From contig LT962688.1 of the NCBI GenBank assembly GCA_900234795.1, positions 2,160,001 to 2,192,000 of the forward strand: DNA of 32,000 bases. Reading direction: 5' to 3'. This document shows positions 1 to 32,000 of the stretch, in pieces. The notes under the pieces were generated by a model. That model had not been told where the DNA came from. It saw nothing but the letters and a program-made list of their open reading frames with translations, and searched no databases. This DNA comes from Methylorubrum extorquens. Lineage in GTDB: Bacteria > Pseudomonadota > Alphaproteobacteria > Rhizobiales > Beijerinckiaceae. How positions within the stretch are numbered: the stretch's first letter is position 1; every line of letters begins with the position of its first letter. A program made the position numbers and the translations under genes.

Positions 1-472
1 CCACGGTGAACGTCATGACCGTGCGTCCGGCCTCCGTCGCGGCTTCCTGTGAGGGCCGCGCGGTTGGGTGGCGATAGACGAAGTCGAGAAGCCCAGCATC
101 GCCGGGGTATCCACGGGGCTTCGTGAAGGAGTGGCGCGTGAAGGGGCACTCGTGAACGAGGCTGGCCAGCGTATGCGCGCGGGCCGCCGGCAGCACGGCT
201 TCCCGCCATGTCCGGTCACTGAAGGTCTCCTTCAGCACCCTGAGCAGATCGATGACCGCGTCCGTCAGCCCCGTGTAATTTCCCGGAACCGCAAGTCCGA
301 GGAGGCTGGTCAAGGCGCGGCTGACGTCATCCGCCACCACCGGATAGAGCGCCGCCGGCAGCTCCGTCGGGAGCCGACCGCCGTCGAGTCGTGATCGTTC
401 GAACGCCCTGAGCGAAGCGAAATCGCGCAAGCGATCCGGGTCACGAGATAAAGAAAGTTGCCCACTCGACAT
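1..472 (-). CDS. Partial CDS (N-terminal ~157 aa, continues past the left window edge): probable class I SAM-dependent methyltransferase-type protein, N-terminal accessory region
   Basis: Absent from the ORF track because it has no stop in the window. Manual minus-strand translation from ATG 472-470 gives MSSGQLSLSRDPDRLRDFASLRAFERSRLDGGRLPTELPAALYPVVADDVSRALTSLLGLAVPGNYTGLTDAVIDLLRVLKETFSDRTWREAVLPAARAHTLASLVHECPFTRHSFTKPRGYPGDAGLLDFVYRHP... It stays open to position 1 and has GC-rich third codon positions. The PF-x-R-x-x-x-KP-x-GY-x-GD-x-x-x-x-D pattern matches what I recall upstream of the methyltransferase fold in one bacterial family. The family call is from memory only. Confidence 0.45.
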   Translation of the reverse strand, partial: MSSGQLSLSRDPDRLRDFASLRAFERSRLDGGRLPTELPAALYPVVADDVSRALTSLLGLAVPGNYTGLTDAVIDLLRVLKETFSDRTWREAVLPAARAHTLASLVHECPFTRHSFTKPRGYPGDAGLLDFVYRHPTARPSQEAATEAGRTVMTFTV

Positions 473-518
473 GCTCGACCGCCCTTAGCCCCGACGCCGG
501 AGCGCATCCGGGTCTTAC

Positions 519-541
519 GGTTAAGGTTAATGAATGGTTAA
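519..541. repeat. Three copies of GGTTAA (519-524, 525-530, 536-541) in a divergent intergenic region; candidate regulator-binding repeats
   Basis: Read directly: cGGTTAAGGTTAAtgaatGGTTAAgc. An AT-rich island in otherwise GC-rich DNA, between divergent genes (472 minus-strand start, 841 plus-strand start). Confidence 0.3.
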
Positions 542-623
542 GCTTTGTCCAGAGGCTTGTCGCGCTTGTTCAAGGGCTTCGTATATCCGTGCCTGTAGGC
601 AGCGCGTCCGTATCTCGACGCGC

Positions 624-655
624 TTTTTCGCTCTTATGTGAGCGTTTTTCGCTCT
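624..655. promoter_or_regulatory. Direct repeat TTTTTCGCTCT x2 (624-634 and 645-655), 21-nt period, upstream of the GGDEF-EAL gene; candidate operator
   Basis: Read directly: gcTTTTTCGCTCTtatgtgagcgTTTTTCGCTCTgatcc. The 21-bp spacing is about two helical turns. No functional evidence. Confidence 0.3.
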
Positions 656-840
656 GATCCGGCGGAGTGCGGCCTGCTCAGCGCTGCCGGGGCCTGTGCC
701 GTGCGCGCCGCACCGGCCGATCAGGGCGCGGCACAGCCAAAGATCCCGAATGATGACGCATCAAGGATTTGATACCCAGGCAGTGCGATCCACAGCGATG
801 GAGCCCGCATTAAGGGTTTTGGGACACCGCGTTGGTATCG

Positions 841-2868
841 ATGCTGGATGAGGCTCGGTCCACGATGAACAGCGATACGCTCGATTTACTCGATCAGGAG
901 CTCGGCAAGCGTTGGTTTCAACGCCGTTCGCCGATTCTGAATGCCGCTTTCAGGGCGCAATACGCACAGGCGATGCGCGAAGAGATGGGTCGCGCGTGTC
1001 AGTTGGTGGGCCTGCTCTACGTCGCGTTCGGCGTGATGGACGCGCTCCTCATCCGCGACATGCTCCCCTACCTCATCGCGCTGCGTCTCGTGCTCGGCGT
1101 GGGCTACGTCACTTCGATCATGCTGCAGGTCCGTCGCGGCGCCGATACGCAGACCCTCGAGCTTCAGTGCTCACTTGGCATCTATGTCGGCTTCGCAGCC
1201 TGGCTCTATCTTGCGACCCAGAGTTCCGATGAAACAGCGATCCTCTACTATGCCGGATACGGCTTGATCTTCATGCTGGTCGCGAACCTGTTTTTCAACC
1301 TCAGTTTCAGGTTCGCCCTGCTCTCGTCAGGCCTGATCACCGCGACATTTCTGTTTTGGGCTCTCCGTTCGAATGGGAATTCATCCTACATCATCTGCTT
1401 TAGTTCTTTATATGTACTGAGTTTTCTGCTCACGGCGTTCCTTAATCTCAAGTACAATCGAGAGCGGTACCGCGTGCATTTGAACGCGTGCCGGGCCGAG
1501 CTGCAGCAGCGTGAGGTGGTTCAACGCGGTGAGGAGCTGTTCCGACTGTCCACGACCGACGTTCTGACGGGCTTGGCCAACCGCCGCGCGATCGACAGCG
1601 TCCTGCAGGAACTCTGGCTCGCCAATGTCAACTCGGGGCAGGCGTTCGGCGTGATCCTGATCGATGTCGATTTCTTCAAGCTCTACAACGACCGCTACGG
1701 GCATCAACGGGGCGATAGCTGCCTCGCCGCTTTGGGGGAGGCGATGCGCGGCGCTGCCGATAAGAGGCGGTATGCCATCGGGCGCTTCGGAGGCGAGGAG
1801 TTCGCAGCGCTGTTTCAGGCGGATTCAGCCGAACAGGTTCTCGAATTCGCTGAGGAAGTTCGTCAAGCCGTCGAGGCGTTGCAGATCCCCCATGCAGCAC
1901 GGCGTGATCCGCTCTCCCATGTCACGGTGAGCATCGGAGCGGCGTTCTCTGCAGATGTCGCGGAGGATAAGCCGGAGCGTGCGATTTCCGCAGCTGACGA
2001 CGCTCTCTATGTCGCGAAGGAAGAAGGCCGCAATCGCGCGCGAATTTTCAATGCGAGGATGCGCCATAGCACCGAGAGCGATGATCTGAATGCGGAGATG
2101 CTTCGAGCGGCTGTTACGGATGGGCGCATATCCGCGGTCTTTCAGCCCATCGTCGATGCCTCAAGCGGACGCATCTGGGCCGCGGAGACGCTTATGCGAC
2201 TCAAGGACACGCAAGGCCGTGCGATCTCCCCGGAAACGTTCATCCCTGTCGCCGAGCGCACGGGTGCCATTCTTGAGATGGGCGCATGGATCCTGCGTCA
2301 GGCTTGCGACCTTCTCGCGAGCGAGCCCGAACTACCCATCGTCAGCGTGAACATCTCCGCACGACAAATTTCCGAACCGAACTTCATCAGTTCCGTCGAA
2401 GCCATCGTCCGAGCCGCCGGCATCGCTCCGTCACGCCTTGCTCTGGAGATCACCGAGAGCGGGGAGATCAGTGGCAACCCAGAAGTCGCTCAGTTGATGG
2501 ATCGGCTCAACACGATCGGGATCCGTGTTTGGCTGGATGATTTCGGGACGGGTTTTGCGGGCCTTACCTGCCTGAGTGAACTGCGTTTTGATATGGTGAA
2601 GATCGACCGTTTCTTTGTGCAGAGCTGTGATACCCCGCGTGGGGCAAAGCTGCTCAAAAACATCATCGACTTGGTCAACAATTGCGCGCAGAGACCGATC
2701 GTCGAAGGCGTTGAAGAGGCGTGGCAGATCGACCTTGTGTCGTCCTTCGGCGCGGATCTCTTCCAAGGCTATCACCTCGGCAGGCCAATGCCCCGCAGCG
2801 AACTTAAGCTGATGCTTTCTGAGTATTTACCTTCAAATGAGAATTTAGAAATGCAGCACGGTAGTTGA
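841..2868 (+). CDS. Membrane-anchored GGDEF-EAL protein (diguanylate cyclase / c-di-GMP phosphodiesterase)
   Basis: ORF 832-2868; first ATG at 841 (TTG at 832 is an alternative). About 200 hydrophobic N-terminal residues with several predicted TM helices. GGDEF domain with intact RFGGEEFAALF active-site motif and DVDFFKLYND. EAL domain with ETLMRL, ALEITES, DDFGTG and QGYHLGRP motifs. Confidence 0.9.
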   Translation: MLDEARSTMNSDTLDLLDQELGKRWFQRRSPILNAAFRAQYAQAMREEMGRACQLVGLLYVAFGVMDALLIRDMLPYLIALRLVLGVGYVTSIMLQVRRGADTQTLELQCSLGIYVGFAAWLYLATQSSDETAILYYAGYGLIFMLVANLFFNLSFRFALLSSGLITATFLFWALRSNGNSSYIICFSSLYVLSFLLTAFLNLKYNRERYRVHLNACRAELQQREVVQRGEELFRLSTTDVLTGLANRRAIDSVLQELWLANVNSGQAFGVILIDVDFFKLYNDRYGHQRGDSCLAALGEAMRGAADKRRYAIGRFGGEEFAALFQADSAEQVLEFAEEVRQAVEALQIPHAARRDPLSHVTVSIGAAFSADVAEDKPERAISAADDALYVAKEEGRNRARIFNARMRHSTESDDLNAEMLRAAVTDGRISAVFQPIVDASSGRIWAAETLMRLKDTQGRAISPETFIPVAERTGAILEMGAWILRQACDLLASEPELPIVSVNISARQISEPNFISSVEAIVRAAGIAPSRLALEITESGEISGNPEVAQLMDRLNTIGIRVWLDDFGTGFAGLTCLSELRFDMVKIDRFFVQSCDTPRGAKLLKNIIDLVNNCAQRPIVEGVEEAWQIDLVSSFGADLFQGYHLGRPMPRSELKLMLSEYLPSNENLEMQHGS

Positions 2869-3279
2869 GTGTACTGCCTTCTATCTGGCGTGTTTGACTT
2901 GCGATTGCGTCGCACTTCAGCCAAGGCATTCGCGGATCTGCGCTCATCACGAAAAATGGAGCCTCGGAAATTCTCAGCGGCCTCAGGCCTGGGTCCGTCC
3001 AACAGTAAGATCCTCGCTGGTGCGGCATCCGCTTTCGAGGTGCCGCCCGGCTCGTAGGCGATAGCAAGGGCGCAACGCTGAATGCCGATCCGGCGACCGG
3101 CTGACCTCAAAGTGCCCAGGCAATCATAGGTATTGATGCGAAGAGGATTGTCAGTCGGCCCAGAGCCGGATGGGGCGGCCTGCAAGAAGCTCACGGAACT
3201 TTGCATCGCGTGCGCCGCCGCACGAGTGTATTGTGCAATCTGCGACACCATAGAGCTGCCTGATCAGGGAGTGATGATC

Positions 3280-3453
3280 ATGCGTGCTATCTACGTGTTC
3301 CTGCTTGCGCTTTCCCTCGCCACTGGGGCGTTCTGGGCAACGATGCTCATCAGCCCACCGAAGACGAGAGCGGCACCGACTGCCTTAGCCGATACGTGGG
3401 TGATCAAGAAGGATCAGCCGCCGATTGCGGACGACTACGATCCAGAGTTCTGA
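3280..3453 (+). CDS. Small hypothetical membrane/secreted protein (57 aa)
   Basis: Internal ATG of ORF 3133-3453, preceded by AGGGAG (3266-3271). MRAIYVFLLALSLATGAFWATMLISPP... looks like a signal/TM segment. No recognisable family. Confidence 0.35.
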   Translation: MRAIYVFLLALSLATGAFWATMLISPPKTRAAPTALADTWVIKKDQPPIADDYDPEF

Positions 3454-3990
3454 ATTGGGCTAAAAGACCTGCTACGGCCTATGCCGATACATGGGGCGGC
3501 GGTCGCGTCGTGTGCGATCGCGGAAGGGTCACACTGCGAGCCGCGCTGATCGGCACCTCAGCCGTTGAGCGGTATCCCCATCTCCTGGTTCGTTATTGAC
3601 ACGGCCCCTGATGGTCAGAGACCGCGCCCAACTCAATGGGTGCGACCCATCTCGCTGCGCATCGCTTCCGTGACCGCCGCTCTCATCGTCAAAGCGCTCG
3701 GATTAGATCTTCGCACGCGCGCCGCTCACATGCCGGGGCAGATGCCCTCGGTGCGATTGATGCCGGCTTTCACCTTAACCGCTGCCGGCTGAAGGGCAGC
3801 GCGTGGAAACGGCGAAGCTACCCTCAGGGGCAAGCGCCATCCCATGTGGCGCGCAACCGCGCCCCGATCCTGAACTCGGCCGCCGCGAACGGGAGGCAAT
3901 TAGTTTCTTCAATCGTCCTCGCTGTGACGGTCTAACCGCGGAGGTCGGGCCCGCCTGTTCGGTGCCTGGGCAGCGTCGAGGAGGACGAAG

Positions 3991-4314
3991 ATGGCGGCGA
4001 CCCCGCGCGAGATCAGGCTGACGGAAGAGCGCCGGCGCCTCGACGTGATCTGGGAGGATGGCACGGCCTCCCGCCTCACGGCCGCGACGCTTCGTGCCCA
4101 CAGCCGCAGCGCCGAGACCGTGCGTGCCGGGATTGACGGGCTCCCCCCCGCGCTGCCGCACGACATCGCGATCACCGACGTCGTGCCGGTCGGCGCCTAC
4201 GCTGTGAACCTCGTCTTCTCCGACGGGCACGACCGCGGGATCTTCCCCTGGTCCTACCTGCGCGCGCTCGGCGACGACACGAGCCCGTGCGCGGCCGACC
4301 GCGCGGCAGCGTGA
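3991..4314 (+). CDS. DUF971 protein (gamma-butyrobetaine hydroxylase-like N-terminal domain family)
   Basis: 107 aa. GGAGGA Shine-Dalgarno at 3978-3983. The pattern L-x-V-x-W-x-DG-x-x-S-x-L-x-A-x-x-LR-x-x-S-x-SAE ... Y-A-V-x-L-x-F-SDGH-x-x-GI-F-x-W-x-YLR is the DUF971 signature as I recall it. Confidence 0.8.
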   Translation: MAATPREIRLTEERRRLDVIWEDGTASRLTAATLRAHSRSAETVRAGIDGLPPALPHDIAITDVVPVGAYAVNLVFSDGHDRGIFPWSYLRALGDDTSPCAADRAAA

Positions 4315-4325
4315 GGGAGACGGCG

Positions 4326-6074
4326 ATGAGCGCAGCGCAAGACGCGATTCAGGACGCGACCTCGGAGGTCGCCTGCGACGTGCTGGTGATCGGCGGCGGC
4401 ACCGCCGGGCCGATGGCGGCGCTGAAGGCCAAGCTGCGCAACCCGGCGGCCCGGGTGATCTTGCTGGAGAAAGCCAACGTCAAGCGCTCGGGCGCGATCA
4501 GCATGGGCATGGACGGGCTCAACAACGCCGTCATTCCCGGCTACGCCACGCCGGAGCAGTACACCAAGGAAATCACCATCGCGAACGACGGCATCTGCGA
4601 TCAGGCGCCGGTCTACAAATATGCCGAAAACTGCTTCGAGATCATCCAGGAACTCGACCGTTTCGGCATCCGCTTCCAGCGCGACGGCAACGGCGATTAC
4701 GACGTCAAGAAGGTGCATCATCTCGGCACCTACGTGCTGCCGATGCCCAACGGCGACACCGTCAAGAAGGCGCTCTACCGGCAATTGCGCAAGGCGCAGG
4801 TGCTGATCTCGAACCGCTTCATGGCGACCCGGCTTCTCAACGCGCCCGACGGCGCGGTGGCCGGGGCAGTGGCGGTCAATACCCGCACCGCCGAGTTCCT
4901 GGTGATCCGCGCCAAGGCGGTGATCCTCTGCCTCGGGGCGGCCGGGCGGCTCGGCCTGCCGCATTCGGGCTATCTGTGGGGCACCTACGAGAACGCCGCC
5001 AATTCCGGCGACGGCTATTCGATGGCCTACCACGCGGGGGCCGGGCTCGCGAACCTCGAATGCTTTCAGATCAACCCGCTGATCAAGGACTATAACGGCC
5101 CCGCCTGCGCCTACGTCGCCGGGCCGTTCGGCGCCTATACAGCCAACAGCGAGGGCAACCGCTTCATCGAGTGCGACTACTGGTCGGGCCAGATGATGCA
5201 GGAATTCTACAACGAACTCTCGAGCGGCAAGGGCCCGGTCTTCCTCAAGCTCGACCATCTCCACGCCGACACGGTCTCGGAGATCGAGACGATCCTGCAC
5301 AAGGTCGAGCGGCCCTCGCGCGGACGCTTCCACGAGAACCGCGGTACCGATTACCGCCACCGTATGGTCGAGATGCACATCTCGGAGGTGGGTTTCTGCT
5401 CCGGCCACAGCGCGTCGGGCGTGTTCGTCGACGAATTCGCCCGCACCACCGTGCCGGGCCTGTACTCGGCCGGCGACATGGCCAACGTCCCCCACAACTA
5501 CATGCTCGGCGCCTTCACCAACGGGGCGGTGGCGGGTGAGCACGCGATCGACCATGCGGGCGCGATCGACCTGCCTGAGATCGATGCCGAGGCGGTGGCG
5601 CGCGAGCGCGAGCGGGTGCTGGCGCCGACGCGGCGCGCGGACGGCATTCCCCCGAACCAGATCGAGTACAAGACCCGCCGCTTCGTCAACGACTACCTGC
5701 AGCCGCCCAAGGTCACGGCGAAGATGGAGATCGGGCAGCGGCGCTTTGCCGAGATCCGCGAGGATCTGGAGACGCGGATGGTCGCCCGCGACAGCCACGA
5801 GCTGATGCGGGCGCTGGAGGCGTCCTCGATCCTCGACTGCGCCGAGATGGCCGCCCACGCCTCGCTCTACCGCACCGAGAGCCGCTGGGGCCTCTACCAC
5901 AACCGCACAGACTACCCCGAGAAGAACGACGCGGAGTGGTTCTGCCACACGATCCTGCGGAAGGTGGAGGGCCGCATGGTCAGCGAGAAGCGGCCGATCA
6001 CGCCGTACATCGTGCCGATCGAGGCGGACGAGCGCGGCGCCTACGACCGCCAGCGTGTCCGCAAGCAGGCTTGA
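4326..6074 (+). CDS. FAD-dependent flavoprotein of the fumarate reductase/succinate dehydrogenase superfamily, adenylylsulfate-reductase alpha (AprA)-like
   Basis: ATG at 4326 after GGGAGA (4314-4319). 582 aa. N-terminal dinucleotide fold DVLVIGGGTAGPMAA; later LGAAGRLG, SGDGYSMAYHAGA, GLYSAGDMA. Length and overall pattern resemble AprA-type proteins more than SdhA/FrdA (recollection, not a search). An adjacent small ferredoxin is in the AprB-like position. Confidence 0.8.
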   Translation: MSAAQDAIQDATSEVACDVLVIGGGTAGPMAALKAKLRNPAARVILLEKANVKRSGAISMGMDGLNNAVIPGYATPEQYTKEITIANDGICDQAPVYKYAENCFEIIQELDRFGIRFQRDGNGDYDVKKVHHLGTYVLPMPNGDTVKKALYRQLRKAQVLISNRFMATRLLNAPDGAVAGAVAVNTRTAEFLVIRAKAVILCLGAAGRLGLPHSGYLWGTYENAANSGDGYSMAYHAGAGLANLECFQINPLIKDYNGPACAYVAGPFGAYTANSEGNRFIECDYWSGQMMQEFYNELSSGKGPVFLKLDHLHADTVSEIETILHKVERPSRGRFHENRGTDYRHRMVEMHISEVGFCSGHSASGVFVDEFARTTVPGLYSAGDMANVPHNYMLGAFTNGAVAGEHAIDHAGAIDLPEIDAEAVARERERVLAPTRRADGIPPNQIEYKTRRFVNDYLQPPKVTAKMEIGQRRFAEIREDLETRMVARDSHELMRALEASSILDCAEMAAHASLYRTESRWGLYHNRTDYPEKNDAEWFCHTILRKVEGRMVSEKRPITPYIVPIEADERGAYDRQRVRKQA

Positions 6075-6088
6075 GACCGGAGACATCC

Positions 6089-6322
6089 ATGCCCCTCGCC
6101 CACCAGCCCAGTGCGGTCCCGGTCACCGTGGACCCGGAAAAATGCATCGCCGACAAGGGCTGCACGGTCTGCGTCGATGTCTGCCCCCTCGACGTCCTGC
6201 GGATCAGCGACCTCACCGGCAAGGCCTACATGAAGTACGACGAGTGCTGGTACTGCATGCCCTGCGAGACCGACTGCCCGACCGGCGCCGTCACCGTCCA
6301 GATCCCCTACCTGCTGCGGTGA
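6089..6322 (+). CDS. 2x[4Fe-4S] ferredoxin (short AprB-like partner)
   Basis: ATG 6089, 14 nt after the flavoprotein stop, preceded by GGAGAC. 77 aa with two cluster motifs: C-x6-C-x2-C-x3-CP (CIADKGCTVCVDVCP) and C-x2-C-x2-C-x3-CP (CWYCMPCETDCP). Confidence 0.85.
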   Translation: MPLAHQPSAVPVTVDPEKCIADKGCTVCVDVCPLDVLRISDLTGKAYMKYDECWYCMPCETDCPTGAVTVQIPYLLR

Positions 6323-6327
6323 GCCCG

Positions 6328-7299
6328 ATGCCCATCACCGATCCGTTCGAGGATTTTGGCGAAGTTGCCGAGATCGCCCGCGGCCTCGACGATGCCGACC
6401 CGGCGGTGCGCCGCGTCGCGGTCCTCGCGCTCGCCGAGACCGCCGACCCGGAGGCCGTGCCCCCGCTCGCCCGGGCCGCCGCCGATCCCGATCCGGACGT
6501 GCGGCGGCAGGCGGCCCTCTCGCTCGGCGGCTTCGACGGACCCGAGACGGCGGCGGCGCTGGCGGGCGCGCTCACCGATCCCGACCGTTCGGTCGCGACG
6601 GCGGCGGCCGAGAGCCTGACGGAGTTGAAGGATGCCCGCGCCGGCGATCCGCTGCTGCCGCTCGCCGGGCACGGCGATGCCTTCGTGCGGGCGGCGGCCC
6701 TGCGGGCGCTTCGGGGGCTGAGGCTGCCCGCCGCGCTCGGGCCCGCGGTTGCGGCGCTCGGCGATCCGGAGCCGGCGGTGCGGGCGCAGGGCGTCGGCGT
6801 CATCGCCTACCTGAAGCGGGAGGAGGCGCTGCCCTCGCTCATCGCCGCGACCCGCGACGCGGATGCCGAGGTGCGCCGCGCCGCGGTCGGCGGCCTCGCC
6901 TTCGCCCGCCACGCCAGCGCCGTCGAGGCGATCGCGGCAGCCCTGCACGACGCCGAGTGGAGCGTGCGCGAGACCGCCGCCGAGGCCCTTGGACGGGCCG
7001 GGACGGCCGAAGGTGCCGAAGCGAGCGGCGAGGTGCTGATCGCGGCGCTCGGCGACGCCACATGGCAGGTTCGCCAGAAGGCCCTGCGCAGCCTCGGGCG
7101 GCTCAGGTTCCGCCGCGCCGTGCCGACGGTGCTGGCGGCGTTGTCTGAGGAGATGGCGTCCCTGCGCAAGGAGGCGGCGGCCGCGCTCGGCGAGATCGCC
7201 GACCCGGCCGCGCAAGCGGGTCTGGAGGGCATCGCGAACGATCCCGATCCGGACGTGCGCAAGACCGCGCGCTGGGCGCTGGCGCGGCTGGCGGCGTAG
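6328..7299 (+). CDS. HEAT-repeat (PBS-lyase HEAT-like) protein
   Basis: ATG 6328, 5 nt after the ferredoxin stop. The longer track ORF from 6055 reads across the ferredoxin gene out of frame. About 10 repeats of D-P/A-x-x-x-V-R-x-x-A-x-x-A-L-G/A, e.g. DPAVRRVAVLALAE, DPDVRRQAALSLGG, DAEVRRAAVGGLAF, DPDVRKTARWALAR. Confidence 0.8.
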   Translation: MPITDPFEDFGEVAEIARGLDDADPAVRRVAVLALAETADPEAVPPLARAAADPDPDVRRQAALSLGGFDGPETAAALAGALTDPDRSVATAAAESLTELKDARAGDPLLPLAGHGDAFVRAAALRALRGLRLPAALGPAVAALGDPEPAVRAQGVGVIAYLKREEALPSLIAATRDADAEVRRAAVGGLAFARHASAVEAIAAALHDAEWSVRETAAEALGRAGTAEGAEASGEVLIAALGDATWQVRQKALRSLGRLRFRRAVPTVLAALSEEMASLRKEAAAALGEIADPAAQAGLEGIANDPDPDVRKTARWALARLAA

Positions 7300-7443
7300 A
7301 GAGCGCCTCGCTCCGGTCGCAGGGCCGGAGCCGGGCTCATACCAAATCCGGTTGATTCCTTCGGGATGGCGGATTTGGGCTTCGGTGGGATCCCATCGCG
7401 CTGGCGCGATGGGTGCCCTCCTCAAGCGCCGCGCGGGCTGACC

Positions 7444-7480
7444 GATACGGTTCCCGCTTTGATCAAGCGGAAACCGTATC
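7444..7480. terminator. Strong hairpin at the convergent junction between the HEAT-repeat gene and the Crp/Fnr gene (possible bidirectional terminator)
   Basis: GATACGGTTCCCGCTT (7444-7459), loop TGATC, AAGCGGAAACCGTATC (7465-7480): 16-nt arms with one mismatch. It overlaps the regulator's stop codon (7479-7481). There is no U-tract on either side, so intrinsic-terminator function is uncertain. Confidence 0.4.
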
Positions 7481-8243
7481 ACCCCTCGGTCAGGACGATC
7501 TCCTGCAGCCGCCCGGGCCGAACCAGGCGGATATGCGTCGCATCGACGGACACGATGCCCTCGCGCTGGAACCGCTTGAGCATCATCGTCACCCATTGCC
7601 GGGTCGAGCCGACGAGGGCCGCGAGTTCGTCGTGGGTGATGCGGCGGCGGATGATCACCGTGCCGTTCTCAGGGGTCCCGTAGAGGTCGCCGAGATTGAG
7701 AAGAAGCTGCGCCAGCCGCTCGATCACCGAGCGTGTGCCGAGCATCTGCGCCATGGCGGTGTAGCAGCGCCCCTTGGCCTCCAGCGCGGCGATGAGGCAG
7801 AGCGCGAAGCCCGGCATCTGGCGGATCAGCCCGCGCAGGGTCGCGCTCGACAGCACGGTGACGCGCACCGGCTCGATCGCCACGCCCGACCATTGATGGC
7901 AGCCGCCGCCATAGATGCTCGGGCCGCCGATGAAGTGGCCCGGCGTCCAGTAGGCCAGCGTCACCTGCCGGCCCGACGGCCCCGAATAGAACACCCGGAC
8001 CCGCCCCTCCTCGATCAGGAAGATGCCCTCGTGCGGCGCCCCTTGGGTAAAGACGCTCTCGCCGGGCGCGAGGCTCACCGTGCGGCCGGCGGCGCGCACC
8101 CGAGCGCTCTCGGCGGGGGTGAGCCCGTCGAGGAAGCCCGCTCCGTCGTCGAGCCCCTCGACCGTCTCGCTGAGGAACAGCGCACTGGCGATCAGGGGCG
8201 CCGGACGGCGGGGTTCGGACAGGGCGAGCGGTGCCGACGACAT
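7479..8243 (-). CDS. Crp/Fnr-family transcriptional regulator
   Basis: ORF 7479-8378; I favour the ATG at 8243 (MSSAPLAL...), with 8291 as an alternative. cNMP-binding-like beta-roll (GESVFTQGAPHEGIFLIEEGRVRVF). C-terminal HTH (ITHDELAALVGSTRQWVTMMLKRFQREGIV). Confidence 0.85.
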   Translation of the reverse strand: MSSAPLALSEPRRPAPLIASALFLSETVEGLDDGAGFLDGLTPAESARVRAAGRTVSLAPGESVFTQGAPHEGIFLIEEGRVRVFYSGPSGRQVTLAYWTPGHFIGGPSIYGGGCHQWSGVAIEPVRVTVLSSATLRGLIRQMPGFALCLIAALEAKGRCYTAMAQMLGTRSVIERLAQLLLNLGDLYGTPENGTVIIRRRITHDELAALVGSTRQWVTMMLKRFQREGIVSVDATHIRLVRPGRLQEIVLTEG

Positions 8244-8343
8244 GGGAACCTCGGGAAAACGTTCGGGTGCGAGGCCCAGAGCATGACCCATCTCCCGCTC
8301 TCGATTATCGACGCGGCCTGCTTGAGAGCAATTCCAAATCGGG

Positions 8344-8353
8344 CTGTCGACAG
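8344..8353. promoter_or_regulatory. 10-bp perfect palindrome CTGTCGACAG in the divergent regulator/ABC-transporter control region
   Basis: Read directly, in a lower-GC intergenic stretch (8244-8562). It does not match TTGAT-N4-ATCAA or TGTGA-N6-TCACA, so it is only a candidate operator. Confidence 0.2.
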
Positions 8354-8562
8354 AACACATTCTTCTCCTGTCAAACATTTCGCGAGAAGAGATTTTCTTC
8401 GGCTCAAGAACAGTTGCGCATCGATCCAGAAACTCGACTTTCCAACGAAATTAATTGCTCGCCGCAACGGCTGTCCGAACGGCACATCCACGAGGTCGCC
8501 GCCCTCGCGAGCGGCCGACGCACTCGCCTCGACGGACTTGCCTCGCCTCACGGAGCCTCACG

Positions 8563-10005
8563 GTGACACAGCATATCCCGCTCACCCGCCGCCTCGCAGC
8601 GCTCCTCCTGACCGCCACGGTACTCGGCGCGGCGGGCTCCGGGGCAGCCCGGTCCGAGACGATCCGGGTCGCCGTCGGCACGCAGGACACCACGATCAAT
8701 TGCGCCACCGGCGGCCTGCTGATCCGCGAGTTGAAGCTCCTAGAGAAGTTCCTGCCCCGCGACGGGCGCTACAAGGACGCGACCTACGACATCCAGTGGC
8801 GCAACTTCACCAGCGGCGCGCCGCTCACCAACGAGATGGTGGCGGGCAAGCTCGATCTCGGGGCGATGGCCGACTTTCCCGGCTCGCTCAACGGCCACGC
8901 CTTCGCCAAGGCCGGGCGCCGCTCGCTGTTCATCTCGGTGCTCTCGGGCAGCCTGCACGGCAGCGGCAACGGCGTCGTCGTGCCGAAGGAATCCCCCGTG
9001 CAGTCGTTCGCCGAACTCAAGGGCAAGACGATCTCGGTGCCGTTCGCCTCGACCGCGCACGGGCTGCTCTTGCGGGCGGTGAAGGCGCAGGGATGGGAGC
9101 CCGGCCGCGACGTCACCATCATCACCCAGGCCCCGGAGGTGGCGGGCGCCGCGCTGCTCGCCAACAAGATCGAGGCACATGCCGACTTCGTGCCCTTCGC
9201 CGAGCTGTTCCCCTGGCGCGGCTTCGCCCGCAAGATCTACGATGGCGCCCAGGCCGACGCCCCGACCTTCCACGGCGCGCTCGCCGATGCCGACTATGCC
9301 GAGAAGTACCCGGAGATCGTTACCGCCTACCTGCGCGCGGCACTCGAAGCGGACCGGTTGATCGCCGCCGAGCCGGAAAAGTATTCCGAACTCATCGAGC
9401 GGGTGACGGGGATCGAGGCGGAGGTCGCCTACCTGTTCCACGGGCCGCTCGGCCTGCAGACCCGCGACGTGACCTGGAAGCCGGCCTACCGGCAGGCGGT
9501 AAAGACCTCCTTCGAGACGCTCAAGCTGCTGAAGAAGGCCGATTCCGACATCGACCTCGACCGCTTCGTCGATGACCGCTTCATCCGCGCGGCGGCGGCG
9601 CAGGCCGGTCTCGACTACGAGGCGCGGCTCAGGGACGAGGCGCCGCTGCCGCTCGCCGCGCAGGACAGCGCAACGGGCAAGCCGATCACTGATCCGTCCC
9701 GCGTGGCGCAACTCTGGATCCGCGGCGAGGACAAGGTCCGCCCCTACGCCTCGCCGGAAGCGGCGTTCGCGGCGCTCGCCGAGCTGGAAGGCCAGGGGCG
9801 CGAGGCCCGCGCCGTCTACGCCCAGGATCGGGGCAACGGGATCAAGCTGTTCGCCACCCAGGCCTGGTACGTGCGCGACGCGCAAGGGCATCTGAGCGCC
9901 TTCCTGCTCAAGGGCGACGCACAGGCCCACGCCGCGGCGAAAGGGGGCGACGTGCTCGATTTCGCCGCCGCGCGGAGCGGCCACGCGCGGCTCTCGGCCC
10001 GATGA
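8563..10005 (+). CDS. Periplasmic ABC-transporter substrate-binding protein (NitT/TauT, NMT1/SsuA-like) with an extra ~135-aa C-terminal domain
   Basis: GTG start at 8563 gives VTQHIPLTRRLAALLLTATVLGAAGSGAARS (signal peptide). The earlier part of ORF 8455-10005 is Arg/Pro-rich junk. The SBP body ends near DRFVDDRFIRAA (~nt 9600). The rest is an additional domain (see findings). Confidence 0.85.
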   Translation: MTQHIPLTRRLAALLLTATVLGAAGSGAARSETIRVAVGTQDTTINCATGGLLIRELKLLEKFLPRDGRYKDATYDIQWRNFTSGAPLTNEMVAGKLDLGAMADFPGSLNGHAFAKAGRRSLFISVLSGSLHGSGNGVVVPKESPVQSFAELKGKTISVPFASTAHGLLLRAVKAQGWEPGRDVTIITQAPEVAGAALLANKIEAHADFVPFAELFPWRGFARKIYDGAQADAPTFHGALADADYAEKYPEIVTAYLRAALEADRLIAAEPEKYSELIERVTGIEAEVAYLFHGPLGLQTRDVTWKPAYRQAVKTSFETLKLLKKADSDIDLDRFVDDRFIRAAAAQAGLDYEARLRDEAPLPLAAQDSATGKPITDPSRVAQLWIRGEDKVRPYASPEAAFAALAELEGQGREARAVYAQDRGNGIKLFATQAWYVRDAQGHLSAFLLKGDAQAHAAAKGGDVLDFAAARSGHARLSAR

Positions 10006-10889
10006 GCCCCTTGATGAACCCCTTGATGAGCCCGTCGGTGAGCGCCTCCGGAATCGAGACGGCCGCCCCGGTCCGCGTGCCGCGCGGGCGGCCGGTCCGG
10101 TTTGCGCGACCATCGACGCTCGGGCGCTTGGCGCTGCGCGGCGTCGCCCTGGCCCTGAGCCTGCTCGCTTGGCACCTCGCGGCGAGCAGCCGGCTCGATC
10201 TCGGCCTCGTCACCTTCCGCAACGTGCCGACTCCGGCGGCCGCCGCGCAGGCGGCCTGGGCGCTGGTCCACGCCCCCGCGCTGCCGACCCATCTGGGCGC
10301 CAGCCTCGCCCGGGTGCTGTCGGGCTTCCTCGCCGCTTTGGGCGTGGGCGTCGCCCTCGGCCTCGCCATCGGCCGGTCGCGGCTCGCCCGCGACCTGCTG
10401 CTGCCGCCGCTCGAAGTGCTGCGCCCGATCCCGGCGGTGGCCTGGATCCCGCTGGCGATCCTGATGTTCCCGTCCTCCGAGGTCTCGATGGCCTTCATCA
10501 CCTTCACGGGCGCGCTGTTCCCGATCCTGCTCAACACCGTGCACGGGGTGGAATCGGTGCATCCCCGGCTTGTCGCCGCCGCCCGCAGCCTCGGCGCGGG
10601 CGATGCCGCGATCCTGCGCGAGGTGATCTTGCCGGGCGCCGCGCCCAGCATCGTGACGGGGGCGGCGATCGGCATGGGCACGGCGTGGTTCTGCCTCGTG
10701 ACCGCCGAGATGATCTCCGGCCAGTACGGGATTGGCTACTTCACCTGGGAATCCTATACACTGCAGAACTACGACGACATCGTCGTCGGCATGCTGCTGA
10801 TCGGCCTCCTCGGGATGGGATCCAGCCTCGTCGTGCGCTGGCTCGGCGACCGGGCGACACCCTGGGTCGGCGCGGGAGGCCAGCGATGA
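10002..10889 (+). CDS. ABC-transporter permease (NitT/TauT family)
   Basis: ATG overlaps the SBP stop (ATGA at 10002-10005). Multi-TM protein with an EAA-like loop (AARSLGAGDAAILREVILPGAAPSIVTG). In-frame alternative starts at 10014, 10026 and 10038. Confidence 0.9.
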   Translation: MSPLMNPLMSPSVSASGIETAAPVRVPRGRPVRFARPSTLGRLALRGVALALSLLAWHLAASSRLDLGLVTFRNVPTPAAAAQAAWALVHAPALPTHLGASLARVLSGFLAALGVGVALGLAIGRSRLARDLLLPPLEVLRPIPAVAWIPLAILMFPSSEVSMAFITFTGALFPILLNTVHGVESVHPRLVAAARSLGAGDAAILREVILPGAAPSIVTGAAIGMGTAWFCLVTAEMISGQYGIGYFTWESYTLQNYDDIVVGMLLIGLLGMGSSLVVRWLGDRATPWVGAGGQR

Positions 10890-11767
10890 GCGCGGGAATG
10901 GCACCGGTCCAGGCCGGCCCTCTCACCGGCACCGATCCTCTTGCCGACACCGATCCCTTTGCCGACGGTCACGTCGCCATCCGGGATGGGGCGATCCGGC
11001 TCGGTCGGGGCGATGCGGCGTTCGACGTGGTCGAGAACATCAGCTTCGACATCCCAGGCCGCCAGTTCGTCTGCATCCTCGGGCCCTCGGGCTGCGGAAA
11101 GTCGACCCTGCTCGGGGCGGTGGCCGGGCACCTCGCCCTGTCGCGCGGCAGCGTCAGCCTCGACGGGCGGGCGATCGCCGGGCCGCATCCCGACCGCGGC
11201 ATCGTCTTCCAGCAGCACACCCTGTTCCCCTGGCTCAGCGTGATCGACAACGTCGCCTTCGGCATGAAGATGAAGGGCGTCGGCCGCAGCGAGCGCCGGG
11301 AACGGGCCCGGGCGCTGCTGGCGCAGGTCGGGCTGTCCGACTTCGCCGAGCGCTATCCGGCCGAATTGTCGGGGGGCATGCAGCAGCGGGTGGAGATCGC
11401 CCGCGCGCTGATCAACCGGCCTCGGGTCCTGCTGATGGACGAGCCGTTCGGGGCACTCGATGCGCAGACGCGGCTGACGATGCAGGAACTGCTGCTCGAC
11501 ATCTGGACGCGCCACCGCACCACGATCCTGTTCGTGACGCACGACATCGACGAGGCCCTGTTCCTGGCGGATCGGCTCGTCGTGATGACGCCGCGGCCGG
11601 GGCGCATCCTCGACGACATTCCCCTTGATTTCGGGCGCCCGCGGGACCGCGGCCTGATCACCGATCCGCGCTTCACGGCGATCAAGCAGCGCTGCCTCGC
11701 GCTCCTTCACAGCGATCCCGGCCATGTGCCGCTCGCCCGCTTGAGCCCGATCGGAGTTCCGGCATGA
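10886..11767 (+). CDS. ABC-transporter ATP-binding protein (NitT/TauT family)
   Basis: ATGA overlap with the permease stop (10886-10889). Walker A GPSGCGKST, signature LSGGMQQR, Walker B VLLMDEPFGALD, H-loop VTHD. Confidence 0.92.
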   Translation: MSAGMAPVQAGPLTGTDPLADTDPFADGHVAIRDGAIRLGRGDAAFDVVENISFDIPGRQFVCILGPSGCGKSTLLGAVAGHLALSRGSVSLDGRAIAGPHPDRGIVFQQHTLFPWLSVIDNVAFGMKMKGVGRSERRERARALLAQVGLSDFAERYPAELSGGMQQRVEIARALINRPRVLLMDEPFGALDAQTRLTMQELLLDIWTRHRTTILFVTHDIDEALFLADRLVVMTPRPGRILDDIPLDFGRPRDRGLITDPRFTAIKQRCLALLHSDPGHVPLARLSPIGVPA

Positions 11768-12420
11768 CCTCGAATGCCCCCTCGTCGCCGACCATCGCGT
11801 ACTATTTCAGCTTCCTCTCGCTGTGGTCCTATGTCGGCAGTCGCGCCTTCCGCGACCTCGCCGAACGGAACGGCGCGCGGATCGTCTACAAGCCGGTCGA
11901 TCTGATGGCAGTCTTCGCCGCCGGCGGCGGCAAGCCCGTCAAGGAGAGGCCCCTGCAGCGGCAGGCCTACCGCCTCGTCGAAATGCAGCGCTGGCGCCGC
12001 ATCCGCGGCATCCCGCTGGTGCTGCACCCGAAATTCTACCCGGCCGACCCCTCCCTCGCCCACCGGGTCCTGCTGGCCGCCCTCGACGAGGGCAGCGCGG
12101 TCGCCGACTTCGTCCATGCCGGCCTCAGCGCCGTCTGGGCGGACGAACGCGACATCGCCGATCCCGGCACGATCATCCGGCTCGCCGATGCGGCCGGGCT
12201 CGACGGGAAACGCCTGCTCGCCCGAGCCGACGAGCCGGCGTTCCGCGAGGCCGAGGCGGCTCTGACCCGCGAGGCGATCGGGCGGCAGGTGTTCGGGGCG
12301 CCGTTCTATGTCTACCGCGATGAGCCGTTCTGGGGTCAGGACCGGCTCGACCTGCTGGAGGCGGCGATCTCGGGCTCGGACGCGCCGATCCCGCTGCCGG
12401 ACCTCTCCGCTTCCGGCTGA
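11764..12420 (+). CDS. DsbA-family thioredoxin-fold protein, 2-hydroxychromene-2-carboxylate isomerase-like
   Basis: ATGA overlap with the ATPase stop (11764-11767). IAYYFSFLSLWSYVGS near the N-terminus and GAPFYVYRDEPFWGQDRLDLLE near the C-terminus are characteristic of HCCA-isomerase/DsbA-like proteins (recollection). Confidence 0.8.
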   Translation: MTSNAPSSPTIAYYFSFLSLWSYVGSRAFRDLAERNGARIVYKPVDLMAVFAAGGGKPVKERPLQRQAYRLVEMQRWRRIRGIPLVLHPKFYPADPSLAHRVLLAALDEGSAVADFVHAGLSAVWADERDIADPGTIIRLADAAGLDGKRLLARADEPAFREAEAALTREAIGRQVFGAPFYVYRDEPFWGQDRLDLLEAAISGSDAPIPLPDLSASG

Positions 12421-13745
12421 GCCCGGCTCTGCCCGAGCAGGGCGTTGAGCAGGATGGCCGCGATCGCGGTGAGCAGGATCGGATCCTTCACGATCGGCCC
12501 GAACGCGTCGGGCACGGCGCGGAAGAAGAGCGGCTGCACGATCGGGATCAGGCCGATCCCCAACGAGGCGGCGATGATCAGCGCGTCGCGGCTGCCCGCG
12601 CGGGCGTAATCGACCTGGGCCAGGATGCGGATGCCGGTGGCTGCCACCATGCCGAACATCACCAGCGCCGCCCCGCCGAGCACCGGCTGCGGGATCGAGG
12701 CCGCCAGATAGGCGACCTTGGGCACGAGGCCGAGCACCAGCATGATCCCGCCGGCGGCCGCGCAGACCCAGCGGCTGTGCACGCCGGTGAGTCCGACGAG
12801 GCCGACATTCTGCGAATAGGACAGGTAGGGAAACGTGTTGAGCAGGCCGCCGATCAGCGTGCCGAGCGCGTCGGCGCGCAGGCCCCGGCGGATGTCCTCG
12901 GTCCCGATCTTGCGCCCGGTCATGACGCCGAGCGCCAGGAACATCCCGGTCGCCTCGATGAAGACGATCGTCATCACGAGGCACAGGATCAGGCAGGGCA
13001 CGAGGTGGAAGGTCGGCAGCCCGAACTGCAGGGGCAGCACCACCCGCAGCCACGGTTCGGCGCCCAGGCCCTCGAAGCTCGTCCAGCCGAGTGCCAGGGT
13101 GACGGCGTATCCGAGCCCGATCCCGAGGAGCACGGCGACGCGCCCGACGAAGCCCGGACCGAACCGGGCAATGAGCAGGGTCGCGGCGAGCACGCCCGCC
13201 GCCACCGCGACCGTGCCGGGCGCACCGAACGCGGCGGTGCCCGCACCCCCGCCCGCCCAGCCGACGGCGACGCGGGTGAGCGCGATGCCGATCATCAGGA
13301 GGATCGTGCCGGTCACGACCGGTGGGAAGAACCGCATCACCTGGCCGATGAAGGGCGTGACAAGGAGCCCGTAGAGGCCGCCGACGATCACCGCGCCGTA
13401 GATGCCGGTGAGGCCGACGCCGGGTATCGCCGCGATGGCGAGCAGCGGCTGGATCGCCACCGCGGTCACGCCCATGATGACGGGAAGCCGGATGCCGAAC
13501 GGGCCGATGCCCACCGTCTGGATCAGCGTGGCGATGCCGCAGGCGAACAAGTCGGCGTTGATGAGGAGCGCGATCTGGTCCTTCGGCAGGTGCAGCGCCC
13601 CGCCGACGATCAGCGGCACGGCGATGGCGTTGGCGTACATGACGAGCACGTGCTGCAAACCGAGCACGAACAGGCGCGGCGCGGGCGGCACCGCATCGAC
13701 GCCGTCGCGCGGCGGGCCGCCGGGAAGGGGATCGACCGGCCTCAT
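12336..13745 (-). CDS. Nucleobase:cation symporter-2 (NCS2, xanthine/uracil permease-type) transporter
   Basis: 469 aa. LGLQHVLVMYANAIAVPLIVG, multiple TM segments and SYSQNVGLVGLTGVHSRWV are typical NCS2 motifs. The start ATG overlaps the stop of the upstream monooxygenase gene (ATGA at 13742-13745). Confidence 0.88.
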   Translation of the reverse strand: MRPVDPLPGGPPRDGVDAVPPAPRLFVLGLQHVLVMYANAIAVPLIVGGALHLPKDQIALLINADLFACGIATLIQTVGIGPFGIRLPVIMGVTAVAIQPLLAIAAIPGVGLTGIYGAVIVGGLYGLLVTPFIGQVMRFFPPVVTGTILLMIGIALTRVAVGWAGGGAGTAAFGAPGTVAVAAGVLAATLLIARFGPGFVGRVAVLLGIGLGYAVTLALGWTSFEGLGAEPWLRVVLPLQFGLPTFHLVPCLILCLVMTIVFIEATGMFLALGVMTGRKIGTEDIRRGLRADALGTLIGGLLNTFPYLSYSQNVGLVGLTGVHSRWVCAAAGGIMLVLGLVPKVAYLAASIPQPVLGGAALVMFGMVAATGIRILAQVDYARAGSRDALIIAASLGIGLIPIVQPLFFRAVPDAFGPIVKDPILLTAIAAILLNALLGQSRAQPEAERSGSGIGASEPEIAASSRSSRS

Positions 13746-14788
13746 CCCTTCACTCGCGAAAACACCTGCGCGGCGAAGCGGGCCATCTCCGCCTCGAACG
13801 GCTGGAATTGCAGCATGAACAGCTCGATTCCCGCCGCGTGGAAGGCGCGGATGCGCTCGGCCACCCCATCGTAGCTGCCGACGAGCCCGGCCGCCGTGCC
13901 GCCGTTGGTGCCGACATGGTGCGCGGCCGCCGCATCGGTCTTGGCGAACATCACGCTCGCCGCGTCCGTGCGCGCCCGGGTGTCGGCGCGGATGGCCTCA
14001 TCGCGGCGGCTCAAGCTCAGAAGCCGGGCGAATTCGTCCTGCGCCTCGGCTTCCGTCTCACGGGCGATCACGAAGGCCGAGAGCCCGTAGCGCAGACGGC
14101 CCTGCGCGGCCGGGCGCCGGGCGACGTCGGCGATGAGATCGGCGACCGCGGCCAGCGGCTGGCCGTTGATGAACCAGACGTCGCCGTGATCGGCCACCAG
14201 CGCGCGGGCCGGCTCGGACTCGCCGCCGACATAGATCGCCGGCCGCGCCCGGTAAGTGCCCGCGGGCTTGAGCTGATAGTCCTCGACGCGGAAGTGCCGG
14301 CCCTCGTGGGTGACGCGCTCGCCCCGCAGCAACCGGTCCACCAGGGCGATCCATTCGCGGCCATAGGCGTAGCGCTCGTCATGGGCCGGGAACGGCAGGC
14401 CGGCCCGCTCGAATTCGGCGCGGTTCCAGGCGTTGACGAGGTTGAGGGCGAAGCGCCCCCGGCTGACCTGCTCGATCTGCAGCGCCATCTTGGCGAGCAA
14501 CACCGGATGGTAGAGCCCCGGCTTGATCGCCGCGATGATCTCGATCCGCTCGGTGAGCGCCGCCAGCGCGGCCGAGGCGGTCCAGGCCTCCAGCTGGTCG
14601 CGGGTCTCGTCGTAGGGGTTCACCGTATGCTGGGCGACGAGGACGGAATCGTAGCCGAGGCGCTCGGCCTCGAGCACGAGGGCGCGGTTGCGCGCCCAGG
14701 AGGCGTCGTGCGGCTCGTCCGGATCGTGGCGGGCGGCGCGGGAGCCGTGGACCGGCGCCCAGACGCCGAAGCGAAGCGGATGGCTCAT
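13742..14788 (-). CDS. Luciferase-like (LLM) flavin-dependent monooxygenase, SfnG/SsuD-clade-like
   Basis: Only the last 348 aa of track ORF 13742-16222 are real, starting at MSHPLRFGVWAPV (ATG 14788). Contains RGRFALNLVNAWNRAEFERAGLPFPAHDERYAYGREWIALVDRL and GRHFRVEDYQLKPAG. These resemble dimethylsulfone/alkanesulfonate monooxygenases as I recall them. Confidence 0.85.
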   Translation of the reverse strand: MSHPLRFGVWAPVHGSRAARHDPDEPHDASWARNRALVLEAERLGYDSVLVAQHTVNPYDETRDQLEAWTASAALAALTERIEIIAAIKPGLYHPVLLAKMALQIEQVSRGRFALNLVNAWNRAEFERAGLPFPAHDERYAYGREWIALVDRLLRGERVTHEGRHFRVEDYQLKPAGTYRARPAIYVGGESEPARALVADHGDVWFINGQPLAAVADLIADVARRPAAQGRLRYGLSAFVIARETEAEAQDEFARLLSLSRRDEAIRADTRARTDAASVMFAKTDAAAAHHVGTNGGTAAGLVGSYDGVAERIRAFHAAGIELFMLQFQPFEAEMARFAAQVFSRVKG

Positions 14789-14793
14789 CGCGC

Positions 14794-15762
14794 TCACCCG
14801 CGTCCTGCCGGCGGCTGCCAGAGCGATACGGCGGTGGCGTCGAGCCGGCGCGGGATCAGCCCGGCCTCGTGGAAGGTGTCGGCGATGGCCTGCTGCTCGG
14901 AGAGCGCGGCCCGATCGACCGCCTTGACCGCGTAGGAGCGCCGCTCGTTGACGGTGGCGACCACCGCCGGCGGCAGGTCTCCCCAGATCGGCGCCAGCAG
15001 CGCGACGGCCGCCGACGGGTTGGCCTTCACCCATTGTCCCGCCTCGACCAGGGCGGAAAAGACCGTGGCGACGACCTCGGGCTGCTCGGCGGCGAAGCTG
15101 TCGTTGACCGTGTAGTAGCGGTTGTAGCTCGACAGGCCGGTGGCGTCGGTCAGCACCCGCACCGGGCGCTTGGCCTGTACGATGGCCAGGAACGGATCCC
15201 AGATCGACCACGCCTCGATGCCGCCCTGCTCGAACGCCGCGAGCCCGTCCGCCGCCTCCAGATAGGCCGGGCGGATGTCGGCGAATCGCAGGCCCCCCCG
15301 CTTCAGCGCGCCCGCGAGGATGAAGTGGCAGCCCGAGCCCTTCGAGACGCCGACCGTACGGCCTTTCAGATCCGCGATCGTGCGGATCGGCGACTCGTCC
15401 GGCACGATGATCGCCTCGGCCTGCGGCGAACCGGCCTCCATAGCGTAGAAGGTCAGCGGGGCTCCGGCCGATTGGGTGAAGATCGGCACCGCGTCGGCCA
15501 CATCGGCGTGGAGATCGACCGCGCCGGTGTTCATCGGTTCGAGCACCTTGGTGAACAGGTGCCAGCTCACGCCGAGCCCTTGCGCGCCGAGCCGCTCCTC
15601 CAGGGTGCCCCGCGCCTTCAGCACGGTGAGGAGCGTCGAGGAGCGCTGATAGCTGAGCTTCACCGTCCGTCCGGCGCGGGCCGGACCGGAGCGACCGAGG
15701 ACGAGGCCGGCGGCGAGTGTGGCACTCGATGAAAGGGCGAAGTGGCGGCGGGTCAGGCTCAT
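14794..15762 (-). CDS. Periplasmic sulfonate-type (SsuA-like) substrate-binding protein
   Basis: Real start MSLTRRHFALSSSATLAAGLVLG (twin-arginine-like signal) at ATG 15762; the upstream part of track ORF 14794-16146 is out-of-frame. SBP-like body (TIADLKGRTVGVSKGSGCHF, EAWSIWDPF). The start overlaps the cytochrome c stop (ATGA at 15759-15762). Confidence 0.85.
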   Translation of the reverse strand: MSLTRRHFALSSSATLAAGLVLGRSGPARAGRTVKLSYQRSSTLLTVLKARGTLEERLGAQGLGVSWHLFTKVLEPMNTGAVDLHADVADAVPIFTQSAGAPLTFYAMEAGSPQAEAIIVPDESPIRTIADLKGRTVGVSKGSGCHFILAGALKRGGLRFADIRPAYLEAADGLAAFEQGGIEAWSIWDPFLAIVQAKRPVRVLTDATGLSSYNRYYTVNDSFAAEQPEVVATVFSALVEAGQWVKANPSAAVALLAPIWGDLPPAVVATVNERRSYAVKAVDRAALSEQQAIADTFHEAGLIPRRLDATAVSLWQPPAGRG

Positions 15763-16343
15763 CGGGTCTCCGTGTGCGCGGTGGGCCGGGCGGAAGGGCG
15801 AGCGGAGGGATTCTGCGGCGCGATGTCGGGGCGCGGATCGGCGGTGAAGCCGTCGCGGTTCGGCATGGCGACCCTGGGCAGGGAGGCCGCATCGAGGCTT
15901 GCCTCCTCCGGCAGCAGGCCGTTGAGGTGCAGCACATAGGCGCTGACCGCGTAGGTTTCGTCCGGGCTGAGCGATTGCGGCGCGTCGAACGGCATTGCCC
16001 GGCGCACGTAGTCGAACAGGGTCGTGGCATAGGGCCAGAAGCTGCCGACCGTGCGCAGGGGTTTTGCGCTCGCGAGGCTGCCCCGGCCGCCGGCCAGCGG
16101 CTCGGCGGCGGCCCCCTCGCCGCGGGCGCCGTGGCAGCCGGCGCAACGCGCGGCGAACAGGACCGCGCCGTCGCGCACGCTGCCGTGGCCGGGCGGCAGG
16201 CCCTGGCCGTCGGGCCGGACATCGATGTCCCAGGCGGCGATGGTCTCAGGGCTTGCTGGGCGGCCGATGCCGAGGGGGTCCGCCGCGGCCGGGCCGGCGA
16301 GGGTGAGGCTCAGGACGAGCGGGAGAAGCGCCTCAGGCCGCAT
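15759..16343 (-). CDS. Monohaem c-type cytochrome, SoxD/SorB-like partner of the molybdoenzyme
   Basis: Signal peptide MRPEALLPLVLSLTLAGPAAA. One CxxCH (CAGCH). WDIDVRPDGQGLPPG and FWPYATTLFDYVRRAMPF motifs, as in SoxD-type cytochromes (recollection). The start overlaps the upstream gene end by 11 nt. Confidence 0.8.
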   Translation of the reverse strand: MRPEALLPLVLSLTLAGPAAADPLGIGRPASPETIAAWDIDVRPDGQGLPPGHGSVRDGAVLFAARCAGCHGARGEGAAAEPLAGGRGSLASAKPLRTVGSFWPYATTLFDYVRRAMPFDAPQSLSPDETYAVSAYVLHLNGLLPEEASLDAASLPRVAMPNRDGFTADPRPDIAPQNPSARPSARPTAHTETR

Positions 16344-17553
16344 AGGTCACCGCCCCGTTCGCGCCGAGGCTCCAGCCGAACACCGCGTTGTTGTGGTAAA
16401 AGGAGCGGGTGCCGCGCACGGCGACCAAGGCCTCGCGACTCGGCTGCACGTAGCCGGTCTCGTCCCGCGCCCGGCTCAGCAGTTTGGCCGGTCCGCCCTC
16501 CCAACGCCACGGCAGGCGGAAGCGGGTGAAGCAGCGCGGCAGCACCGGCCCTTCCAGATGCGCCTCCGCCCAAGAGGCGCCGCCATCGGTCGAAACCTCG
16601 ACGCCGGCGATGCGCCCGCGCCCGGTCCAGGCGAGGCCCCGGATCTCGTGAAAGCCGGGCTCCCGAAGCTGCTGGCCGCCCGACGGCGCGGTGATGACGG
16701 ACTTGGCCTCCATCACGAAGGTGAATTGCCGCGCCGTGCCGTCCGGCATCAGGTCGGTGTATTTCGAGGTTTCCTCCCGCGTCTGGAACGGCCGGTCGCC
16801 GACCTTCAGGCGGCGTAGCCACTTGATGCTGAGGTTGCCCTCCAGCCCCGGCAGGAACAGCCGCAGGGGATAGCCCTGCTCCGGCCGCAGCCGCTCGCCG
16901 TTCTGCGCGTAGGCGAGGATCGCCCCGTCGAGCGCGTCGAGGGGGATCGAGCGGGTCATGGCGCAGGCATCCGCCCCCTCCGCCAGGATCCAGGCGGCGC
17001 CCGGCTGCACGCCGACCTCGGCGAGCAGGGTCGAGAGCTCGACGCCGGTCCACTCGGCGCAGGAGATCAGGCCGTGGCTGTCCTGCACCGTCCAGTCGGG
17101 CTTGGCCCCGAGCCAGGGCGTGTTGCCCGAACATTCGAGGAAATGCAGCCGTGAGACCGCGGGGAAGCGGAGGATGTCGTCCATGGTGAGGATCAGCGGG
17201 CGCGCGACGAGGCCGTGCACCACGAGGCGGTGCCGGTCCGGATCGATCGCCGGGATGCCGGCGTGGTGGCGCTCGTAATGCAGGCCGTTGGGCGTGAGGA
17301 TGCCGTGCAGGCCATGGAGCGGCGTCACCGTGGCCACCGCCCCGGGAAAGGGCGGCGGCAGCCGGGGATAGCGCGCAAGCGTCTCCCGCGGGCCGGGCCG
17401 GCCATAGCCCGGAGCGGTGGCGCCCTGCTCGCGGGTCCAGGGCGGCACGTCGAGGGGGCCTGCCTCCGCCAGGGCTCCGGTGGCGGCGCCCGCCCCGGCA
17501 AGCGAGCCGGCCAGGCGTAGGAAGGCGCGGCGGTTTTCCATGACCTCGCCCAT
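16333..17553 (-). CDS. Molybdopterin sulfite dehydrogenase / sulfite-oxidase-family enzyme (SoxC/SorA-type)
   Basis: Twin-arginine signal (M)ENRRAFLRLAGSLAGAGAATGALA. NGLHYERHHAGIP, HGLVARPLILTMDDILRFPAVSRLHFLECSGN and the conserved Cys ligand region. Start is ambiguous between ATG 17553 and ATG 17541. Confidence 0.9.
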   Translation of the reverse strand: MGEVMENRRAFLRLAGSLAGAGAATGALAEAGPLDVPPWTREQGATAPGYGRPGPRETLARYPRLPPPFPGAVATVTPLHGLHGILTPNGLHYERHHAGIPAIDPDRHRLVVHGLVARPLILTMDDILRFPAVSRLHFLECSGNTPWLGAKPDWTVQDSHGLISCAEWTGVELSTLLAEVGVQPGAAWILAEGADACAMTRSIPLDALDGAILAYAQNGERLRPEQGYPLRLFLPGLEGNLSIKWLRRLKVGDRPFQTREETSKYTDLMPDGTARQFTFVMEAKSVITAPSGGQQLREPGFHEIRGLAWTGRGRIAGVEVSTDGGASWAEAHLEGPVLPRCFTRFRLPWRWEGGPAKLLSRARDETGYVQPSREALVAVRGTRSFYHNNAVFGWSLGANGAVTYAA

Positions 17554-17554
17554 C

Positions 17555-18595
17555 CTATCGCGCGCTCGCCTCGGCCTGGGCCGCCTCGAAGAAGCGGGAG
17601 TCGAACAATCCCTCCGTCGGCGGCGTCTGCTCGCTGATGCCGAGCTTGGTCTGGAGGGCCAGCATCGCGCCGGTCGCCGCCACGATGGTGCGGGGATCGG
17701 CGACATACTGGGTCGCCGGCGAGGCGAGCGCGTTGCGCAGGGTCGCGGCGGTGACGATGCCCTTGCCGAGCGCGGCCTCCACCGCGGGAAGCGCCCGCTC
17801 GGGGTCGCGCTTGATCAGATCGACGGCCCGCACGATCGCCGAGACGAGGGTGCGCACGGCCGCCGGATTCTGCTCGAGGAAGGCGCCGCGCACCGCCACA
17901 ACGGTGCCGGGCTGGCCGGGAAACAGCTCGCTGCCGTTAGCGACGAGGCGGATCTGTGGGTTGCGCTCGCGGATGATGCTGAGGCCCGGTTCGCGCACCG
18001 TCGCGGCCTCGACCGCGCCGGCGAGGATCGCCTGCTGCGCCGCGTCGATGCCGAGTGTCAGGATCTGCACGTCGGCCGGATCGACCTTGTGGACCTCGCG
18101 CAGCCAGTAGGACAGGTTGGTGTAGGGGATCGAACCGGGCGGCTGCGTGGCGATCTTGGCCGGGCGGCCCGTCTCCTCCCGGAAGCGCCGAAAGGCGGCG
18201 GCCGGTGCCGTGCCGTCGGTGAGCGGTCCGGCGAGCTTGGCGCCCGCCACGAGCACGTTCTCGCCGATAGCGGTCGCCGCCACCACCCGCAGATCGACCC
18301 CGCGCGTCCGCCCGATCGCCACCGGCGTGATCCCGGCGACGTAGACATCGACCGTGCCGCTCGCCGCTGCCTGCACCGCGTTCGGCCCGGAATCGAACAG
18401 CGTTACGGTGGGCTTGAGCCCGCCGGCCCCGAGCCAGCCCTCCCGCTCGGCGACGAAGAGCGGCGCGGCACCGAGCACGGGGATTGCGCCGATCCGCACC
18501 GGCAGGGTCTGAGCCTGGCCTTGCGCCAAGGCGGCACCCGAGGCACCGAACAGCGCGAAGAGAAGAATTGCCCACCGGATGAAGTGCGATGACAT
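17555..18595 (-). CDS. Periplasmic substrate-binding protein (NMT1/SsuA/TauA-like), first gene of the minus-strand operon
   Basis: Start taken at MSSHFIRWAILLFALFGASGAALA (ATG 18595, signal peptide). LPVRIGAIPVLGAAPLFVAEREGW and GTVDVYVAG are typical of this SBP fold. The stop is 1 nt from the molybdoenzyme start. Confidence 0.8.
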   Translation of the reverse strand: MSSHFIRWAILLFALFGASGAALAQGQAQTLPVRIGAIPVLGAAPLFVAEREGWLGAGGLKPTVTLFDSGPNAVQAAASGTVDVYVAGITPVAIGRTRGVDLRVVAATAIGENVLVAGAKLAGPLTDGTAPAAAFRRFREETGRPAKIATQPPGSIPYTNLSYWLREVHKVDPADVQILTLGIDAAQQAILAGAVEAATVREPGLSIIRERNPQIRLVANGSELFPGQPGTVVAVRGAFLEQNPAAVRTLVSAIVRAVDLIKRDPERALPAVEAALGKGIVTAATLRNALASPATQYVADPRTIVAATGAMLALQTKLGISEQTPPTEGLFDSRFFEAAQAEASAR

Positions 18596-18643
18596 GATCG
18601 TTCTTTTATTTGCGAGATCGAGATAAGATCTATTCATATCCTT

Positions 18644-18658
18644 TTGTATTATGTACAA
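18644..18658. promoter_or_regulatory. Palindrome TTGTA-N5-TACAA in the AT-rich divergent control region (LysR-type T-N11-A-like box candidate)
   Basis: Read directly: cttTTGTAttatgTACAAgtc. The 145-nt divergent intergenic region (18596-18740) is very AT-rich against a GC-rich background. Confidence 0.3.
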
Positions 18659-18740
18659 GTCATGCTAATAGGCAAGACATCTTCGGGCGACAAGGCTAAA
18701 GCCCTGAGCAAATCGGTGATGGAGGACGAGGATCTTGGCG

Positions 18741-21149
18741 ATGCAGGACGAGAGCGAGCGTCGGCAGCGGCTGGGCGAGCACGTGGCTCCGGCCGGGCTC
18801 TACGCGGCGATCAAGGCGCGCCCCTTCCTCGGCAGCATCGCCTGCAGCCACGACCGGCTGGTGGCGGGGAGCTGGCACGAGATCGTGCTGACCTACGAGG
18901 TCGGCGCCTGCGGCATCGCCGACGGGGCGACTTTCAAGGCGACGTTCAAGTTCTACTCCGACTGGGCGCTGTTCCAGACCGCCGACCCGTCGGCGGCCAA
19001 CTACGTCAGCGCGGAATACGAGGCCGGCCCGCTGCTGCCAGGGCAGTCGCCCGCGACCGTGCAGTCGCTCAGCGTGCGCTTCGACCAGAAGGGCCACGAG
19101 CGCCCGTTCCAGAAGGCCGTGATCGTCGATGTGGTCGACGGCTATCTCAATGCGGGCGACCGCATCGTCATCCGGCTGGGCGACCGGCAGGCTGGGGGGC
19201 CGGGCACCCGCGTCCAGACCTTCGTCGAGGACGGCTTCCGCTTCCGCTGCTACGTCGACCCGCTCGGCACCTCGCGCTACGTGGCGGTGCCGGGTGATCC
19301 GGTCATCGCGATCGCTGCCGGGCCGCCGGAGCGGATTCAGCTCGGGGCCCCCCGCTTCGTGGCGGAGGGCGTCGCGCCGCCCCTGACCGTGGCCCTGCTC
19401 GACCGCTGGGGCAACGTCGCCCGCGACCTCGGCGGCCCGCTCGACATCGCCGCCACCGCGGAGGGGCGCGAGGTCTATCGCCGCCGTCACGCCCTGCCGG
19501 AGCAGGGCTGGGCAACGCTGCGGGTCGAGGATCTACCGCCCGTCTCGGGCGAACTGCGCATCGGTGCCGCGCGTCCCGGCGGCCGGGACGTGGCGGAGGG
19601 GGTGGCCTTCGTCGCCGGGCTCGCCGACGCACCCGTGCCCCGGGCGCTCTACGGCGATCTCCACGTCCACGCCCACGATACGGTGGGCACCAACAGTCCG
19701 GCCTACAACGCAGCCTATGCCCGCGACGTAGCGGGGGTCGATGTCTACGGCTACACCGCCAACGACTTTCAGATCACCGACGAAGGCTGGCGTGAGGGCG
19801 TCGCGGTGACGGCCGGCTTCGACGTGCCCGGCCGCTTCGTCGCCTATTCCGTGCAGGAATGGTGCGGCAGCTCGACCGCGGGCGGCGACCATCAGGTGCT
19901 GTTCCTCGGCGACGATCCGCCCGGCTTCCCCTTCAACGAGCGGGGCGAGCACAACCGCACCTTCCTGTGGAACGAGAGCATGGGCGGCACCGGCGTCCAG
20001 GTCGGGCGCTGGCCGGTCGAGGATCTGTGGGCGGCCTACGCGCACGATCCGGAGAACCACCTCGTCATCCCGCATGTCGGCGGGCGCCGCTACATCCCAG
20101 ACTGGCACCATCCGGAGTTGGAACGCCTCGTGGAGATCGCCTCCGCCTGGGGACAGTTCGACTGGCTCTACCGGGACGTGATCGCCCGCGGCTACCGGCT
20201 CGGCGTCTGTGCCAACGGCGACGAGCACCGCGGACGGCCGGGCGGCGGCGCGCCGGGCGTGCAGGTGTTCGGCGTGCGCGGCGGGCTCACCGGCATCCTG
20301 GCAGACAGCCTCGACCGCCGCGCGGTCGGCCGCGCCTTGCGGGCGCGCCACACCTTCGCGACGACGGGCGAGCGCAGCGCCCTGCTGGTCCGCTGCGGCC
20401 CGCACCGCCAGGGCGACGCCTTCACGCACGAGGGCGCTGCGCGGCTCGACTATCACTTCCTCGGCGAGGCCGGCTGGGAGGAACTGACCGCCCACGATCA
20501 TACCGGCGAGATCTGGCGGCGCGACCTCCACGCCGAATGCGGATTCTCCGAGCGCCTCGTGCGCCTGCGCTTCGGCGGTGCGCGCATCCGCGACCGCTAT
20601 CGCTGGGCGGCCTGGGAGGGACGCATCCGCATCCTCAACGGCACGATCCGCCGCATCGTCCCCCAGGGCTTCGAGCATGCCGAGGAGACGGCGTGGCGTT
20701 CAGGCCCGACCGAGATCGCCTTCCGCTCCGAGACTTACGGCGACAGCGATGCCATCGAGATCGATATCGGTGGTCTCGAGGAATGCCGCATCCTAGTCGA
20801 GGGCACGATCGGCGGCTTCGTGAAGGTCGGCGATCCGCGCCGGCCCGCCCCCTTCGTCCATGCTCCGGATTTCCGTTTCGAATGCACCGGCCGCGAATTG
20901 ATCGCGGCGGGCGCCCTGCAGCGCGAGCTTGGCGGGGCTGGGCTGTTCGTGGCGCTGGAGCGCCTGACGGAAGCGCCGCTGCCGCGGGACGTCGCCGGGC
21001 ATATCCAGGTGGAGCCGGAGAACGCCCCGTTCGGCTTCCGGCCGGTCTACTTCTCGGGCCGCCAGCGCGACGGCAGCCGCGTCTGGTCCTCGGCACAGTT
21101 CATCACCTTCGCGGACGGGGGCGCGGCGAAGCCCATCTCACCCAAATGA
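18741..21149 (+). CDS. Large (802 aa) uncharacterised protein: N-terminal ~300-aa beta-rich domain, central PHP/CehA-McbA-like metal-dependent hydrolase core, C-terminal ~250-aa unknown domain
   Basis: ATG 18741 preceded by GAGGA (18728-18732). Core motifs: YGDLHVHAHD (nt 19650-19679), VQEWCG, VIPHVGG, CANGDEHRGRPGGG, RHTFATTGER. Together these resemble the His/Asp/Glu metal ligand set of PHP-fold phosphoesterases. Coding is clear from the long ORF, codon bias and non-junk composition. Function is unknown. Confidence 0.8.
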   Translation: MQDESERRQRLGEHVAPAGLYAAIKARPFLGSIACSHDRLVAGSWHEIVLTYEVGACGIADGATFKATFKFYSDWALFQTADPSAANYVSAEYEAGPLLPGQSPATVQSLSVRFDQKGHERPFQKAVIVDVVDGYLNAGDRIVIRLGDRQAGGPGTRVQTFVEDGFRFRCYVDPLGTSRYVAVPGDPVIAIAAGPPERIQLGAPRFVAEGVAPPLTVALLDRWGNVARDLGGPLDIAATAEGREVYRRRHALPEQGWATLRVEDLPPVSGELRIGAARPGGRDVAEGVAFVAGLADAPVPRALYGDLHVHAHDTVGTNSPAYNAAYARDVAGVDVYGYTANDFQITDEGWREGVAVTAGFDVPGRFVAYSVQEWCGSSTAGGDHQVLFLGDDPPGFPFNERGEHNRTFLWNESMGGTGVQVGRWPVEDLWAAYAHDPENHLVIPHVGGRRYIPDWHHPELERLVEIASAWGQFDWLYRDVIARGYRLGVCANGDEHRGRPGGGAPGVQVFGVRGGLTGILADSLDRRAVGRALRARHTFATTGERSALLVRCGPHRQGDAFTHEGAARLDYHFLGEAGWEELTAHDHTGEIWRRDLHAECGFSERLVRLRFGGARIRDRYRWAAWEGRIRILNGTIRRIVPQGFEHAEETAWRSGPTEIAFRSETYGDSDAIEIDIGGLEECRILVEGTIGGFVKVGDPRRPAPFVHAPDFRFECTGRELIAAGALQRELGGAGLFVALERLTEAPLPRDVAGHIQVEPENAPFGFRPVYFSGRQRDGSRVWSSAQFITFADGGAAKPISPK

Positions 21150-21438
21150 TCGTCGGCGTCTGCTCGGCGGCGAGACGGACGCGACCGTCCGGCGTCCGAA
21201 CACGACGATGTACCGCGGAGTGAAGGAAAACGCCCTTCTCGCCGAGGATGGATATCAAGAATGACCGTCCATTTGGCATCGGATGCAGAGTTTGTCTTTG
21301 CAAAGTCGCTTGCTGCGAAGGAAATCGAACAGAATTCCTTGAGATTGGGGCGGGAATTGCCGATTCCCTGCACGGATTGCCGCCGGGAGCCAGGTCCGCA
21401 GACCGGGCCGACAGCGGCCCGTGAGGGATGACCGGACG

Positions 21439-22662
21439 ATGTCGCAGATCGATGCAGGCTGGGGCGCCGGCCCGAGTGGACGCTACGAGGAACTCGCGGG
21501 TCGCTTCCGGCCGGTCTTCGGCGAGATCCGTTCCACCGCGGTCGCGCGGGACGCCGAGCGGCGCTTGCCGCATGCCGAACTCGGTTGGCTGAAGGAAGCG
21601 GGCTTCACCACCCTGCGTCTGCCCGCCGAGTCGGGCGGGCATGGCGCGAGCCTGCCCGAACTCTTCAACCTGCTGATCGAGCTGTCGGCGGCCGATTCCA
21701 ACGTTACCAATGCGCTGCGCGCGCATTTCGGCTTCACCGAGGACGTGCTGACCGCCGCCTCGGCGGAATGGCGTACGCGATGGATCGCCCGGCTCGCCGC
21801 GGGCGAGACGGTCGGCAGCGGCGTGTCCGAGACGGGGCCGGCCAAGGTCGGGCAGTTCGACACGGTGGTGCGCCGACGCGGCGACGAGCGAGTGGTGGAT
21901 GGCCGGAAATTCTACACGACCGGCGCGCTCTTCGCCGACTGGATCCACCTTTCGGCCCAGGACGAGGACGGCGCGTCCGTGGTCGCCGCGGTGCCGACGC
22001 GAGCGCCCGGCGTCACGATCGAGGACGATTGGGATGGCTTCGGGCAGGCCCTGACCGCGAGCGGCACCGCCCGCTTCGAGGGCGTCGTGCTGGCACCGGA
22101 GCTGATCAAGCCGGAGACGGTGCGCTTTCCCTACGCCATGGCCTTCTTCCAGCTCGTGCATCTGGCAACGCTCGCCGGCATCGCTCGGGCGGCGGCCGAG
22201 GATGCGGCGCGGCTGGTAGCGGCGCGCACCCGGGTCTACAGCCACGGGAATGCCGACCGCACGGCGGACGATCCGCAAGTTCTGGCTGTGGTGGGCCGCG
22301 TGCGCGGCAATGCCTATGCAGCCGGTGCCCTCGTGCTGAAGGCGGCCGAGGCGGTGCAACGCGCGGCGGAGGCGGTGCAGCTGGGCGGGCGCGAAGCGGC
22401 GGAGCCGATCACGGCCCTCGCCGATGTCGAGGTCAACCAAGCCGTCGCCGTGGTGACCAACCTCGTATTGGAGGCGACCACGGTGCTGTTCGACGCCCTC
22501 GGTGCGTCCGCCGTGAAGGCCGAGGACGGCCTTGATCGCTACTGGCGCAACGCACGCACCATCGCCTCACACAACCCGCGGATCTACCGCGAGCGCAGCG
22601 TCGGCGCCTTCGCGGTCAACGGCACGCGTCCACCCAGGGAGTTCCGCGTCGGTACGGCCTAA
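21439..22662 (+). CDS. Acyl-CoA-dehydrogenase-fold oxidoreductase, SfnB/DszC-like (sulfur-acquisition type)
   Basis: ATG 21439 preceded by GAGGGA. 407 aa. ERRLPHAELGWLKEAGFTTLRLPAESGG, FYTTGALFADWI, DRYWRNARTIASHNPRIYRERSVG. The C-terminal motif is what I recall from SfnB-family proteins. Confidence 0.8.
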   Translation: MSQIDAGWGAGPSGRYEELAGRFRPVFGEIRSTAVARDAERRLPHAELGWLKEAGFTTLRLPAESGGHGASLPELFNLLIELSAADSNVTNALRAHFGFTEDVLTAASAEWRTRWIARLAAGETVGSGVSETGPAKVGQFDTVVRRRGDERVVDGRKFYTTGALFADWIHLSAQDEDGASVVAAVPTRAPGVTIEDDWDGFGQALTASGTARFEGVVLAPELIKPETVRFPYAMAFFQLVHLATLAGIARAAAEDAARLVAARTRVYSHGNADRTADDPQVLAVVGRVRGNAYAAGALVLKAAEAVQRAAEAVQLGGREAAEPITALADVEVNQAVAVVTNLVLEATTVLFDALGASAVKAEDGLDRYWRNARTIASHNPRIYRERSVGAFAVNGTRPPREFRVGTA

Positions 22663-22804
22663 GGACCGCAACATTACACCTAGCATGAACGGATCGGGTG
22701 CCTCGCGCCGCGTCGGCACAGGCCACGACACCAGCGACCGCCGCCCCAATACACCAATCTTCTCCCGGATGCGGCTCGATTCACTCGTTTCTGCTCACGC
22801 CTTC

Positions 22805-22820
22805 GTTCTTTAAAAAGAAC
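22805..22820. promoter_or_regulatory. Perfect 16-bp palindrome GTTCTTTAAAAAGAAC followed by TTGACT (22828-22833), upstream of groES; candidate operator plus -35
   Basis: Read directly. The half-site AAAGAAC recurs at 22835-22841. No CIRCE element (TTAGCACTC-N9-GAGTGCTAA) is present between 22663 and 22924. Confidence 0.3.
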
Positions 22821-22924
22821 AATTCCGTTGACTTAAAGAACGGAGGCGGACACCCTGTCGGTATTGGACAAGGGGCTCCGGCCGGCGCGCCAGCCGCAGC
22901 CCAAACGACGGGAGTTCCTGAAGG

Positions 22925-23215
22925 ATGGCGTTTCGACCCCTGCACGACCGCGTGCTGCTGCGCCGCATTGAGAGCGACGAGCGGACGAAGGGTGGCATCA
23001 TCATCCCCGACACCGCGAAGGAGAAGCCGCAGGAGGGCGAGGTCGTGGCCGTCGGACCCGGTGCCCGCGACGACCAGGGCCGCGTCACCGCGCCGGACGT
23101 CAAGACCGGCGACCGCGTGCTGTTCGGCAAGTGGTCCGGCACGGAGATCAAGGTCGACGGCCAAGACCTCCTGATCCTCAAGGAATCCGACATTCTCGGC
23201 GTGATCACCGCCTGA
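22925..23215 (+). CDS. groES: Co-chaperonin GroES
   Basis: [49 protein letters not shown]...: canonical GroES, 96 aa. Confidence 0.95.
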
Positions 23216-23226
23216 GCAAGCTCTGA

Positions 23227-24876
<1,650 letters not shown>

Positions 24877-24885
24877 TCGCCTGAA

Positions 24886-24918
24886 GGCCCGAGGTCCGGC
24901 GGCGCCGGACCTCGGGCC
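24886..24918 (+). terminator. GC-rich hairpin immediately downstream of groEL
   Basis: GGCCCGAGGTCCGGCG (24886-24901), G, CGCCGGACCTCGGGCC (24903-24918): perfect 16-nt inverted repeat starting 10 nt after the stop. No U-tract follows. Confidence 0.5.
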
Positions 24919-25258
24919 CCTGGCTGCCGACAGTATTGATGTCCCCTTCCCCATCCTAAGGTGCCGCGAGGCGATCCCTAACGATCCTCAGGATCCCACG
25001 CGGTCCCGAGAGCCGTATCCGACCTGATTGCATCAGGCCGGCGTCTCTAGGTCGTTGTTGTGACGCGCATTCTTTCGACGAGCCGGTGGCCACTTCGTCG
25101 GAATGCGCTCTAGAGCCCCCTTCGAGGCCTGCCTTGTGCATCGGTACCTCGTGGATGGGGCGAAGGATTGGATCAAGGCGATTCCGGCCGGGTGTCCCCG
25201 CCGGCACCTTCCGTCACGGTCCATCCGCCGGATGGGCCCGCTCCGATGAGATCGACCG

Positions 25259-25531
25259 ATGACTGCTTCGCAGGACTTCCGCCGCAGGATCGAGGGCTAC
25301 AGTCTCACGACGGCCGAGATCCTCTATCACCTGCCCGACTTCCCGCATCTCCTTCAAACCTTCGTCTGGCAGAACCACGACCTGTTCCCGCAATTCCCGG
25401 AGCTGAAGCGGTTCCTCGACTTCTGGCAGGAGACGTTGGACGGCCCGCTGCACTCGGTCAGGGTGATGCATGCCCGCCTGATCCGGCCGACCGAACTCAA
25501 GGCGCTCTCGGCCGAGTTTCATCTGCACTGA
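25259..25531 (+). CDS. Usg-like family small protein (alphaproteobacterial Usg family)
   Basis: 90 aa. GYSLTTAEILYHLPDFPHLLQTFVWQNHDLFPQFPELKRFLDFWQETLDGPLHSVRVMH matches my recollection of the Usg-like family consensus. Confidence 0.8.
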   Translation: MTASQDFRRRIEGYSLTTAEILYHLPDFPHLLQTFVWQNHDLFPQFPELKRFLDFWQETLDGPLHSVRVMHARLIRPTELKALSAEFHLH

Positions 25532-25622
25532 AGGGCATACGGTACGGCGGGAACGATAATGCCCGGGCCGACCCGCGAAGAAAACGATGGTCCTCTGTGG
25601 CTATACGGAGGAGGACTGCATT

Positions 25623-25859
25623 CTAAAGTGATGATCTCGAGCCGAAATGTGTCGTCTTCGACTTGAGCGCGCGGCTGGATAGAAGGGATGACACTTCGAT
25701 CACGTTGCGGAGGAGGTAGACGATGCCGAACGGCTTGGCGACACGCATCTGCCCCTCGTCGGCCGAGGCCGGGCCCGCCACGAATCCAGCCAACGCAGCA
25801 CCCGCGCAGAGGGCGGCGGTTTGCCGGCGCGTGAGCAGGCCGCGTCGCTTGCCAGTCAT
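25623..25859 (-). pseudogene. Possible decayed N-terminal fragment of a periplasmic substrate-binding protein
   Basis: MTGKRRGLLTRRQTAALCAGAALAGFVAGPASADEGQMRVAKPFGIVYL... is a twin-arginine-like signal plus the first SBP beta-strand. It then degenerates into low-GC sequence with stops. No full-length frame can be reconstructed. Confidence 0.25.
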
Positions 25860-26094
25860 GTCGATCCCTGCTGTGACAATATATGGTCATCTAGCGGAGT
25901 TGTGCCGCAAGATTAATCAAACTTTTTGCCTCTTACGCAATGATGTTTCAGCGGAAATATACTGTTGAAGATAGCCAATTCAAAGCATAGCTATGACTGG
26001 CAGTCGCGTTTTGAGGAAAAATCATTACTCCCCCCGATCGGAAATTCGTCAATTGCGCGGTGCGCGATACGCCGCGTGGGGAGCGCCGCCCCCG

Positions 26095-26268
26095 TCAGGC
26101 CTCGTCGCGCATTCGGGCGTCCGGGATCCGGCTCGGCCAGCAGACGAGGTGGGGCGCGAGCCATTCGTGGCTCAGCATCGCGCCGGACGCGAGCGGCAGC
26201 GGCCCGGCTTCGGCAGGCAGCGCCGCGTTCCGCAGGAGCGTGACGAGCCAAGTGAAAAGCTGTCTCAT
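26095..26268 (-). CDS. Small hypothetical ORF (57 aa) translationally coupled to the oxygenase gene
   Basis: ATG 26268 overlaps the upstream stop (ATGA at 26265-26268). MRQLFTWLVTLLRNAALPAEAGPLPLASGAMLSHEWLAPHLVCWPSRIPDARMRDEA. GC-rich third positions. No recognisable family; could be a gene fragment. Confidence 0.3.
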   Translation of the reverse strand: MRQLFTWLVTLLRNAALPAEAGPLPLASGAMLSHEWLAPHLVCWPSRIPDARMRDEA

Positions 26269-27288
26269 GCGGCCTGCGCCTCGGCGATGAGCAGGTCGGC
26301 ATAGTGGGCTGCCGCCACGTCGGGATGCGAGCGCAGTCGACCCTTGAGGTAATTGCGGCCGACCTCGCGGAAGAGCGGGTTCTCCGGGTCGCTCGCCGCG
26401 CCCCGTGCCTGCTCCGCCAGCGCGGCGGGCAGATCGAGCAGCGGGACGGTGGCGTCGTGTCGCGCGCCGAGGAAGAAGGCGATGGAGAGCCGGTCCCGGC
26501 CTGCATCCGGCGTCACCACCCGGTGGATTGTGGCCCGCAGGTAGCCGTTCGAGGCGAGTTCCAGCAGTTCGCCGACATTGACCACGAAGGCCCCCTCGAC
26601 CGGTGCGACCGCGATCCAGCGGCCGTCGGCATCCTCGACCTCCAGGCCGCCTACGCCGTCCTGCACCAAGAGGGTGAGAAAGCCGCTGTCCTTGTGGGCG
26701 CCGACGCCCTGGTTGTCGCCGGTGGCCTCGCGGCCGGGATAGCGGATGATCTTGATGTGCTGGTTGGGTGCGCCGGCGTAGATCGGCGCGAAGACGTCGG
26801 TCTCCTGCCCAAGCGCCAGGGCGAAGGCCTGCAGCAGGCGGATGCCGATATCTGTGACCGCCTCCTGCCAGGCCAGGAGCCCGACCCGGAGCCCCGGCAG
26901 GGCGGCCGGCCACTGGTTCGGCCCCTGGGAGGCGGGTCCATGCCGGGAGGCCGGGTTCACGCGGCCGCGCCGCCCGCTCGGCGCTGATATCGAACTGCTC
27001 GCGCCAGTCGGCCCGCCCACGGGTGATCTCCTGGCCGGCCTCGGTGTAGCCTCGGAAATGGGGCGAGTTCACCATCGCGACCGCCCGCTTCTCCTCCGCC
27101 GGCAGGGCAAAGAAGTGCCGTGCCAGCGCCTGGACGCCGGCGATCTGCGAGGCCGGAATGCCGTGTCCGACGAGATAAAAGAAACCGGTCTCGCGGGCGG
27201 CCGTCCGCAGCTCCGCGAGGAAGGCGTCGCGCTCGCTCCCACCCGCATCGAGGCGGGCGAGATCGAGGATGGGGAGCGTGTGGCTCAT
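26265..27288 (-). pseudogene. 2-oxoglutarate/Fe(II)-dependent oxygenase (isopenicillin-N-synthase family) with one frameshift (as assembled)
   Basis: The N-terminal part (MSHTLPILDLARLDAGGSERDAFLAELRTAARETGFFYLVGHGIP...) is in the frame of track ORF 26095-27402. The C-terminal part (QGPNQWPAALPGLR...GVGAHKDSGFLTLLVQD...YLRATIHRV) is in ORF 26265-27020. The junction reads CGC CTC CCA GGG instead of CGC CTC CAG GGG CCG AAC CAG TGG: one extra C in a CCC run (plus-strand GGG 26927-26929). The 1024-nt span is 1023+1. The H-x-D...H iron triad (HKD, HRV) is present. Confidence 0.8.
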
Positions 27289-27289
27289 C

Positions 27290-28612
27290 TCAGGCCGCCC
27301 GCGCCAGCGTTCCGGCGGCGGCCAGCGCCTGATCGAGATCGGCCAGGATGTCGTCGATGTGCTCCAGCCCAACCGAGAGGCGCACGTAACCGTCGGTGAC
27401 ACCGGTGGCGCGCTGCTCGGCCGGCGTCAGCTGCGAGTGGGTGGTCGAGGCCGGGTGGATCGCAAGGCTGCGCACATCGCCGATATTGGCGACGTGGTAG
27501 AACAGCTTGAGCGCGTCAATGAAGCGGCGCCCGGCGGCGCGGCCCGCCGCCAGCTCGAACCCGACGAGGCCGCCATAGCCTCCCCTCAGGATGCGGTCGG
27601 CCCGCTCCCGCGCAGCGCCGGTTTGAGCGGAGGGATGGATCACGCGGGCGATCTCCGGCCGACGCCCGAGCCAGTCGGCGACCGCTTGCGCATTGCGGCT
27701 GTGGCGCTCGATCCGCAGGGGAAGCGTCTCGATCCCCTGGAGCGTCAGGAAGGCGTTGAGCGGCGAGACGGCGGGACCGAGATCGCGCAGGAGCCGCACC
27801 CGTGCCCGCAAGGCATAGGCGACCGGGCCGATCGGCCGCGCGGCCTCGGTCCAGACCGCGCCATGATAGCTCGGATCCGGCGTGTTCAGGGCGGGCTGGC
27901 GATCGGGATAGGCCGCCCAGTCGAAGCGCCCGCCGTCGACGATGGCTCCGCCGATGGCGATGCCGTGGCCGCCGAGATACTTCGTGGTCGAATAGACGAC
28001 GATTGCCGCGCCATGGTCGAGAGGCCGTGCCAACAGGGGCGCCGCGGTGTTGTCGACGATGAGCGGGATGCCGAGCGGCCGGCCGATCGCCGCCACCTCG
28101 GCGATGGGGAAGACCGTGAGCTTCGGGTTCGGCAGGGTCTCGGCGTAGTAGGCCCGCGTCCGCCCATCGGTCGCGCGGGAGAAATTGTCCGGGTCGGCGG
28201 GATCGACAAAGCGGACCTCGATGCCCTGCTCGGCCAGCGTGTGGGCGAACAGGTTCCATGTGCCGCCGTAGAGGTCGGTGGAGGAGACGATGTTGTCACC
28301 TGCCCGCGCGAGGTTCTGGACGCTCAGCGCGGAGGCCGCCTGACCGGAGGCGAGAGCCAGCGCGGCCGCGCCGCCCTCCAGCGCGGCGAGGCGCTGCTCC
28401 AGCACGTCGACGGTGGGATTGGTGACCCGGGTGTAGATGTTGCCGAGTTCCTTGAGCGCGAACAGGCTCTCCGCGTGATCGGTGTCGCGGAACTGGTAGG
28501 AGGTGGTCTGGTGGATCGGCACTGCGACCGATCCGGTCTGAGGATCGGCGCGCCAACCGGCATGGAGCGCGAGCGTTTCGGCGTAGACTGAAGCGGGCGT
28601 CTGGTCCGACAT
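27290..28612 (-). CDS. metY: O-acetylhomoserine sulfhydrylase / aminocarboxypropyltransferase (PLP-dependent, Cys/Met metabolism family)
   Basis: 440 aa. TLALHAGWRADPQTGSVAVPIHQTTSYQF, NPTVDVLEQRLAALEGG, the PLP-lysine region STTKYLGGHG, IHPASTTHSQL. GGGAG Shine-Dalgarno upstream of ATG 28612. The stop is 1 nt before the oxygenase start. Confidence 0.9.
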   Translation of the reverse strand: MSDQTPASVYAETLALHAGWRADPQTGSVAVPIHQTTSYQFRDTDHAESLFALKELGNIYTRVTNPTVDVLEQRLAALEGGAAALALASGQAASALSVQNLARAGDNIVSSTDLYGGTWNLFAHTLAEQGIEVRFVDPADPDNFSRATDGRTRAYYAETLPNPKLTVFPIAEVAAIGRPLGIPLIVDNTAAPLLARPLDHGAAIVVYSTTKYLGGHGIAIGGAIVDGGRFDWAAYPDRQPALNTPDPSYHGAVWTEAARPIGPVAYALRARVRLLRDLGPAVSPLNAFLTLQGIETLPLRIERHSRNAQAVADWLGRRPEIARVIHPSAQTGAARERADRILRGGYGGLVGFELAAGRAAGRRFIDALKLFYHVANIGDVRSLAIHPASTTHSQLTPAEQRATGVTDGYVRLSVGLEHIDDILADLDQALAAAGTLARAA

Positions 28613-28980
28613 CGGCGGCTCCCTTGAGTAGATCCCAAGATGATCAGCCGATCCATATTGAAGTCAACGGAAGTTGTTTTCTTTGTTTATTGGTTTTGGG
28701 TGATTTTCTTCGTCGTTGCGGGCGAATTTTGCTACTTGTCACCTGGGCTGCCACCGCGCCCGAACGGCCGCCTCCGAGCGGGCCTTCGCTCTTGCCGCGC
28801 TTTCCGAATTGGGAAGGGGTCAGGCTGTCGGCTGCGGCTCTAGGCATCCGCGGACGTGATGATGGATGCTCATCGCAACGGTCGATGTCGTCTTCGCTGG
28901 CATCCGACGCCTTGGCCGCGGTGAGGGCAGCAGCCGAGACCGTAGGAACGATCCCGGCTTTCAACGACGACCATTCCGGA

Positions 28981-29017
28981 GAAGGAAGGGCCGACGAGGA
29001 CGGTCGGCCCTTCCTTC
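28981..29017. terminator. Perfect 15-bp-stem hairpin in an otherwise unassigned 580-nt gap
   Basis: GAAGGAAGGGCCGAC (28981-28995), loop GAGGACG, GTCGGCCCTTCCTTC (29003-29017). On the plus strand it ends ...CCTTCCTTCTTGG (weakly T-rich). It lies 176 nt downstream of the L,D-transpeptidase stop on the minus strand. Which transcript it serves is unclear. Confidence 0.4.
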
Positions 29018-29192
29018 TTGGAAATGCGCGCGGTTCGGCCCCCTGAACGGCGTCGCCGATGGGCCCGCCTCAACCCGCCGTCGATGTGACGGCGCTCGCG
29101 ACAAAAGCGGCAACGCCCTGGACCGACTTGTCAGTCCTCGACCGTCGCAGGCGTCGCAACCTGCTGCCGACAAACTTCCCGCATGCCCACAG

Positions 29193-29792
29193 TCAGTTCT
29201 TCACGATCACCTTCGTGCCGACTTTCACCCGGTCGTACAGATCGACCACGTCCTTGTTGGTCATGCGGATGCAGCCTGACGACACGGCCGCGCCCATCGT
29301 CTCGGGCTCGTTCGAGCCATGGATGCGGTAGAGCGAGGAGCCGAGATACATCGCCCGGGCGCCGAGCGGGTTGTCCTGGCCGCCGGCCATGTAGCGCGGC
29401 AGGTCCGGGCGGCGGGCGAGCATCTGGGCCGGCGGGCGCCAGGCCGGCCATTCCTTCTTGCCCGTGACCGTCTTGGTGCCCGACCACGAGAAGCCCTGGC
29501 GCCCGACGCCGACACCGTAGCGGATCGCCTCGCCGCCGCCGAGCACGTAGTAGAGCCGGCGCTGGCTCGTGGAGATCACGATCGTGCCGGGCTTCTCCTT
29601 GCCGGCATAGGCCACCGTGTCACGCGGGATGGCCTGCGTCTTGAAGACGTTGATGAAGTCGGCCAGCAGCCCGCTGTCGAGCGGGTTGGCGTGGGCCGGC
29701 ACGAGGGCGGCCGCCGCAAGAGCACCGCCGAGGGCAAGCGTTGCGGCAAGGCGCGGCAGCGCGGAACGGTTCGGCCAGGATCGGGTCGGCAA
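29193..29792 (-). CDS. L,D-transpeptidase (YkuD/ErfK domain) with signal peptide
   Basis: YkuD catalytic motif RIHGSNEPETMGAAVSSGCIRMTNKDV. Apparent TTG start at 29792, preceded by GGAGGA with an 8-nt spacer (GAGGAGGATACACGCC TTG). Signal peptide ...LAATLALGGALAAAALVPAHA. Confidence 0.88.
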   Translation of the reverse strand: MPTRSWPNRSALPRLAATLALGGALAAAALVPAHANPLDSGLLADFINVFKTQAIPRDTVAYAGKEKPGTIVISTSQRRLYYVLGGGEAIRYGVGVGRQGFSWSGTKTVTGKKEWPAWRPPAQMLARRPDLPRYMAGGQDNPLGARAMYLGSSLYRIHGSNEPETMGAAVSSGCIRMTNKDVVDLYDRVKVGTKVIVKN

Positions 29793-30086
29793 GGCGTGTA
29801 TCCTCCTCGAAGGGACCGCGCCGCGCGGGTGGCGGCAGCAGGCGAGTCGAGCGCTTTAGGGCCGGCCGTCAGGGCAGGAGGAAGGCAAGGGTGTGGGTTC
29901 TCGGCAACGCCTGCGCCTAAATGTCGGGCGCATCCGGAACACCGTGCGGCCTGGCACATCGGCTCACGGCCGAAGCATGCTCCGCTGGATGAGGGGCCGA
30001 GTGACTGTCCTGGAGGACCGGCCAGAATGCCGCACTCGATTGCGCGGGAACGTTTCATCCACCACAATGATGTCATCGTGACCATC

Positions 30087-30455
30087 ATGACTCGCCTTGC
30101 ATCGACGGGCCGTACCCATGCCGGCCGACCGGCCCGCATCGTTCTGTCCACGCTGGTCGGGCTGCTGAGCCTGCTCGTCGTCATCGGACTGCCGACCGAC
30201 GGCTCTGCCCTCGGCGGGATCCCGCAGGCACATGGCGTGGTGACGTTCGAGCAACGCCCCGACACGGACCCGCTCGCCAGCGTGCGGATCGGCCACGCCG
30301 TGCTCGATCTCGACGAGGTCGCGAAACTCGGGCGCGTGAGCGCGGTCCTTCCGGGTCTCGACCGCGTGCGGGCGTCGTCCCGTCCCCGTCCCCTCTCGGA
30401 TCGGAACCCCGCTGCCGCCGAACGCGGTCAGCCCGAGCGTCCGCCCTGGGCCTGA
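30087..30455 (+). CDS. Hypothetical membrane-anchored protein (122 aa)
   Basis: Internal ATG of track ORF 29319-30455 (alternative ATG 30026). MTRLASTGRTHAGRPARIVLSTLVGLLSLLVVIGLP... has one TM segment and GC-rich third positions. No family recognised. Confidence 0.35.
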   Translation: MTRLASTGRTHAGRPARIVLSTLVGLLSLLVVIGLPTDGSALGGIPQAHGVVTFEQRPDTDPLASVRIGHAVLDLDEVAKLGRVSAVLPGLDRVRASSRPRPLSDRNPAAAERGQPERPPWA

Positions 30456-30834
30456 CAGGCGCGCGGTCGCGGTCGTACGGGCGTTGCGAGAGGTTTGAGC
30501 GATGGCATGGCGCCGATGCGCGCCGTCGTCGGATTGCCAAACTTCGCGCCCAGGATGTACCCCGACCCCATTCGGCTGTCCCGCACCGTCGATCCCGATG
30601 CCTCTGGCATCTTACGTCCAGGGCCTTCGATCCCCGATCGTCGCAGCGGCCCGGTGATTGCAACGGCGCGCGAGGCCGATCCGGTCTCCCCCGTCATCCG
30701 TGACGCGCGGTGACGCTCTCCTTCCCGGGGGACCGCCGGCCGCGTCACGGCATCGGCTCGAAGGCCAGCACCGGCCTTCGGACAGACGTCGATGCGACAA
30801 CAAATGCCGAGAGCATCGTAGGAGTAACCCCATC

Positions 30835-32000
30835 GTGACGCCGTCTCCCCAGTCGCCCGGCAGCAATCCCGGCCTTGCCAAGGCCGGAAGCCGCCGCTCC
30901 CGCTGGTCCCTGCCGGCCTCTCTTCTCGTCGGTGCCGTCCTCGTCGCCGTCTCGGCCTGCAACGAGCAGAAGGCGGCCGCGCCCGTGCCGCTGCCGCCGC
31001 CCGAGGTCAGCGTCGTCAGCGTCCGTCCGCAACCGATCCCCTACGTCCGTGACCTGCCCGGCCGCGTCGCGCCGATGCGCATCGCCGAGGTGCGCTCGCG
31101 GGTCTCGGGTCTGGTGATCCGGCGCCTGTTCGAGCAGGGCAGCCACGTCAACGAGGGCGACGTCCTCTACAAGATCGACCCGGCCCCCTATCAGGTCGAC
31201 CTCGCCAGCGCCGAGGCGACTTTGGCCAACCGCGAGGCCGCCCTGGTGCTGGCCAACCAGCAGGCCGACCGCCTCGAGACCCTGCTCGCCCGCAACACCG
31301 CGAGCCAGGCGCAGTACGACACGGCGTTTGCCGCCAAGAAGCAGGCCGAGGCCGAAGTCGCCGGCGCCAAGGCGGCCCGCGACCGGGCCCGGCTCAACCT
31401 GTCCTGGACCGACGTGCGCGCGCCGATCTCCGGCCGCATCGGCCGGGCGCTGCTCACCGAGGGTACGCTGATCGAGTCCGGCATCACCGGCGTGCTCGCC
31501 ACGATCCAGCAGCTCGATCCGATCTACGTCGACATCACCCAGTCGGTGGGCGAGCTGAACAAGCTGCGCCGCGACATCGCCTCGGGCGAACTCGCCAAGC
31601 TCGCCGCCGACACCGCCAACGTCCACCTCATCATGGACGACGGCACGCTCTACGGCTCGGCCGGGCGCCTGCTGTTCTCCGACGTCACCGCCGACCCGAG
31701 CACGGGCCAGGTGACGCTGCGGGTGCAGTTCCCCAACCCGCACAACGAGCTGTTTCCCGGCATGTATGTCCGCGCCCGGATCAAGCAGGGCATCGACTCG
31801 GACGCCATCGCCGTGCCGCAGCAGGCGATCCAGCGCACCAGTGACGGCAAGCCCGAGGTCTGGGTGGTCAAGCCCGACGGCAAGGTCATGCTCCAGCCGG
31901 TCGAGGTCGGCCCCGTGGTCGGCGGCAACTGGCTGATCCGCGAGGGCCTGGAGGGCGGCGAGAAGGTCGTCGTCGAAGGCTTCCAGAAGATCTCCGCGGG
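30835..32000 (+). CDS. RND efflux periplasmic adaptor (membrane fusion protein, AcrA/MexA family), partial: runs off the right window edge
   Basis: Absent from the ORF track (no stop in the window). Manual translation from GTG 30835 (GGAG at 30821-30824) gives VTPSPQSPGSNPGLAKAGSRRSRWSLPASLLVGAVLVAVSACNEQK... (lipobox VSAC). Then VSVVSVRPQPIPYVRDLPGRVAPMRIAEVRSRVSGLVIRRLFEQGSHVNEGDVLYKIDPAPYQVDLASAEA..., and ...VVEGFQKISAG at the end. Classic MFP pattern. Track ORF 30745-31743 on the minus strand is its antisense shadow. Confidence 0.88.
   Translation, partial: MTPSPQSPGSNPGLAKAGSRRSRWSLPASLLVGAVLVAVSACNEQKAAAPVPLPPPEVSVVSVRPQPIPYVRDLPGRVAPMRIAEVRSRVSGLVIRRLFEQGSHVNEGDVLYKIDPAPYQVDLASAEATLANREAALVLANQQADRLETLLARNTASQAQYDTAFAAKKQAEAEVAGAKAARDRARLNLSWTDVRAPISGRIGRALLTEGTLIESGITGVLATIQQLDPIYVDITQSVGELNKLRRDIASGELAKLAADTANVHLIMDDGTLYGSAGRLLFSDVTADPSTGQVTLRVQFPNPHNELFPGMYVRARIKQGIDSDAIAVPQQAIQRTSDGKPEVWVVKPDGKVMLQPVEVGPVVGGNWLIREGLEGGEKVVVEGFQKISA

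Follow-up and report, generated by a model that had tools for sequence, protein, structure and literature searches.

A conserved AprA-like flavoprotein module with an SsuA/TauA-like importer in Methylorubrum extorquens and its possible role in sulfur scavenging

What substrate is handled by an AprA-like flavoprotein that is encoded together with a small ferredoxin, a DUF971 protein and a HEAT-repeat protein, close to a sulfonate-type importer? The 32,000-nt stretch of DNA analysed here (the window) raises this question. A preliminary description, made from the sequence, had read four of its genes as encoding a divergent, soluble AprBA-like oxidoreductase with no assigned substrate, linked to the surrounding sulfur genes and importer. 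This core inference is upheld by our analysis, and we found no published function for the module in the literature.

Gene layout of the locus

The four genes encode a DUF971/GBBH-like_N protein (3991..4314, + strand; 107 aa; Pfam PF06155, 80.7 bits), an AprA-like FAD flavoprotein (4326..6074, +; 582 aa), an AprB-like 2x[4Fe-4S] ferredoxin (6089..6322, +; 77 aa) and a HEAT-repeat protein (6328..7299, +; 323 aa; HEAT_2, 187.7 bits). Read from the sequence, the DUF971 stop codon TGA (4312-4314) is followed after 11 nt by the flavoprotein ATG at 4326, the flavoprotein stop (6072-6074) after 14 nt by the ferredoxin ATG at 6089, which GGAGA precedes, and the ferredoxin stop (6320-6322) after 5 nt by the HEAT ATG at 6328. 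Third-position GC in the DUF971 and flavoprotein genes is 0.88-0.89. The same-strand adjacency, the gaps and the bracketing by DUF971 and a HEAT protein of about ten repeats are thus as first described, but 3991-7299 is not the full extent of the unit, which reaches at least 12420.

Beyond this block lies a gene for a Crp-family regulator (7479..8243, - strand; longest ORF extending to 8378), in which Pfam and NCBIfam models identify a cNMP-binding domain and HTH_Crp_2, and which has no FNR-type Cys cluster. It is followed by genes for an oversized SsuA/TauA-like periplasmic binding protein (8455..10005, +; true start probably near 8563), an SsuC/TauC-type ABC permease (10002..10889, +; BPD_transp_1; matching the SaoP, NtrB, SsuC and TauC models), whose start and stop codons overlap the adjoining genes, and a TauB/SsuB-type ABC ATPase (10886..11767, +; ABC_tran; 265 bits against the TauB model). 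The start of a gene for a DsbA-like/kappa-GST (HCCA-isomerase-like) protein (11764..12420, +; PF01323, 119.6 bits) overlaps the ATPase stop; this protein lacks a CxxC motif, and its gene, present in the window and one further locus only, is a lineage-specific addition. A Pfam scan of the substantial ORFs with coding signal in the 32,000-nt window detected no look-alike of sat, qmoABC or aprM, in agreement with the preliminary description, and no cysC.

An AprA-type flavoprotein with altered substrate-binding residues

The flavoprotein has the Pfam domains FAD_binding_2 and Succ_DH_flav_C and scores 1096.9 bits against NCBIfam NF006131 (PRK08275; cut-off 587), of which it is a full member. Two AprA HMMs score under threshold (262, cut-off 557; 145, cut-off 642), and the scores of the TcuA, NadB and Frd models are far under their cut-offs. 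Its best solved-structure match is the alpha subunit of MtPAPSR, an AprA-type PAPS reductase from M. thermolithotrophicus (8A8O; PMC10322725; E 4e-56, ~29% identity over residues 14-540); A. fulgidus AprA (1JNR) matches at E 6e-39 and SdhA at E 4e-22. Judged by sequence, its closest characterised relatives are therefore the first two of these, as its earlier reading as AprA-like anticipated. In the phylogeny the family forms its own clade (bootstrap 100), outside the AprA/PAPS-reductase clade, and is placed as sister of the Apr clade with a bootstrap of 53%; it clusters with no characterised non-Apr enzyme.

Alignment reveals RSG as in AprA and no covalent-FAD His. The arginine of the SdhA 'GANRLGGNS' motif is missing, and the Sdh/Frd catalytic positions are either replaced (His242 to Asn, Thr244 to Leu, Arg286 to Gly) or absent (the Arg399 region). 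These features mark the protein as AprA-type, not Sdh/Frd-type. NF006131 and the flavoprotein-HEAT fusion model NF010374 (PRK13800) are database families that both carry the generic name 'fumarate reductase/succinate dehydrogenase flavoprotein subunit', which is misleading given the missing Sdh/Frd catalytic residues.

The active-site map shows that Asn-A74 and His-A398 are retained. Both are common to the flavoprotein family, its tier-2 relatives and the Apr clade, while the other AprA-like sequences sampled lack them. We note that this retention may reflect general FAD chemistry and not a sulfite adduct. The APS ligands are changed (Arg-A265 to Leu, Arg-A260 to Phe/Tyr, Tyr-A95 to Glu, Trp234-Tyr235 to Tyr-Glu and Gln145 to Val), the Lys120-Arg121-Ser122 loop of MtPAPSR is altered, and the replaced nucleotide/sulfate-ligand positions are invariant in their new form across the family. 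Cys358 is likewise invariant and adjoins His361; acidic residues are also present. Since the flavoprotein lies outside the AprA/PAPS-reductase clade and the APS-binding residues are gone, a sulfonucleotide appears unlikely as its substrate. Sulfite, a sulfonucleotide or an organosulfonate-derived intermediate had been proposed initially; the sulfonucleotide is disfavoured by this loss, while the organosulfonate part is favoured.

Partner proteins

The ferredoxin is a Fer4_7 dicluster protein with eight Cys in two complete motifs and, as described before, without the C-terminal tail of AprB. It scores 35.6 against aprB TIGR02060 (cut-off 135.65), and the AprB chains 3GYX_B and 1JNR_B are its fifth and sixth PDB matches, below multi-cluster polyferredoxin-type chains. 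The protein is strongly conserved, and the Trp of its DECWYCMPCE.DCP motif follows the first Cys of motif 2, the position expected for AprB Trp-B48. In sequence, the ferredoxin is AprB-like.

The HEAT protein comprises about ten PBS-lyase-type repeats, with HEAT_2 in five double-repeat stretches, and contains 0 Cys and 2 Met. It matches the C-terminal half of NF010374, and a natural flavoprotein-HEAT fusion of 925 aa (P0122) exists; these fusions confirm HEAT as a partner of the enzyme, as suggested earlier. The DUF971 protein matches PDB entry 3LUU (E 6e-15). Its FSDGH-RG..P..YL motif is invariant in the DUF971 proteins of related loci; a CxCAxC triad is kept in some cluster types only and is missing from the window copy. 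An Fe-S maintenance role has been proposed for DUF971 (bioRxiv 10.1101/072470).

The periplasmic binding protein scores 109 bits against SsuA_fam TIGR01728, under the cut-off of 163.5, and has TauA (6SSY) and SsuA (2X26) as best PDB matches. Two of the sulfonate-contact positions, G61 and S131/T132, are retained, the taurine-amine ligands are altered (E106 to Asn, D205 to His), and an extra C-terminal domain of ~130 aa gives a weak NosL match (21.9 bits). The protein looks like a sulfonate binder.

Conservation and sulfur context

The four-gene set is conserved in the genomes of at least 592 species. Among 80 loci, each from a different species, the ferredoxin gene lies directly 3' of the flavoprotein gene in 76, the HEAT protein is found in 75 and DUF971 in 72. 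This co-occurrence is far beyond chance, and the adjacency spans Alpha-, Beta- and Gammaproteobacteria. The binding protein (65/80), permease (63/80) and ATPase (67/80) are similarly frequent, core and ABC genes occurring together in 45 of the 53 loci with full flanks. A Crp-family regulator homologue is present in 60/80 loci; GntR/UTRA regulators replace it in Burkholderiales, Pseudomonas and the fusion locus L086.

Burkholderiales and Pseudomonas reactans arrange the genes as flavoprotein-ferredoxin-binding protein-permease-ATPase-HEAT-DUF971, and L086 as GntR-ferredoxin-binding protein-permease-ATPase-flavoprotein::HEAT. The importer had been described as standing next door; the link holds, but the importer is integral to the module and not a mere neighbour, as it lies inside the enzyme operon in these lineages. 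Of the 80 clusters, 45 include a gene for an FNR-type NAD(P)H:ferredoxin reductase, often directly upstream of the flavoprotein gene; the window's cluster type has none. Type 3 clusters carry SCO1, PCu(A)C and cytochrome c4 genes. In sum, the larger module consists of the four-gene core, an SsuA/TauA-like importer and a Crp/GntR regulator, often with an NAD(P)H:ferredoxin reductase.

Rhizobiales clusters adjoin ssuADCB(E), SfnG/SfnB-like, TauD and SoxCD-like genes; the Pseudomonas and L086 operons have no sulfur genes alongside. Cys plus Met amount to 0.6% of the window HEAT protein and 0.7% of the window binding protein. Type-1 clusters, to which that of the window belongs, average 0.66% for HEAT, against 2.3-3.0% in other types (p 4e-8), and 1.10% for the binding protein, against 2.9% (p 6e-9). 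This strong depletion, a sulfur-starvation signature, holds also in Pseudomonas and Burkholderiales operons without sulfur neighbours; types 2 and 3 show none.

A possible route for sulfur extraction

Our best explanation, which we hold tentatively, is that the module takes up a sulfonated compound, from which it frees sulfite by ferredoxin-driven reduction; its most likely use would be sulfur extraction from that compound under sulfur scarcity. Reductive sulfite release from a sulfonate for assimilation has a precedent in the unrelated, nitrogenase-like IsrBHDK system (PMC11423573). The importer (8455-11767) would take up a sulfonate-type compound (X-SO3-), most likely an organosulfonate, with a sulfate ester or thiosulfonate also possible. 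NAD(P)H could supply electrons to the 77-aa ferredoxin by way of a ferredoxin-NADP reductase, for which many related clusters carry a gene, and the ferredoxin could hand them on to the FAD of the flavoprotein. By analogy with AprA, N5 of the reduced FAD may then attack the sulfur and cleave the X-S bond, so that sulfite would be freed for assimilation with no requirement for O2. The HEAT protein may bind the flavoprotein as a stoichiometric scaffold, and DUF971 may be an accessory protein, possibly in Fe-S maintenance. The FNR-type donor gene points to reduction; because the window's cluster type has no such gene, we extrapolate this direction to it from types 2 and 3.

Several observations count against this sulfur-scavenging model. 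When a nucleophile attacks a sulfonate sulfur, carbon leaves poorly unless it is activated. Types 2 and 3 are undepleted in sulfur, and the SCO1, PCu(A)C and cytochrome c4 genes of type 3 are left unexplained. To these add the GntR/UTRA regulators and lack of sulfur neighbours in the Pseudomonas and L086 operons, the 53% bootstrap of the Apr sister relation and the sub-threshold SsuA_fam score of the binding protein.

Alternative explanations

Some of these observations would suit an enzyme that reduces or dehydrogenates an imported sulfur-free organic compound, such as an enoate or substituted acid, acting in the manner of fumarate, urocanate and tricarballylate enzymes, the sulfur neighbours in Rhizobiales being incidental. 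The flavoprotein does belong to the fumarate-reductase superfamily, the invariant Cys358 by His361 and the acidic residues could donate a proton, and P. reactans and L086 combine GntR/UTRA regulation with self-contained operons free of sulfur neighbours, as types 2 and 3 are free of sulfur depletion. We nevertheless consider this unlikely: the Sdh/Frd catalytic residues are missing, the TcuA, NadB and Frd scores are far too low, TauA and SsuA are nearest to the binding protein, the cluster repeatedly adjoins ssu genes in Rhizobiales, and the sulfur depletion of the binding and HEAT proteins extends to the Pseudomonas and Burkholderiales operons. Oxidative detoxification of cytoplasmic sulfite, in which a flavin-sulfite adduct would be resolved by a non-AMP nucleophile and electrons would exit via the ferredoxin, strikes us as highly improbable. 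In sulfur oxidisers AprBA can run in either direction, the window and Bradyrhizobium both have SoxCD-type sulfite dehydrogenase genes in the vicinity, and sulfite-producing SsuD/SfnG-type enzymes adjoin the cluster. However, FNR-type partners normally pass electrons from NAD(P)H, the dedicated in-operon importer would be left unexplained, sulfite is a wanted product and not waste in sulfur starvation, and MtPAPSR did not catalyse the reverse reaction (PMC10322725).

It is also quite improbable that the pair acts as an alternative assimilatory APS/PAPS reductase like the M. thermolithotrophicus enzyme, turning an endogenous sulfonucleotide into sulfite with ferredoxin as donor. MtPAPSR alpha is the closest characterised protein (PMC10322725), an assimilatory role has been suggested for AprAB-like pairs without the AprB tail (PMC8477390), and both the sulfur-starvation context and the FNR donors of related clusters would fit. 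What speaks against it is the loss of the APS/PAPS-binding residues, with invariant replacements and a different Lys120-Arg121-Ser122 loop, together with the separate clade (bootstrap 100%), AprA and AprB HMM scores under their cut-offs, the missing sat and cysC in the window, and an in-operon importer, which an intracellular nucleotide substrate would leave without a purpose.

Comparison with known systems

MtPAPSR resembles the window pair in its FAD alpha subunit and short 2x[4Fe-4S] beta subunit with conserved Trp, its assimilatory setting and the shared equivalents of Asn74 and His398. It differs in clade, in Arg237 (A. fulgidus Arg265), Trp206-Tyr207 and the Lys120-Arg121-Ser122 loop, whose equivalents are missing from the window protein, and in that the methanogen system has no HEAT, DUF971 or ABC importer partners. 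AprBA (A. fulgidus 1JNR/2FJA; D. gigas 3GYX) shares the fold family, non-covalent FAD (RSG) and a ferredoxin-type beta subunit, and both could plausibly work through a flavin N5-sulfite adduct. AprA and AprB scores far under cut-off, the tail-less ferredoxin, the replaced APS-binding residues and the missing sat, qmoABC and aprM set the window module apart; its hosts are, by contrast, aerobic heterotrophs and methylotrophs.

IsrBHDK with SsuCAB of Rhodobacter capsulatus (PMC11423573) is a functional analogue, combining an importer with O2-independent reductive sulfite release. Its enzyme is ATP-dependent, has a radical-SAM partner and shares no homology with the window flavoprotein; its sulfite-releasing function is genetically demonstrated, whereas that of the window module is inferred. 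With tauABCD and ssuEADCB the module has in common an operon logic of binding protein, permease, ATPase and one desulfonating enzyme, as well as the transporter family and sulfur-depleted proteins. TauD and SsuD require O2 and are unrelated to AprA. Compared with these systems, the window-type binding protein is 130-190 aa longer and carries the weakly NosL-like C-terminal domain.

A four-gene core on an AprBA-type scaffold

Four coding sequences, for a DUF971 protein (3991-4314, the first of the four), a flavoprotein of 582 aa (4326-6074), a ferredoxin of 77 aa with eight cysteines (6089-6322) and a HEAT protein of 323 aa with about ten repeats (6328-7299), follow one another with intergenic gaps of 11, 14 and 5 nt, which reproduces the coordinates and spacing of the preliminary description. 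Its statement that sat, QmoABC-like and AprM-like genes are missing also stands: none turned up in the 32-kb window when its other substantial ORFs with coding signal were scanned with Pfam, and sat, qmoABC and aprM are likewise absent from the annotated related loci. These partners belong to the dissimilatory Apr system and not to the loci of the module.

The ferredoxin carries the cluster motifs C19-x5-C25-x2-C28-x3-C32P and C53-W54-x-C56-x2-C59-x3-C63P. It shares with AprB the two [4Fe-4S] motifs and the tryptophan after the first cysteine of the second motif, the CWxC tryptophan typical of AprB. The sequence is strongly conserved, W54 is kept in at least 90% of 71 distinct aligned sequences, and from the aligned ranges, rather than a residue-level alignment, we infer that W54 is equivalent to the electron-transfer Trp-B48 of AprB. 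The ferredoxin lacks the tail with which AprB wraps AprA: it ends just past its second cluster motif, and its score against the AprB model TIGR02060 (35.6) is below the cut-off of 135.65.

The HEAT protein is nearest to consensus PBS-type HEAT repeats and shows no cofactor motifs. Natural flavoprotein-HEAT fusions, represented by the NCBIfam model NF010374 and by a 925-aa relative (P0122), tie it physically to the flavoprotein. The structure matches of the DUF971 protein, 3LUU and 2L6N, are both uncharacterised; its FSDGH-RG motif is invariant, and a cysteine triad is kept in some cluster types and missing in that of the window. Generic DUF971 proteins have been proposed from cofitness data to be Fe-S maintenance factors, in an RB-TnSeq preprint that concerns generic DUF971 and not this cluster (bioRxiv 10.1101/072470).

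AprAB-like pairs without the AprB tail have been described in Clostridia and archaea by the DiSCo paper, with a proposed assimilatory role (PMC8477390). For the four-gene cluster itself, our literature search found no paper assigning a function, in agreement with the preliminary description, and database names for the cluster proteins are generic or automatic. The tail-less pairs are, going by their description, presumably the MtPAPSR-like clade (that of the AprA-type PAPS reductase of M. thermolithotrophicus) and not the proteobacterial family. What is new here is the combination of a known scaffold, that of AprBA-type flavoenzymes, with new partners and a substrate that is probably new as well.

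The flavoprotein forms its own clade with a re-tooled substrate pocket

The flavoprotein matches NF006131 (PRK08275) with 1096.9 bits against a cut-off of 587, residues 9-582 covering model positions 3-576 of 577, a family with the generic name "fumarate reductase/succinate dehydrogenase flavoprotein". The preliminary description had called for AprA and AprB profiles to be set against those of SdhA, FrdA and NadB; this comparison placed the protein in NF006131, and no Apr or Sdh-type model reached its cut-off. The AprA models TIGR02061 (145.2 versus 641.75) and NF005331 (262 versus 557) both fall short, SdhA/FrdA models give 80-160 bits versus cut-offs of 567-930, and the protein is far below the cut-offs of the NadB, TfrA and TcuA models. 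The best-matching solved structure is MtPAPSR (PDB 8A8O, E 4e-56), followed by A. fulgidus AprA (E 6e-39), with E. coli SdhA far behind (E 4e-22).

A neighbour-joining tree with bootstrap was built from matches in a search of 1.84 billion representative proteins. The flavoprotein family, defined as sequences at least 58% identical and including the 925-aa fusion, forms one clade with tier-2 relatives at 36-42% identity (100% bootstrap), and AprA and PAPS reductase form a separate clade, also with 100% bootstrap. In this tree the flavoprotein is not monophyletic with bona fide AprA, and the sister relation of the two clades is weak (53% bootstrap). Every tier-2 locus encodes a ferredoxin of 64-66 aa and one a Crp regulator; no HEAT protein, DUF971, ABC importer or informative pathway genes occur in these loci. 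An AlphaFold2 model of the flavoprotein, computed from a shallow alignment of 30 sequences that were all at least 79% identical, was discarded (mean pLDDT 54, with active-site and capping regions below 50).

Careful comparison of the active site, for which reference sequences were rebuilt from printed HMMER alignments and then aligned with family members, reveals both retained and replaced residues. Asn-A74 and His-A398 (A. fulgidus AprA numbering) are kept as Asn66 and His361; in the sequences aligned, this pair is common only to the family, its tier-2 relatives and the Apr clade. Lys267-Asp268 are kept in the family as well. The FAD motif reads RSG, as in AprA, and not RSH as in SdhA, with glycine in place of the covalent-FAD histidine (SdhA His45), so that non-covalent FAD is a further feature shared with dissimilatory AprA. 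In contrast, APS-binding and catalytic residues of AprA are replaced by others that are invariant in the family: Arg-A265, present in 9/9 Apr-clade sequences, by Leu252, Tyr-A95 by Glu82, and Trp234-Tyr235 by Tyr221-Glu222. Gln-A145 is likewise invariantly Val137, Arg-A317 corresponds to Lys302 (Lys in 7/9 sampled family members), and Arg-A260 is Phe or Tyr. The positions with which AprA holds the phosphosulfate are therefore occupied by two glutamates and one leucine. This argues against a sulfonucleotide, which had been considered a possible substrate.

MtPAPSR and SdhA differ from the family as well. The 3'-phosphate-binding loop of MtPAPSR (Lys120-Arg121-Ser122), which confers PAPS specificity in the methanogen enzyme, aligns to Thr/Ser135, Tyr136 and Val137 of the family, where the loop is different and longer (KKVHHLGTYVLPMPNG), and the catalytic Arg237 of MtPAPSR is a leucine; the family thus lacks both. 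The catalytic positions of E. coli SdhA are changed (His242 to Asn, Thr244 to Leu, Arg286 to Gly), and the segment bearing its Arg399 is missing, as in AprA. Cys358, three positions before His361, is among the residues that are specific to the family and tier 2, as are several acidic ones.

Conservation and cluster types

One genome scan found a relative in at least 592 species of Alpha-, Beta- and Gammaproteobacteria; hosts of the module include Bradyrhizobium, Mesorhizobium, Sinorhizobium, Methylobacterium, Rhodopseudomonas, Nitrobacter, roseobacters and Paraburkholderia. Among the best 80 loci, the ferredoxin is present in 77 and lies directly downstream of the flavoprotein in 76, and the HEAT protein (75/80) and DUF971 (72/80) are nearly as constant. 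The neighbourhood-conservation check called for by the preliminary description thus favours a conserved module. The same 80 loci often encode a large SsuA/TauA-like binding protein (65), a permease (63), an ATPase (67), a Crp-family regulator (60) and an FNR-type NAD(P)H:ferredoxin reductase (45).

In the window, the importer genes (binding protein 8455-10005, permease 10002-10889, ATPase 10886-11767) are separated from the enzyme core by the Crp regulator (7479-8243) on the opposite strand. Burkholderiales and Pseudomonas reactans have a GntR gene and then flavoprotein-ferredoxin-binding protein-permease-ATPase-HEAT-DUF971, an order which places the importer inside the enzyme operon; in the locus of a flavoprotein-HEAT fusion (L086) it is GntR-ferredoxin-binding protein-permease-ATPase-flavoprotein::HEAT. 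We therefore take the functional unit of the window to begin at 3991 and to reach at least as far as 11767. A further gene, up to 12420, is probably part of it; this one encodes a DsbA-fold protein (11764-12420, similar to kappa-GST and 2-hydroxychromene-2-carboxylate isomerase), and its start codon overlaps the ATPase stop. This protein has no CxxC motif, occurs only in the window and one further locus (L024) among 85 related loci, and may hint at a lineage-specific glutathione-dependent step.

Three cluster types can be set by the identity of the binding protein to that of the window. Type 1 (at least 60%) comprises the window, some Bradyrhizobium and Sinorhizobium, Burkholderiales and P. 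reactans, with no FNR gene in the cluster. Type 2 (40-46%), with FNR adjacent, is found in many Bradyrhizobium and Rhodopseudomonas and in a second Methylobacterium paralogue, and type 3 (35-39%) in roseobacters, marine Gammaproteobacteria and Nitrobacter. Four Methylobacterium/Methylorubrum loci (L073, L078, L079, L082) represent that second, paralogous cluster. Its flavoprotein shares about 70% identity with that of the window, its binding protein is of type 2, and downstream lies an FNR gene, so that two versions of the module can coexist in one genome.

Type-3 clusters also encode a dihaem cytochrome c4 and a membrane protein of 226 aa that bears Cys-Cys motifs; most add SCO1/SenC and PCu(A)C, and some a TlpA-like thioredoxin (extra genes at 17112-18729 in L048, 13852-14391 and 18675-20645 in L042, and 16324-18463 in L004). 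The membrane protein (motifs HSCSH and VVCCG) lies between the permease and ATPase genes, and cytochrome c4, SCO1/SenC and PCu(A)C come after the ATPase gene. This gene set suggests a periplasmic copper or thiol-redox step, which the mechanism proposed below does not explain.

A reduced variant occurs in Hyphomicrobium sp. LHD-15 (L005, 10001-12747), where the HEAT gene directly follows that of the flavoprotein, and genes for a ferredoxin, a large binding protein or a Crp regulator are missing from the surroundings. This pair is divergent from, and directly faces, an ssuA-ssuD-ssuC-ssuB-flavin reductase operon.

The importer and the link to sulfur

The binding protein scores 109 against TIGR01728 (cut-off 163.5), with TauA and SsuA as its best PDB matches. 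Mapping published TauA contacts (PMC6906117) through its HMMER alignment shows that Gly61 and Ser131/Thr132, which contact the sulfonate, are retained; Gly79 is Ala, Gln30 falls outside the aligned region, and the ligands of the taurine amine are changed (Glu106 to Asn, Asp205 to His). We rejected taurine as substrate on the loss of these two amine ligands. From the mapping, the ligand is probably a sulfonate-type oxyanion with a non-cationic tail. All three cluster types share a C-terminal domain of about 130 aa (window ~9600-10002), which matches NosL weakly (21.9 bits versus a cut-off of 24); a copper site there is not supported, as no Cys, His or Met is conserved in it.

We also considered the Crp regulator as an FNR-type oxygen sensor and ruled this out, since the N-terminal cysteine cluster is missing. 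A promoter/terminator scan and inverted-repeat search upstream of the DUF971 and binding-protein genes found no Crp-type palindrome, and an Rfam scan of the window no riboswitch or RNA element.

Clusters of Rhizobiales adjoin ssuADCB(E), SfnG-, SfnB- and TauD-like genes and a SoxCD-type sulfite dehydrogenase. Low Cys/Met content is known to mark proteins that are produced when sulfate is scarce. In the window, Cys+Met amounts to 0.7% of the binding protein and 0.6% of the HEAT protein; the type-1 means are 1.10% versus 2.9% in types 2/3 for the former (p 6e-9) and 0.66% versus 2.3-3.0% for the latter (p 4e-8), types 2 and 3 not being sulfur-depleted. The depletion persists in Pseudomonas and Burkholderiales operons without sulfur neighbours. 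Amino-acid composition is independent evidence for a sulfur link, the depletion matching the sulfate-starvation signature.

The island in the window is sulfur-poor as a whole. Cys+Met is 0.2% in a MetY-like O-acetylhomoserine sulfhydrylase (27290-28612; one Met and no Cys in 440 aa), 0% in a 2OG-Fe(II) oxygenase (26265-27020), 0.5% in an SfnB-like protein (21421-22662), 1.3% in an SfnG-like monooxygenase (13742-14935) and 0.8-1.4% in the other SsuA-like binding proteins. The stretch 13742-28612 is a sulfur-economy island, and these enzymes look like sulfur-poor starvation isozymes.

Proposed function and alternatives

We propose, with somewhat less than even confidence, that the importer would bring in an X-SO3- compound, that electrons would pass from NAD(P)H through FNR and the 2x[4Fe-4S] ferredoxin to FAD, and that flavin N5 would attack the sulfur, by analogy with AprA, with release of sulfite; the HEAT protein would serve as scaffold and DUF971 as accessory. 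The direction of the reaction is one that we infer. This mechanism is favoured by the operon logic of an importer with a single enzyme, by the AprA-type core with its re-tooled pocket, by FNR genes that supply a donor in related clusters, by an amino-acid composition typical of sulfur starvation and by a precedent in the isethionate reductase IsrBHDK, which is unrelated (PMC11423573). It is weakened by types 2 and 3, which lack the sulfur depletion, and because it leaves the genes for copper chaperones and cytochrome in type 3 unexplained. A more specific claim, which we regard as doubtful, is that flavoprotein, ferredoxin and HEAT protein constitute a new O2-independent class of desulfonating enzyme, an AprA-derived flavoenzyme in which reduced FAD would attack the sulfur of an imported organosulfonate, or of a sulfate ester or thiosulfonate, and set sulfite free, and in which Glu82, Glu222 and Cys358 would replace the nucleotide-binding Arg/Tyr and protonate the leaving group.

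Other readings have to be weighed against sulfite release from an imported X-SO3- compound. There is a small but real chance that the flavoprotein is a reductase or dehydrogenase unrelated to sulfur, against which stand the missing Frd residues and the sulfur signature. An APS or PAPS reductase is improbable, the nucleotide ligands being lost and an importer embedded in the operon, and a sulfite-oxidising enzyme is very improbable, with importer and starvation context both speaking against it. The remaining probability falls to some explanation beyond those named.

Organosulfur compounds make up the main sulfur pool of soils, and in the sea their pool is also large. To our knowledge, bacterial routes to them either need O2 (SsuD, TauD, sulfatases) or use strictly anaerobic radical or nitrogenase-like enzymes. 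If the desulfonation proposal is true, many hundreds of proteobacterial species would have a third, flavin-based route to sulfonate sulfur, in addition to the O2-dependent oxygenases SsuD and TauD and to anaerobic enzymes of the glycyl-radical and nitrogenase-like kinds, and the APS-reductase scaffold would have been re-tooled for a non-nucleotide substrate. Driven by ferredoxin, such desulfonation would close a gap for facultative organisms that live in root nodules, the rhizosphere, biofilms or other microoxic niches. The proposal also gives the HEAT-repeat partner and the DUF971 paralogue a concrete, testable role. At the least, the public-database label "fumarate reductase/succinate dehydrogenase flavoprotein" is wrong and can be corrected: the catalytic residues and covalent-FAD histidine that define Sdh/Frd flavoproteins are missing in the family.

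Other genes of the window

At 15759-17706, the gene for a SoxC-type sulfite dehydrogenase (TIGR04555 564 bits, cut-off 420) adjoins one for a cytochrome c, a SoxD-like partner, within the sulfur-acquisition island and not in a sox cluster; the same pair also flanks the module in Bradyrhizobium (L001). An 804-aa protein with strong coding signal (18735-21149, third-position GC 0.90), its gene flanked by those for an SsuA-like binding protein and for the SfnB-like protein, has a marginal DUF3604 match of 24.7 bits over one short stretch and no NCBIfam family.

Also in the island, a GroES gene (22922-23215; Cys+Met only 1%) is followed by GroEL split across three reading frames: 23251-23868 covers Cpn60 positions 1-192, 23865-24884 a weak middle part, and 24082-24876 positions 332-489. 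The region 22922-24884 either is a chaperonin copy that has decayed or suffered a frameshift, or reflects a sequencing error. Lastly, a GGDEF-EAL gene (832-2868) lies in a stretch of low GC (0.57-0.59, versus about 0.70 in the rest of the window), which may reflect foreign origin or an island edge.

Follow-up and report, generated by a model that had tools for sequence, protein, structure and literature searches.

The interval 3991-28612 of the window, the whole 32,000-nucleotide stretch of Methylorubrum extorquens DNA analyzed here, is a chromosomal, non-mobile patchwork: its modules are conserved separately and do not form a single conserved island. Probably, several sulfur-handling modules, each conserved in its own right, have been assembled in one neighborhood of the M. 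extorquens group and act as proposed below. Two of these modules occur widely and have not been characterized, namely an AprA-fold cassette and a large DUF3604 enzyme; a literature search found no experimental data on any of the genes.

Gene families were assigned with Pfam and NCBIfam profiles and public gene calls, and operon limits were set by tight gene packing. About 12 of the 24 genes in the interval belong to sulfur-linked families, versus none of the approximately 17 genes called over roughly 18 kb around it in a sister genome, which bears out the clustering proposed in an earlier note on this DNA. The interval genes group into only four or five transcription units, and therefore few independent events lie behind the clustering. 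Every function listed in that note was located at its place by Pfam, NCBIfam and gene calls, except a decayed fourth binding-protein (SBP) fragment: tblastn detected no fourth SBP-like fragment, and the only candidate, a 78-aa ORF with a Tat signal (25623-25859, minus strand), has no family match. The inventory comprises an AprA-like module, three NMT1/SsuA-type binding proteins with one ABC permease/ATPase pair, an SfnG/SsuD-like monooxygenase, an SfnB-like ACAD enzyme, a sulfite dehydrogenase with its cytochrome, metY, and the DUF971, HEAT, DsbA-fold, DUF3604 ("PHP-like giant"), 2OG oxygenase and groES/groEL genes. Three genes had been missed: those for a 77-aa ferredoxin, a regulator of the Crp/Fnr family and the xanthine permease PbuX. 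The reported lack of an SsuE/MsuE-type flavin reductase in the window agrees with our tblastn search (best E = 0.7).

The first module (3991-12420) contains a cassette of eight genes for a DUF971 protein, an AprA-fold flavoprotein, a ferredoxin, a HEAT protein, a regulator and a TauA/SsuA-like ABC importer, followed by a DsbA-fold gene:

3991-4314, plus strand: DUF971/GBBH-like_N small protein, 107 aa, first cassette gene (PF06155, E = 1e-22)
4326-6074, plus strand: AprA-fold FAD flavoprotein, 582 aa (NF006131/PRK08275)
6089-6322, plus strand: 2x[4Fe-4S] ferredoxin, 77 aa, 8 Cys (translation, Cys motifs, Pfam Fer4_7)
6328-7299, plus strand: HEAT-repeat (PBS-lyase-like) protein, 323 aa (Pfam HEAT_2, E = 5e-55)
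7479-8243, minus strand: Crp/Fnr-family regulator, 254 aa (Pfam cNMP_binding and HTH_Crp_2; gene call)
8563-10005, plus strand: SBP1, TauA/SsuA-like periplasmic binding protein, 480 aa (SsuA_fam, 109 bits, under cut-off)
10002-11767, plus strand: NitT/TauT-type ABC permease (10002-10889) and ATPase (10886-11767) (Pfam BPD_transp_1, ABC_tran)
11764-12420, plus strand: DsbA-fold protein, HCCA-isomerase/GST-kappa-like (Pfam DSBA, E = 2e-34)

The flavoprotein matches NF006131 with 1097 bits (cut-off 587), and falls below the aprA cut-offs by a wide margin; the aprB models are likewise missed by the ferredoxin. The best PDB match of the flavoprotein is the PAPS reductase alpha subunit 8a8o_A (E = 4e-56), followed by AprA 1jnr (E = 6e-39). 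In residue tests the flavoprotein did not pass as an APS or PAPS reductase: Arg265 of AprA has changed to an invariant Leu252, Trp234 to an invariant Tyr221, and the PAPS-specific Lys-Arg-Ser to Val-His-His, with the equivalents of Asn74 and His398 retained. Because the catalytic Arg265 is an invariant Leu and Lys-Arg-Ser is Val-His-His, sulfite chemistry at flavin N5 is not assured. Flavoproteins from cassettes of different genera are 55-83% identical. The ferredoxin has an AprB-like core without the AprB tail (weak aprB N-terminal match, 35.6 bits) and is annotated at the equivalent position in all homologous cassettes. A 414-aa "HEAT" ORF was rejected as an open-frame artefact, the ferredoxin gene lying between the flavoprotein and HEAT genes.

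The DUF971 gene, called identically in three assemblies, accompanies the cassette in rhizobia, Ralstonia and A. baumannii, and in a cyanobacterial cassette Mrp/NBP35 takes its place. The HEAT protein aligns with the C-terminal portion of PRK13800, a model of the fused form, and is fused to the flavoprotein in actinobacteria (Tsukamurella). Cofitness ties DUF971 to a proposed role in Fe-S maintenance, and DUF971 is a probable helper in that process; together with HEAT it looks like a helper of Fe-S maturation or stabilization, not one of the "new steps" of organosulfur utilization suggested earlier. The regulator gene, divergent from the ABC operon, encodes a protein without the FNR-type Cys cluster, and its position is kept in rhizobial, Methyloferula and cyanobacterial cassettes. 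SBP1 carries a C-terminal extension of about 120 aa with a weakly NosL-like tail; its nearest solved structures are TauA (6ssy, E = 1e-16) and SsuA (2x26). The permease/ATPase pair is the only one in the window, with taurine/SaoA/SsuC types as best NCBIfam matches. The DsbA-fold protein lacks both CxxC and a signal peptide, and there is a 4-nt overlap between the start of its gene and the ATPase stop.

The cassette occurs as a unit from Proteobacteria (Methylobacterium, Mesorhizobium, Rhizobium, Bradyrhizobium, Cupriavidus, Ralstonia, Acidithiobacillus, A. baumannii) to Cyanobacteria (Pseudanabaena) and Actinobacteria (Tsukamurella). LLM, ACAD or SsuA genes adjoin it in Cupriavidus and Mesorhizobium, and a TauE/SafE "sulfite exporter" gene follows the cyanobacterial cassette; the contexts in Rhizobium BT04, Ralstonia, A. 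baumannii and Methylobacterium NMS14P are without other sulfur genes. We suggest that the importer takes up an organosulfur oxyanion, whose sulfur group the flavoprotein, using flavin/Fe-S redox chemistry, would release as sulfite, with the ferredoxin feeding or draining the flavoprotein, HEAT and DUF971 keeping the Fe-S subunit assembled in an aerobe, and the local Crp/Fnr regulator turning the cassette on.

The second module (12336-21149) consists of two divergent arms, the minus-strand one having the order SBP3-soxCD-SsuA-LLM-pbuX:

12336-13745, minus strand: NCS2 xanthine permease of the pbuX type, at the end of the minus-strand run (TIGR03173, 500 bits, cut-off 414)
13742-14788, minus strand: LLM-class flavin-dependent monooxygenase, SfnG/SsuD-like, 348 aa (Pfam Bac_luciferase)
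14794-15762, minus strand: SBP2, SsuA-family sulfonate-binding protein, Tat signal (TIGR01728)
15759-16343, minus strand: mono-haem cytochrome c partner of SoxC (Pfam Cytochrom_C, single CxxCH)
16333-17541, minus strand: SoxC-type molybdenum sulfite dehydrogenase, Tat signal (TIGR04555, 564 bits, cut-off 420)
17555-18595, minus strand: SBP3, NMT1_2-family binding protein (Pfam NMT1_2, E = 3e-28)
18596-18740: divergent control region, 145 bp (seven-species alignment, promoter scan)
18741-21149, plus strand: DUF3604-family protein, cytosolic, 802 aa (PF12228)

SBP2 is the only one of the three binding proteins to pass TIGR01728 (SsuA_fam; 167.3 bits, cut-off 163.5). The nearest solved structures of SBP3 are CmpA (bicarbonate) and NrtA (nitrate), and it resembles these binders more closely than sulfonate binders. 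The best NCBIfam matches of the LLM protein are SfnG (218 bits, cut-off 383) and SsuD (162 bits). The pbuX gene, of a non-sulfur family, overlaps the LLM gene by 4 nt and is missing at the equivalent position in Methylobacterium sp. R2-1 and NPDC097213.

The DUF3604 protein is composed of beta-sandwich domains around a central alpha/beta core with conserved Asp/His/Glu (AF2 model, pLDDT 93.8); no solved structural analogue was found for the whole chain. Homologs are present in 522 species genomes and are 64-70% identical between Alpha- and Betaproteobacteria. The divergent pairing with SBP3 is retained in Methylobacterium, Methyloferula, Methylocystis and Methylosinus. The control region shared by the two arms contains a conserved palindrome, AGATCT-N4-AGATCT (18626-18641), whose second half-site is degenerate in the window in the seven-species alignment, and a -35/-10-like TTGCCT/CATAAT found by promoter scan and serving the minus-strand operon; the palindrome was not found at the other promoters. 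Both arms are probably driven from this region, the palindrome being its putative operator. SBP2 and SBP3 would have to use the single permease/ATPase jointly, the monooxygenase would free sulfite from sulfonates or sulfones with FMNH2 from a flavin reductase encoded elsewhere, SoxCD would oxidize excess sulfite in the periplasm, and the DUF3604 protein could be a hydrolase-like, metal-dependent enzyme of the cytosol with a small imported anion as its substrate.

These genes may respond to sulfur supply, and it is possible, at a rather low probability, that their response is of another kind: substrate-induced dissimilation or detoxification of organosulfur compounds instead of starvation scavenging, with sulfite as waste converted by SoxCD to sulfate and expression dependent on the substrate, which in a methylotroph could be a methylated sulfur compound, such as dimethylsulfone or methanesulfonate. 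A periplasmic sulfite dehydrogenase with its cytochrome inside the operon fits sulfite overflow better than sulfur scarcity. In the window we found no canonical CysB/SsuR/SfnR-type regulator, sigma-54 promoter or operator common to the promoters; the local regulators, Crp/Fnr here and GntR of the HutC-PhnF type elsewhere, are all substrate-sensing types. The exporter beside the cyanobacterial cassette and the dimethylsulfone monooxygenase SfnG as the best match of the LLM protein point in the same direction, although the latter match stays under its cut-off. However, the combination of LLM, SfnB-like and SsuA-type proteins is the classic scavenging make-up of ssu, msu and sfn systems, the window lacks carbon-processing enzymes for desulfonated skeletons, and most hosts of the cassette and of the DUF3604 gene are not methylotrophs.

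The third module, formed by the SfnB-like gene and metY, is interrupted by further genes:

21439-22662, plus strand: SfnB-like ACAD-fold flavoenzyme, 407 aa (TIGR04022, 281 bits, cut-off 431)
22925-24876, plus strand: accessory groES (22925-23215) and groEL (23251-24876) (Pfam Cpn10, Cpn60)
26265-27288, minus strand: 2OG-Fe(II) oxygenase (Pfam DIOX_N and 2OG-FeII_Oxy)
27290-28612, minus strand: metY, O-acetylhomoserine sulfhydrylase, 440 aa (TIGR01326, 582 bits, cut-off 495)

The SfnB-like gene, next to the DUF3604 gene, adjoins the cluster in three other Methylobacterium species, and MetY would incorporate sulfide into homocysteine. A promoter-like site lies upstream of metY; no SAM riboswitch was found. 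The 2OG oxygenase, directly downstream of metY and not of the TauD/AtsK type, is split in this strain by a +1 indel at 26929 and is intact (340 aa) in CP021054.1. Compared with the same sequence, which is 99.87% identical, groEL is frame-shifted by +2 (23853-4) and +1 (24359) indels. A perfect palindrome, GTTCTTTAAAAAGAAC (22805-22820), precedes groES; a search for a CIRCE element found none.

We surveyed linkage in 80 species loci centered on the DUF3604 gene. A transporter gene adjoins it in 70 of them. The gene lies beside the AprA-like cassette in Methyloferula, Methylosinus, five Paraburkholderia and two Methylobacterium, and SoxCD adjoins the SBP3-DUF3604 pair in five of six Methylobacterium loci and one Methylosinus; modules 1 and 2 are neighbors in distant lineages too. 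In most Burkholderiales loci the gene is accompanied only by a GntR regulator and a DASS anion symporter, and no sulfur gene is recognizable within 10 kb. The groESL, Usg and 2OG oxygenase genes never recur among the 80 loci, and the DsbA-like gene, pbuX and metY recur once each; all of these except metY are passengers specific to the lineage. Signs of a mobile island (a tRNA, an integrase, repeats at the flanks) were not found. The earlier interpretation is partly supported: co-inheritance of the whole block did not hold, and among the unknowns put forward by association, DUF971 and HEAT belong invariably to the cassette across many phyla and DUF3604 recurs with the cassette and SoxCD, whereas the 2OG oxygenase and the DsbA-like protein show no conserved linkage.

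That the clustering is meaningless beyond operons, with independent neighbors and with the cassette and DUF3604 enzyme acting on non-sulfur anions (such as carboxylates, or nitrogen or phosphorus oxyanions), is unlikely. In favor of this reading, conservation of the block ends at the genus (even M. populi retains only SBP3-DUF3604), Arg265 is lost, sulfur genes are absent from the surroundings of many cassette and DUF3604 loci, neither the DASS symporters nor the CmpA/NrtA-like SBP3 is specific for sulfur, the GntR regulator is similar to HutC, PhnF and PhnR, and pbuX is translationally coupled in the minus-strand operon. Against it, the cassette and the DUF3604 unit are adjacent in different gene orders in unrelated Alpha- and Betaproteobacteria, SoxCD separates the two in two families, SBP1 falls in with TauA and SsuA, and the exporter and the LLM, ACAD or SsuA genes adjoin cassettes elsewhere.

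Clusters for organosulfur scavenging induced by sulfate starvation include ssuEADCB and tauABCD of E. coli and msuEDC, sfnECR and sfnFG of Pseudomonas. The assembly of sulfur-handling modules described here resembles them in clustering SsuA/TauA-type SBPs, a NitT/TauT ABC transporter, an FMNH2-dependent LLM monooxygenase and an SfnB-like ACAD enzyme. It differs from them in lacking, within the window, an SsuE/MsuE flavin reductase and a CysB/Cbl/SsuR/SfnR regulator or sigma-54 promoter, in LLM and SfnB-like proteins that stay under equivalog cut-offs, in having three binding proteins per one permease/ATPase pair, and in the embedded sulfite dehydrogenase, AprA-fold cassette and DUF3604 enzyme.

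As in APS-reductase-type enzymes, the alpha subunit encoded by the cassette is an FAD protein from the fumarate-reductase superfamily and its partner is a 2x[4Fe-4S] beta subunit; 8a8o is the PAPS reductase of M. thermolithotrophicus (PMC10322725). The DiSCo study noted AprAB-like paralogues in anaerobes, close to genes for sulfur assimilation and to nitT/tauT transporters (PMC8477390), and the cassette shares with them a beta subunit without the AprB tail and nearby nitT/tauT transporters. Unlike AprAB and PAPS reductase, the cassette occurs in aerobic hosts, includes HEAT and DUF971 (or Mrp) as obligatory partners, brings its own ABC importer and regulator, and has no sat, cysC or qmo nearby. 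The Tat-exported molybdopterin subunit, above the SoxC equivalog cut-off and adjacent to a c-type cytochrome, is similar to SoxCD and to SorAB of organosulfonate degraders, as is its placement among sulfite-generating enzymes; the differences are a mono-haem cytochrome, the absence of other sox genes from the window, and the location inside an operon that also encodes binding proteins and the LLM monooxygenase. Finally, the DUF3604 protein and all 67 diverse relatives match the Pfam family PF12228, for which a literature search found no known function, and have a GDLH.H-type motif with conserved Asp/His/Glu in the central domain. The window protein belongs to a divergent subfamily (24.7 bits) that differs from typical members in lacking a signal peptide, in additional N- and C-terminal beta-sandwich domains predicted by the model, and in being coupled either to a DASS symporter or to an ABC system of the NMT1 type.

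Because the G+C content of the window is about 70%, third-position GC was used to tell true genes from overlapping open frames, and the gene map was compiled from Pfam and NCBIfam scans and the public gene calls of three assemblies. The sister genome CP021054.1 is 99.87% identical to the window. Near-identical contigs also occur in at least 23 unrelated public sequencing runs (Logan ERR28xxxxx and ERR2660582; loci L002-L006 in our numbering of compared loci), which fits Methylorubrum as a frequent laboratory or reagent contaminant.

Genes of the window, supported by Pfam/NCBIfam matches and public gene calls (SBP, periplasmic binding protein; LLM, flavin-dependent monooxygenase)
832-2868, plus strand, GGDEF-EAL protein
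3991-4314, plus strand, DUF971 protein
4326-6074, plus strand, flavoprotein of AprA fold
6089-6322, plus strand, 2x[4Fe-4S] ferredoxin
6328-7299, plus strand, HEAT protein
7479-8243, minus strand, Crp/Fnr regulator
8563-10005, plus strand, SBP1
10002-10889, plus strand, ABC permease
10886-11767, plus strand, ABC ATPase
11764-12420, plus strand, DsbA-fold protein
12336-13745, minus strand, pbuX
13742-14788, minus strand, LLM monooxygenase
14794-15762, minus strand, SBP2 of the SsuA family
15759-16343, minus strand, cytochrome c
16333-17541, minus strand, SoxC
17555-18595, minus strand, SBP3
18741-21149, plus strand, DUF3604 protein
21439-22662, plus strand, SfnB-like flavoenzyme of ACAD fold
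22925-23215, plus strand, groES
23251-24876, plus strand, groEL
25259-25531, plus strand, Usg
26265-27288, minus strand, 2OG oxygenase
27290-28612, minus strand, metY
29193-29792, minus strand, YkuD, followed by an RND adaptor gene

The map bears out, with corrections, the inventory of sulfur functions drawn up in the earlier note from sequence alone: the functions listed there are present, with the exception of a fourth, decayed binding protein, of which tblastn with the three SBPs as queries finds no trace. Missing from that list were the Crp/Fnr regulator, pbuX, which encodes a bona fide xanthine permease (500 bits against a cut-off of 414), and the ferredoxin gene, the apparent 414-aa HEAT ORF being an open frame that crosses it. 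The window does lack an SsuE/MsuE-type flavin reductase, as had been noticed (tblastn with Variovorax MsuE, best E = 0.71); the FMN_red family of Pfam has no match among the window ORFs scanned. Nor did this search reveal a reductase disguised among the proteins without assigned function. Sulfur-linked families account for about 12 of the 24 genes inside the block (3991-28612) and for none of about 17 in approximately 18 kb of flanks; this enrichment appears real but would represent few independent events, since no more than four or five transcription units are involved. We conclude that the block is a real sulfur-handling neighbourhood, related to the known type of organosulfur-scavenging cluster.

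The block is not inherited as a whole. Scanning of one genome per species yielded 522 genomes with a relative of the DUF3604 protein, and 80 loci were analysed with 10-kb flanks. Instead of the co-inheritance of the entire block that had been envisaged, these loci show smaller units only. Two Methylobacterium species have an uninterrupted series HEAT-Crp-SBP1-permease-ATPase-LLM-SBP2-cytochrome c-SoxC-SBP3-DUF3604-SfnB, without the DsbA-like gene and pbuX; M. organophilum has SfnB-LLM-SBP2-SoxDC-SBP3-DUF3604, M. segetis and M. jeotgali retain SoxDC-SBP3-DUF3604, and one M. populi genome retains only SBP3-DUF3604. Within 10 kb of the DUF3604 gene, groES/groEL, Usg, and the 2OG oxygenase occur at none of the 80 loci, and the DsbA-like gene, pbuX, and metY at one each. 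Since these genes recur so rarely, the 25-kb block is best described as a lineage-specific assembly of smaller conserved units. The cassette (DUF971, flavoprotein, ferredoxin, HEAT, Crp/Fnr, and SBP1-permease-ATPase) lies at most 10 kb from the DUF3604 unit in Methyloferula, Methylosinus, five Paraburkholderia, and two Methylobacterium species; as gene orders and transporters differ between these lineages, this suggests repeated selection for proximity and not one inherited arrangement.

In the sense of a mobile element, the term 'island' does not apply, as no tRNA, integrase, or transposase/IS hits were obtained and flanking repeats are at chance level only. The G+C profile dips only at 1-4 kb and 25-26 kb. 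At window positions 2000-4000 and 25000-26000, that is, at the left edge of the cassette and at the groEL-Usg-2OG junction, G+C is 0.57-0.62 against about 0.70 and the coding signal is weak; these stretches could be old recombination seams. A 78-aa ORF at 25623-25859 on the minus strand, also a called gene in CP021054.1, is the sole candidate for the decayed binding protein: behind a twin-arginine signal peptide (RRGLLTRR...ASA) it breaks off abruptly. No Pfam or NCBIfam model matches it, and it is possibly left over from a periplasmic protein.

The cassette is present in 57 plasmid or chromid records at 55-83% identity, and its composition recurs in Methylobacterium, Mesorhizobium, Rhizobium, Bradyrhizobium, Cupriavidus, Ralstonia, Acidithiobacillus, A. 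baumannii, one cyanobacterium, and one actinobacterium, in the last of which the flavoprotein is fused to HEAT (model PRK13800). In Pseudanabaena, Mrp/NBP35, YeiH, and a TauE/SafE 'sulfite exporter' come after it; in Cupriavidus it adjoins ACAD, NtaA/DmoA-LLM, and SsuA-ABC genes, in Mesorhizobium 113-3-3 it adjoins tauABC-ssuD, and in Methylosinus and Methylobacterium it flanks soxCD. A non-exhaustive literature search found nothing on the cassette in rhizobia, cyanobacteria, or Acinetobacter. DUF971 shows cofitness with Mrp, BolA, and YggX, from which a part in maintaining Fe-S clusters has been deduced (bioRxiv 10.1101/072470). Because of this cofitness and the cyanobacterial replacement of DUF971 by Mrp/NBP35, DUF971 is probably a helper for the oxygen-sensitive ferredoxin subunit, and the HEAT protein, more tentatively, may be another; neither would then be a new catalytic step. 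The guilt-by-association argument, by which all genes of unassigned function became candidates for new steps in organosulfur utilisation, finds its strongest support in the recurrent linkage of the cassette and DUF3604 modules, and for these two only.

On the mobilisable plasmid pTcM1 of Acidithiobacillus caldus (L099, 10102-14035), flavoprotein-ferredoxin-HEAT precedes genes for FdxA and a 1153-aa FAD-dependent oxidoreductase; these two could be the electron-transfer partners absent from other cassettes. A GGDEF-EAL gene lies a few kilobases upstream of the cassette both in the window (832-2868) and on Mesorhizobium pMLa (L093, 5116-7074), and in Methylocystis (L058, 6897-8591) a distant homologue is located directly upstream of SBP3-DUF3604; this recurrence could be a coincidence or a c-di-GMP link.

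The flavoprotein belongs to the NF006131/PRK08275 family (1096.8 bits against a cut-off of 587, model positions 3-576 of 577) and falls below the aprA cut-offs (TIGR02061, 145 bits against 641.75; PRK06854, 262 against 557). Residues were mapped onto A. fulgidus AprA (cf. the PDB alignment), whose catalytic residues we take, following the AprAB structure papers, to be Asn74, Arg265, and His398. Equivalents of Asn74 and His398 are retained; Arg265 is changed to Leu252 ('INPLIKD'), invariant in seven cassette homologues, and Trp234 to an invariant Tyr in the cassette flavoproteins. Among solved structures, the flavoprotein comes nearest to 8a8o, the PAPS reductase alpha subunit of Methanothermococcus (E 4e-56 over the full length), with dissimilatory AprA next. 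The Methanothermococcus enzyme is an AprAB-type alpha2beta2 complex in which sulfite arises via an FAD-N5 adduct and the 3'-phosphate of PAPS is bound by Lys120-Arg121-Ser122 (PMC10322725); the corresponding position of the flavoprotein is filled by Val-His-His, followed by a 6-residue insertion. With 77 aa and eight Cys, arranged in two cluster motifs, the ferredoxin aligns to no more than positions 2-65 of the 132-position aprB model (35.6 bits) and, being so short, would lack the C-terminal tail with which AprB wraps AprA. Given these residues, scores, and the missing tail, the protein has the AprA fold and is not a member of the APS/PAPS reductases. APS or PAPS as the cassette substrate is ruled out by the residue evidence and by the cassette's own importer.

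The DUF3604 protein shares 98% identity with one from Methylorubrum extorquens, and 64-70% identity is seen between Alpha- and Betaproteobacteria; a profile search with it retrieved 4,445 representative clusters at E <= 1e-3. It matches PF12228 at 24.7 bits against a gathering score of 20.4, as do 67 of 67 diverse relatives (best E 1.3e-21), and has no detectable signal peptide. A model built on a diverse alignment (pLDDT 93.8, pTM 0.92) has a central alpha/beta core between beta-sandwich domains, with Asp306, His308, Glu373, Asp383, His445, and Asp494 as conserved core residues; an earlier model was poor (pLDDT 66), and the fold search from it meaningless. Whole-chain Foldseek search found no resembling solved structure, beta-sandwich matches dominating with TM <= 0.2, and profile searches against the PDB returned Ig-like domains only. 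Neither the window protein, a 'PHP-like giant' in the earlier note, nor the 67 relatives have a PHP match in Pfam; the GDLHVH motif and the conserved Asp, His, and Glu are compatible with a putative PHP fold. A transporter gene adjoins the DUF3604 gene in 70 of the 80 loci; a DASS sodium-anion symporter accounts for 50 of these, most often accompanied by a GntR/HutC-PhnF-type regulator, and an SBP3-like/NMT1 ABC system for 19. The nearest solved relatives of SBP3 itself are CmpA (bicarbonate) and NrtA (nitrate). We read the DUF3604 protein as a metal-dependent enzyme of the cytosol whose substrate would be a small imported anion; a non-exhaustive literature search found nothing on this family. 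In Burkholderia seminalis CP072522.1 (L089, 1-6284), five consecutive LLM genes, one of them SsuD-like at 375 bits, lie with a receiver-less sigma-54 activator directly upstream of GntR-DASS-DUF3604, and B. aenigmatica (L043) has the same arrangement.

Gene spacing divides the block into four units: DUF971-flavoprotein-ferredoxin-HEAT; SBP1-permease-ATPase-DsbA-like, with overlaps of 4 nt; the minus-strand SBP3-soxC-cytochrome c-SBP2-LLM-pbuX, with gaps of at most 13 nt or overlaps; and metY-2OG. The pbuX gene and the convergent DsbA-like gene share 85 nt; a further 4-nt overlap, with the LLM monooxygenase gene, makes co-transcription of pbuX with the sulfur genes probable. A 145-bp AT-rich stretch separates the SBP3 operon from the divergent DUF3604 gene, so that at least seven genes would be under one control region. 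When this stretch is aligned across seven Methylobacterium/Methylorubrum species, conserved blocks fall on a -35/-10-like element of the minus-strand operon, TTGCCT-16-CATAAT, and a palindrome AGATCT-N4-AGATCT (18626-18641; orthologous sites in L009-L014) is conserved as well, with the symmetric variant ATATCT...GGATAT in its place in M. jeotgali. The palindrome lies past the -10-like element and ahead of the SBP3 start codon, which seems a typical place for a repressor site; it is a likely operator for a repressor. The second clear palindrome, a perfect 16-bp GTTCTTTAAAAAGAAC (22805-22820), lies approximately 100 bp upstream of groES.

The earlier note considered the block a possible sulfur-starvation island. 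Each of the two palindromes is private to one promoter; 12-mer comparison of ten intergenic regions for a shared motif, as well as scans of the window promoters for FNR boxes and sigma-54 -24/-12 elements, yielded only GC-rich noise, so there is no evidence for a single shared operator. No Rfam elements or riboswitches were found in the window, nor any gene of the CysB/Cbl/SsuR/SfnR type, the only regulators there being Crp/Fnr and the GGDEF-EAL protein. Across taxa, the regulators of the modules belong to the Crp/Fnr or GntR types, whose usual signal is a metabolite, and the periplasmic sulfite dehydrogenase in the cluster suggests that sulfite can be in excess. Together, these points speak for, or at the least allow, a utilisation of organosulfur compounds that is induced by the substrate; starvation control of the block is hypothetical and could also be exerted by global sulfur regulators encoded elsewhere. 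Literature searches, not exhaustive, found no expression or fitness data for Methylorubrum or homologous genes and nothing on sulfur limitation in Methylobacterium.

Two passenger genes carry frame-shifts. Relative to CP021054.1, where groEL is intact (540 aa), the window copy has a +2 indel at 23853-23854 and a +1 indel at 24359 and is out of frame for about 505 bp; short-read contigs stop just before these indels, and the copy may be a true pseudogene, the chaperonin being an accessory one, or else reflect assembly errors. In the 2OG oxygenase gene, a +1 insertion at 26929 separates the DIOX_N and 2OG-FeII_Oxy halves; it is common to independent Logan short-read assemblies, aligned without gaps, and the CP021054.1 gene is intact (340 aa), starting 1 nt after metY. 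No CIRCE element was found anywhere in the window, including upstream of groES, and the accessory groESL is therefore probably not HrcA-controlled. A degenerate CIRCE-like element accompanies the groES that follows tauABC-ssuD in Mesorhizobium; since only that copy has one, the two accessory groESL are probably not regulated alike.

These results place two very widespread gene sets without assigned function, the cassette and DUF3604, in a sulfur-handling context, and their recurrent neighbourhood provides a testable sulfur-oxyanion context for both. Carriers of the cassette include Acinetobacter baumannii, symbiosis plasmids, cyanobacteria, and actinobacteria, and members of these families are currently annotated as 'fumarate reductase flavoprotein', 'HEAT repeat protein', or 'hypothetical protein'. 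In soils and on leaves, where Methylorubrum, rhizobia, and Burkholderiaceae live, the largest store of sulfur is organically bound, and to our knowledge few routes of sulfite release from it have been described. A speculative and rather improbable proposal is that the cassette could be an oxygen-compatible APS reductase descendant that frees sulfite from an imported 'pre-activated' sulfur compound, with the DUF3604 protein as a second enzyme of the same sulfur-oxyanion pathway. If so, candidate substrates would be a sulfate ester, a thiosulfonate, or an S-sulfo compound; ATP-dependent sulfate activation would be bypassed, and the route of desulfurylation would stand apart from oxygenases, sulfatases, Xsc, sulfo-lyases, and glycyl-radical enzymes.

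Comparison with known systems reveals both likeness and difference. As in ssu and tau clusters, SBP2 scores above the TIGR01728 cut-off (167.3 against 163.5), SBP1 is closest to the E. coli TauA and SsuA structures, and the best matches of the permease and ATPase are of TauC/SsuC/TauB types. The LLM monooxygenase has the Pfam LLM fold (E 2e-61) and scores 218 against a cut-off of 383 for SfnG and 162 against 518 for SsuD; the SfnB-like protein is below the TIGR04022 cut-off (281.3 against 430.9 bits), with SfnB still by far the top-scoring ACAD subfamily. The window differs from ssu and msu clusters in having no SsuE/MsuE partner reductase, and from ssu and sfn clusters in having neither CysB/Cbl/SsuR nor the sigma-54 activator SfnR. 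The sulfite dehydrogenase conforms to the SoxC type in its molybdopterin subunit (TIGR04555, 564.1 against a cut-off of 420; Tat motif) and in the adjoining 194-aa c-type cytochrome with one CxxCH (Pfam Cytochrom_C). Finally, with its tail-less AprB-like ferredoxin and a nearby nitT/tauT transporter, the cassette resembles the 'AprAB-like' paralogues of DiSCo, which in anaerobes have a tail-less AprB, lie near sulfur-assimilation genes and nitT/tauT transporters and for which an assimilatory role has been proposed (PMC8477390).

Follow-up and report, generated by a model that had tools for sequence, protein, structure and literature searches.

The block at positions 7479-12420 of the window analysed here (a 32-kb stretch of Methylorubrum extorquens DNA) is probably best explained in two layers: a conserved importer-redox unit and a DsbA-fold gene that would have joined it late. 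The regulator and importer encoded in this block belong, by sequence comparison, to a widespread, uncharacterised unit built around a flavoprotein resembling APS reductase. Comparison across loci shows the predicted regulator, periplasmic binding protein (SBP), permease and ATPase genes to be the core of a conserved unit of 8-9 genes, the other half of which is the DUF971-flavoprotein-ferredoxin-HEAT operon. The DsbA-fold gene is probably a recent add-on restricted to this Methylorubrum lineage, that is, a lineage-specific operon tail gene, and the enzyme it encodes would not be required by the importer-redox unit.

Gene organization of the locus

The layout described in an earlier note on this DNA is borne out by the gene coordinates (Table 1): the regulator and HEAT genes converge, the regulator and SBP genes diverge, and the SBP, permease, ATPase and DsbA-like genes form a chain joined by three ATGA start/stop overlaps, exactly at 10002-10005, 10886-10889 and 11764-11767. 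The family assignments made there (NitT/TauT-type importer, Crp/Fnr regulator and HCCA-isomerase-like DsbA fold) are right according to Pfam and NCBIfam, and GC3 frame analysis backs all four plus-strand genes as well as the minus-strand regulator. The SBP, which carries a signal peptide and has its GTG start codon at 8563, is an unusual protein of 470 aa, referred to as the "long SBP". For the regulator the most likely start codon is ATG 8243, not 8378; it has a GAGG ribosome-binding site and gives a protein of 254 aa, in line with the 244-267 aa of relatives. The regulator gene is separated from the SBP gene by an intergenic region of 319 bp (8244-8562). The HEAT gene runs from 6328 to 7299, the preceding part of its frame (6055-6327) being noncoding and concealing an AprB-like ferredoxin gene that the earlier note overlooked.

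Four-base overlaps are the commonest junction type in high-GC operons, and the three overlaps therefore indicate an operon but nothing unusual. An overlap of 4 nt cannot demonstrate the "stoichiometric co-translation" formerly read from it; even L040 and L098, the closest relatives sharing this gene order, have a TAA and an 11-nt spacer at the ATPase-DsbA junction, without overlap.

Table 1. Genes and candidate operator sites of the importer-redox locus and its downstream neighbour (window coordinates).
Feature	Position	Strand	Evidence or remark
Candidate operator copy 1, GCAATTAGTTTC; reverse strand GAAACTAATTGC	3896..3907		95 bp upstream of DUF971 start, head of redox operon
DUF971 / GBBH-like_N small protein, redox operon gene 1	3991..4314	+	Pfam PF06155, E 1.3e-22
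AprA / PAPS-reductase-like FAD flavoprotein	4326..6074	+	NCBIfam NF006131 (PRK08275), 1097 bits vs cut-off 587
AprB-like 2x[4Fe-4S] ferredoxin, 77 aa	6089..6322	+	Two Cys motifs in translation
HEAT-repeat protein, 323 aa	6328..7299	+	Pfam HEAT_2, E 5e-55
Crp/Fnr-family regulator	7479..8243	-	cNMP_binding + HTH_Crp_2
Candidate operator copy 2, GAAATTAATTGC	8447..8458		116 bp upstream of SBP start
Periplasmic SBP, NMT1/SsuA-like	8563..10005	+	NMT1/NMT1_2 and TIGR01728
ABC permease, NitT/TauT type (TauC/SsuC/NtrB-like)	10002..10889	+	BPD_transp_1
ABC ATPase, TauB-like	10886..11767	+	ABC_tran; ATGA overlaps at both ends
DsbA-fold, kappa-GST / HCCA-isomerase-like protein, cytoplasmic	11764..12420	+	PF01323 DSBA, 119.6 bits
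NCS2 (xanthine-permease-like) transporter	12336..13745	-	TIGR03173, 500 bits vs cut-off 414

Conservation of the importer-redox unit

That the importer, the regulator and the AprA-like module form one functional unit, as previously proposed, is strongly supported by synteny across phyla, by GntR-type loci in which all of them are fused into one operon, and by a palindrome common to both promoters. The AprA-like flavoprotein gene adjoins the long-SBP gene in 64 of 68 assessable metagenome loci, a sample that is partly redundant and contains many Pseudomonas-like sequences, and in 42 of 46 plasmid or chromid records (35/35 at an SBP identity of at least 60%). Such records with the unit include Rhizobium, Sinorhizobium, Burkholderia, Acinetobacter baumannii, cyanobacteria and actinobacteria.

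The unit occurs in two main architectures, both of which conserve the DUF971 gene. Alphaproteobacterial loci have two operons with the Crp/Fnr gene in between, and the Crp gene is conserved as the divergently oriented neighbour of the SBP gene in 21/80 metagenome loci and also in S. fredii. In Pseudomonas, Cupriavidus and Acinetobacter, all unit genes lie in one operon, GntR replaces Crp, and the importer genes are found between the ferredoxin and HEAT genes. Judged by ferredoxin position, 10 metagenome loci are of the two-operon type, 52 of the single-operon type and 1 shows another arrangement; by regulator type, 21 carry a Crp gene and 43 a GntR gene. Loci L091 and L101-L103 keep Crp and the importer, with no redox module nearby.

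A palindrome shared by both operons

In Crp-type loci, the palindrome GCAAnTAATTGC is located upstream of both the redox and the importer operons, at 63-116 bp from the first start codon of each operon in the alphaproteobacterial two-operon loci. Allowing at most one mismatch, it is present at only two positions of the 32-kb window, as against 0.06 expected by chance, and at the same threshold 17/21 Crp-type loci contain sites vs 3/43 GntR-type loci. All eight Crp-type loci whose sequence covers the DUF971 promoter have a copy 63-95 bp upstream of that gene, and 25/26 Crp-SBP intergenic regions contain the core AATTGCT with the palindrome flanking it. Among Crp-type loci with both promoters covered and both sites passing the threshold, each of 7 has exactly two sites with at most one mismatch, which precede DUF971 and the SBP gene, respectively. 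We infer that the palindrome is the operator of the Crp regulator, which would make the two operons one regulon; what speaks for binding is co-occurrence only.

The regulator resembles FNR/FixK-type class II activators in its cNMP-binding and HTH_Crp_2 domains and in the palindromic site upstream of regulated operons, which in Bradyrhizobium-type loci precedes a -10-like ATAGT by about 30 bp. It differs from them in that the FNR-type N-terminal cysteine cluster is absent, and in its half-sites, which are GCAA/TTGC around TAAT, whereas the consensus sequences used for comparison are TTGAT-N4-ATCAA and TGTGA-N6-TCACA.

The importer and its binding protein

No importer component reaches the curated cut-off of any characterised NitT/TauT equivalog, and the ligand class is therefore a guess. 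The best NCBIfam matches of the permease are SaoP, NtrB, SsuC and TauC, all under cut-offs, and the ATPase reaches 265 bits against the taurine ATPase model NF008421 (cut-off 357). The nearest solved structures to the SBP are TauA (6ssy) and SsuA (2x26). In addition, a C-terminal domain with a NosL fold, missed in the earlier note, spans about 9583-10002; its AF2 model has a pLDDT of 88.5, and the top six Foldseek matches are all NosL (7og7, E 6.8e-6, TM 0.60). The SBP is a binding protein of the TauA/SsuA type that has acquired a NosL-fold domain as an extra part. NosL, the copper chaperone of the NosDFYL complex, is likewise a periplasmic partner of an ABC transporter, but it is a lipoprotein, whereas the domain described here is fused to the SBP, gives a sub-threshold Pfam NosL match (18.5 vs 24 bits) and lacks an invariant Cys, Met or His able to bind Cu(I).

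The importer shares with SsuABC and TauABC the three-component architecture, an ATPase and permease nearest to TauB/TauC/SsuC/NtrB models, and a location among sulfonate monooxygenase genes. Apart from the scores below cut-off, it differs from these systems in the extra domain of 130-140 aa, which is conserved across the SBP family, and in its linkage to an AprAB-like flavoprotein-ferredoxin pair rather than to SsuD/TauD. SsuABC and TauABC are controlled by CysB/Cbl/SsuR-type LysR regulators, whereas the unit described here is under a Crp/Fnr or GntR regulator.

The redox module

The best solved relatives of the flavoprotein are the PAPS reductase alpha subunit (8a8o_A, E 4.3e-56) and then AprA (1jnr). 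As in AprAB and the AprAB-like PAPS reductase of Methanothermococcus thermolithotrophicus (PDB 8a8o; PMC10322725), an FAD flavoprotein of the fumarate-reductase family is combined with a small ferredoxin subunit for two [4Fe-4S] clusters. The flavoprotein nevertheless constitutes its own NCBIfam equivalog, NF006131, far under the cut-offs of the aprA models, and sulfite chemistry is therefore an analogy. Further differences are that the unit is found in aerobic heterotrophs, that the flavoprotein is always accompanied by HEAT and DUF971 proteins and an ABC importer, and that the examined loci showed no sat/APS-kinase genes. The ferredoxin has the motifs CxxxxxCxxCxxxCP and CxxCxxCxxxCP and weak aprB/HgcB matches, and its orthologues (62-96% identical) adjoin the flavoprotein gene in related loci. 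The HEAT protein gives a match to the C-terminal portion of NF010374 (PRK13800), in which this flavoprotein and HEAT repeats are naturally fused.

A unit unrelated to sulfur, with an importer for nitrate, bicarbonate, amide or another small anion and a flavoprotein acting as a fumarate-reductase/aspartate-oxidase-type carbon or nitrogen enzyme, is quite improbable. It would fit the generic NCBI names ("fumarate reductase/succinate dehydrogenase flavoprotein", "nitrate ABC transporter SBP"), the sub-cut-off scores against all sulfonate, taurine and aprA models, the amidase and M20 peptidase genes adjoining some loci, and the A. baumannii locus without obvious sulfur neighbours. However, PAPS/APS reductases come well ahead of SdhA/FrdA among solved relatives of the flavoprotein, the SBP is nearest to TauA/SsuA, and LLM/SfnG-, SfnB-, NtaA-, TauD- and SoxC-type genes flank the unit in Methylorubrum, Sinorhizobium, Cupriavidus, Pseudomonas and a Bradyrhizobium-like locus.

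The DsbA-fold gene

The orthogroup of the DsbA-like protein is tight, with 63-82% identity among Alpha- and Betaproteobacteria, and M. extorquens proteins 98% identical to it are named 2-hydroxychromene-2-carboxylate isomerase by NCBI. With NahD and the kappa-class glutathione transferases the protein shares the PF01323 fold family, a Ser-type N-terminal motif (FSFLSLWSY vs FDFLSPFSY in NahD) and the C-terminal motif (FWGQDRL vs WWGNDRL). Its own FSFxSLWSY motif is invariant and carries Ser instead of CxxC; its chemistry is probably glutathione-dependent. Identity to the solved relatives is, however, only remote (3fz5, E 4e-21; NahD 2imd, E 5e-18), the gene is not in an aromatic-catabolism cluster, and the conserved partner of the orthogroup is a HAAT-type ABC importer.

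The earlier note suggested that the imported compound is processed at once by thiol chemistry. The DsbA-fold gene is, however, no conserved partner of the importer or the redox module, since it is missing after the ATPase gene in 50/51 metagenome loci and in all 46 plasmid/chromid replicons; when linkage was checked, only that between the importer and the AprA-like module was recovered (64/68 and 42/46, vs 1/51 and 0/46 for the DsbA-fold gene). In the Methylobacterium-like relative L095, a 1.9-kb deletion took the DsbA-like gene together with the greater part of the permease gene next to it, leaving a remnant of the PbuX N-terminus and the whole importer-redox unit. Among 43 orthologue loci, 25 follow a HAAT (Liv-type) importer and 11 face PbuX (the NCS2 permease), other partners being PAAT, Opp-type, NMT1-SfnB and TctC. 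The suggested tie of the enzyme to import thus stands in so far as members of the orthogroup typically close an importer operon, the importer there being of the HAAT type.

It is unlikely that the DsbA-fold enzyme is integral to the importer, made in step with the ATPase and carrying out glutathione/thiol processing of the imported compound or of the AprA-like enzyme product, e.g. an S-sulfonate. Such a role would agree with the ATGA overlap, the gene arrangement kept in L040 and L098 (the ATPase-DsbA operon fusion is kept in three sequences), the position of the orthogroup at the end of importer operons, and the conserved kappa-GST-like Ser motif and GQDR glutathione-site motif. Weak signals of a link also come from Bradyrhizobiaceae, as three loci (Afipia L033, Tardiphaga L003 and Bradyrhizobium L059) have the long-SBP importer no more than 10 kb away from the DsbA-like gene and, in Bradyrhizobium L036/38/39, a paralogous flavoprotein-ferredoxin pair directly follows the DsbA-like gene. 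Against this role stand the counts given above, the lack of the gene in all single-operon (GntR-type) loci, the intact unit of L095, the loss of the overlap in L040/L098, and a main partner elsewhere that is an unrelated HAAT importer with non-sulfur surroundings.

Similarly doubtful is a partnership with the facing NCS2 permease and, through it, with the SfnG-like monooxygenase operon, in which both genes would form a module for a nucleobase-like or sulfur-bearing heterocycle and the position behind the ATPase gene would provide only a promoter. The NCS2 permease gene is a conserved convergent neighbour, the tail-to-tail pair occurring in 9/9 Methylobacterium genome loci, one Pseudomonas and one Beijerinckia; the PbuX-paired DsbA-like copies are one clade; L095 lost both genes together; and the permease gene, the last of the monooxygenase operon, is translationally coupled to the upstream monooxygenase gene (ATGA overlap, 13742-13745). 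Convergent genes, however, cannot share a transcript, the 25 HAAT-linked orthologues are without PbuX, and a single deletion of two adjacent genes is a weak sign of shared function.

Under the preferred two-layer account, the DsbA-fold gene natively closes the 3' end of an operon for a HAAT-type importer. The tree places the PbuX-linked clade within the HAAT-linked group; in the Methylobacterium clade the gene has lost its HAAT importer and is now tail-to-tail with the NCS2 permease. Only in the Methylorubrum/Leaf456 lineage has the importer-redox unit come to lie directly upstream, and there the DsbA-like gene is now read at the end of the importer operon.

Proposed role of the unit

A literature search found no experiment or paper tying any gene of the unit to a substrate. 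The unit may import a small organosulfur anion (of the sulfonate, sulfate ester or S-sulfonate type) and pass it to the flavoprotein-ferredoxin pair, which, by analogy with APS/PAPS reductases, would release or handle sulfite. This model fits the sulfur-related genes of the window, which encode a SoxC sulfite dehydrogenase (564 bits vs cut-off 420) and SfnG-like and SfnB-like proteins. The best guess for the role of this widespread unit is sulfur scavenging.

Gene organization of the regulator, importer and redox genes

The genes of the window, whose G+C content is about 70%, were mapped from third-position GC together with Pfam and NCBIfam matches (Table). The earlier note had described the orientations of the genes in the regulator and importer block, as well as three ATGA start/stop overlaps chaining SBP, permease, ATPase and DsbA-fold genes, and both descriptions were recovered unchanged. 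The map adds a small gene for a 77-aa ferredoxin, which had been overlooked; the long ORF at 6055-7299 begins with 90 codons in the wrong frame, and the true HEAT gene starts downstream of them. An Rfam search of the window gave no match, and a scan for σ70 promoters and terminators returned signals at or below shuffle levels.

Table. Features of the window, with positions in the window.
Feature	Position	Strand	Remark
GGDEF-EAL	832-2868	+	
Palindrome, DUF971 side	3896-3907		
DUF971/GBBH-like_N	3991-4314	+	
AprA-like flavoprotein	4326-6074	+	
2x[4Fe-4S] ferredoxin (AprB-like)	6089-6322	+	between flavoprotein and HEAT genes
HEAT-repeat protein	6328-7299	+	
Crp/Fnr regulator	7479-8243	-	
Palindrome, SBP side	8447-8458		
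SBP	8563-10005	+	
SBP C-terminal domain	9583-10002	+	part of the SBP gene
Permease	10002-10889	+	
ATPase	10886-11767	+	
DsbA-fold protein	11764-12420	+	
NCS2 'xanthine permease'	12336-13745	-	
Sulfur-acquisition island	13742-22662		
SoxC-type sulfite dehydrogenase	16333-17706	-	564 bits vs cut-off 420
804-aa protein	18735-21149	+	faint DUF3604 match only
SfnB-family protein	21421-22662	+	
Partial Cpn60/GroEL ORF	23251-23868	+	205 aa

ATGA-type overlaps are commonplace where operons are high in GC; what follows from them is that the genes are co-transcribed and translationally coupled, but not that their products are made in a fixed ratio. The claim that the ATPase and the DsbA-fold enzyme are co-translated in fixed proportion therefore goes beyond what an overlap can show, and the junction itself differs in the closest relatives sharing the gene order of the window, namely L040 (Methylobacterium sp. 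Leaf456) and the metagenome locus L098, where a TAA stop and an 11-nt spacer separate the two genes (L-numbers denote comparison loci from other bacteria, fetched with the SBP or the DsbA-like gene).

Conservation of the importer and redox module

The importer and the redox genes stay together far beyond Methylorubrum. Among 80 metagenome loci fetched with the SBP, whose neighbours were scored by tblastn, 68 were assessable, and flavoprotein, ferredoxin or HEAT genes lie beside the importer in 64 of these. Two main architectures are separated by the position of the ferredoxin gene. The first, which is also the layout of the window, comprises two operons in the order DUF971-flavoprotein-ferredoxin-HEAT and SBP-permease-ATPase, with Crp between them on the opposite strand (Crp-type; ferredoxin upstream of Crp in 10 metagenome loci, Crp gene carried by 21). 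The second is a single operon on one strand, GntR-flavoprotein-ferredoxin-SBP-permease-ATPase-HEAT-DUF971, in which the importer genes are enclosed by the redox operon (GntR-type; ferredoxin directly before SBP in 52 loci, GntR gene in 43). In one locus, L127, the redox genes follow the importer instead.

Annotated records show both layouts, the two-operon form in Bradyrhizobium and on a Sinorhizobium fredii plasmid, and the single-operon form in Pseudomonas guariconensis, on a Cupriavidus plasmid and in Acinetobacter baumannii. Within the plasmid collection, the flavoprotein is encoded within 7 kb of the SBP in 42 of 46 replicons, and in all 35 of those whose SBP is at least 60% identical; cyanobacterial and actinobacterial records are among these SBP/flavoprotein replicons. 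The unit is very widespread, extending over rhizobia, Burkholderiaceae, Pseudomonas, A. baumannii, cyanobacteria and actinomycetes. NCBI product names for its genes are generic throughout, and a literature search for the unit found no description.

Judged by this conservation of gene order, importer and redox module form one unit. The proposal that importer, regulator and redox module belong together has held up, on more evidence than the earlier note could draw upon; what appears to be new is that a NitT/TauT-type importer, its SBP fused to a NosL-fold domain, is tied firmly to an AprAB-like enzyme and has a regulator of its own.

A proposed shared operator

The regulator combines a cNMP-binding-like sensor domain (PF00027, E 4e-17) with a C-terminal Crp-type HTH (PF13545, E 3e-14). 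The first 120 residues of its 254-aa translation contain no cysteine and hence no FNR-type N-terminal Cys cluster, so that its signal should not be oxygen sensed through an Fe-S cluster.

Of 26 intergenic regions between Crp and SBP genes, 25 contain a conserved palindrome, GCAAnTAATTGC (GCAATTAATTGC when perfect). It precedes the SBP start by 77-116 bp and, in Bradyrhizobium-type loci, is followed some 30 bp downstream by a -10-like ATAGT. Seven Crp-type loci (those with both promoters covered and both sites above threshold) each have precisely two sites when up to one mismatch is allowed, the second of them 63-95 bp before DUF971 starts. L097 has the DUF971-side copy alone, and the sequence of L138 ends before that promoter. 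The window carries both sites, with 0.06 such matches expected from a shuffle test; a third match at 27107-27118, with two mismatches, was dismissed as being at chance level.

The palindrome also follows the regulator gene, being present in 17 of 21 Crp-type as against 3 of 43 GntR-type loci, and in the latter the sites lie off the promoters. In the four Crp-type loci scored negative the same element, centred on AATTGCT, is present but departs from the 12-base pattern. Because this shared palindrome tracks the Crp gene, the redox and importer operons look like one regulon, and we infer that this Crp protein is the one that binds it.

The importer and its binding protein

Matches to PF09084 and PF13379, together with a signal peptide read from the sequence, place the SBP among NMT1/SsuA/TauA/NrtA-type proteins, with TauA and SsuA as the nearest PDB entries. 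By these protein-family matches the importer is shown to belong to the sulfonate/taurine/nitrate type. All SBP, permease and ATPase models for the SsuABC, TauABC and NrtABC equivalogs score under their curated cut-offs, as does TIGR01728 on the SBP (E 2e-31, 109 bits vs cut-off 163.5).

The SBP, 480 aa long and 71-90% identical over its whole length across Methylobacterium, Bradyrhizobium, Tardiphaga, Pseudomonas and Pseudoduganella, consists of a TauA/SsuA-like domain followed by a C-terminal domain of about 135-140 aa. Modelled alone (AF2, 23 sequences), the C-terminal 140 aa gave a pLDDT of 88.5; only this domain model was good, and a full-length model from 12 sequences (pLDDT 49.6) was discarded. 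All of its top six Foldseek matches are NosL (7og7: E 6.8e-6, probability 1.00, TM 0.60), in agreement with a sub-threshold Pfam NosL match on the SBP (PF05573, 18.5 bits vs 24), and the domain is accordingly predicted to have a NosL fold. NosL serves the NosDFYL ABC complex as its copper chaperone, whereas the SBP domain shares the fold without invariant Cu(I)-type Cys/Met ligands. Since no Cys, Met or His is invariant among the 23 sequences, copper binding is unlikely, and the domain may provide docking or a second ligand site. No description of an architecture joining an SsuA/TauA-like and a NosL-fold domain was found in the literature.

The flavoprotein-ferredoxin pair

The flavoprotein is closest to PAPS reductase (8a8o_A, E 4.3e-56) and then to AprA (6e-39), both well ahead of SdhA; the methanogen PAPS reductase is an alpha2beta2 enzyme with FAD and 2x[4Fe-4S] (PMC10322725). 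As in AprAB, a fumarate-reductase-family FAD subunit is paired here with a two-[4Fe-4S] ferredoxin subunit. The pair scores far under the equivalog models, with 145 bits vs 641.75 (TIGR02061) and 262 vs 557 (NF005331) for AprA, and 35.6 vs 135.65 for aprB. NCBIfam PRK13800 represents a natural fusion of the flavoprotein with HEAT.

The DsbA-fold gene

The DsbA-fold protein (PF01323, 119.6 bits) matches Methylorubrum (Methylobacterium) extorquens proteins at 97-100% identity, and aligns with 3fz5 (E 4e-21) and NahD (2imd, E 5e-18). It shares with kappa-GST/HCCA isomerases the thioredoxin fold, a Ser-type motif and a C-terminal (S/N/Q)DR glutathione-site motif; the motifs FSFxSLWSY and FWGQDRL, with S19 and Q192-D193-R194, are invariant. 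Unlike a periplasmic DsbA oxidase, it has S-L-W-S in place of CxxC and an N-terminus without a signal peptide. On these motifs it is a cytoplasmic, Ser-type, kappa-GST/HCCA-isomerase-like protein, of an orthogroup that is tight (63-82% identity across Alpha- and Betaproteobacteria).

The earlier note had suggested that this enzyme processes the imported compound, and its co-occurrence with the importer and redox unit turned out to be exceptional: of 51 metagenome loci fetched via the importer, only L098 has a DsbA-like gene behind that for the ATPase, and an orthologue is found on none of the 46 importer replicons. The arrangement of the window is matched by L040 alone among 43 genome loci fetched via the DsbA-like gene. 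The usual partner is a HAAT (Liv-type) importer, with the DsbA-like gene as the last gene of its operon in 25 of the 43; these operons comprise Peripla_BP_6, two BPD_transp_2 and two ATPase genes, 55-86% identical to the Ottowia set and joined by short gaps or 4-nt overlaps. Alpha- and Betaproteobacteria alike keep this six-gene operon, although the genes around it are unrelated (L015-L047, L057, L059; e.g. Ottowia L005, 5476-10648). In another 11 loci (all nine from Methylobacterium, one Pseudomonas, one Beijerinckia) the gene stands tail-to-tail with an NCS2, xanthine-permease-like gene (PbuX), and neither partner is present in seven. Clustering of all ORFs around the 43 orthologues returned nothing recurrent besides HAAT components and PbuX, and nah-type or aromatic-catabolism genes are not among the conserved neighbours.

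In a distance tree the PbuX-linked copies form a single clade nested in the HAAT-linked group, which argues that HAAT linkage is ancestral and the arrangement of the window derived. What lies upstream differs from copy to copy within this clade: an Opp-type importer (L007), an NMT1_2 importer with an SfnB-like gene (L009), a PAAT importer (Pseudomonas) or a divergent NitT importer (M. pseudosasicola). Outside the clade, a more remote orthologue (L044) lies behind amidase and TctC genes. Derivation of the window layout by deletion of HAAT genes from an arrangement like that of Afipia L033 was rejected, the Methylobacterium copies being a separate, PbuX-linked clade. A role as a general sulfur-island gene was also dropped: the genes upstream of HAAT-DsbA operons differ per locus, and sulfur-marker genes near 11 of 43 orthologues vs 2 of 37 distant paralogues amount to a weak enrichment.

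The Methylobacterium-like contig L095 has the entire unit, with an SBP 91-95% identical to that of the window, and its ATPase gene runs directly into the monooxygenase operon, about 1.9 kb (window ~11758-13681) being missing. At 13100-13180 of L095 the DsbA-like gene is gone and all that remains of the NCS2 permease gene is its initial 15-20 codons, 16 bp from the ATPase stop; this remnant identifies the gap as a deletion, and the unit thus persists without the DsbA-like gene. From these comparisons, the coupling of the DsbA-like gene to the importer is a local, recent feature.

That the enzyme is nevertheless a true partner of the importer and redox unit seems improbable to us. The operon fusion is retained in the Methylorubrum/Leaf456 lineage, and a long-SBP importer stands immediately before the HAAT-DsbA operon in Afipia L033 and no more than 10 kb from the DsbA-like gene in Tardiphaga L003 and Bradyrhizobium L059, a proximity that exceeds chance for single-copy loci, yet is confounded by island structure. 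The order TetR, HAAT importer, DsbA-like, flavoprotein, Fer4 ferredoxin would also fit such a partnership, but it occurs in three closely related Bradyrhizobium loci only (L036, L038, L039) and was counted as one event.

In these three loci (~4000-12920) the flavoprotein (FAD_binding_2/Succ_DH_flav_C, 542-551 aa) is about 26% identical to that of the window, and the Fer4 protein has 106 aa; in L093, a HAAT importer is followed by another such flavoprotein and a Fer2_3 protein. Importer-attached SdhA/AprA-like flavoproteins may be a recurring design.

The conserved partnership with the HAAT importer suggests that the substrate of the DsbA-like enzyme is an imported solute resembling an amino acid or amide, which it probably converts with the help of glutathione. 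No description of the DsbA-like/HAAT pairing was found in the literature; an Alcaligenes paper concerns a different HCCA-isomerase-like gene, which adjoins an MHS transporter.

Genomic surroundings

Downstream of the NCS2 gene lie genes for an SfnG/SsuD-like monooxygenase, two further NMT1-type SBPs, a SoxC-type sulfite dehydrogenase, an SfnB-family protein and a Cys/Met PLP enzyme, which mark the surroundings as an organosulfur-acquisition island. The 3' ends of the DsbA-like and convergent NCS2 genes share 85 nt (12336-12420). The NCS2 start and the stop of the SfnG-like monooxygenase share an ATGA (13742-13745), so that translation of the 'xanthine permease' is coupled to that of a sulfonate-type monooxygenase, an odd companion for a purine transporter.

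Further along, the ORF matching only the first 192 of 490 positions of the Cpn60/GroEL model may be a truncated chaperonin gene or pseudogene. At the other end, positions 1-3900, with the GGDEF-EAL gene, have 57-63% G+C as against 65-75% elsewhere in the window. On Mesorhizobium japonicum pMLa (L177), a GGDEF phosphodiesterase gene is likewise found upstream of the same redox operon, and the Crp-importer half has been destroyed by an IS110 element.

Proposed function and significance

In the mechanism that we propose, a small organosulfur anion would be imported and then reductively processed with release of sulfite, which neighbouring SoxC or assimilatory enzymes could take on; HEAT and DUF971 would act as obligatory accessory subunits. 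Taken jointly, and tentatively, since we regard it as possible but on balance doubtful, an importer with a NosL-fold SBP would feed an APS/PAPS-reductase-like pair for reductive, oxygen-independent sulfite release in aerobes, with a glutathione-dependent kappa-GST recruited in Methylorubrum.

The 4-base overlap had made the DsbA-fold enzyme seem a built-in partner of the transporter, and comparison corrects this to a recent arrival whose usual partner is another importer. The proposed shared operator offers a directly testable regulon. Should the proposed mechanism hold, a relative of dissimilatory-type APS reductase would now serve aerobic bacteria as a nutrient-scavenging enzyme, bound to an ABC importer and a regulator of its own, and would have been spread on plasmids and chromids across phyla, a clinical pathogen included.

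Follow-up and report, generated by a model that had tools for sequence, protein, structure and literature searches.

A NosL-homologous domain without the NosL metal ligands at the C-terminus of a sulfonate-type ABC transporter substrate-binding protein in Methylorubrum extorquens

The closest described counterpart of the domain considered here is NosL, in which the Cu(I) ligands Cys62, Met64 and Met145 (S. denitrificans numbering) are strictly conserved, the Zn ligands Cys59, Cys88 and Asp92 are not universal (the Asp92 position being occupied by Cys in clade II NosL), and some homologues are encoded outside nos clusters too (PMC8457098). Among substrate-binding proteins the closest known systems are SsuA and TauA, which are encoded in operons with SsuD/SsuE or TauD. 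For the surrounding genes a comparable description exists for the asfRABC arylsulfonate "tool-kit" of Pseudomonas putida S-313, comprising the reductase AsfA, the ferredoxin AsfB and the binding protein AsfC (PMC4267179).

We have analyzed a stretch of 32,000 nucleotides of Methylorubrum extorquens (contig LT962688.1, positions 2,160,001 to 2,192,000; hereafter the window), in which a 480-aa substrate-binding protein continues beyond its two-lobe core into an extension of about 135 residues. Like NosL, this additional domain is extracytoplasmic and associated with an ABC transporter; unlike NosL, which is a free lipoprotein with an N-terminal lipobox Cys, it forms the C-terminal part of a larger protein, and the N-terminal lipid anchor, the Cys-x-x-Cys-Gly-Met loop, the Cys/Asp Zn ligands and the Met loop have all been lost. 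SsuA and TauA, the top matches by both sequence and structure, share the two-lobe fold of residues 32-345, and their partner permease and ATPase are likewise of the NitT/TauT type; however, sequence identity is only 22-24%, none of the solved relatives carries a separate domain of ~135 residues, and a flavoprotein-ferredoxin-HEAT oxidoreductase is linked here instead of SsuD/SsuE or TauD. The asfRABC cluster, likened to the present operon by description, likewise brings together, for sulfur scavenging, a flavoprotein resembling fumarate reductase, a ferredoxin, and an ABC transporter with its binding protein (PMC4267179), yet its regulator is of the LysR rather than the Crp or GntR type, and it differs from the present operon in the HEAT-repeat gene that belongs to the latter. 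The relevant features of the window are the following.

4287-6074, forward strand: predicted cytoplasmic FAD flavoprotein of the fumarate-reductase / APS-reductase superfamily (PRK08275; model NF006131)
6089-6322, forward strand: small ferredoxin of the 2x[4Fe-4S] type, 77 aa, in a different frame under the mechanical ORF 6055-7299
6328-7299, forward strand: HEAT-repeat (PBS-lyase-like) protein, 323 aa (PF13646, E 5e-55)
7479-8378, reverse strand: divergent regulator of the Crp/Fnr family (PF00027 and PF13545)
8563-10005, forward strand: substrate-binding protein gene, stop codon included, 480 aa, with the NosL-fold domain at the C-terminus
8563-8655, forward strand: predicted Sec-type signal peptide, residues 1-31 (mature start ETIRVA, putative cleavage site)
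8656-9597, forward strand: SsuA/TauA-like (NitT/TauT family) two-lobe core, residues 32-345 (TIGR01728, phmmer, Foldseek)
9598-9696, forward strand: linker, residues 346-378, with one short helix (hhalign mapping, pLDDT)
9697-9978, forward strand: NosL-fold domain proper, residues 379-472 (AF2, Foldseek, hhalign, Pfam)
10002-10889, forward strand: ABC transporter permease (PF00528, E 1.2e-23; sub-cut-off matches to SsuC/TauC/NtrB)
10886-11767, forward strand: ABC transporter ATPase (PF00005, E 1.3e-32), 293 aa from an ATG overlapping the permease stop

All residues quoted by an initial sequence-only reading of this DNA are contained in the forward-strand ORF 8455-10005, the real start of which is most likely the GTG at 8563 (yielding 480 aa), since a 99%-identical database protein, P0001, begins there. 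That reading placed the extension at 9600-10005, an interval shifted by one base relative to the reading frame, in which codons begin at 9598 and 9601. The N-termini of 120 orthologues are hydrophobic and variable, in most cases with A-x-A directly before the conserved ETIRVA, and the 480-aa precursor has no lipobox Cys, pointing to an ordinary A-x-A type signal peptide rather than a lipoprotein. Tat export, considered on the basis of a TRRLAAL motif in the window protein, was rejected as the RR motif is present in only 13 of the 120 orthologues.

The 480-aa protein matches the Pfam families NMT1/NMT1_2, and phmmer searches against PDB retrieved TauA (E 1e-16) and SsuA (E 1.7e-15). A full-length AlphaFold2 model (pLDDT 80, pTM 0.82) displays the two-lobe NMT1-type fold, its Foldseek matches including TauA (6ssy, E 4e-20) and SsuA (3ksj/2x26, E 8e-19) with TM values of 0.53 by query length and 0.79-0.85 by target length; these TauA and SsuA structures, of 289-308 residues, span about half to two thirds of the model. 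Scores against the SsuA family model TIGR01728 (109 bits vs. a cut-off of 163.5) and against TIGR01729 (79.7 bits vs. 304) are below threshold, and by this measure the protein is a member of a subfamily apart from the SsuA/TauA proteins of these two models. A second NMT1_2 binding protein, of ordinary length, is encoded in the window at 17555-18658 on the reverse strand. Its terminus "...DSRFFEAAQAEA" aligns to "...DDRFIRAAAAQA", the point at which the sequence-only reading considered the fold complete. The claim that a complete binding-protein fold is followed by ~135 further residues is thus upheld by this terminus, by the lengths of TauA and SsuA, and by the end of the TIGR01728 match (ORF residue 377, i.e., residue 341 of the 480-aa protein).

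The extension comprises residues 346-480 (nt 9598-10002, ~135 residues) and is predicted by AlphaFold2 with a pLDDT of 85-96; a template-free model of the domain alone reaches 88.8. The predicted succession of secondary structure elements in the domain is strand-strand-helix-strand, then three strands, a helix, a strand and a final helix. Within the full-length model the linker has a pLDDT of 85-95 vs. 65-69 in the isolated-domain model, and this gain in context suggests that the linker packs on the binding-protein core. Its loop DSATGKPITD corresponds, by hhalign mapping, to the CxCGM metal loop of NosL.

Three comparisons relate the extension to NosL. The only Pfam family to match it is NosL (PF05573, profile positions 22-124 of 131): the window sequence, at 22.2-22.3 bits (E 1.9e-4), just misses the gathering cut-off of 24 bits, and 32 of 34 orthologous segments match the family with a best E of 2.8e-7. 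Profile-profile alignment with hhalign, between a broad alignment of extensions and an alignment of named NosL proteins, returned a probability of 97.6% (E 2.9e-12) over 112 columns, which span residues 50-178 of S. denitrificans NosL, nearly the whole mature protein. In a Foldseek search of PDB with the isolated-domain model, all significant matches were NosL, led by 7og7 (E 1e-5, TM 0.66, rmsd 2.9, 117 columns, 24% identity) and followed by 7znq and 7osf-j, the next match having an E of 1.3. These lines of evidence are partly dependent, as all orthologues belong to one family. Taken with the models, they support a shared NosL fold of two tandem beta-beta-alpha-beta units and a common ancestry. 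The proposal of a NosL-like second domain is therefore borne out by Pfam, hhalign and Foldseek in respect of fold and homology, and not in respect of a contribution of Cu or Zn by the NosL mechanism, as detailed below. Single-sequence phmmer of the extension against PDB gave nothing meaningful (best E 0.94, a pyridoxamine-phosphate oxidase), no NCBIfam model matched it, and neither a NosL domain on a binding protein nor a "NosL-like" form of this kind was found in the literature. As to other sources of C-terminal length, NrtA/CmpA (PDB 2g29), which belong to the same broad class, are also longer than SsuA/TauA via C-terminal additions and appear among the Foldseek matches to the full-length model; an origin of the extension as an NrtA/CmpA addition was rejected because no NrtA/CmpA chain is among the matches listed for the isolated domain, which has NosL as its sole significant match.

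None of the metal ligands of NosL is preserved in the window extension. At the Cu(I) site, C62 is replaced by Thr and M64 by Lys, and the GAMG loop with M145 is deleted; at the Zn site, C59 falls in a gap and C88 and D92 are both replaced by Ala. The extension contains 0 Cys and 0 Met, as do the extensions of 115 of the 120 orthologues. With all ligands substituted or deleted, carriage of Cu(I) or Zn in the manner of NosL is excluded, and the suggested metal contribution has no support in this form. Judged by these residues, the domain does not function as a NosL and is most likely an accessory domain put to a new use, not a metal carrier. No NosZ, NosD or NosY family was detected among the window ORFs scanned or the called genes of related loci. 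All orthologues share D23, G27, I30 and D32 (extension numbering), and the acidic D23 and D32, in the former metal loop, may still accommodate a hard cation or some other ligand. In the broad family invariance is confined to W40, F102 and A108; NosL, too, has an aromatic or the identical residue in these columns, which points to residues of the fold rather than a new site. In a divergent clade (11 of 29 diverse sequences) two Cys, always co-occurring, occupy exactly the columns of NosL Cys62 and Asp92, and this covarying pair, carried for example by P0155, is probably a disulfide.

Conservation of the extension is extensive. It is gapless, without indels, in all 120 best homologues (70-99% identical overall), with a mean identity to the window protein of 62% in the extension vs. 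84% in the core, and it is kept in members of only 23-35% identity; this conservation and the pLDDT of 85-96 rule out the alternative of a disordered or lineage-specific tail. At least 573 species genomes and 47 plasmids, with many from rhizobia and Burkholderia among the latter, carry the fusion, in which the domain is always C-terminal to this binding-protein subfamily; the carriers include sequences of actinobacterial-looking composition and a Verrucomicrobiaceae MAG. No member without the extension was seen among the matches to the domain-bearing subfamily. The idea that the domain might elsewhere be a separate gene found no confirmation: among 1.84 billion representative proteins there was no convincing stand-alone copy, the short matches being fragments of binding proteins or partial, chimeric-looking ORFs, none of them a complete domain behind a signal peptide. 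On these comparative grounds, the domain is under selection and the fusion is both ancient and stable.

The genes of the importer are tightly arranged. The permease start overlaps the stop codon of the binding-protein gene, the two being adjacent in 83 of 83 related loci, and the ATPase is present in 82 of 83. Upstream, the flavoprotein (true start perhaps the ATG at 4326) scores 1096.8 bits against NF006131 (cut-off 587), with aprA models far under their cut-offs; in 67 of 83 loci no more than 10 kb separate it from the binding-protein gene. The HEAT protein is found in 70 of 83 loci and corresponds to the C-terminal portion of PRK13800, a model of a flavoprotein fused to HEAT repeats, and the translation of 6089-6322 matches the called ferredoxins, annotated as such, of loci L001 and L003; a ferredoxin-HEAT fusion, as implied by ORF 6055-7299, was rejected after frame analysis in favor of two separate genes. 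No signal peptide is seen in flavoprotein, ferredoxin or HEAT protein, all three of them presumably cytoplasmic. The same operon surrounds the distant member P0155 and occurs on plasmids, with a GntR regulator in place of Crp/Fnr in the Pseudomonas, Burkholderia and Cupriavidus versions. Genes nearby in several lineages encode TauD, NtaA/DmoA-family or luciferase-like monooxygenases, sulfite-oxidase-like enzymes and more SsuA-like transporters, and one divergent member adjoins a sulfatase and a formylglycine-generating enzyme. A flavoprotein-ferredoxin-HEAT operon was not found in the literature.

On balance, and with moderate confidence, we read the domain as an accessory module that is fixed in position, binds no metal and belongs to an organosulfur importer, i.e., a NosL-derived domain on a sulfonate-type receptor that would feed a flavoprotein system. 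In this reading the 480-aa protein serves an ABC importer of the NitT/TauT family (sulfonate/taurine type) as its solute receptor in the periplasm, with the permease at 10002-10889 and the ATPase at 10886-11767 as its partners, and an ancient fusion has placed the NosL-homologous domain at its C-terminus. The well-packed linker would hold this domain in a fixed position on the binding protein, in view of the full-length pTM of 0.82 and the gain of linker pLDDT in context. There it might shape or cap the entrance for a bulky organosulfur anion, or offer an extra surface for docking to the importer, both the lid and the docking role being guesses. As suggested by the neighborhood, the importer would supply the flavoprotein-ferredoxin-HEAT oxidoreductase in the cytoplasm (APS-reductase / fumarate-reductase superfamily), probably so that sulfur can be scavenged from a sulfonate, a sulfate ester or another organosulfur compound. 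This substrate assignment, inferred from family resemblance (with TIGR01728 below cut-off) and gene neighborhood, draws on the nearest solved structures, which bind taurine or alkanesulfonates, and on the nearby sulfatase/formylglycine-generating enzyme and sulfur-scavenging genes.

The evidence bears differently on three other explanations. By analogy with NosL, which docks on NosD, the periplasmic subunit of the ABC complex NosDFY, the domain could be a partner-docking module that tethers the receptor to a further protein of the periplasm or membrane (for instance a sulfatase, an outer-membrane uptake component or the importer) for hand-over of substrate. NosL has been solved as a subunit of NosDFYL (7osf, 7znq), and these very chains are among the only structural matches of the domain; moreover, conservation of the domain persists in spite of the missing metal site, and one member is encoded beside a sulfatase and its maturation enzyme. 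Nevertheless, the operon contains no conserved gene for a periplasmic partner (flavoprotein, ferredoxin and HEAT protein being expected in the cytoplasm) and no NosD-like gene, and the linker looks packed rather than flexible, which leaves such docking unlikely. Binding of a second small molecule or a non-copper cation via the loop D-x-x-T-G-x-P-I-T-D, or via the two Cys in the divergent clade, would accord with the position of the invariant D23, G27, I30 and D32 in the segment aligned to the CxCGM loop, with the placement of the Cys pair at the Cys62 and Asp92 columns in 11 of 29 diverse sequences, and with the kinship of the NosL fold to the organomercurial lyase MerB noted in the NosL structure paper (PMC8457098). 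We consider it quite doubtful, given that the window protein and 115 of 120 orthologues have neither Cys nor Met in the extension, that the NosL site cannot form from two residues alone, that a disulfide is the simpler account of two covarying Cys in a periplasmic protein, and that W40, F102 and A108 look like residues of the fold.

Loss of every functional NosL residue, together with the faster evolution of the domain (62% vs. 84% identity to the window protein for extension and core), might also be expected of a functionless, decaying NosL remnant. Such a relic is very improbable for a domain that 120 orthologues, at least 573 species genomes and members with identity as low as 23% keep in full length and without indels, that has a confidently predicted compact fold, and that is missing from no member seen among the matches to the domain-bearing subfamily. 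Beyond the preferred reading of a fixed accessory module, a bolder version, to which we assign little likelihood, has the NosL fold re-used outside metal trafficking as a hand-over module fixed to the receptor, capturing the bulky non-sulfonate part of the substrate or docking a periplasmic partner. If true, ABC import would gain a step not known for this transporter family, and the Cys pair would be the trace of a metal site that has turned into a disulfide-stabilized or ligand-contacting surface.

Overall, the sulfonate-type binding proteins described here form a widespread subfamily whose extra domain public annotation does not recognize, its members being annotated only as "ABC transporter substrate-binding protein" or "nitrate-binding, putative". 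The occurrence of the NosL fold in a metal-free, fused form calls for caution in annotating such matches as copper chaperones. The analysis also flags a conserved, uncharacterized six-gene operon (APS-reductase-like flavoprotein, ferredoxin, HEAT protein and the ABC importer), which probably belongs to organosulfur scavenging in soil and rhizosphere.

Identity of this operon with asfRABC was set aside, and the relation kept as a resemblance only, since the published asfA/asfB primers do not match. No match to the primers asfAF1all and AsfBtoA was obtained in the window even when 3 mismatches were allowed, and in ~88 related loci there was none within 2 mismatches and only a few 3-mismatch matches, outside the flavoprotein genes; asf names, AsfC included, were found in no source for any member. 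At the primer site a canonical AsfA would read LSGMEF and the present flavoprotein reads LANLEC, and by this comparison the flavoprotein is outside the clade targeted by the published asfA primers.

Analysis of the 480-aa solute-binding protein shows that its conserved C-terminal domain is homologous to NosL and free of the NosL metal ligands, and that its gene belongs to a conserved importer-plus-oxidoreductase operon. The translation of the + strand ORF at 8455-10005 includes all residues quoted in the earlier sequence-only reading (ORF listing); since the top database match (P0001, 99% identical, 480 aa) begins at the GTG at 8563 (VTQHIPL...), the gene was taken as 8563-10005. The N-terminus is signal-peptide-like, with A-x-A and then a conserved ETIRVA in the orthologues; Tat export was considered and rejected because a twin-arginine motif is limited to 13 of 120 orthologues. 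The Pfam families NMT1 and NMT1_2 occupy the N-terminal two thirds of the sequence, and the match to the SsuA family TIGR01728 (NCBIfam) stops at ORF residue 377, i.e., residue 341 of the 480 aa. Another binding protein of the window, ordinary in length (17555-18658, - strand), has the C-terminal end '...DSRFFEAAQAEA', which aligns to '...DDRFIRAAAAQA' of the window protein, the very point where the sequence-only reading had placed the end of the fold. Normalised to their own length, TauA and SsuA (289-308 residues), the nearest solved structures, match the model at TM 0.79-0.85, but normalised to the length of the window protein at only ~0.53. The protein is shown to be a receptor of the sulfonate/taurine type, and the sequence-only observation of a finished binding-protein fold with ~135 further residues is confirmed; the quoted start at 9600 misses the codon boundary by one base.

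Two segments of the core, residues 41-51 (TQDTTINCATGG, containing a nearly invariant Cys47) and 208-220 (DFVPFAELFPWRG), are nearly or fully invariant, show the lowest pLDDT of the core (below 50) and might form loops in the binding cleft that depend on ligand; Cys47 is not present in divergent members (e.g., the relatives P0155 and P0176).

The extension is kept without a single gap column in the 120 best homologues (from Methylobacterium, Bradyrhizobium, Tardiphaga, Pseudomonas, Xanthobacteraceae and others, with identities to the window protein of 70-99%), nearly all of which are ~461-491 aa long (one miscalled ORF has 566 aa). Identity to the window protein averages 84% over the core (residues 32-345), 56% over the linker (346-378) and 62% over the domain (379-472). 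Template-free AlphaFold2 modeling of the full protein (pLDDT 80, pTM 0.82) placed residues 340-470 at pLDDT 85-96, and the extension also folds when modeled alone (pLDDT 88.8), as strand-strand-helix-strand, three strands, a helix, a strand and a final helix. Because the linker scores higher in the full-length model (85-95) than in isolation (only 65-69), it is predicted to pack on the core.

NosL (PF05573) is the sole Pfam family matching the extension (22.2 bits, E 1.9e-4, profile positions 22-124 of 131), at a score below the Pfam cut-off of 24 bits. It is also matched by 32 of 34 orthologous segments (best E 2.8e-7), tests that are not independent because the segments all belong to one family, and precomputed Pfam tables hold faint or weak NosL matches on a few family members. 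The extension profile ranked NosL 7og7 top among PDB sequences, but weakly (E 0.24). When hhalign compared a broad extension set, reaching 23% identity, with 20 named NosL proteins in an alignment of their own, the probability came to 97.6% (E 2.9e-12; 112 columns, NosL residues 50-178). Foldseek with the isolated-domain model against PDB yielded five significant matches, all of them NosL (7og7 leads with E 1e-5, TM 0.66 and 24% identity; 7znq_L and 7osf/g/j_H follow), and E rises to 1.3 for the next match. Since Pfam, hhalign and Foldseek all point to NosL, the likeness proposed in the sequence-only reading was correct for fold and ancestry, and we regard the domain as NosL-homologous with high confidence.

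The NosL fold consists of two beta-beta-alpha-beta units; in the S. denitrificans protein, strictly conserved Cys62, Met64 and Met145 bind Cu(I), Cys59, Cys88 and Asp92 bind Zn, and Cys38 is the lipidation site, while clade II NosL proteins have Cys88 and Asp92 swapped and hence a Cys at position 92 (PMC8457098). These Cu, Zn and lipidation residues show no variation in the alignment of 20 named NosL proteins.

Counterparts of NosL residues in the window protein by hhalign mapping (extension numbering, residues 346-480)
Cys59: gap
Cys62: Thr26
Met64: Lys28
Cys88: Ala51
Asp92: Ala55
GAMG loop with Met145: deleted

Cys and Met are both absent from the window extension, as they are from that of 115 of the 120 orthologues; nos genes are absent among the scanned window ORFs and the called genes of the inspected related loci. 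By its defining chemistry the extension is therefore not a member of the functional NosL family, though the homology stands, and the proposed metal contribution is not supported as far as Cu/Zn NosL chemistry is concerned, the ligands being substituted, gapped or deleted.

A pair of cysteines, never a single one, marks a divergent clade of the fused domain (11 of 29 sequences of the broad alignment, A4), in the columns of Thr26 and Ala55, which are those of NosL Cys62 and Asp92 (e.g., residues ~375 and ~404 of P0155; related locus L086, 8001-9458). NosL positions 62 and 92 must be neighbors in space, as both are taken to bind the same Zn ion. With the protein periplasmic and the other metal ligands missing, the simplest reading is a disulfide, which probably replaced the old metal site; the clade of the window protein would later have lost this disulfide too.

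When all 1.84 billion representative proteins were searched with the extension profile (HMMER), only 197 clusters reached E <= 1e-3, and every long match carries the domain C-terminally on a binding protein of this kind. The sequence-only reading had raised the domain as a separate gene elsewhere; this search gave no convincing copy, the short matches being binding-protein fragments or partial, chimeric-looking ORFs, none of which has a whole domain preceded by a signal peptide of its own. With one genome per species scanned by pattern, a relative was confirmed in at least 573 genomes, the best 80 of which are mostly Methylobacterium/Methylorubrum and Pseudomonas; further carriers among the matches listed are Bradyrhizobium, Cupriavidus, Ralstonia and one Verrucomicrobiaceae MAG, and the closest among the matches listed is Methylorubrum thiocyanatum (88% over the domain). 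Plasmids or chromids are carriers too, in 47 records (Paraburkholderia, Rhizobium, Sinorhizobium, Bradyrhizobium, Acinetobacter, Acidithiobacillus and others).

Genes of the window around the binding protein
4287-6074, +, flavoprotein
6089-6322, +, ferredoxin (77 aa, 2x[4Fe-4S]-type)
6328-7299, +, HEAT-repeat protein
7479-8378, -, divergent Crp/Fnr regulator
8563-10005, +, binding protein
10002-10889, +, permease
10886-11767, +, ATPase
11764-12420, +, DsbA-like protein, thioredoxin-fold (4-base overlap with the ATPase stop)
13742-16222, -, luciferase-like monooxygenase (domain in the last ~320 residues only of an 826-aa mechanical ORF)
16333-17706, -, sulfite-oxidase-like molybdoenzyme
17555-18658, -, second NMT1_2 binding protein, ordinary length

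A mechanical ORF at 6055-7299 (+) conceals two genes, the ferredoxin in another frame and the HEAT-repeat protein from 6328; the ferredoxin is almost identical to those called in the loci of Bradyrhizobium and Pseudomonas. With 1097 bits the flavoprotein fits the NCBIfam model PRK08275, and its nearest named relatives (APS reductase alpha subunits and fumarate reductases) are all far under cut-offs. Both the flavoprotein and the HEAT part match the fused 898-aa model PRK13800, here with the ferredoxin gene between them, which suggests that they function as one complex. The six-gene operon (flavoprotein, ferredoxin, HEAT, ABC importer) is found in Alpha-, Beta- and Gammaproteobacteria and on plasmids (e.g., loci L001, L003 and L084-L086), and also flanks P0155, a distant member with a 33% identical domain. 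Of 83 related loci, some on incomplete contigs, all include the permease, 82 the ATPase, 70 HEAT and 67 the flavoprotein; the DsbA-like gene is probably not core to the system, since it occupies this position in only one (L015). Annotated plasmid copies and public records of the family carry generic names only. One metagenomic representative (P0143, 779 aa) has the HEAT-repeat protein in-frame with the binding protein and a lipoprotein-like signal mid-protein; this fusion is probably a read-through gene call, and shows the HEAT gene directly upstream of the binding-protein gene in the source organism.

Sulfur-scavenging genes recur near family members: in the window, the luciferase-like monooxygenase, the sulfite-oxidase-like Mo enzyme and the other, SsuA-like binding protein, which together look like a separate sulfonate-type scavenging unit, as well as a Cys/Met PLP enzyme and a protein resembling acyl-CoA dehydrogenases; in Pseudomonas, TauD and another NMT1 transporter; in Cupriavidus, an NtaA/DmoA-family monooxygenase and an SsuA-like transporter. 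The genes downstream of that for the apparent lipoprotein P0176 (locus L088, 1433-7169: permease, ATPase, sulfatase, formylglycine-generating enzyme, in this order) give a hint that sulfate esters or organosulfur compounds are taken up. The parts list resembles that of asfRABC of P. putida S-313 (binding protein, ABC transporter, reductase/ferredoxin pair and LysR regulator), all parts of which are, according to a review, required for aromatic desulfonation (PMC4267179). Published asfA and asfB primers, allowed up to 3 mismatches, matched nowhere in the window; across ~88 related loci there was no match within 2 mismatches and a few 3-mismatch sites outside the flavoprotein genes. The asfA primer encodes LSGMEF, whereas the window flavoprotein reads LANLEC at the equivalent site. 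The operon is therefore related to asf at most, and the two are not demonstrably identical.

Overall, the window protein joins two known kinds, an SsuA/TauA-type receptor and a degenerate NosL fold. The domain would be fixed on the receptor as a non-metal accessory module, either covering or extending the site where a bulky organosulfur anion enters, or offering a further surface for docking, and the importer would feed a cytoplasmic flavoprotein-ferredoxin-HEAT enzyme; to this statement as a whole (receptor, metal-free NosL-type accessory domain, importer supplying an oxidoreductase) we give slightly better than even credence. A role as a partner-docking module seems rather unlikely. A residual ligand or cation site is more doubtful still, and a relic without function, with which the lower identity of the domain than of the core would be compatible, is very improbable for a confidently folded segment retained without gaps.

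The literature searched contains no description of a NosL domain on a solute-binding protein, and likewise none of a flavoprotein-ferredoxin-HEAT-importer operon. The accessory-module reading offers a clean example of a metallochaperone fold put to new use without its metal, and the finding flags a widespread uncharacterised operon, probably with a role in sulfur scavenging.

Elsewhere in the window, a GGDEF-EAL protein of 678 aa (832-2868, +) lies upstream of the cluster, without evident link to it. Two ORFs in different frames (23251-23868, +, and 24118-24876, +) cover positions 1-192 and 332-489 of the Cpn60/GroEL profile and may reflect a groEL copy that is disrupted or shifted in frame, or else a sequencing error.

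Follow-up and report, generated by a model that had tools for sequence, protein, structure and literature searches.

A predicted six-gene operon of Methylorubrum extorquens juxtaposing a SoxCD-type molybdoenzyme and a sulfur-type flavin monooxygenase

Introduction

Periplasmic sulfite oxidation has been described in association with organosulfur metabolism in several bacteria. In Sinorhizobium meliloti, compounds that generate sulfite induce the periplasmic sulfite dehydrogenase SorT, and optimal growth on taurine requires this enzyme (PMC3511301). Genes for a TauE/SafE exporter and SoxCD flank the methanesulfonate (msm) cluster of Filomicrobium (PMC4433239), and a route of sulfite oxidation and re-import has been proposed for desulfurisation in Rhodococcus (PMC8557817). 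We describe here a locus of M. extorquens contained within a 32,000-nucleotide stretch of DNA (the window), which an original prediction had read as one unit for uptake, desulfonation and sulfite detoxification. That prediction had described the linkage of a desulfonation enzyme with a sulfite dehydrogenase as departing from the textbook ssu/msu/sfn layout; a tie between sulfite dehydrogenases and organosulfonate metabolism nevertheless has precedents (PMC3511301, PMC4433239).

Results

Organisation of the operon

Six tightly packed ORFs occupy positions 12336–18595 of the minus strand (Table 1). Their coordinates and families are as originally predicted, and recomputation gives the same junctions: a 1-nt gap, an 11-nt overlap, an ATGA overlap, a 5-nt gap and an ATGA overlap. 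Independent gene callers report the same six genes with near-identical junctions in M. rhodesianum (L172) and in a JGI metagenome contig (L173), where the SsuA/LLM gap is 4 nt, compared with 5 nt in M. extorquens. The start of the first gene is ambiguous between 18595 and 18637, the latter being the public annotation of the M. extorquens protein SOR28979.1, to which SBP1 is 100% identical. The AT-rich divergent intergenic region (18596–18740) houses a predicted promoter, the sole sigma-70-like site found on the operon strand, and no minus-strand terminator-like sites were seen within the six-gene unit. Judged purely from their spacing, the six genes are probably co-transcribed. None of the six ORFs encodes an ABC permease, an ABC ATPase or a flavin reductase, again as predicted, and neither a flavin reductase nor a TauE/SafE exporter was found among the other window ORFs scanned, so that two steps of the pathway proposed below depend on genes elsewhere.

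Table 1. Features of the operon and its surroundings, in window positions
Feature	Position	Strand	Characteristics
NitT/TauT-type ABC importer, converging operon	8455..11767	+	SBP0, permease and ATPase
SBP0 binding protein with C-terminal extension	8455-10005	+	
ABC permease, NitT/TauT-type	10002-10889	+	
ABC ATPase, NitT/TauT-type	10886-11767	+	
Segment missing from Methylobacterium sp. R2-1 and sp. NPDC097213	11758..13681		NCS2 from about codon 22 and entire DsbA-like gene
DsbA-fold protein without CxxC	11764..12420	+	N-terminal YYFSFLSLWSY; HCCA-isomerase/kappa-GST type
NCS2 permease, xanthine/urate type, last operon gene	12336..13745	-	Signature QNVGLVGLTG
Luciferase-like monooxygenase (LLM), group C two-component, cytoplasmic	13742..14788	-	Sulfur-related subfamily
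SsuA-family sulfonate-binding protein	14794..15762	-	168.8 bits (cut-off 163.5); Tat-like signal TRRHF
SoxD-like monohaem cytochrome c	15759..16343	-	Signal peptide; one CxxCH motif (CAGCH)
SoxC-type molybdopterin subunit	16333..17553	-	Twin-arginine signal RRAFLR; conserved Mo-ligand cysteine
SBP1, NMT1_2-type periplasmic solute-binding protein	17555..18595	-	Sec-type signal peptide; zero cysteines
Sigma-70-like promoter match	18648..18675	-	TTGCCT-16-CATAAT, upstream of first gene
802-aa cytoplasmic protein, divergent from operon	18741..21149	+	Weak DUF3604 match; HVHAHD (PHP-like) motif
SfnB/DszC-like group D flavin-dependent oxygenase	21421..22662	+	TIGR04022 281 bits, under cut-off 431

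Molybdoenzyme and binding proteins

The molybdopterin subunit is of the SoxC type and not of the SorA/SorT type, passing the TIGR04555 equivalog model at 565 bits (cut-off 420) against 140 and 124 bits for SorA and SorT respectively. It matches P. pantotrophus SoxC (2XTS_A) at 349 bits, and the cytochrome c matches SoxD of the same organism (2XTS_B) at 164 bits. In a neighbour-joining tree P. pantotrophus SoxC branches outside the whole set of these stand-alone SoxC sequences, and neither the window nor the 80 metagenome contigs carrying the closest SoxC relatives yielded a SoxY-like ORF (with a GGCGG C-terminus). The canonical P. pantotrophus SoxCD is said, from work by Zander et al. in 2011, to act on SoxY-bound sulfur and not on free sulfite, and sulfite as the substrate here is therefore an assumption.

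SBP1 was rejected as a member of the SsuA family, scoring 92 bits against a cut-off of 163.5 for the SsuA_fam model. In the PDB it has only weak hits (38 bits), to CmpA, NrtA and 3QSL, and its more distant orthologues are located in ordinary operons of binding protein, permease and ATPase. The second binding protein matches E. coli SsuA (2X26) at 187 bits. The importer of the converging operon is the likely partner of both of these "orphan" binding proteins, and the earlier guess that a transporter at 10002–11767 serves them was a reasonable one, the locus encoding a NitT/TauT-type permease and ATPase.

The LLM monooxygenase

The LLM enzyme scores highest against sulfur families, with RutA reaching just 101 bits, and so does not fall in a non-sulfur clade such as RutA, the placement that the original prediction had named as incompatible with its reading. 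Every family cut-off is missed, however, and assignments as SfnG, SsuD, MsuD or RutA were rejected on these scores, key substrate residues of SsuD/MsuD and SfnG being missing as well. Ser and Phe replace the sulfonate-binding Arg226 and His228 of SsuD and MsuD, V-A-Q-H stands at the position of T52-Q53-I54-R55 in SfnG, and several dimethylsulfone-binding residues of SfnG are absent. The description as a "sulfonate-type monooxygenase" thus survives insofar as sulfur families are nearest, but not as orthology to SsuD, SfnG or MsuD. The closest solved relatives, Bacillus cereus 3RAO (193 bits) and the "alkanesulfonate monooxygenase" 8VW6 (170 bits), have the GGES and G-x-[AS]-x-[FY] motifs in common with it, although the identity is merely moderate, and no published function for either was found in the literature. 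Bradyrhizobium, Paraburkholderia and Rhodopila have orthologues at 68–72% identity, adjoining NMT1 binding proteins or ABC genes. The enzyme belongs to an uncharacterised, well-conserved sulfur-type subfamily.

A separable NCS2 permease

The NCS2 permease exceeds the cut-off of the pbuX subfamily model (500 against 414 bits), and its identity to ordinary alphaproteobacterial purine permeases is about 70%. The xanthine/urate signature of NCS2 (NAT) permeases is defined as Q-N-x-G-x-x-x-x-T-G, and it is intact in the operon's protein. The 3' end of the gene overlaps by 85 nt the converging DsbA-like gene, which is the final gene of the ABC operon, and in all NCS2 orthologue contexts examined down to 73% identity a kappa-GST-like gene converges on the permease gene. 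Within Methylobacterium, this clade of at least 73% identity is sited in sulfur islands and not in nitrogen or purine contexts, and it has 22 clade-specific positions (e.g. Gln99 versus Ser). In two sister strains (R2-1 and NPDC097213) all that remains of NCS2 is a stretch of about 65 nt matching its 5' end, while the other five operon genes are kept, and in other species NCS2 directly follows SoxCD with no LLM gene. The permease is a later, separable addition to the operon. Its candidacy as a sulfonate importer is not credible given the signature, its absence from the sister strains and the LLM-free SoxCD-NCS2 contexts.

Genomic setting and distribution

The operon sits in a larger M. extorquens organosulfur island, at roughly 4.3–28.6 kb of the window, which also carries an O-acetylhomoserine sulfhydrylase, an AprA-like flavoprotein and further sulfonate-type ABC genes. 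The gene for the divergent 802-aa protein is co-inherited with SBP1-SoxCD in every genome having that trio, and the SfnB-like gene is transcribed divergently from SsuA-LLM in the majority of Methylobacterium loci, while four loci have it fused into an ACAD-SoxC-cytochrome c operon.

Both M. rhodesianum and Methylobacterium sp. Leaf456 carry this operon as well. The genus-wide core is SsuA-LLM only, with SsuA directly upstream of LLM in 55 of 57 Methylobacterium loci. In 12 of these loci SoxC-cytochrome c is no more than 10 kb away from the orthologous SsuA-LLM pair, and three arrangements are seen: SBP1-SoxCD-SsuA-LLM; an ACAD-SoxC-cytochrome c operon divergent from SsuA-LLM, with an ACAD/SoxC spacing of about 10 nt; and an ABC operon divergent from SoxCD-CysE (L026). 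Outside the genus, SoxC was found within 10 kb of LLM in none of 23 loci. M. durans and sp. BE186 have the SBP1-SoxC-cytochrome c trio without SsuA-LLM, and in five genomes the gene directly upstream of soxC encodes a binding protein. Soil metagenomes contain many stand-alone SoxCD pairs, and the contexts of these vary. One soil metagenome contig (L093) has an SsuD-like LLM gene followed after 1 nt by SoxC; another (L095) encodes co-directionally an LLM orthologue, a permease, an ATPase, a binding protein, an SfnB-like oxygenase, SoxC, cytochrome c and, farther on, a TauD-like protein; and six have sulfonate-type ABC genes followed by SoxCD.

Two distinct SoxC lineages contribute to the SsuA-LLM-linked loci in the neighbour-joining tree, suggesting that SoxCD was recruited near SsuA-LLM independently. 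The linkage of desulfonation-type genes with a SoxCD-type sulfite dehydrogenase noted in the original prediction is thus not a matter of chance, given three arrangements, two SoxC lineages and unrelated metagenome contigs. The six genes themselves are a lineage-specific three-part mosaic and not an old functional unit, as is plain from a module order that varies between species and from the absence of NCS2 and DsbA in sister strains.

Discussion

SoxCD recurs, in independent juxtapositions, beside LLM, SfnB-like and sulfonate-ABC genes, and functional coupling of desulfonation with periplasmic sulfite oxidation is therefore supported. In the pathway that we propose, the three binding proteins (SBP1, the SsuA homologue and SBP0) would bind organosulfur compounds in the periplasm and all pass their ligands to the one NitT/TauT-type importer of the converging operon. 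In the cytoplasm, LLM would receive FMNH2 from a reductase encoded elsewhere and, with the adjoining SfnB-like oxygenase, would oxygenate the compound and cleave its C-S bond, ultimately yielding sulfite. Part of this would be reduced for cysteine synthesis. Sulfite exiting via an exporter not encoded here would meet the SoxCD-type enzyme in the periplasm and be oxidised there to sulfate, with electrons passing through the monohaem cytochrome into respiration; the genes would presumably be co-regulated by sulfur supply. If this is true, toxic sulfite is removed and may return as importable sulfate.

We consider this scavenging pathway as a whole somewhat probable, and several considerations weigh against it. 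Sulfite as the LLM product is assumed, and the enzyme lacks the SsuD/MsuD Arg/His pair and several SfnG residues; oxidising sulfite while scavenging sulfur looks wasteful; and the proximity of SoxC to LLM is confined to the minority of Methylobacterium loci noted above. There is also a topological gap, LLM being cytoplasmic and SoxCD periplasmic in a window with no sulfite exporter. Of the originally proposed coupling of uptake, desulfonation and detoxification, the recurrent linkage stands, whereas this gap, an LLM that is not orthologous to SsuD, SfnG or MsuD and a separable NCS2 gene detract from it.

Alternatively, methanesulfonate, dimethylsulfone or a similar compound could be a carbon source for this methylotroph, with LLM and the SfnB-like oxygenase yielding formaldehyde for carbon and energy along with stoichiometric sulfite, which must then be exported and whose oxidation by SoxCD would also conserve energy. 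A respiratory-type dehydrogenase is most sensible where sulfite is in excess, SfnG, the best characterised relative of LLM, releases a C1 unit, and methanesulfonate-growing Methylobacterium isolates are known, as is the Filomicrobium msm cluster with TauE and SoxCD (PMC4433239). The known methanesulfonate-using Methylobacterium strains, however, have a Rieske-type msmA (PMC4433239), the surroundings are of an assimilatory type (the O-acetylhomoserine sulfhydrylase here and CysE after SoxCD in L026), the island has no formaldehyde-handling genes, and the dimethylsulfone- and sulfonate-binding residues are not conserved in LLM; we regard such dissimilatory use as unlikely. That SBP1-SoxCD is instead a self-standing module converting sulfite or bisulfite from the surroundings, such as that arising from SO2 on leaves, into importable sulfate, with SsuA-LLM merely spliced in within the M. 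extorquens group, would accord with the trio of M. durans and sp. BE186, the 1-nt SBP1/SoxC spacing, the small-oxyanion binders CmpA and NrtA among the PDB relatives of SBP1, and the many stand-alone SoxCD pairs of soil metagenomes. Those PDB matches are nonetheless weaker than the match to SsuA_fam, the relatives of SBP1 are parts of ordinary ABC importers, and the repeated independent association of SoxCD with genes for cytoplasmic oxygenases points to internally made sulfite; we regard this reading, too, as unlikely.

Two further readings seem to us more doubtful still. The island could be a recombination hot spot and the six genes a read-through without pathway meaning, as might be suspected from the mosaic, with NCS2 and DsbA missing in sister strains and a species-dependent module order, and from a nucleobase-type permease with no obvious sulfur role; yet the same gene kinds are repeatedly united with overlapping stop and start codons, across two SoxC lineages and unrelated metagenome contigs, and an absence of coupling is very unlikely. 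By analogy with SoxY-bound sulfur, the SoxCD substrate might be an organosulfur intermediate, such as a sulfinate or some ligand that SBP1 presents to it, rather than sulfite. The SoxC type of the enzyme, the carrier-bound sulfur that canonical SoxC reportedly oxidises, and the binding-protein gene directly before soxC in five genomes are compatible with this, but SBP1 has no cysteine to carry sulfur, SoxCD occurs without SBP1 in other arrangements and the idea has no biochemical precedent, and we consider it highly improbable.

Several described systems are close to the locus or to parts of it. The operon's SoxCD resembles that of P. pantotrophus (2XTS) in that both subunits are homologous, with a Mo-ligand cysteine, a Tat signal and a c-type haem partner, but its cytochrome has one haem domain only and its gene context is organosulfur scavenging and not thiosulfate oxidation. 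The permease, for its part, is like PbuX/XanQ-type NCS2 (NAT) proteins in score, signature and identity, and departs from them in its clade-specific positions, its sulfur-island setting in Methylobacterium and its tail-to-tail pairing with a kappa-GST-like gene in all contexts examined. With the ssu, msu and sfn operons (SsuEADCB, MsuEDC, SfnG) the locus shares an SsuA-family binding protein, an LLM nearest SfnG, MsuD and SsuD, an SfnB-like group D oxygenase and a nearby NitT/TauT ABC importer. It differs from them in an LLM that is under all cut-offs with SsuD/MsuD and SfnG residues replaced, in having no flavin reductase gene that we could find, in a transporter encoded by a separate converging operon, and in including a sulfite dehydrogenase and a nucleobase-type permease. 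SorT and the Filomicrobium TauE-SoxCD pair likewise tie periplasmic molybdenum-dependent sulfite oxidation to a cytoplasmic sulfite-releasing pathway; those cases are dissimilatory, with taurine or methanesulfonate as carbon and with Xsc or Rieske-type MsmABCD as desulfonating enzymes, whereas here assimilatory-type two-component flavin oxygenases and SsuA-type binding proteins are encoded co-directionally with overlapping codons and the exporter gene is absent. Because the pairing of SoxCD with desulfonation-type genes is also seen in other soil bacteria, the operon is a variation on a known theme and not a new system.

Organization of the operon

All six minus-strand open reading frames between 12336 and 18595 translate cleanly, and assignment with Pfam and NCBIfam models and their curated cut-offs gives the genes and families named in the original prediction. 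The recomputed junctions also agree with it: a 1-nt gap, an 11-nt overlap, an ATGA overlap, a 5-nt gap and a further ATGA overlap. Independent gene callers give the same six genes in M. rhodesianum and in a JGI metagenome contig, with near-identical junctions (the gap between the genes for SsuA and the luciferase-like monooxygenase, LLM, is 4 nt rather than 5 nt). A single promoter-like match lies on the minus strand upstream of the first gene, and no terminator-like sites were found on that strand inside the operon. There is no NAD(P)H:FMN reductase (SsuE/MsuE), ABC permease or ATPase among the six genes, and the layout is thus not that of a classical ssu/msu-type operon, in which a reductase, permease and ATPase share the oxygenase's unit. 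No flavin reductase or TauE/SafE exporter was found among the window ORFs scanned, and Rfam and tRNA scans of the window, which has a G+C content of about 70%, gave no matches.

Features of the operon and its surroundings (window coordinates)
Feature	Position	Strand	Remarks
GGDEF-EAL protein	832-2868	+	local G+C 57-62%, clearly below the rest of the window
AprA-like flavoprotein, then HEAT-repeat protein	4287-7299	+	PRK08275, 1097 bits; adenylyl-sulfate reductase alpha model, 262 bits
Large NMT1-type binding protein	8455-10005	+	converges on operon
NitT/TauT-type permease	10002-10889	+	converging operon
NitT/TauT-type ATPase	10886-11767	+	converging operon
DsbA-fold protein without CxxC, HCCA-isomerase/kappa-GST type	11764-12420	+	3' end overlaps NCS2 by 85 nt (12336-12420)
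NCS2 permease	12336-13745	-	pbuX subfamily TIGR03173, 500 bits (cut-off 414)
LLM	13742-14788	-	Pfam Bac_luciferase
SsuA-family binding protein	14794-15762	-	TIGR01728, 168.8 bits (cut-off 163.5)
c-type cytochrome	15759-16343	-	164.5 bits to 2XTS_B
SoxC	16333-17553	-	TIGR04555, 564.7 bits (cut-off 420)
SBP1, NMT1_2 binding protein	17555-18595	-	SsuA_fam (TIGR01728), 92.2 bits, under the 163.5 cut-off
Divergent intergenic region	18596-18749		AT-rich
Promoter-like match	18675-18648	-
Imperfect 22-nt tandem direct repeat	18706-18727, 18728-18749		copies 73% identical
DUF3604-like protein	18741-21149	+	802 aa, cytoplasmic; 42-residue weak DUF3604 match, HVHAHD (PHP-like HxH) motif
groES-groEL	22925-24837	+	groES (22925-23212) intact
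2OG-Fe(II) oxygenase and O-acetylhomoserine sulfhydrylase	26265-28612	-	oxygenase: PF03171, not TauD

A SoxC-type enzyme and its cytochrome

The molybdoenzyme passes the SoxC equivalog cut-off, and the SorA and SorT models score far under theirs (140 against 600 bits and 124 against 570). It has the Pfam Oxidored_molyb and Mo-co_dimer domains, retains the molybdenum-ligand cysteine ('FLECSGN' aligned to 'FCECAAN' of 2XTS_A), and carries a Tat motif, RRAFLR. The adjacent gene encodes a SoxD-type c cytochrome with one CxxCH motif, and the two proteins are close homologues of SoxCD of P. pantotrophus (349 bits for SoxC and 164 for the cytochrome). A canonical Sox context was rejected, as neither the 32-kb window nor any of the 80 metagenome contigs with the closest SoxC relatives showed a SoxY-like ORF (GGC[GA]G end); nor are there Sox components among the scanned window ORFs, so that the SoxYZ and SoxAX/SoxB proteins of a Sox thiosulfate-oxidising system were not found within the window. 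Distant stand-alone SoxCD pairs on metagenome contigs have unrelated genes as neighbours.

The monooxygenase subfamily

Against solved structures LLM scores 193 bits to 3RAO, 170 to 8VW6, on which a search of the published literature found nothing useful, 144 to SfnG (8T0U), 134 to MsuD, 111 to SsuD, 90 to SmoC and 79 to RutA. It falls under all NCBIfam cut-offs tried: 218 against 383 bits for TIGR04021, 162 against 518 for TIGR03565, 101 against 498 for RutA and 89 against 280 for NtaA/DmoA. The RutA and NtaA/DmoA matches are weaker than those to the sulfur families, which sets aside the non-sulfur placement that the original prediction had raised against itself.

SfnG binds dimethylsulfone through residues reported as strictly conserved, namely R55, W121, N297 and Q53 and an aromatic cage of W11, Y60, F267, W285 and Y296 (PMC11588060), and these were the residues compared in an alignment of LLM to SfnG, with 120 orthologues used to gauge conservation. 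LLM keeps W11 (its W10), N116, W121, the HDERY motif and N297 (its N295). The SfnG sequence T52-Q53-I54-R55 is replaced by V-A-Q-H, such that Q53 becomes Ala52 and R55 becomes His54, both invariant in the 120 orthologues; the Y60 position is His or Tyr among the orthologues, GGES is found where SfnG has GGSS, and Asp and Thr/Ser are found opposite W285 and Y296 in a lid whose alignment is uncertain. Assignment as SfnG is rejected both because the cut-off is missed and because the dimethylsulfone-binding residues are not all kept. Assignment as SsuD/MsuD fails on its 162 bits and on the replacement of Arg226 and His228, the sulfonate-binding pair of these enzymes: the 'GLSAF' of LLM aligns with their 'GIRLH', giving Ser237 and Phe239, which are conserved across the orthogroup. 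Because the replacements are invariant or nearly so in the 120 orthologues and the cut-offs are failed, LLM belongs to a subfamily of its own among the sulfur-related group C oxygenases, one that is still uncharacterised. Its members, 68-99% identical from Methylobacterium to Paraburkholderia, carry the public label 'alkanesulfonate monooxygenase', which is unsupported.

Two dissimilar binding proteins

The binding protein encoded beside LLM passes the SsuA subfamily cut-off, scores 187 bits to E. coli SsuA (2X26), and is a true SsuA relative. SBP1, encoded by the first gene, falls short of the same cut-off, has only weak matches in the PDB (to CmpA, NrtA and 3QSL), and is not a relative of SsuA. 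It contains no cysteines and is 100% identical to SOR28979.1, whose protein cluster includes proteins of strains PA1 and CM4. Orthologues at 55-58% identity are members of ordinary ABC operons, and the idea that SBP1 regularly partners SoxC was dropped for all but a few species, because its Bosea and Beijerinckia orthologues are found in ordinary ABC contexts.

SoxCD beside organosulfur genes

We fetched 80 genome loci around LLM relatives, 57 of them from Methylobacterium, and mapped the window proteins onto them. The gene immediately before that for LLM is the SsuA gene in 55 of the 57 Methylobacterium loci, where an SfnB-like gene is usually divergent from the pair, and SsuA-LLM is a conserved core across the genus. 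The rest of the operon is a mosaic. The full six-gene order is found only in sp. Leaf456 and M. rhodesianum; M. organophilum has five of the operon genes; and in sp. R2-1 and sp. NPDC097213 the first five are retained, with NCS2 and the DsbA-like (kappa-GST-like) gene missing. The segment missing from these two strains corresponds to window positions 11758-13681, and because about 65 nt homologous to the 5' end of NCS2 remain, the loss is probably a deletion. LLM orthologues 68-72% identical in Bradyrhizobium, Paraburkholderia, Rhodopila and others adjoin NMT1 binding proteins or ABC genes, and no SoxC was found within 10 kb of LLM outside Methylobacterium in the loci examined.

Of the 57 Methylobacterium loci, 12 have SoxC-cytochrome c no more than 10 kb from SsuA-LLM, in three arrangements. 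The first has the order of the window; in the second an SfnB-like-SoxC-cytochrome c operon, with about 10 nt between the SfnB-like gene and SoxC, is divergent from SsuA-LLM; and in the third SoxCD is divergent from a sulfonate-type ABC operon, followed by serine acetyltransferase. A neighbour-joining tree places SoxC of the second arrangement in a different lineage from that of the other two, and the association of SoxCD with SsuA-LLM therefore arose at least twice.

A metagenome scan with SoxC gave 80 contigs; of the 33 with SoxC identity of at least about 61%, 10 have sulfonate-type neighbours. An SsuD-like LLM (241 bits to the SsuD model) lies 1 nt upstream of SoxC on one contig (L093), and on another (L095) an LLM orthologue (67% identity), permease, ATPase, binding protein, SfnB-like protein, SoxC, cytochrome c, a flavoprotein and, at some distance, a TauD-like protein are all encoded co-directionally. 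In six contigs (L102, L113, L115, L117, L119 and L120) SoxCD comes after genes for an ABC transporter permease, ATPase or both, and L096 repeats the AprA-like/HEAT/Crp/ABC block of the window beside SoxCD.

The NCS2 permease

NCS2 scores above its xanthine-permease subfamily cut-off, and its NAT signature QNVGLVGLTG, which begins with Gln, is of the xanthine/urate type. Ordinary purine permeases are about 70% identical to it, for instance one encoded on its own in Methylocella and one encoded in M. oxalidis next to allophanate hydrolase and urea carboxylase genes; a closer clade is 73-86% identical, and a clade comparison aimed at an altered substrate site gave mostly conservative changes at the clade-specific residues. 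The simple explanation that NCS2 is a chance neighbour or recent insertion, suggested by its absence from sp. R2-1 and sp. NPDC097213, was rejected in view of the 5'-end remnant in those strains and the 83-86% identical orthologues in sulfur islands of three other species. In M. durans and sp. BE186, NCS2 directly follows SBP1-SoxC-cytochrome c without SsuA-LLM and converges on the kappa-GST-like gene, which is the last of an ABC-OsmC operon, with the DUF3604-like gene divergent; in M. pseudosasicola the preceding genes encode a different LLM and a MetQ-like lipoprotein; and in one MAG it is paired with the kappa-GST-like gene alone. From these contexts NCS2 is a recurrent but separable member of such islands, and its link to LLM is weaker than its links to SoxCD and the kappa-GST-like gene. 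The 85-nt convergent overlap with the kappa-GST-like gene is also present in M. rhodesianum (L172), M. durans and sp. BE186 (L087, L089), and is 8 nt in the MAG (L090). In the related islands L087 (8006-9635) and L089 (10012-11653) the ABC operon has two further genes that the window lacks, one of the OsmC family and one for a 358-aa protein with the N-terminal domain of acyl-CoA dehydrogenases but not the rest.

The surrounding sulfur island

The operon lies in a sulfur island. The ABC importer genes converge on it, with a Crp/FNR regulator further left. The importer's binding protein is unusually long, its NMT1 domain ending near residue 377 of 516 aa and followed by a C-terminal stretch of about 130-140 aa without a family match. 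The AprA-like and HEAT-repeat proteins are fused in the PRK13800 model, and this block, the Crp regulator and the ABC importer are conserved in the closest strains.

On the other side, the DUF3604-like gene is always divergent from SBP1-SoxC-cytochrome c (in the M. extorquens group, M. organophilum, M. rhodesianum, M. durans and sp. BE186). No NCBIfam or PDB relatives of its product were found, and a literature search returned nothing useful on DUF3604, or on sulfur starvation or sulfonate use in M. extorquens. The tandem repeat in the intergenic region runs into the start of this gene and may be a regulatory site. The SfnB-like oxygenase (281 bits, cut-off 431) is divergent from the operon and is followed by groES, a frameshifted groEL, the 2OG-Fe(II) oxygenase and the O-acetylhomoserine sulfhydrylase. 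The groEL reading frame is broken into pieces in frames 1, 3 and 1 and lacks residues ~369-384, and since the Leaf456 copy (L001) is in a single frame, that of the window is either a pseudogene or reflects sequence errors. A groES-groEL pair is also found among TauD and LLM genes in Paraburkholderia (L082), and in Methylobacterium sp. Leaf112 (L057) the 2OG-Fe(II) oxygenase/O-acetylhomoserine sulfhydrylase pair immediately precedes SsuA-LLM.

Interpretation

The best-supported reading of the operon, from gene content and context, is that of a sulfur-scavenging unit. The binding proteins would supply the ABC importer next to the operon, sulfite would be set free in the cytoplasm by LLM together with the SfnB-like oxygenase, and this sulfite, once exported, would be oxidised by periplasmic SoxCD. 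Rival readings are dissimilatory use of C1 sulfonates, scavenging of external sulfite, an organosulfur substrate for SoxCD itself, and a mosaic without meaning. The operon is a mosaic, and the coupling of SoxCD to organosulfur genes is real and recurrent.

A broader reading, which we think improbable, joins several of these observations. SBP1, SoxC, cytochrome c and NCS2, recurring together with the kappa-GST-like and DUF3604/PHP-like genes, would constitute an unrecognised Methylobacterium pathway module with a sulfur-bearing heterocycle or small sulfur oxyanion as substrate. A SoxC-type enzyme would have been recruited rather than SorA or SorT as its substrate would be not free sulfite but a sulfinate or some ligand delivered by the binding protein, with the purine-type permease transporting the organic partner; separately, LLM would be a new and widespread C-S-cleaving flavoenzyme family with its own substrate. 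Both the LLM subfamily and the module of SoxCD, NCS2, kappa-GST-like and DUF3604-like genes are worth following, and we note that the pair of nucleobase-type permease and kappa-GST keeps recurring in sulfur islands.

Returning to the sulfur-scavenging unit, schemes of organosulfur scavenging by two-component flavin oxygenases usually end with sulfite going directly to sulfite reductase. In this organism, as in many uncultured bacteria of soils, such genes are repeatedly tied to a periplasmic sulfite dehydrogenase of the respiratory type, which suggests that sulfur scavenging there regularly includes sulfite export and oxidation. Because the host, a model methylotroph that colonises leaves, is amenable to genetics, this proposal is open to direct testing.

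The original prediction, that the operon couples uptake, desulfonation and detoxification of the released sulfite, holds as to the coupling; it overstated the naming of the enzymes, the role of NCS2 and the degree of novelty, and the linkage itself is already known from SorT and Filomicrobium. The sulfur-scavenging reading has established parallels: sulfite-generating compounds induce SorT, without which growth on taurine is not optimal (PMC3511301), the methanesulfonate cluster of Filomicrobium is flanked by TauE/SafE and SoxCD (PMC4433239), and an oxidise-and-reimport route has been proposed for desulfurisation in Rhodococcus (PMC8557817). The present system differs from these in that exporter and reductase genes are absent from the window and the enzyme is of the SoxC type without SoxYZ in the window, and in that its partners are assimilatory-type two-component oxygenases and SsuA-type proteins.

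Follow-up and report, generated by a model that had tools for sequence, protein, structure and literature searches.

Characterised enzymes of the PHP fold are mostly phosphoesterases, and CehA/McbA, the nearest named relatives of the protein considered here, cleave carbamate esters. A conceptual precedent for cleavage of a sulfuryl group by a binuclear-metal enzyme of "phosphoesterase" fold is SoxB, the dimanganese, metallophosphoesterase-fold thiosulfohydrolase of the Sox system, which hydrolyses the group from an S-sulfonate. SoxB differs from the protein described below in having an unrelated fold, a periplasmic location, a protein-bound substrate and a role in energy metabolism rather than assimilation. 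The release of sulfate from sulfur esters under sulfur limitation is the role of sulfate-ester-cleaving enzymes (reviewed in PMC3920027). CehA depends on four essential histidines (313, 315, 453 and 495), and both CehA and McbA carry signal peptides, McbA being periplasmic (PMC8292978). Our literature searches returned no precedent for sulfuryl hydrolysis by a PHP fold (PHP domain with sulfatase or sulfur starvation), nothing relevant on DUF3604, a family without known function, and neither a published function nor a characterised close relative for the family treated here.

We analysed a window of 32,000 nucleotides of Methylorubrum extorquens (contig LT962688.1, positions 2,160,001 to 2,192,000), in which a gene for an 802-aa protein lies divergent to a sulfite dehydrogenase operon. 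The relevant features, numbered within the window, are the following.

16333..17541, minus strand: SoxC-type sulfite dehydrogenase, encoded second in the divergent operon (TIGR04555, 565 bits, cutoff 420)
17555..18595, minus strand: NMT1/SsuA-family periplasmic binding protein, 346 aa (Pfam NMT1_2; SsuA_fam 92 bits)
18596..18740, no strand: AT-rich divergent control region, 145 nt (GC content, seven-species alignment)
18741..21149, plus strand: gene for the three-part 802-aa protein (ATG start, stop included; stop-free translation)
18828..19310, plus strand: N1 beta-domain, aa 30-190 (all-beta in the AF2 model)
19311..19628, plus strand: N2 Ig-like beta-sandwich, aa 191-296 (high pLDDT)
19629..20384, plus strand: predicted PHP-fold catalytic core, aa 297-548 (domain AF2 model, Foldseek, invariant residues)
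20385..21116, plus strand: C-terminal all-beta region, aa 549-792 (secondary structure, pLDDT)
21439..22662, plus strand: SfnB-like, acyl-CoA-dehydrogenase-family sulfur-acquisition gene (TIGR04022, 281 bits; equivalog cutoff 431)

The long, clean reading frame described in the first-pass annotation is indeed 802 codons plus a stop without internal stops; a TTG two codons 5' of the ATG gives an alternative 804-aa frame in the ORF list. Its GC3 of 0.90 (composition count), in a genome of 68% GC, is typical of a real gene. A protein of M. extorquens is 98% identical to it. Homologs number more than 1,500 and are mostly full length among the matches listed, which include about 110 full-length proteins from outside the Methylobacterium group at 64-70% identity, mostly from Betaproteobacteria. 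Relatives occur in GTDB species representative genomes (282), and the wider superfamily comprises 2,600 clusters. In agreement with the earlier reading, the protein shows no signal peptide, and it has no transmembrane segment either (Kyte-Doolittle(15) maximum of 1.14 in the first 60 aa). The protein is real, highly conserved and cytoplasmic.

Five motifs (YGDLHVHAHD, VQEWCG, VIPHVGG, NGDEHRG and RHTFATTGER) had been taken for the metal-ligand constellation of PHP-fold or CehA/McbA-type hydrolases. All are found in the translation, the first four supplying H308/H310, E373, H445 and D494/H496 respectively, and we list as core residues D306, H308, H310, R328, N341, D342, E373, C375, D383, H445, E465, S468, D494, H496 and R499. 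Across 61 diverse sequences (26-89% identity), D306, R328, N341, D342, E373, H445, E465, S468, D494 and R499 are invariant and H308, D383 and H496 nearly so; among the proposed ligands, E373, H445 and D494 occur in 61/61 sequences, H496 in 60/61 and H308 in 59/61. H310 is present in 26/26 orthogroup sequences and is Gln in paralogs, one of the fixed active-site differences between the two (H310 vs Q, C375 vs S and Y338 vs H).

Foldseek comparison of the whole chain with the PDB yielded generic multi-Ig or GH2/complement-like matches (TM ~0.13), and the active-site loops of the full-length AlphaFold (AF2) model are of low confidence. Because the whole-chain search was uninformative, it was replaced by a domain-level AF2 model of residues 293-552 (pLDDT 87.6, pTM 0.89). 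Its nine PDB matches with E <= 0.001 are all PHP proteins (TM 0.43-0.58), the best being 3e38 (TM 0.58, E 1e-8) and other top ones PsfC, RNase AM, Cv1693, EndoQ, Pol III, PolC and PolX. The predicted ligands lie at or just past the C-termini of beta-strands in this model. The solved enzymes BVU_3505 (3e38), Cv1693 (2yb1), RNase AM (7ug9) and PsfC (7rty) and the EndoQ, Pol III, PolC and PolX domains share the barrel fold (TM 0.44-0.58, probability 1.00), and likewise have conserved His, Asp and Glu at strand ends, at only 11-16% sequence identity. Whereas they are 200-350-residue domains acting on phosphoesters, the 802-aa protein has some 550 further residues in beta-domains and, unlike them, a fixed Cys beside the metal-site Glu.

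Profile searches returned no whole-protein family of known function. PDB sequence and profile searches with the protein, its family alignment and its core alignment gave spurious matches and no PHP protein, and the Pfam PHP model PF02811 does not match the protein at E <= 1. The sole Pfam family matched is DUF3604 (PF12228), at a marginal 24.7 bits (cutoff 20.4), but over aa 513-554 only, or 42 of 591 model positions. The same model is matched by 34/34 diverse relatives (best E-value 1.3e-21) over two core stretches, positions ~110-223 and 371-435 of the 591, and some orthologs are labelled "DUF3604 domain-containing protein" by NCBI and UniRef; it has no counterpart to the N1, N2 and C-terminal domains. 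The PHP/CehA-like core proposed in the first-pass annotation was supported, with a refinement: 29/34 diverse relatives match the CehA/McbA domain model, but the window protein reaches 16.3 bits against a cutoff of 80 with NF038032 (E 0.005, aa 441-597, reaching beyond the core) and is therefore not a member of that family. H308, H310, H445 and H496 are numbered nearly as the essential histidines of CehA in a comparison of published residue numbers, which suggests N-terminal extensions of similar size, about 300 residues. Together, the PHP-only structure matches, the DUF3604 and CehA/McbA matches of relatives, the conserved ligands and the CehA numbering support a predicted PHP/CehA-like metallohydrolase core.

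The segments around this core, about 300 aa N-terminal and 250 aa C-terminal, had been said to match nothing nameable, and neither the N-terminal nor the C-terminal part matches any Pfam or NCBIfam model or PDB sequence. Judged by sequence conservation within the ~800-aa clade, N1 is as conserved as the catalytic core (mean 0.78 vs 0.72); it holds 16 near-invariant positions, among them D74, W75, Q79, R121, P122, G139, D140, D148, Q159, T160, F161, E163 and D173. N2 is the most variable part of the protein (conservation 0.45, the lowest) except for the motif D221-x-W223-G224-N225, and is weakly similar to the Ig-like domains 6c29 and 3d33; the whole-chain Foldseek matches are Ig-like arrays. 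The C-terminal region, of intermediate conservation (0.59-0.63) with invariant G558, G613, W625, G627, T665, G667 and S784, probably forms two beta-sandwich domains in the model. No internal duplication among N1, N2, C1 and C2 was detected by hhalign (probabilities <1%).

The divergent control region spans exactly 145 nt, as first described, with a GC content of 43% (33% in its core) vs 68% for the window. An alignment of seven Methylobacterium/Methylorubrum species reveals conserved blocks, namely an AGATCT-N5-AGATCT-like palindrome, GCATTATG, GCAAGAC and GCTATAGC. One sigma-70-like site was found on the minus strand (TTGCCT-16-CATAAT, 18675-18648; 0.1 expected). The divergent operon begins with the NMT1/SsuA-type binding protein and continues with the SoxC-type sulfite dehydrogenase, in agreement with its earlier description as a sulfur operon, and the downstream gene is SfnB-like as proposed, at a score short of equivalog assignment. 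In Methylobacterium, Methylocystis, Methylosinus and Methyloferula, orthologs of the binding protein (57-97% identity) lie divergent to the gene, making it the conserved partner in Alphaproteobacteria. SoxC accompanies the gene in loci of the Methylobacterium group and in a single Methylosinus locus only, and SfnB-similar genes lie near orthologs in Rhizobium and Paraburkholderia. Functionally, the gene's conserved partner is the importer or the divergent binding protein; the sulfite dehydrogenase and SfnB genes accompany it mainly in Methylobacterium/Methylorubrum. Membership of a sulfite dehydrogenase regulon in all hosts was ruled out, as SoxC, LLM and SfnB genes co-occur mainly in one clade.

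Across about 100 surveyed loci, what is conserved next to the gene is an anion importer rather than the sulfite dehydrogenase operon. In about 52 of the 86 loci counted for DASS and GntR genes, a DASS gene immediately precedes it on the same strand, at a median gap of 93 nt; about 40 of the 86 have a divergent GntR/UTRA gene; most surveyed loci have a divergent regulator of either the GntR/UTRA or the Crp type. SsuA-type ABC systems are found beside the gene in Oxalobacteraceae, alpha-methylotrophs, Klebsiella, Pantoea and Rhizobium plasmids, Methylovorus, Hyphomicrobium and a gamma MAG; most of the SsuA-like binding proteins score at or below the curated SsuA_fam cutoff, that of Klebsiella above it (174.7 vs 163.5). 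On Klebsiella plasmids, transporter and enzyme form a mobile cassette flanked by IS1. In 8 loci there is an adjacent TctC receptor gene, in most cases immediately upstream. In three cyanobacteria with differing flanking genes, an Sbp-like binding protein and two permeases precede it; in Leptolyngbya NK1-12, the one such locus scanned, these score as Sbp/CysP (275 bits, cutoff 155.5), CysT (337, cutoff 246) and CysW (351, cutoff 329). LLM/SfnB-type genes are close by in Methylorubrum, Rhizobium and Paraburkholderia, and an Azospirillum locus has the regulator and no adjacent transporter. The gene is translationally coupled within transporter operons in some loci. Carboxylates are the usual cargo of DASS and TctC transporters, which are not specific to sulfur. 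Overall, a sulfate-like or sulfonate-like anion importer almost always accompanies the gene. No further catabolic gene is conserved around it in the 86 loci; the reaction products must then be directly usable.

The protein contains a single internal Met in 801 residues (0.12%; P = 3e-7 at a Met frequency of 2.2%, 0.003 at 1%). The orthogroup median is 0.37%, whereas paralogs have 0.7-1.0% and non-sulfur neighbours 2-3%; the argument from depletion is weakened by the low Met content of the entire family. Of the two sulfur amino acids depleted in sulfur-starvation proteins, Met is scarce here while Cys is not (9 Cys, 1.1%). The neighbouring binding protein has 1 Met and 0 Cys, the SfnB-like protein 1-2 Met and 0 Cys, and the island around the gene also encodes GroES, GroEL and a PLP enzyme free of both residues, so that in Methylorubrum the gene sits within an island of sulfur-economised proteins. 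Literature searches on sulfur-free GroEL and on the Methylobacterium sulfur-starvation response returned nothing relevant. An island with a Met/Cys-free chaperonin is a striking case of elemental sparing in its own right.

Given the near-constant proximity of a sulfate-like or sulfonate-like anion importer, the protein is probably a hitherto undescribed enzyme that obtains sulfur from a small compound containing it. The presence of these importers beside orthologs in several phyla, together with the Met depletion, adds weight to the earlier guess that the substrate is a sulfur-related compound of ester type. More specifically, we consider the chances about even that the protein is a cytoplasmic PHP-type hydrolase that acts on a small sulfur oxyanion after import and makes its sulfur available for assimilation. 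The gene would be part of a small uptake-and-cleavage module in which a small, probably dianionic, sulfur oxyanion enters through a dedicated importer. This importer would differ between lineages, being of the SsuA-type ABC, the CysP/T/W-type sulfate/thiosulfate ABC, the DASS symporter or the TctC kind. Short sulfate monoesters, thiosulfate or an S-sulfonate, sulfo-carboxylates and sulfamate are candidate substrates. In the PHP-fold barrel, flanked by family-specific beta-sandwich domains with N1 probably helping to form the substrate pocket, a predicted His/Asp/Glu metal centre (H308, H310, E373, H445, D494 and H496) would activate a water molecule for cleavage of the sulfuryl group, perhaps helped by Cys375, which is invariant and specific to the clade, and by several arginines that are likewise invariant. 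The sulfate, sulfite or sulfide produced would enter assimilation under sulfur limitation, and expression would presumably be induced by sulfur starvation. Formylglycine arylsulfatases, Fe(II)/2-oxoglutarate enzymes of the AtsK type and metallo-beta-lactamase-type alkylsulfatases have the role proposed here in a different fold; the protein matches none of the Pfam sulfatase, TauD and MBL families, and no C/S-x-P-x-R formylglycine motif is visible in its translation.

An alternative of low probability is a phosphoesterase that frees phosphate from an imported phosphorylated or phosphonate-like anion, the sulfur context being coincidental or due to transporter promiscuity. This is the usual chemistry of PHP enzymes, and the structural neighbours are all phosphoesterases or nucleases (3e38, Cv1693, RNase AM, histidinol phosphatase, polymerase PHP domains). 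The NMT1/SsuA-like binding proteins also score weakly on phosphonate/phosphite binding models and the GntR regulator is PhnF-like, but pst, phn and pho genes are not conserved nearby in the surveyed loci, the cyanobacterial partner is a sulfate rather than a phosphate transporter at curated cutoffs, and both the scarcity of Met and the island of sulfur-economised proteins indicate limitation by sulfur rather than phosphorus.

We give a small chance to a CehA/McbA-like ester or amide (carbamate-type) hydrolase whose substrate, a natural anionic carboxylate ester, carbamate or ureido compound, would be taken up to supply carbon or nitrogen. The carboxylates typical of DASS and TctC would suit such an enzyme, CehA/McbA is the only named functional family tied to the superfamily, and a ~730-aa paralog clade lies among peptide/amide catabolism genes; that clade's context and its different fixed active-site residues ruled out a function shared with the orthogroup. 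Both families are carried by mobile elements, and the essential histidines of CehA have matching residue numbers (PMC8292978). However, the score of 16 bits is far below the model cutoff, the orthogroup departs from the paralogs at H310, C375 and Y338, and sulfate and sulfonate importers, not genes of carbon or nitrogen catabolism, are conserved nearby. CehA and McbA, moreover, are secreted (PMC8292978) and act on neutral xenobiotic carbamates, while the 802-aa protein has no export signal, is paired with importers and has a context indicative of a small anion linked to sulfur supply.

An indirect aid to sulfate assimilation, by a nucleotide phosphatase that removes pAp (3'-phosphoadenosine 5'-phosphate) or hydrolyses APS/PAPS rather than an imported solute, seems very unlikely. 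It draws on the PHP-family neighbour Cv1693 (2yb1), a pAp phosphatase, and on the link to cyanobacterial sulfate transporter genes, but leaves unexplained four importer families, including a sulfonate type whose products bypass PAPS, the 550 extra residues with their conserved N1 domain, and the mobile IS1-flanked cassette of Klebsiella plasmids. Least credible of all is a metal-binding, regulatory or structural non-catalyst merely co-occurring with transporters, for while the HxH motif varies (H310 being Gln in the paralog clade), the full set of PHP-type ligand positions is invariant, and many Arg, Asp and Asn are conserved, over very large evolutionary distances and the gene is translationally coupled inside some transporter operons.

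Returning to sulfur release from an imported oxyanion, we would tentatively go further and suggest that the orthogroup may represent a new mechanistic class of sulfuryl hydrolase, a cytoplasmic "sulfohydrolase" that has the PHP fold, depends on metal and requires Cys375 in its active site. It would travel horizontally as a self-contained cassette of importer plus enzyme, on Klebsiella plasmids among other carriers. One possible activity is direct hydrolysis of thiosulfate or an S-sulfonate to sulfate plus sulfide or a thiol. Another possibility is the monomethyl-sulfatase (EC 3.1.6.16) reportedly found in Hyphomicrobium and long an orphan; the enrichment of the gene in methylotrophs would fit this reading, while a literature search on methyl sulfate with Hyphomicrobium returned nothing relevant.

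The family is hosted by soil, plant-associated, methylotrophic and cyanobacterial lineages and by plasmids of Klebsiella pneumoniae and Pantoea. With its genomic context, a "hypothetical protein" becomes the subject of a definite proposal: that of a new sulfur-scavenging enzyme with a short list of candidate substrates. If true, sulfuryl-group hydrolysis would gain a new fold and a new mechanism, and the chemistry of PHP enzymes would no longer be confined to phosphoesters and carbamates. The use by many bacteria of a sulfur source missing from current pathway maps would also be explained.

The first-pass annotation described an uninterrupted gene for a large protein without signal peptide, carrying PHP-like motifs, sharing an AT-rich gap with a divergent operon and followed by an SfnB-like gene, and all of these observations were borne out. 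The ORF translates cleanly into 802 residues, which contain every quoted motif and neither a signal peptide nor a membrane segment. Exactly 145 nt, at 43% GC, separate the ORF from the divergent gene. GC3 of the gene is 0.90, in a window of 68% GC. The gene and its immediate neighbours are arranged as follows.

18741-21149 (+), gene encoding the 802-aa protein
18596-18740, 145-nt divergent intergenic region
Across the 145-nt gap, first gene of the divergent unit, NMT1/SsuA-type binding protein
Behind the divergent binding-protein gene, SoxC-type sulfite dehydrogenase (565 bits, cutoff 420)
Downstream of the 802-aa gene, SfnB-like gene

Elsewhere in the window, the 826-aa ORF at 13742-16222 (-) is an artefact of high GC content. 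Only about 350 residues at its C-terminal end are real, and they make up an SfnG-like monooxygenase of the luciferase family (Pfam match, residues 484-800). In the sister strain the monooxygenase, a binding protein and a cytochrome c are annotated as genes of their own.

A M. extorquens protein is 98% identical to the 802-aa protein and, among the matches listed, about 110 proteins from outside the Methylobacterium group, mostly Betaproteobacteria, share 64-70% full-length identity with it. By itself the protein matches DUF3604 only over residues 513-554 (24.7 bits) and fails the curated cutoff of the CehA/McbA model (16 bits, cutoff 80); sequence and profile searches of the PDB gave no match, none of the known sulfatase classes was matched, and the flanking domains fall outside every described family. 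The wider superfamily comprises 2,600 clusters at 50% identity, and its diverse members match both DUF3604 (34 of 34, best E-value 1.3e-21, over just two core pieces of the model) and the CehA/McbA domain model (29 of 34, best E-value 7e-16), so the link to these families is real. One superfamily representative, P0264 (1194 aa), carries two fused C-terminal methyltransferase domains, TylF/Methyltransf_24 and Methyltransf_12, after its N-domain and PHP core. No function is assigned to the family in the literature searched.

The full-length AF2 model (pTM 0.78) is all-beta over residues 30-300, alpha/beta over 300-545 and all-beta over 545-790; a whole-chain Foldseek search with it was uninformative. 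Modelling of the core (residues 293-552) from a 30-sequence diverse alignment gave a pLDDT of 87.6 and a pTM of 0.89, and the significant PDB matches to this model are exclusively PHP-domain enzymes (3e38, PsfC, RNase AM, Cv1693, EndoQ and the PHP domains of Pol III and PolC), with weaker E-values for PolX and histidinol phosphatase. Across 61 sequences with identity down to 26%, D306, R328, N341, D342, E373, H445, E465, S468, D494 and R499 are invariant and H308, D383 and H496 nearly so, and the conserved core residues lie at or just past strand C-termini in the model. The PHP-fold metal-ligand core proposed from the motifs is thus upheld, since the domain model matches PHP enzymes and the ligand positions are invariant or nearly so. 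By modelled fold and ligands the protein is predicted to belong to the PHP superfamily and to work like a PHP hydrolase; the rival reading here is a non-catalytic role. In the N-terminal part, conservation of the N1 beta-domain (residues 30-190), whose conserved loops include D74, W75, Q79, R121, D148 and Q159-E163, equals that of the core, and the Ig-like N2 domain is variable; a search for internal duplication within the 802-aa protein found none.

A CehA-like ester or amide hydrolase is another rival. A review gives His313, His315, His453 and His495 as the essential residues of CehA and places the essential histidines of McbA in a predicted PHP-like domain (PMC8292978). The CehA numbering nearly equals that of H308, H310, H445 and H496 in the 802-aa protein, a coincidence of residue numbers, taken without sequence alignment, that suggests the same overall layout. 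One of these positions, H310, separates the orthogroup of close relatives from a paralogous clade, in which it is Gln; two further fixed switches are Y338, replaced by His, and Cys375, which never varies within the orthogroup and gives way to Ser in the paralogs. This ~730-aa clade (P0271-P0300; L092 8001-10214), about 30% identical, occurs in Chloroflexi, Tectomicrobia and Methylomirabilota. The one paralog locus examined, L092, lies among genes for Opp-type peptide transporters, MlrC, an amidohydrolase and an aminotransferase, and the clade probably differs in function.

To describe the genomic context, flanking ORFs of 80 loci from GTDB species genomes, and of others, were clustered without prior assumptions, the main clusters were annotated and every locus was tabulated. 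The conserved neighbours of the gene are uptake systems and a regulator, and no downstream catabolic gene is conserved across the tabulated loci. In about 52 loci the gene is directly preceded by a same-strand DASS symporter gene, at a median distance of 93 nt, usually together with a divergent GntR/UTRA (about 40 loci) or Crp-type (about 11) regulator. SsuA/NMT1-type ABC systems adjoin the gene in Oxalobacteraceae, alpha-methylotrophs, Methylovorus, Hyphomicrobium, a gamma MAG and an uncultured lineage, with overlapping genes in some loci, and TctC receptors do so in 8 loci (Comamonadaceae, Bordetella and other Burkholderiales). In three cyanobacteria with differing flanks, genes for an Sbp-like binding protein and two permeases come first and the ortholog (52-55% identical) takes fourth place; in the one such locus scanned, Leptolyngbya NK1-12, these three score above the curated cutoffs for a sulfate ABC binding protein, for CysT and for CysW.

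Plasmids carry the gene as well. On Klebsiella pneumoniae IncF plasmids, GntR and a divergent unit of ATPase, binding protein, permease and enzyme, in this order, have IS1 on both sides, as on the IncFIB/IncFII conjugative plasmid p1_020151 (NZ_CP043587.1, 3783-13914), whose ortholog is 52% identical. Pantoea plasmids and at least 14 plasmids of K. pneumoniae bear identical cassettes of GntR, SsuA-type ABC and enzyme genes. The binding protein from Klebsiella scores above the SsuA-family cutoff, others just under it. On Rhizobium plasmids the GntR-ABC-enzyme unit adjoins two further genes, one for an NtaA/DmoA monooxygenase and one of the ACAD family. Co-occurrence of the gene with SoxC, the SfnG-like monooxygenase and SfnB is mainly a feature of the Methylobacterium group, and SfnB/LLM-type genes recur near it in Paraburkholderia and Rhizobium. 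An exception to the importer rule is Azospirillum brasilense plasmid p3 (L088 7046-10331), with a divergent GntR and no adjacent transporter, where the ortholog adjoins a zinc/metal ABC uptake cluster.

In the Methylobacterium/Methylorubrum group the 145-nt region contains sequence blocks kept in seven species, including an AGATCT-N5-AGATCT-like palindrome and the palindrome GCTATAGC. Across Methylobacterium species the conserved palindromes read AAGATCTnTTnAGATCT, whose right half is degenerate in the window, and GCTATAGC; judged from sequence, they are candidate operator sites for some regulator. The region holds one sigma-70-like site, serving the divergent operon, and a regulator common to both transcription units is plausible.

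The 802-aa protein has a single internal Met among 801 residues (P = 3e-7 at a Met frequency of 2.2%, 0.003 at 1%). Median Met is 0.37% in relatives of at least 64% identity, 0.38% at 49-61% identity and 0.7-1.0% in the ~30%-identity clade. The depletion is kept in Klebsiella, Ralstonia and Leptolyngbya orthologs, where ordinary neighbours have 2-3% Met; unlike Met, Cys is not depleted. The divergent operon's periplasmic binding proteins show a similar economy of sulfur, and the genes downstream in the sister M. extorquens strain include several that encode practically no sulfur amino acids. A sulfur-economised island spans about 21439-28612 in the window and 12699-21709 in the sister-strain locus L001, with the following genes.

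SfnB-like gene, 1 Met, 0 Cys
2OG-Fe oxygenase, 1 Met, 0 Cys
142-aa hypothetical protein, 0 Met, 0 Cys
22925-23215 and 23251-24884 (+), GroES/GroEL paralogs (L001 14185-16133)
27290-28612 (-), Cys/Met-metabolism PLP enzyme, 440 aa, 0 Met, 0 Cys

In L001, the initiator aside, neither GroEL (540 aa) nor GroES (96 aa) contains Met or Cys; Leu or Phe stands at canonical Met positions, and the GGM tail is exchanged for a ten-residue tail. The window groEL paralog (23251-24884, +) is interrupted by two or more frameshifts, a sign of either a pseudogene or indels in the assembly. The literature searched held nothing on GroES/GroEL paralogs free of sulfur amino acids.

Protein composition and island context indicate that the gene would be expressed under sulfur scarcity. 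The complete PHP-type ligand set and the many invariant arginines would suit an anionic substrate, and the importers recruited across lineages share the ability to transport small sulfate-like, sulfonate-like or dicarboxylate-like anions. Two rivals, a phosphoesterase and a pAp/PAPS phosphatase, are to be weighed here. In the mechanism that we propose, the gene would supply the enzyme, acting in the cytoplasm, of a module that pairs an importer with a hydrolase. That it is a PHP-type metallohydrolase acting on a solute imported by its partner we consider very probable. The narrower proposal, metal-activated hydrolysis of a small sulfuryl-containing anion that would free assimilable sulfur, is suggested by the predicted cytoplasmic location, the ligand set and arginines, the importer types, and the composition and island context, and we regard its chances as even. 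The proteins make up a distinct three-part PHP family of wide distribution, probably with a new substrate class, and are a good target for function discovery.
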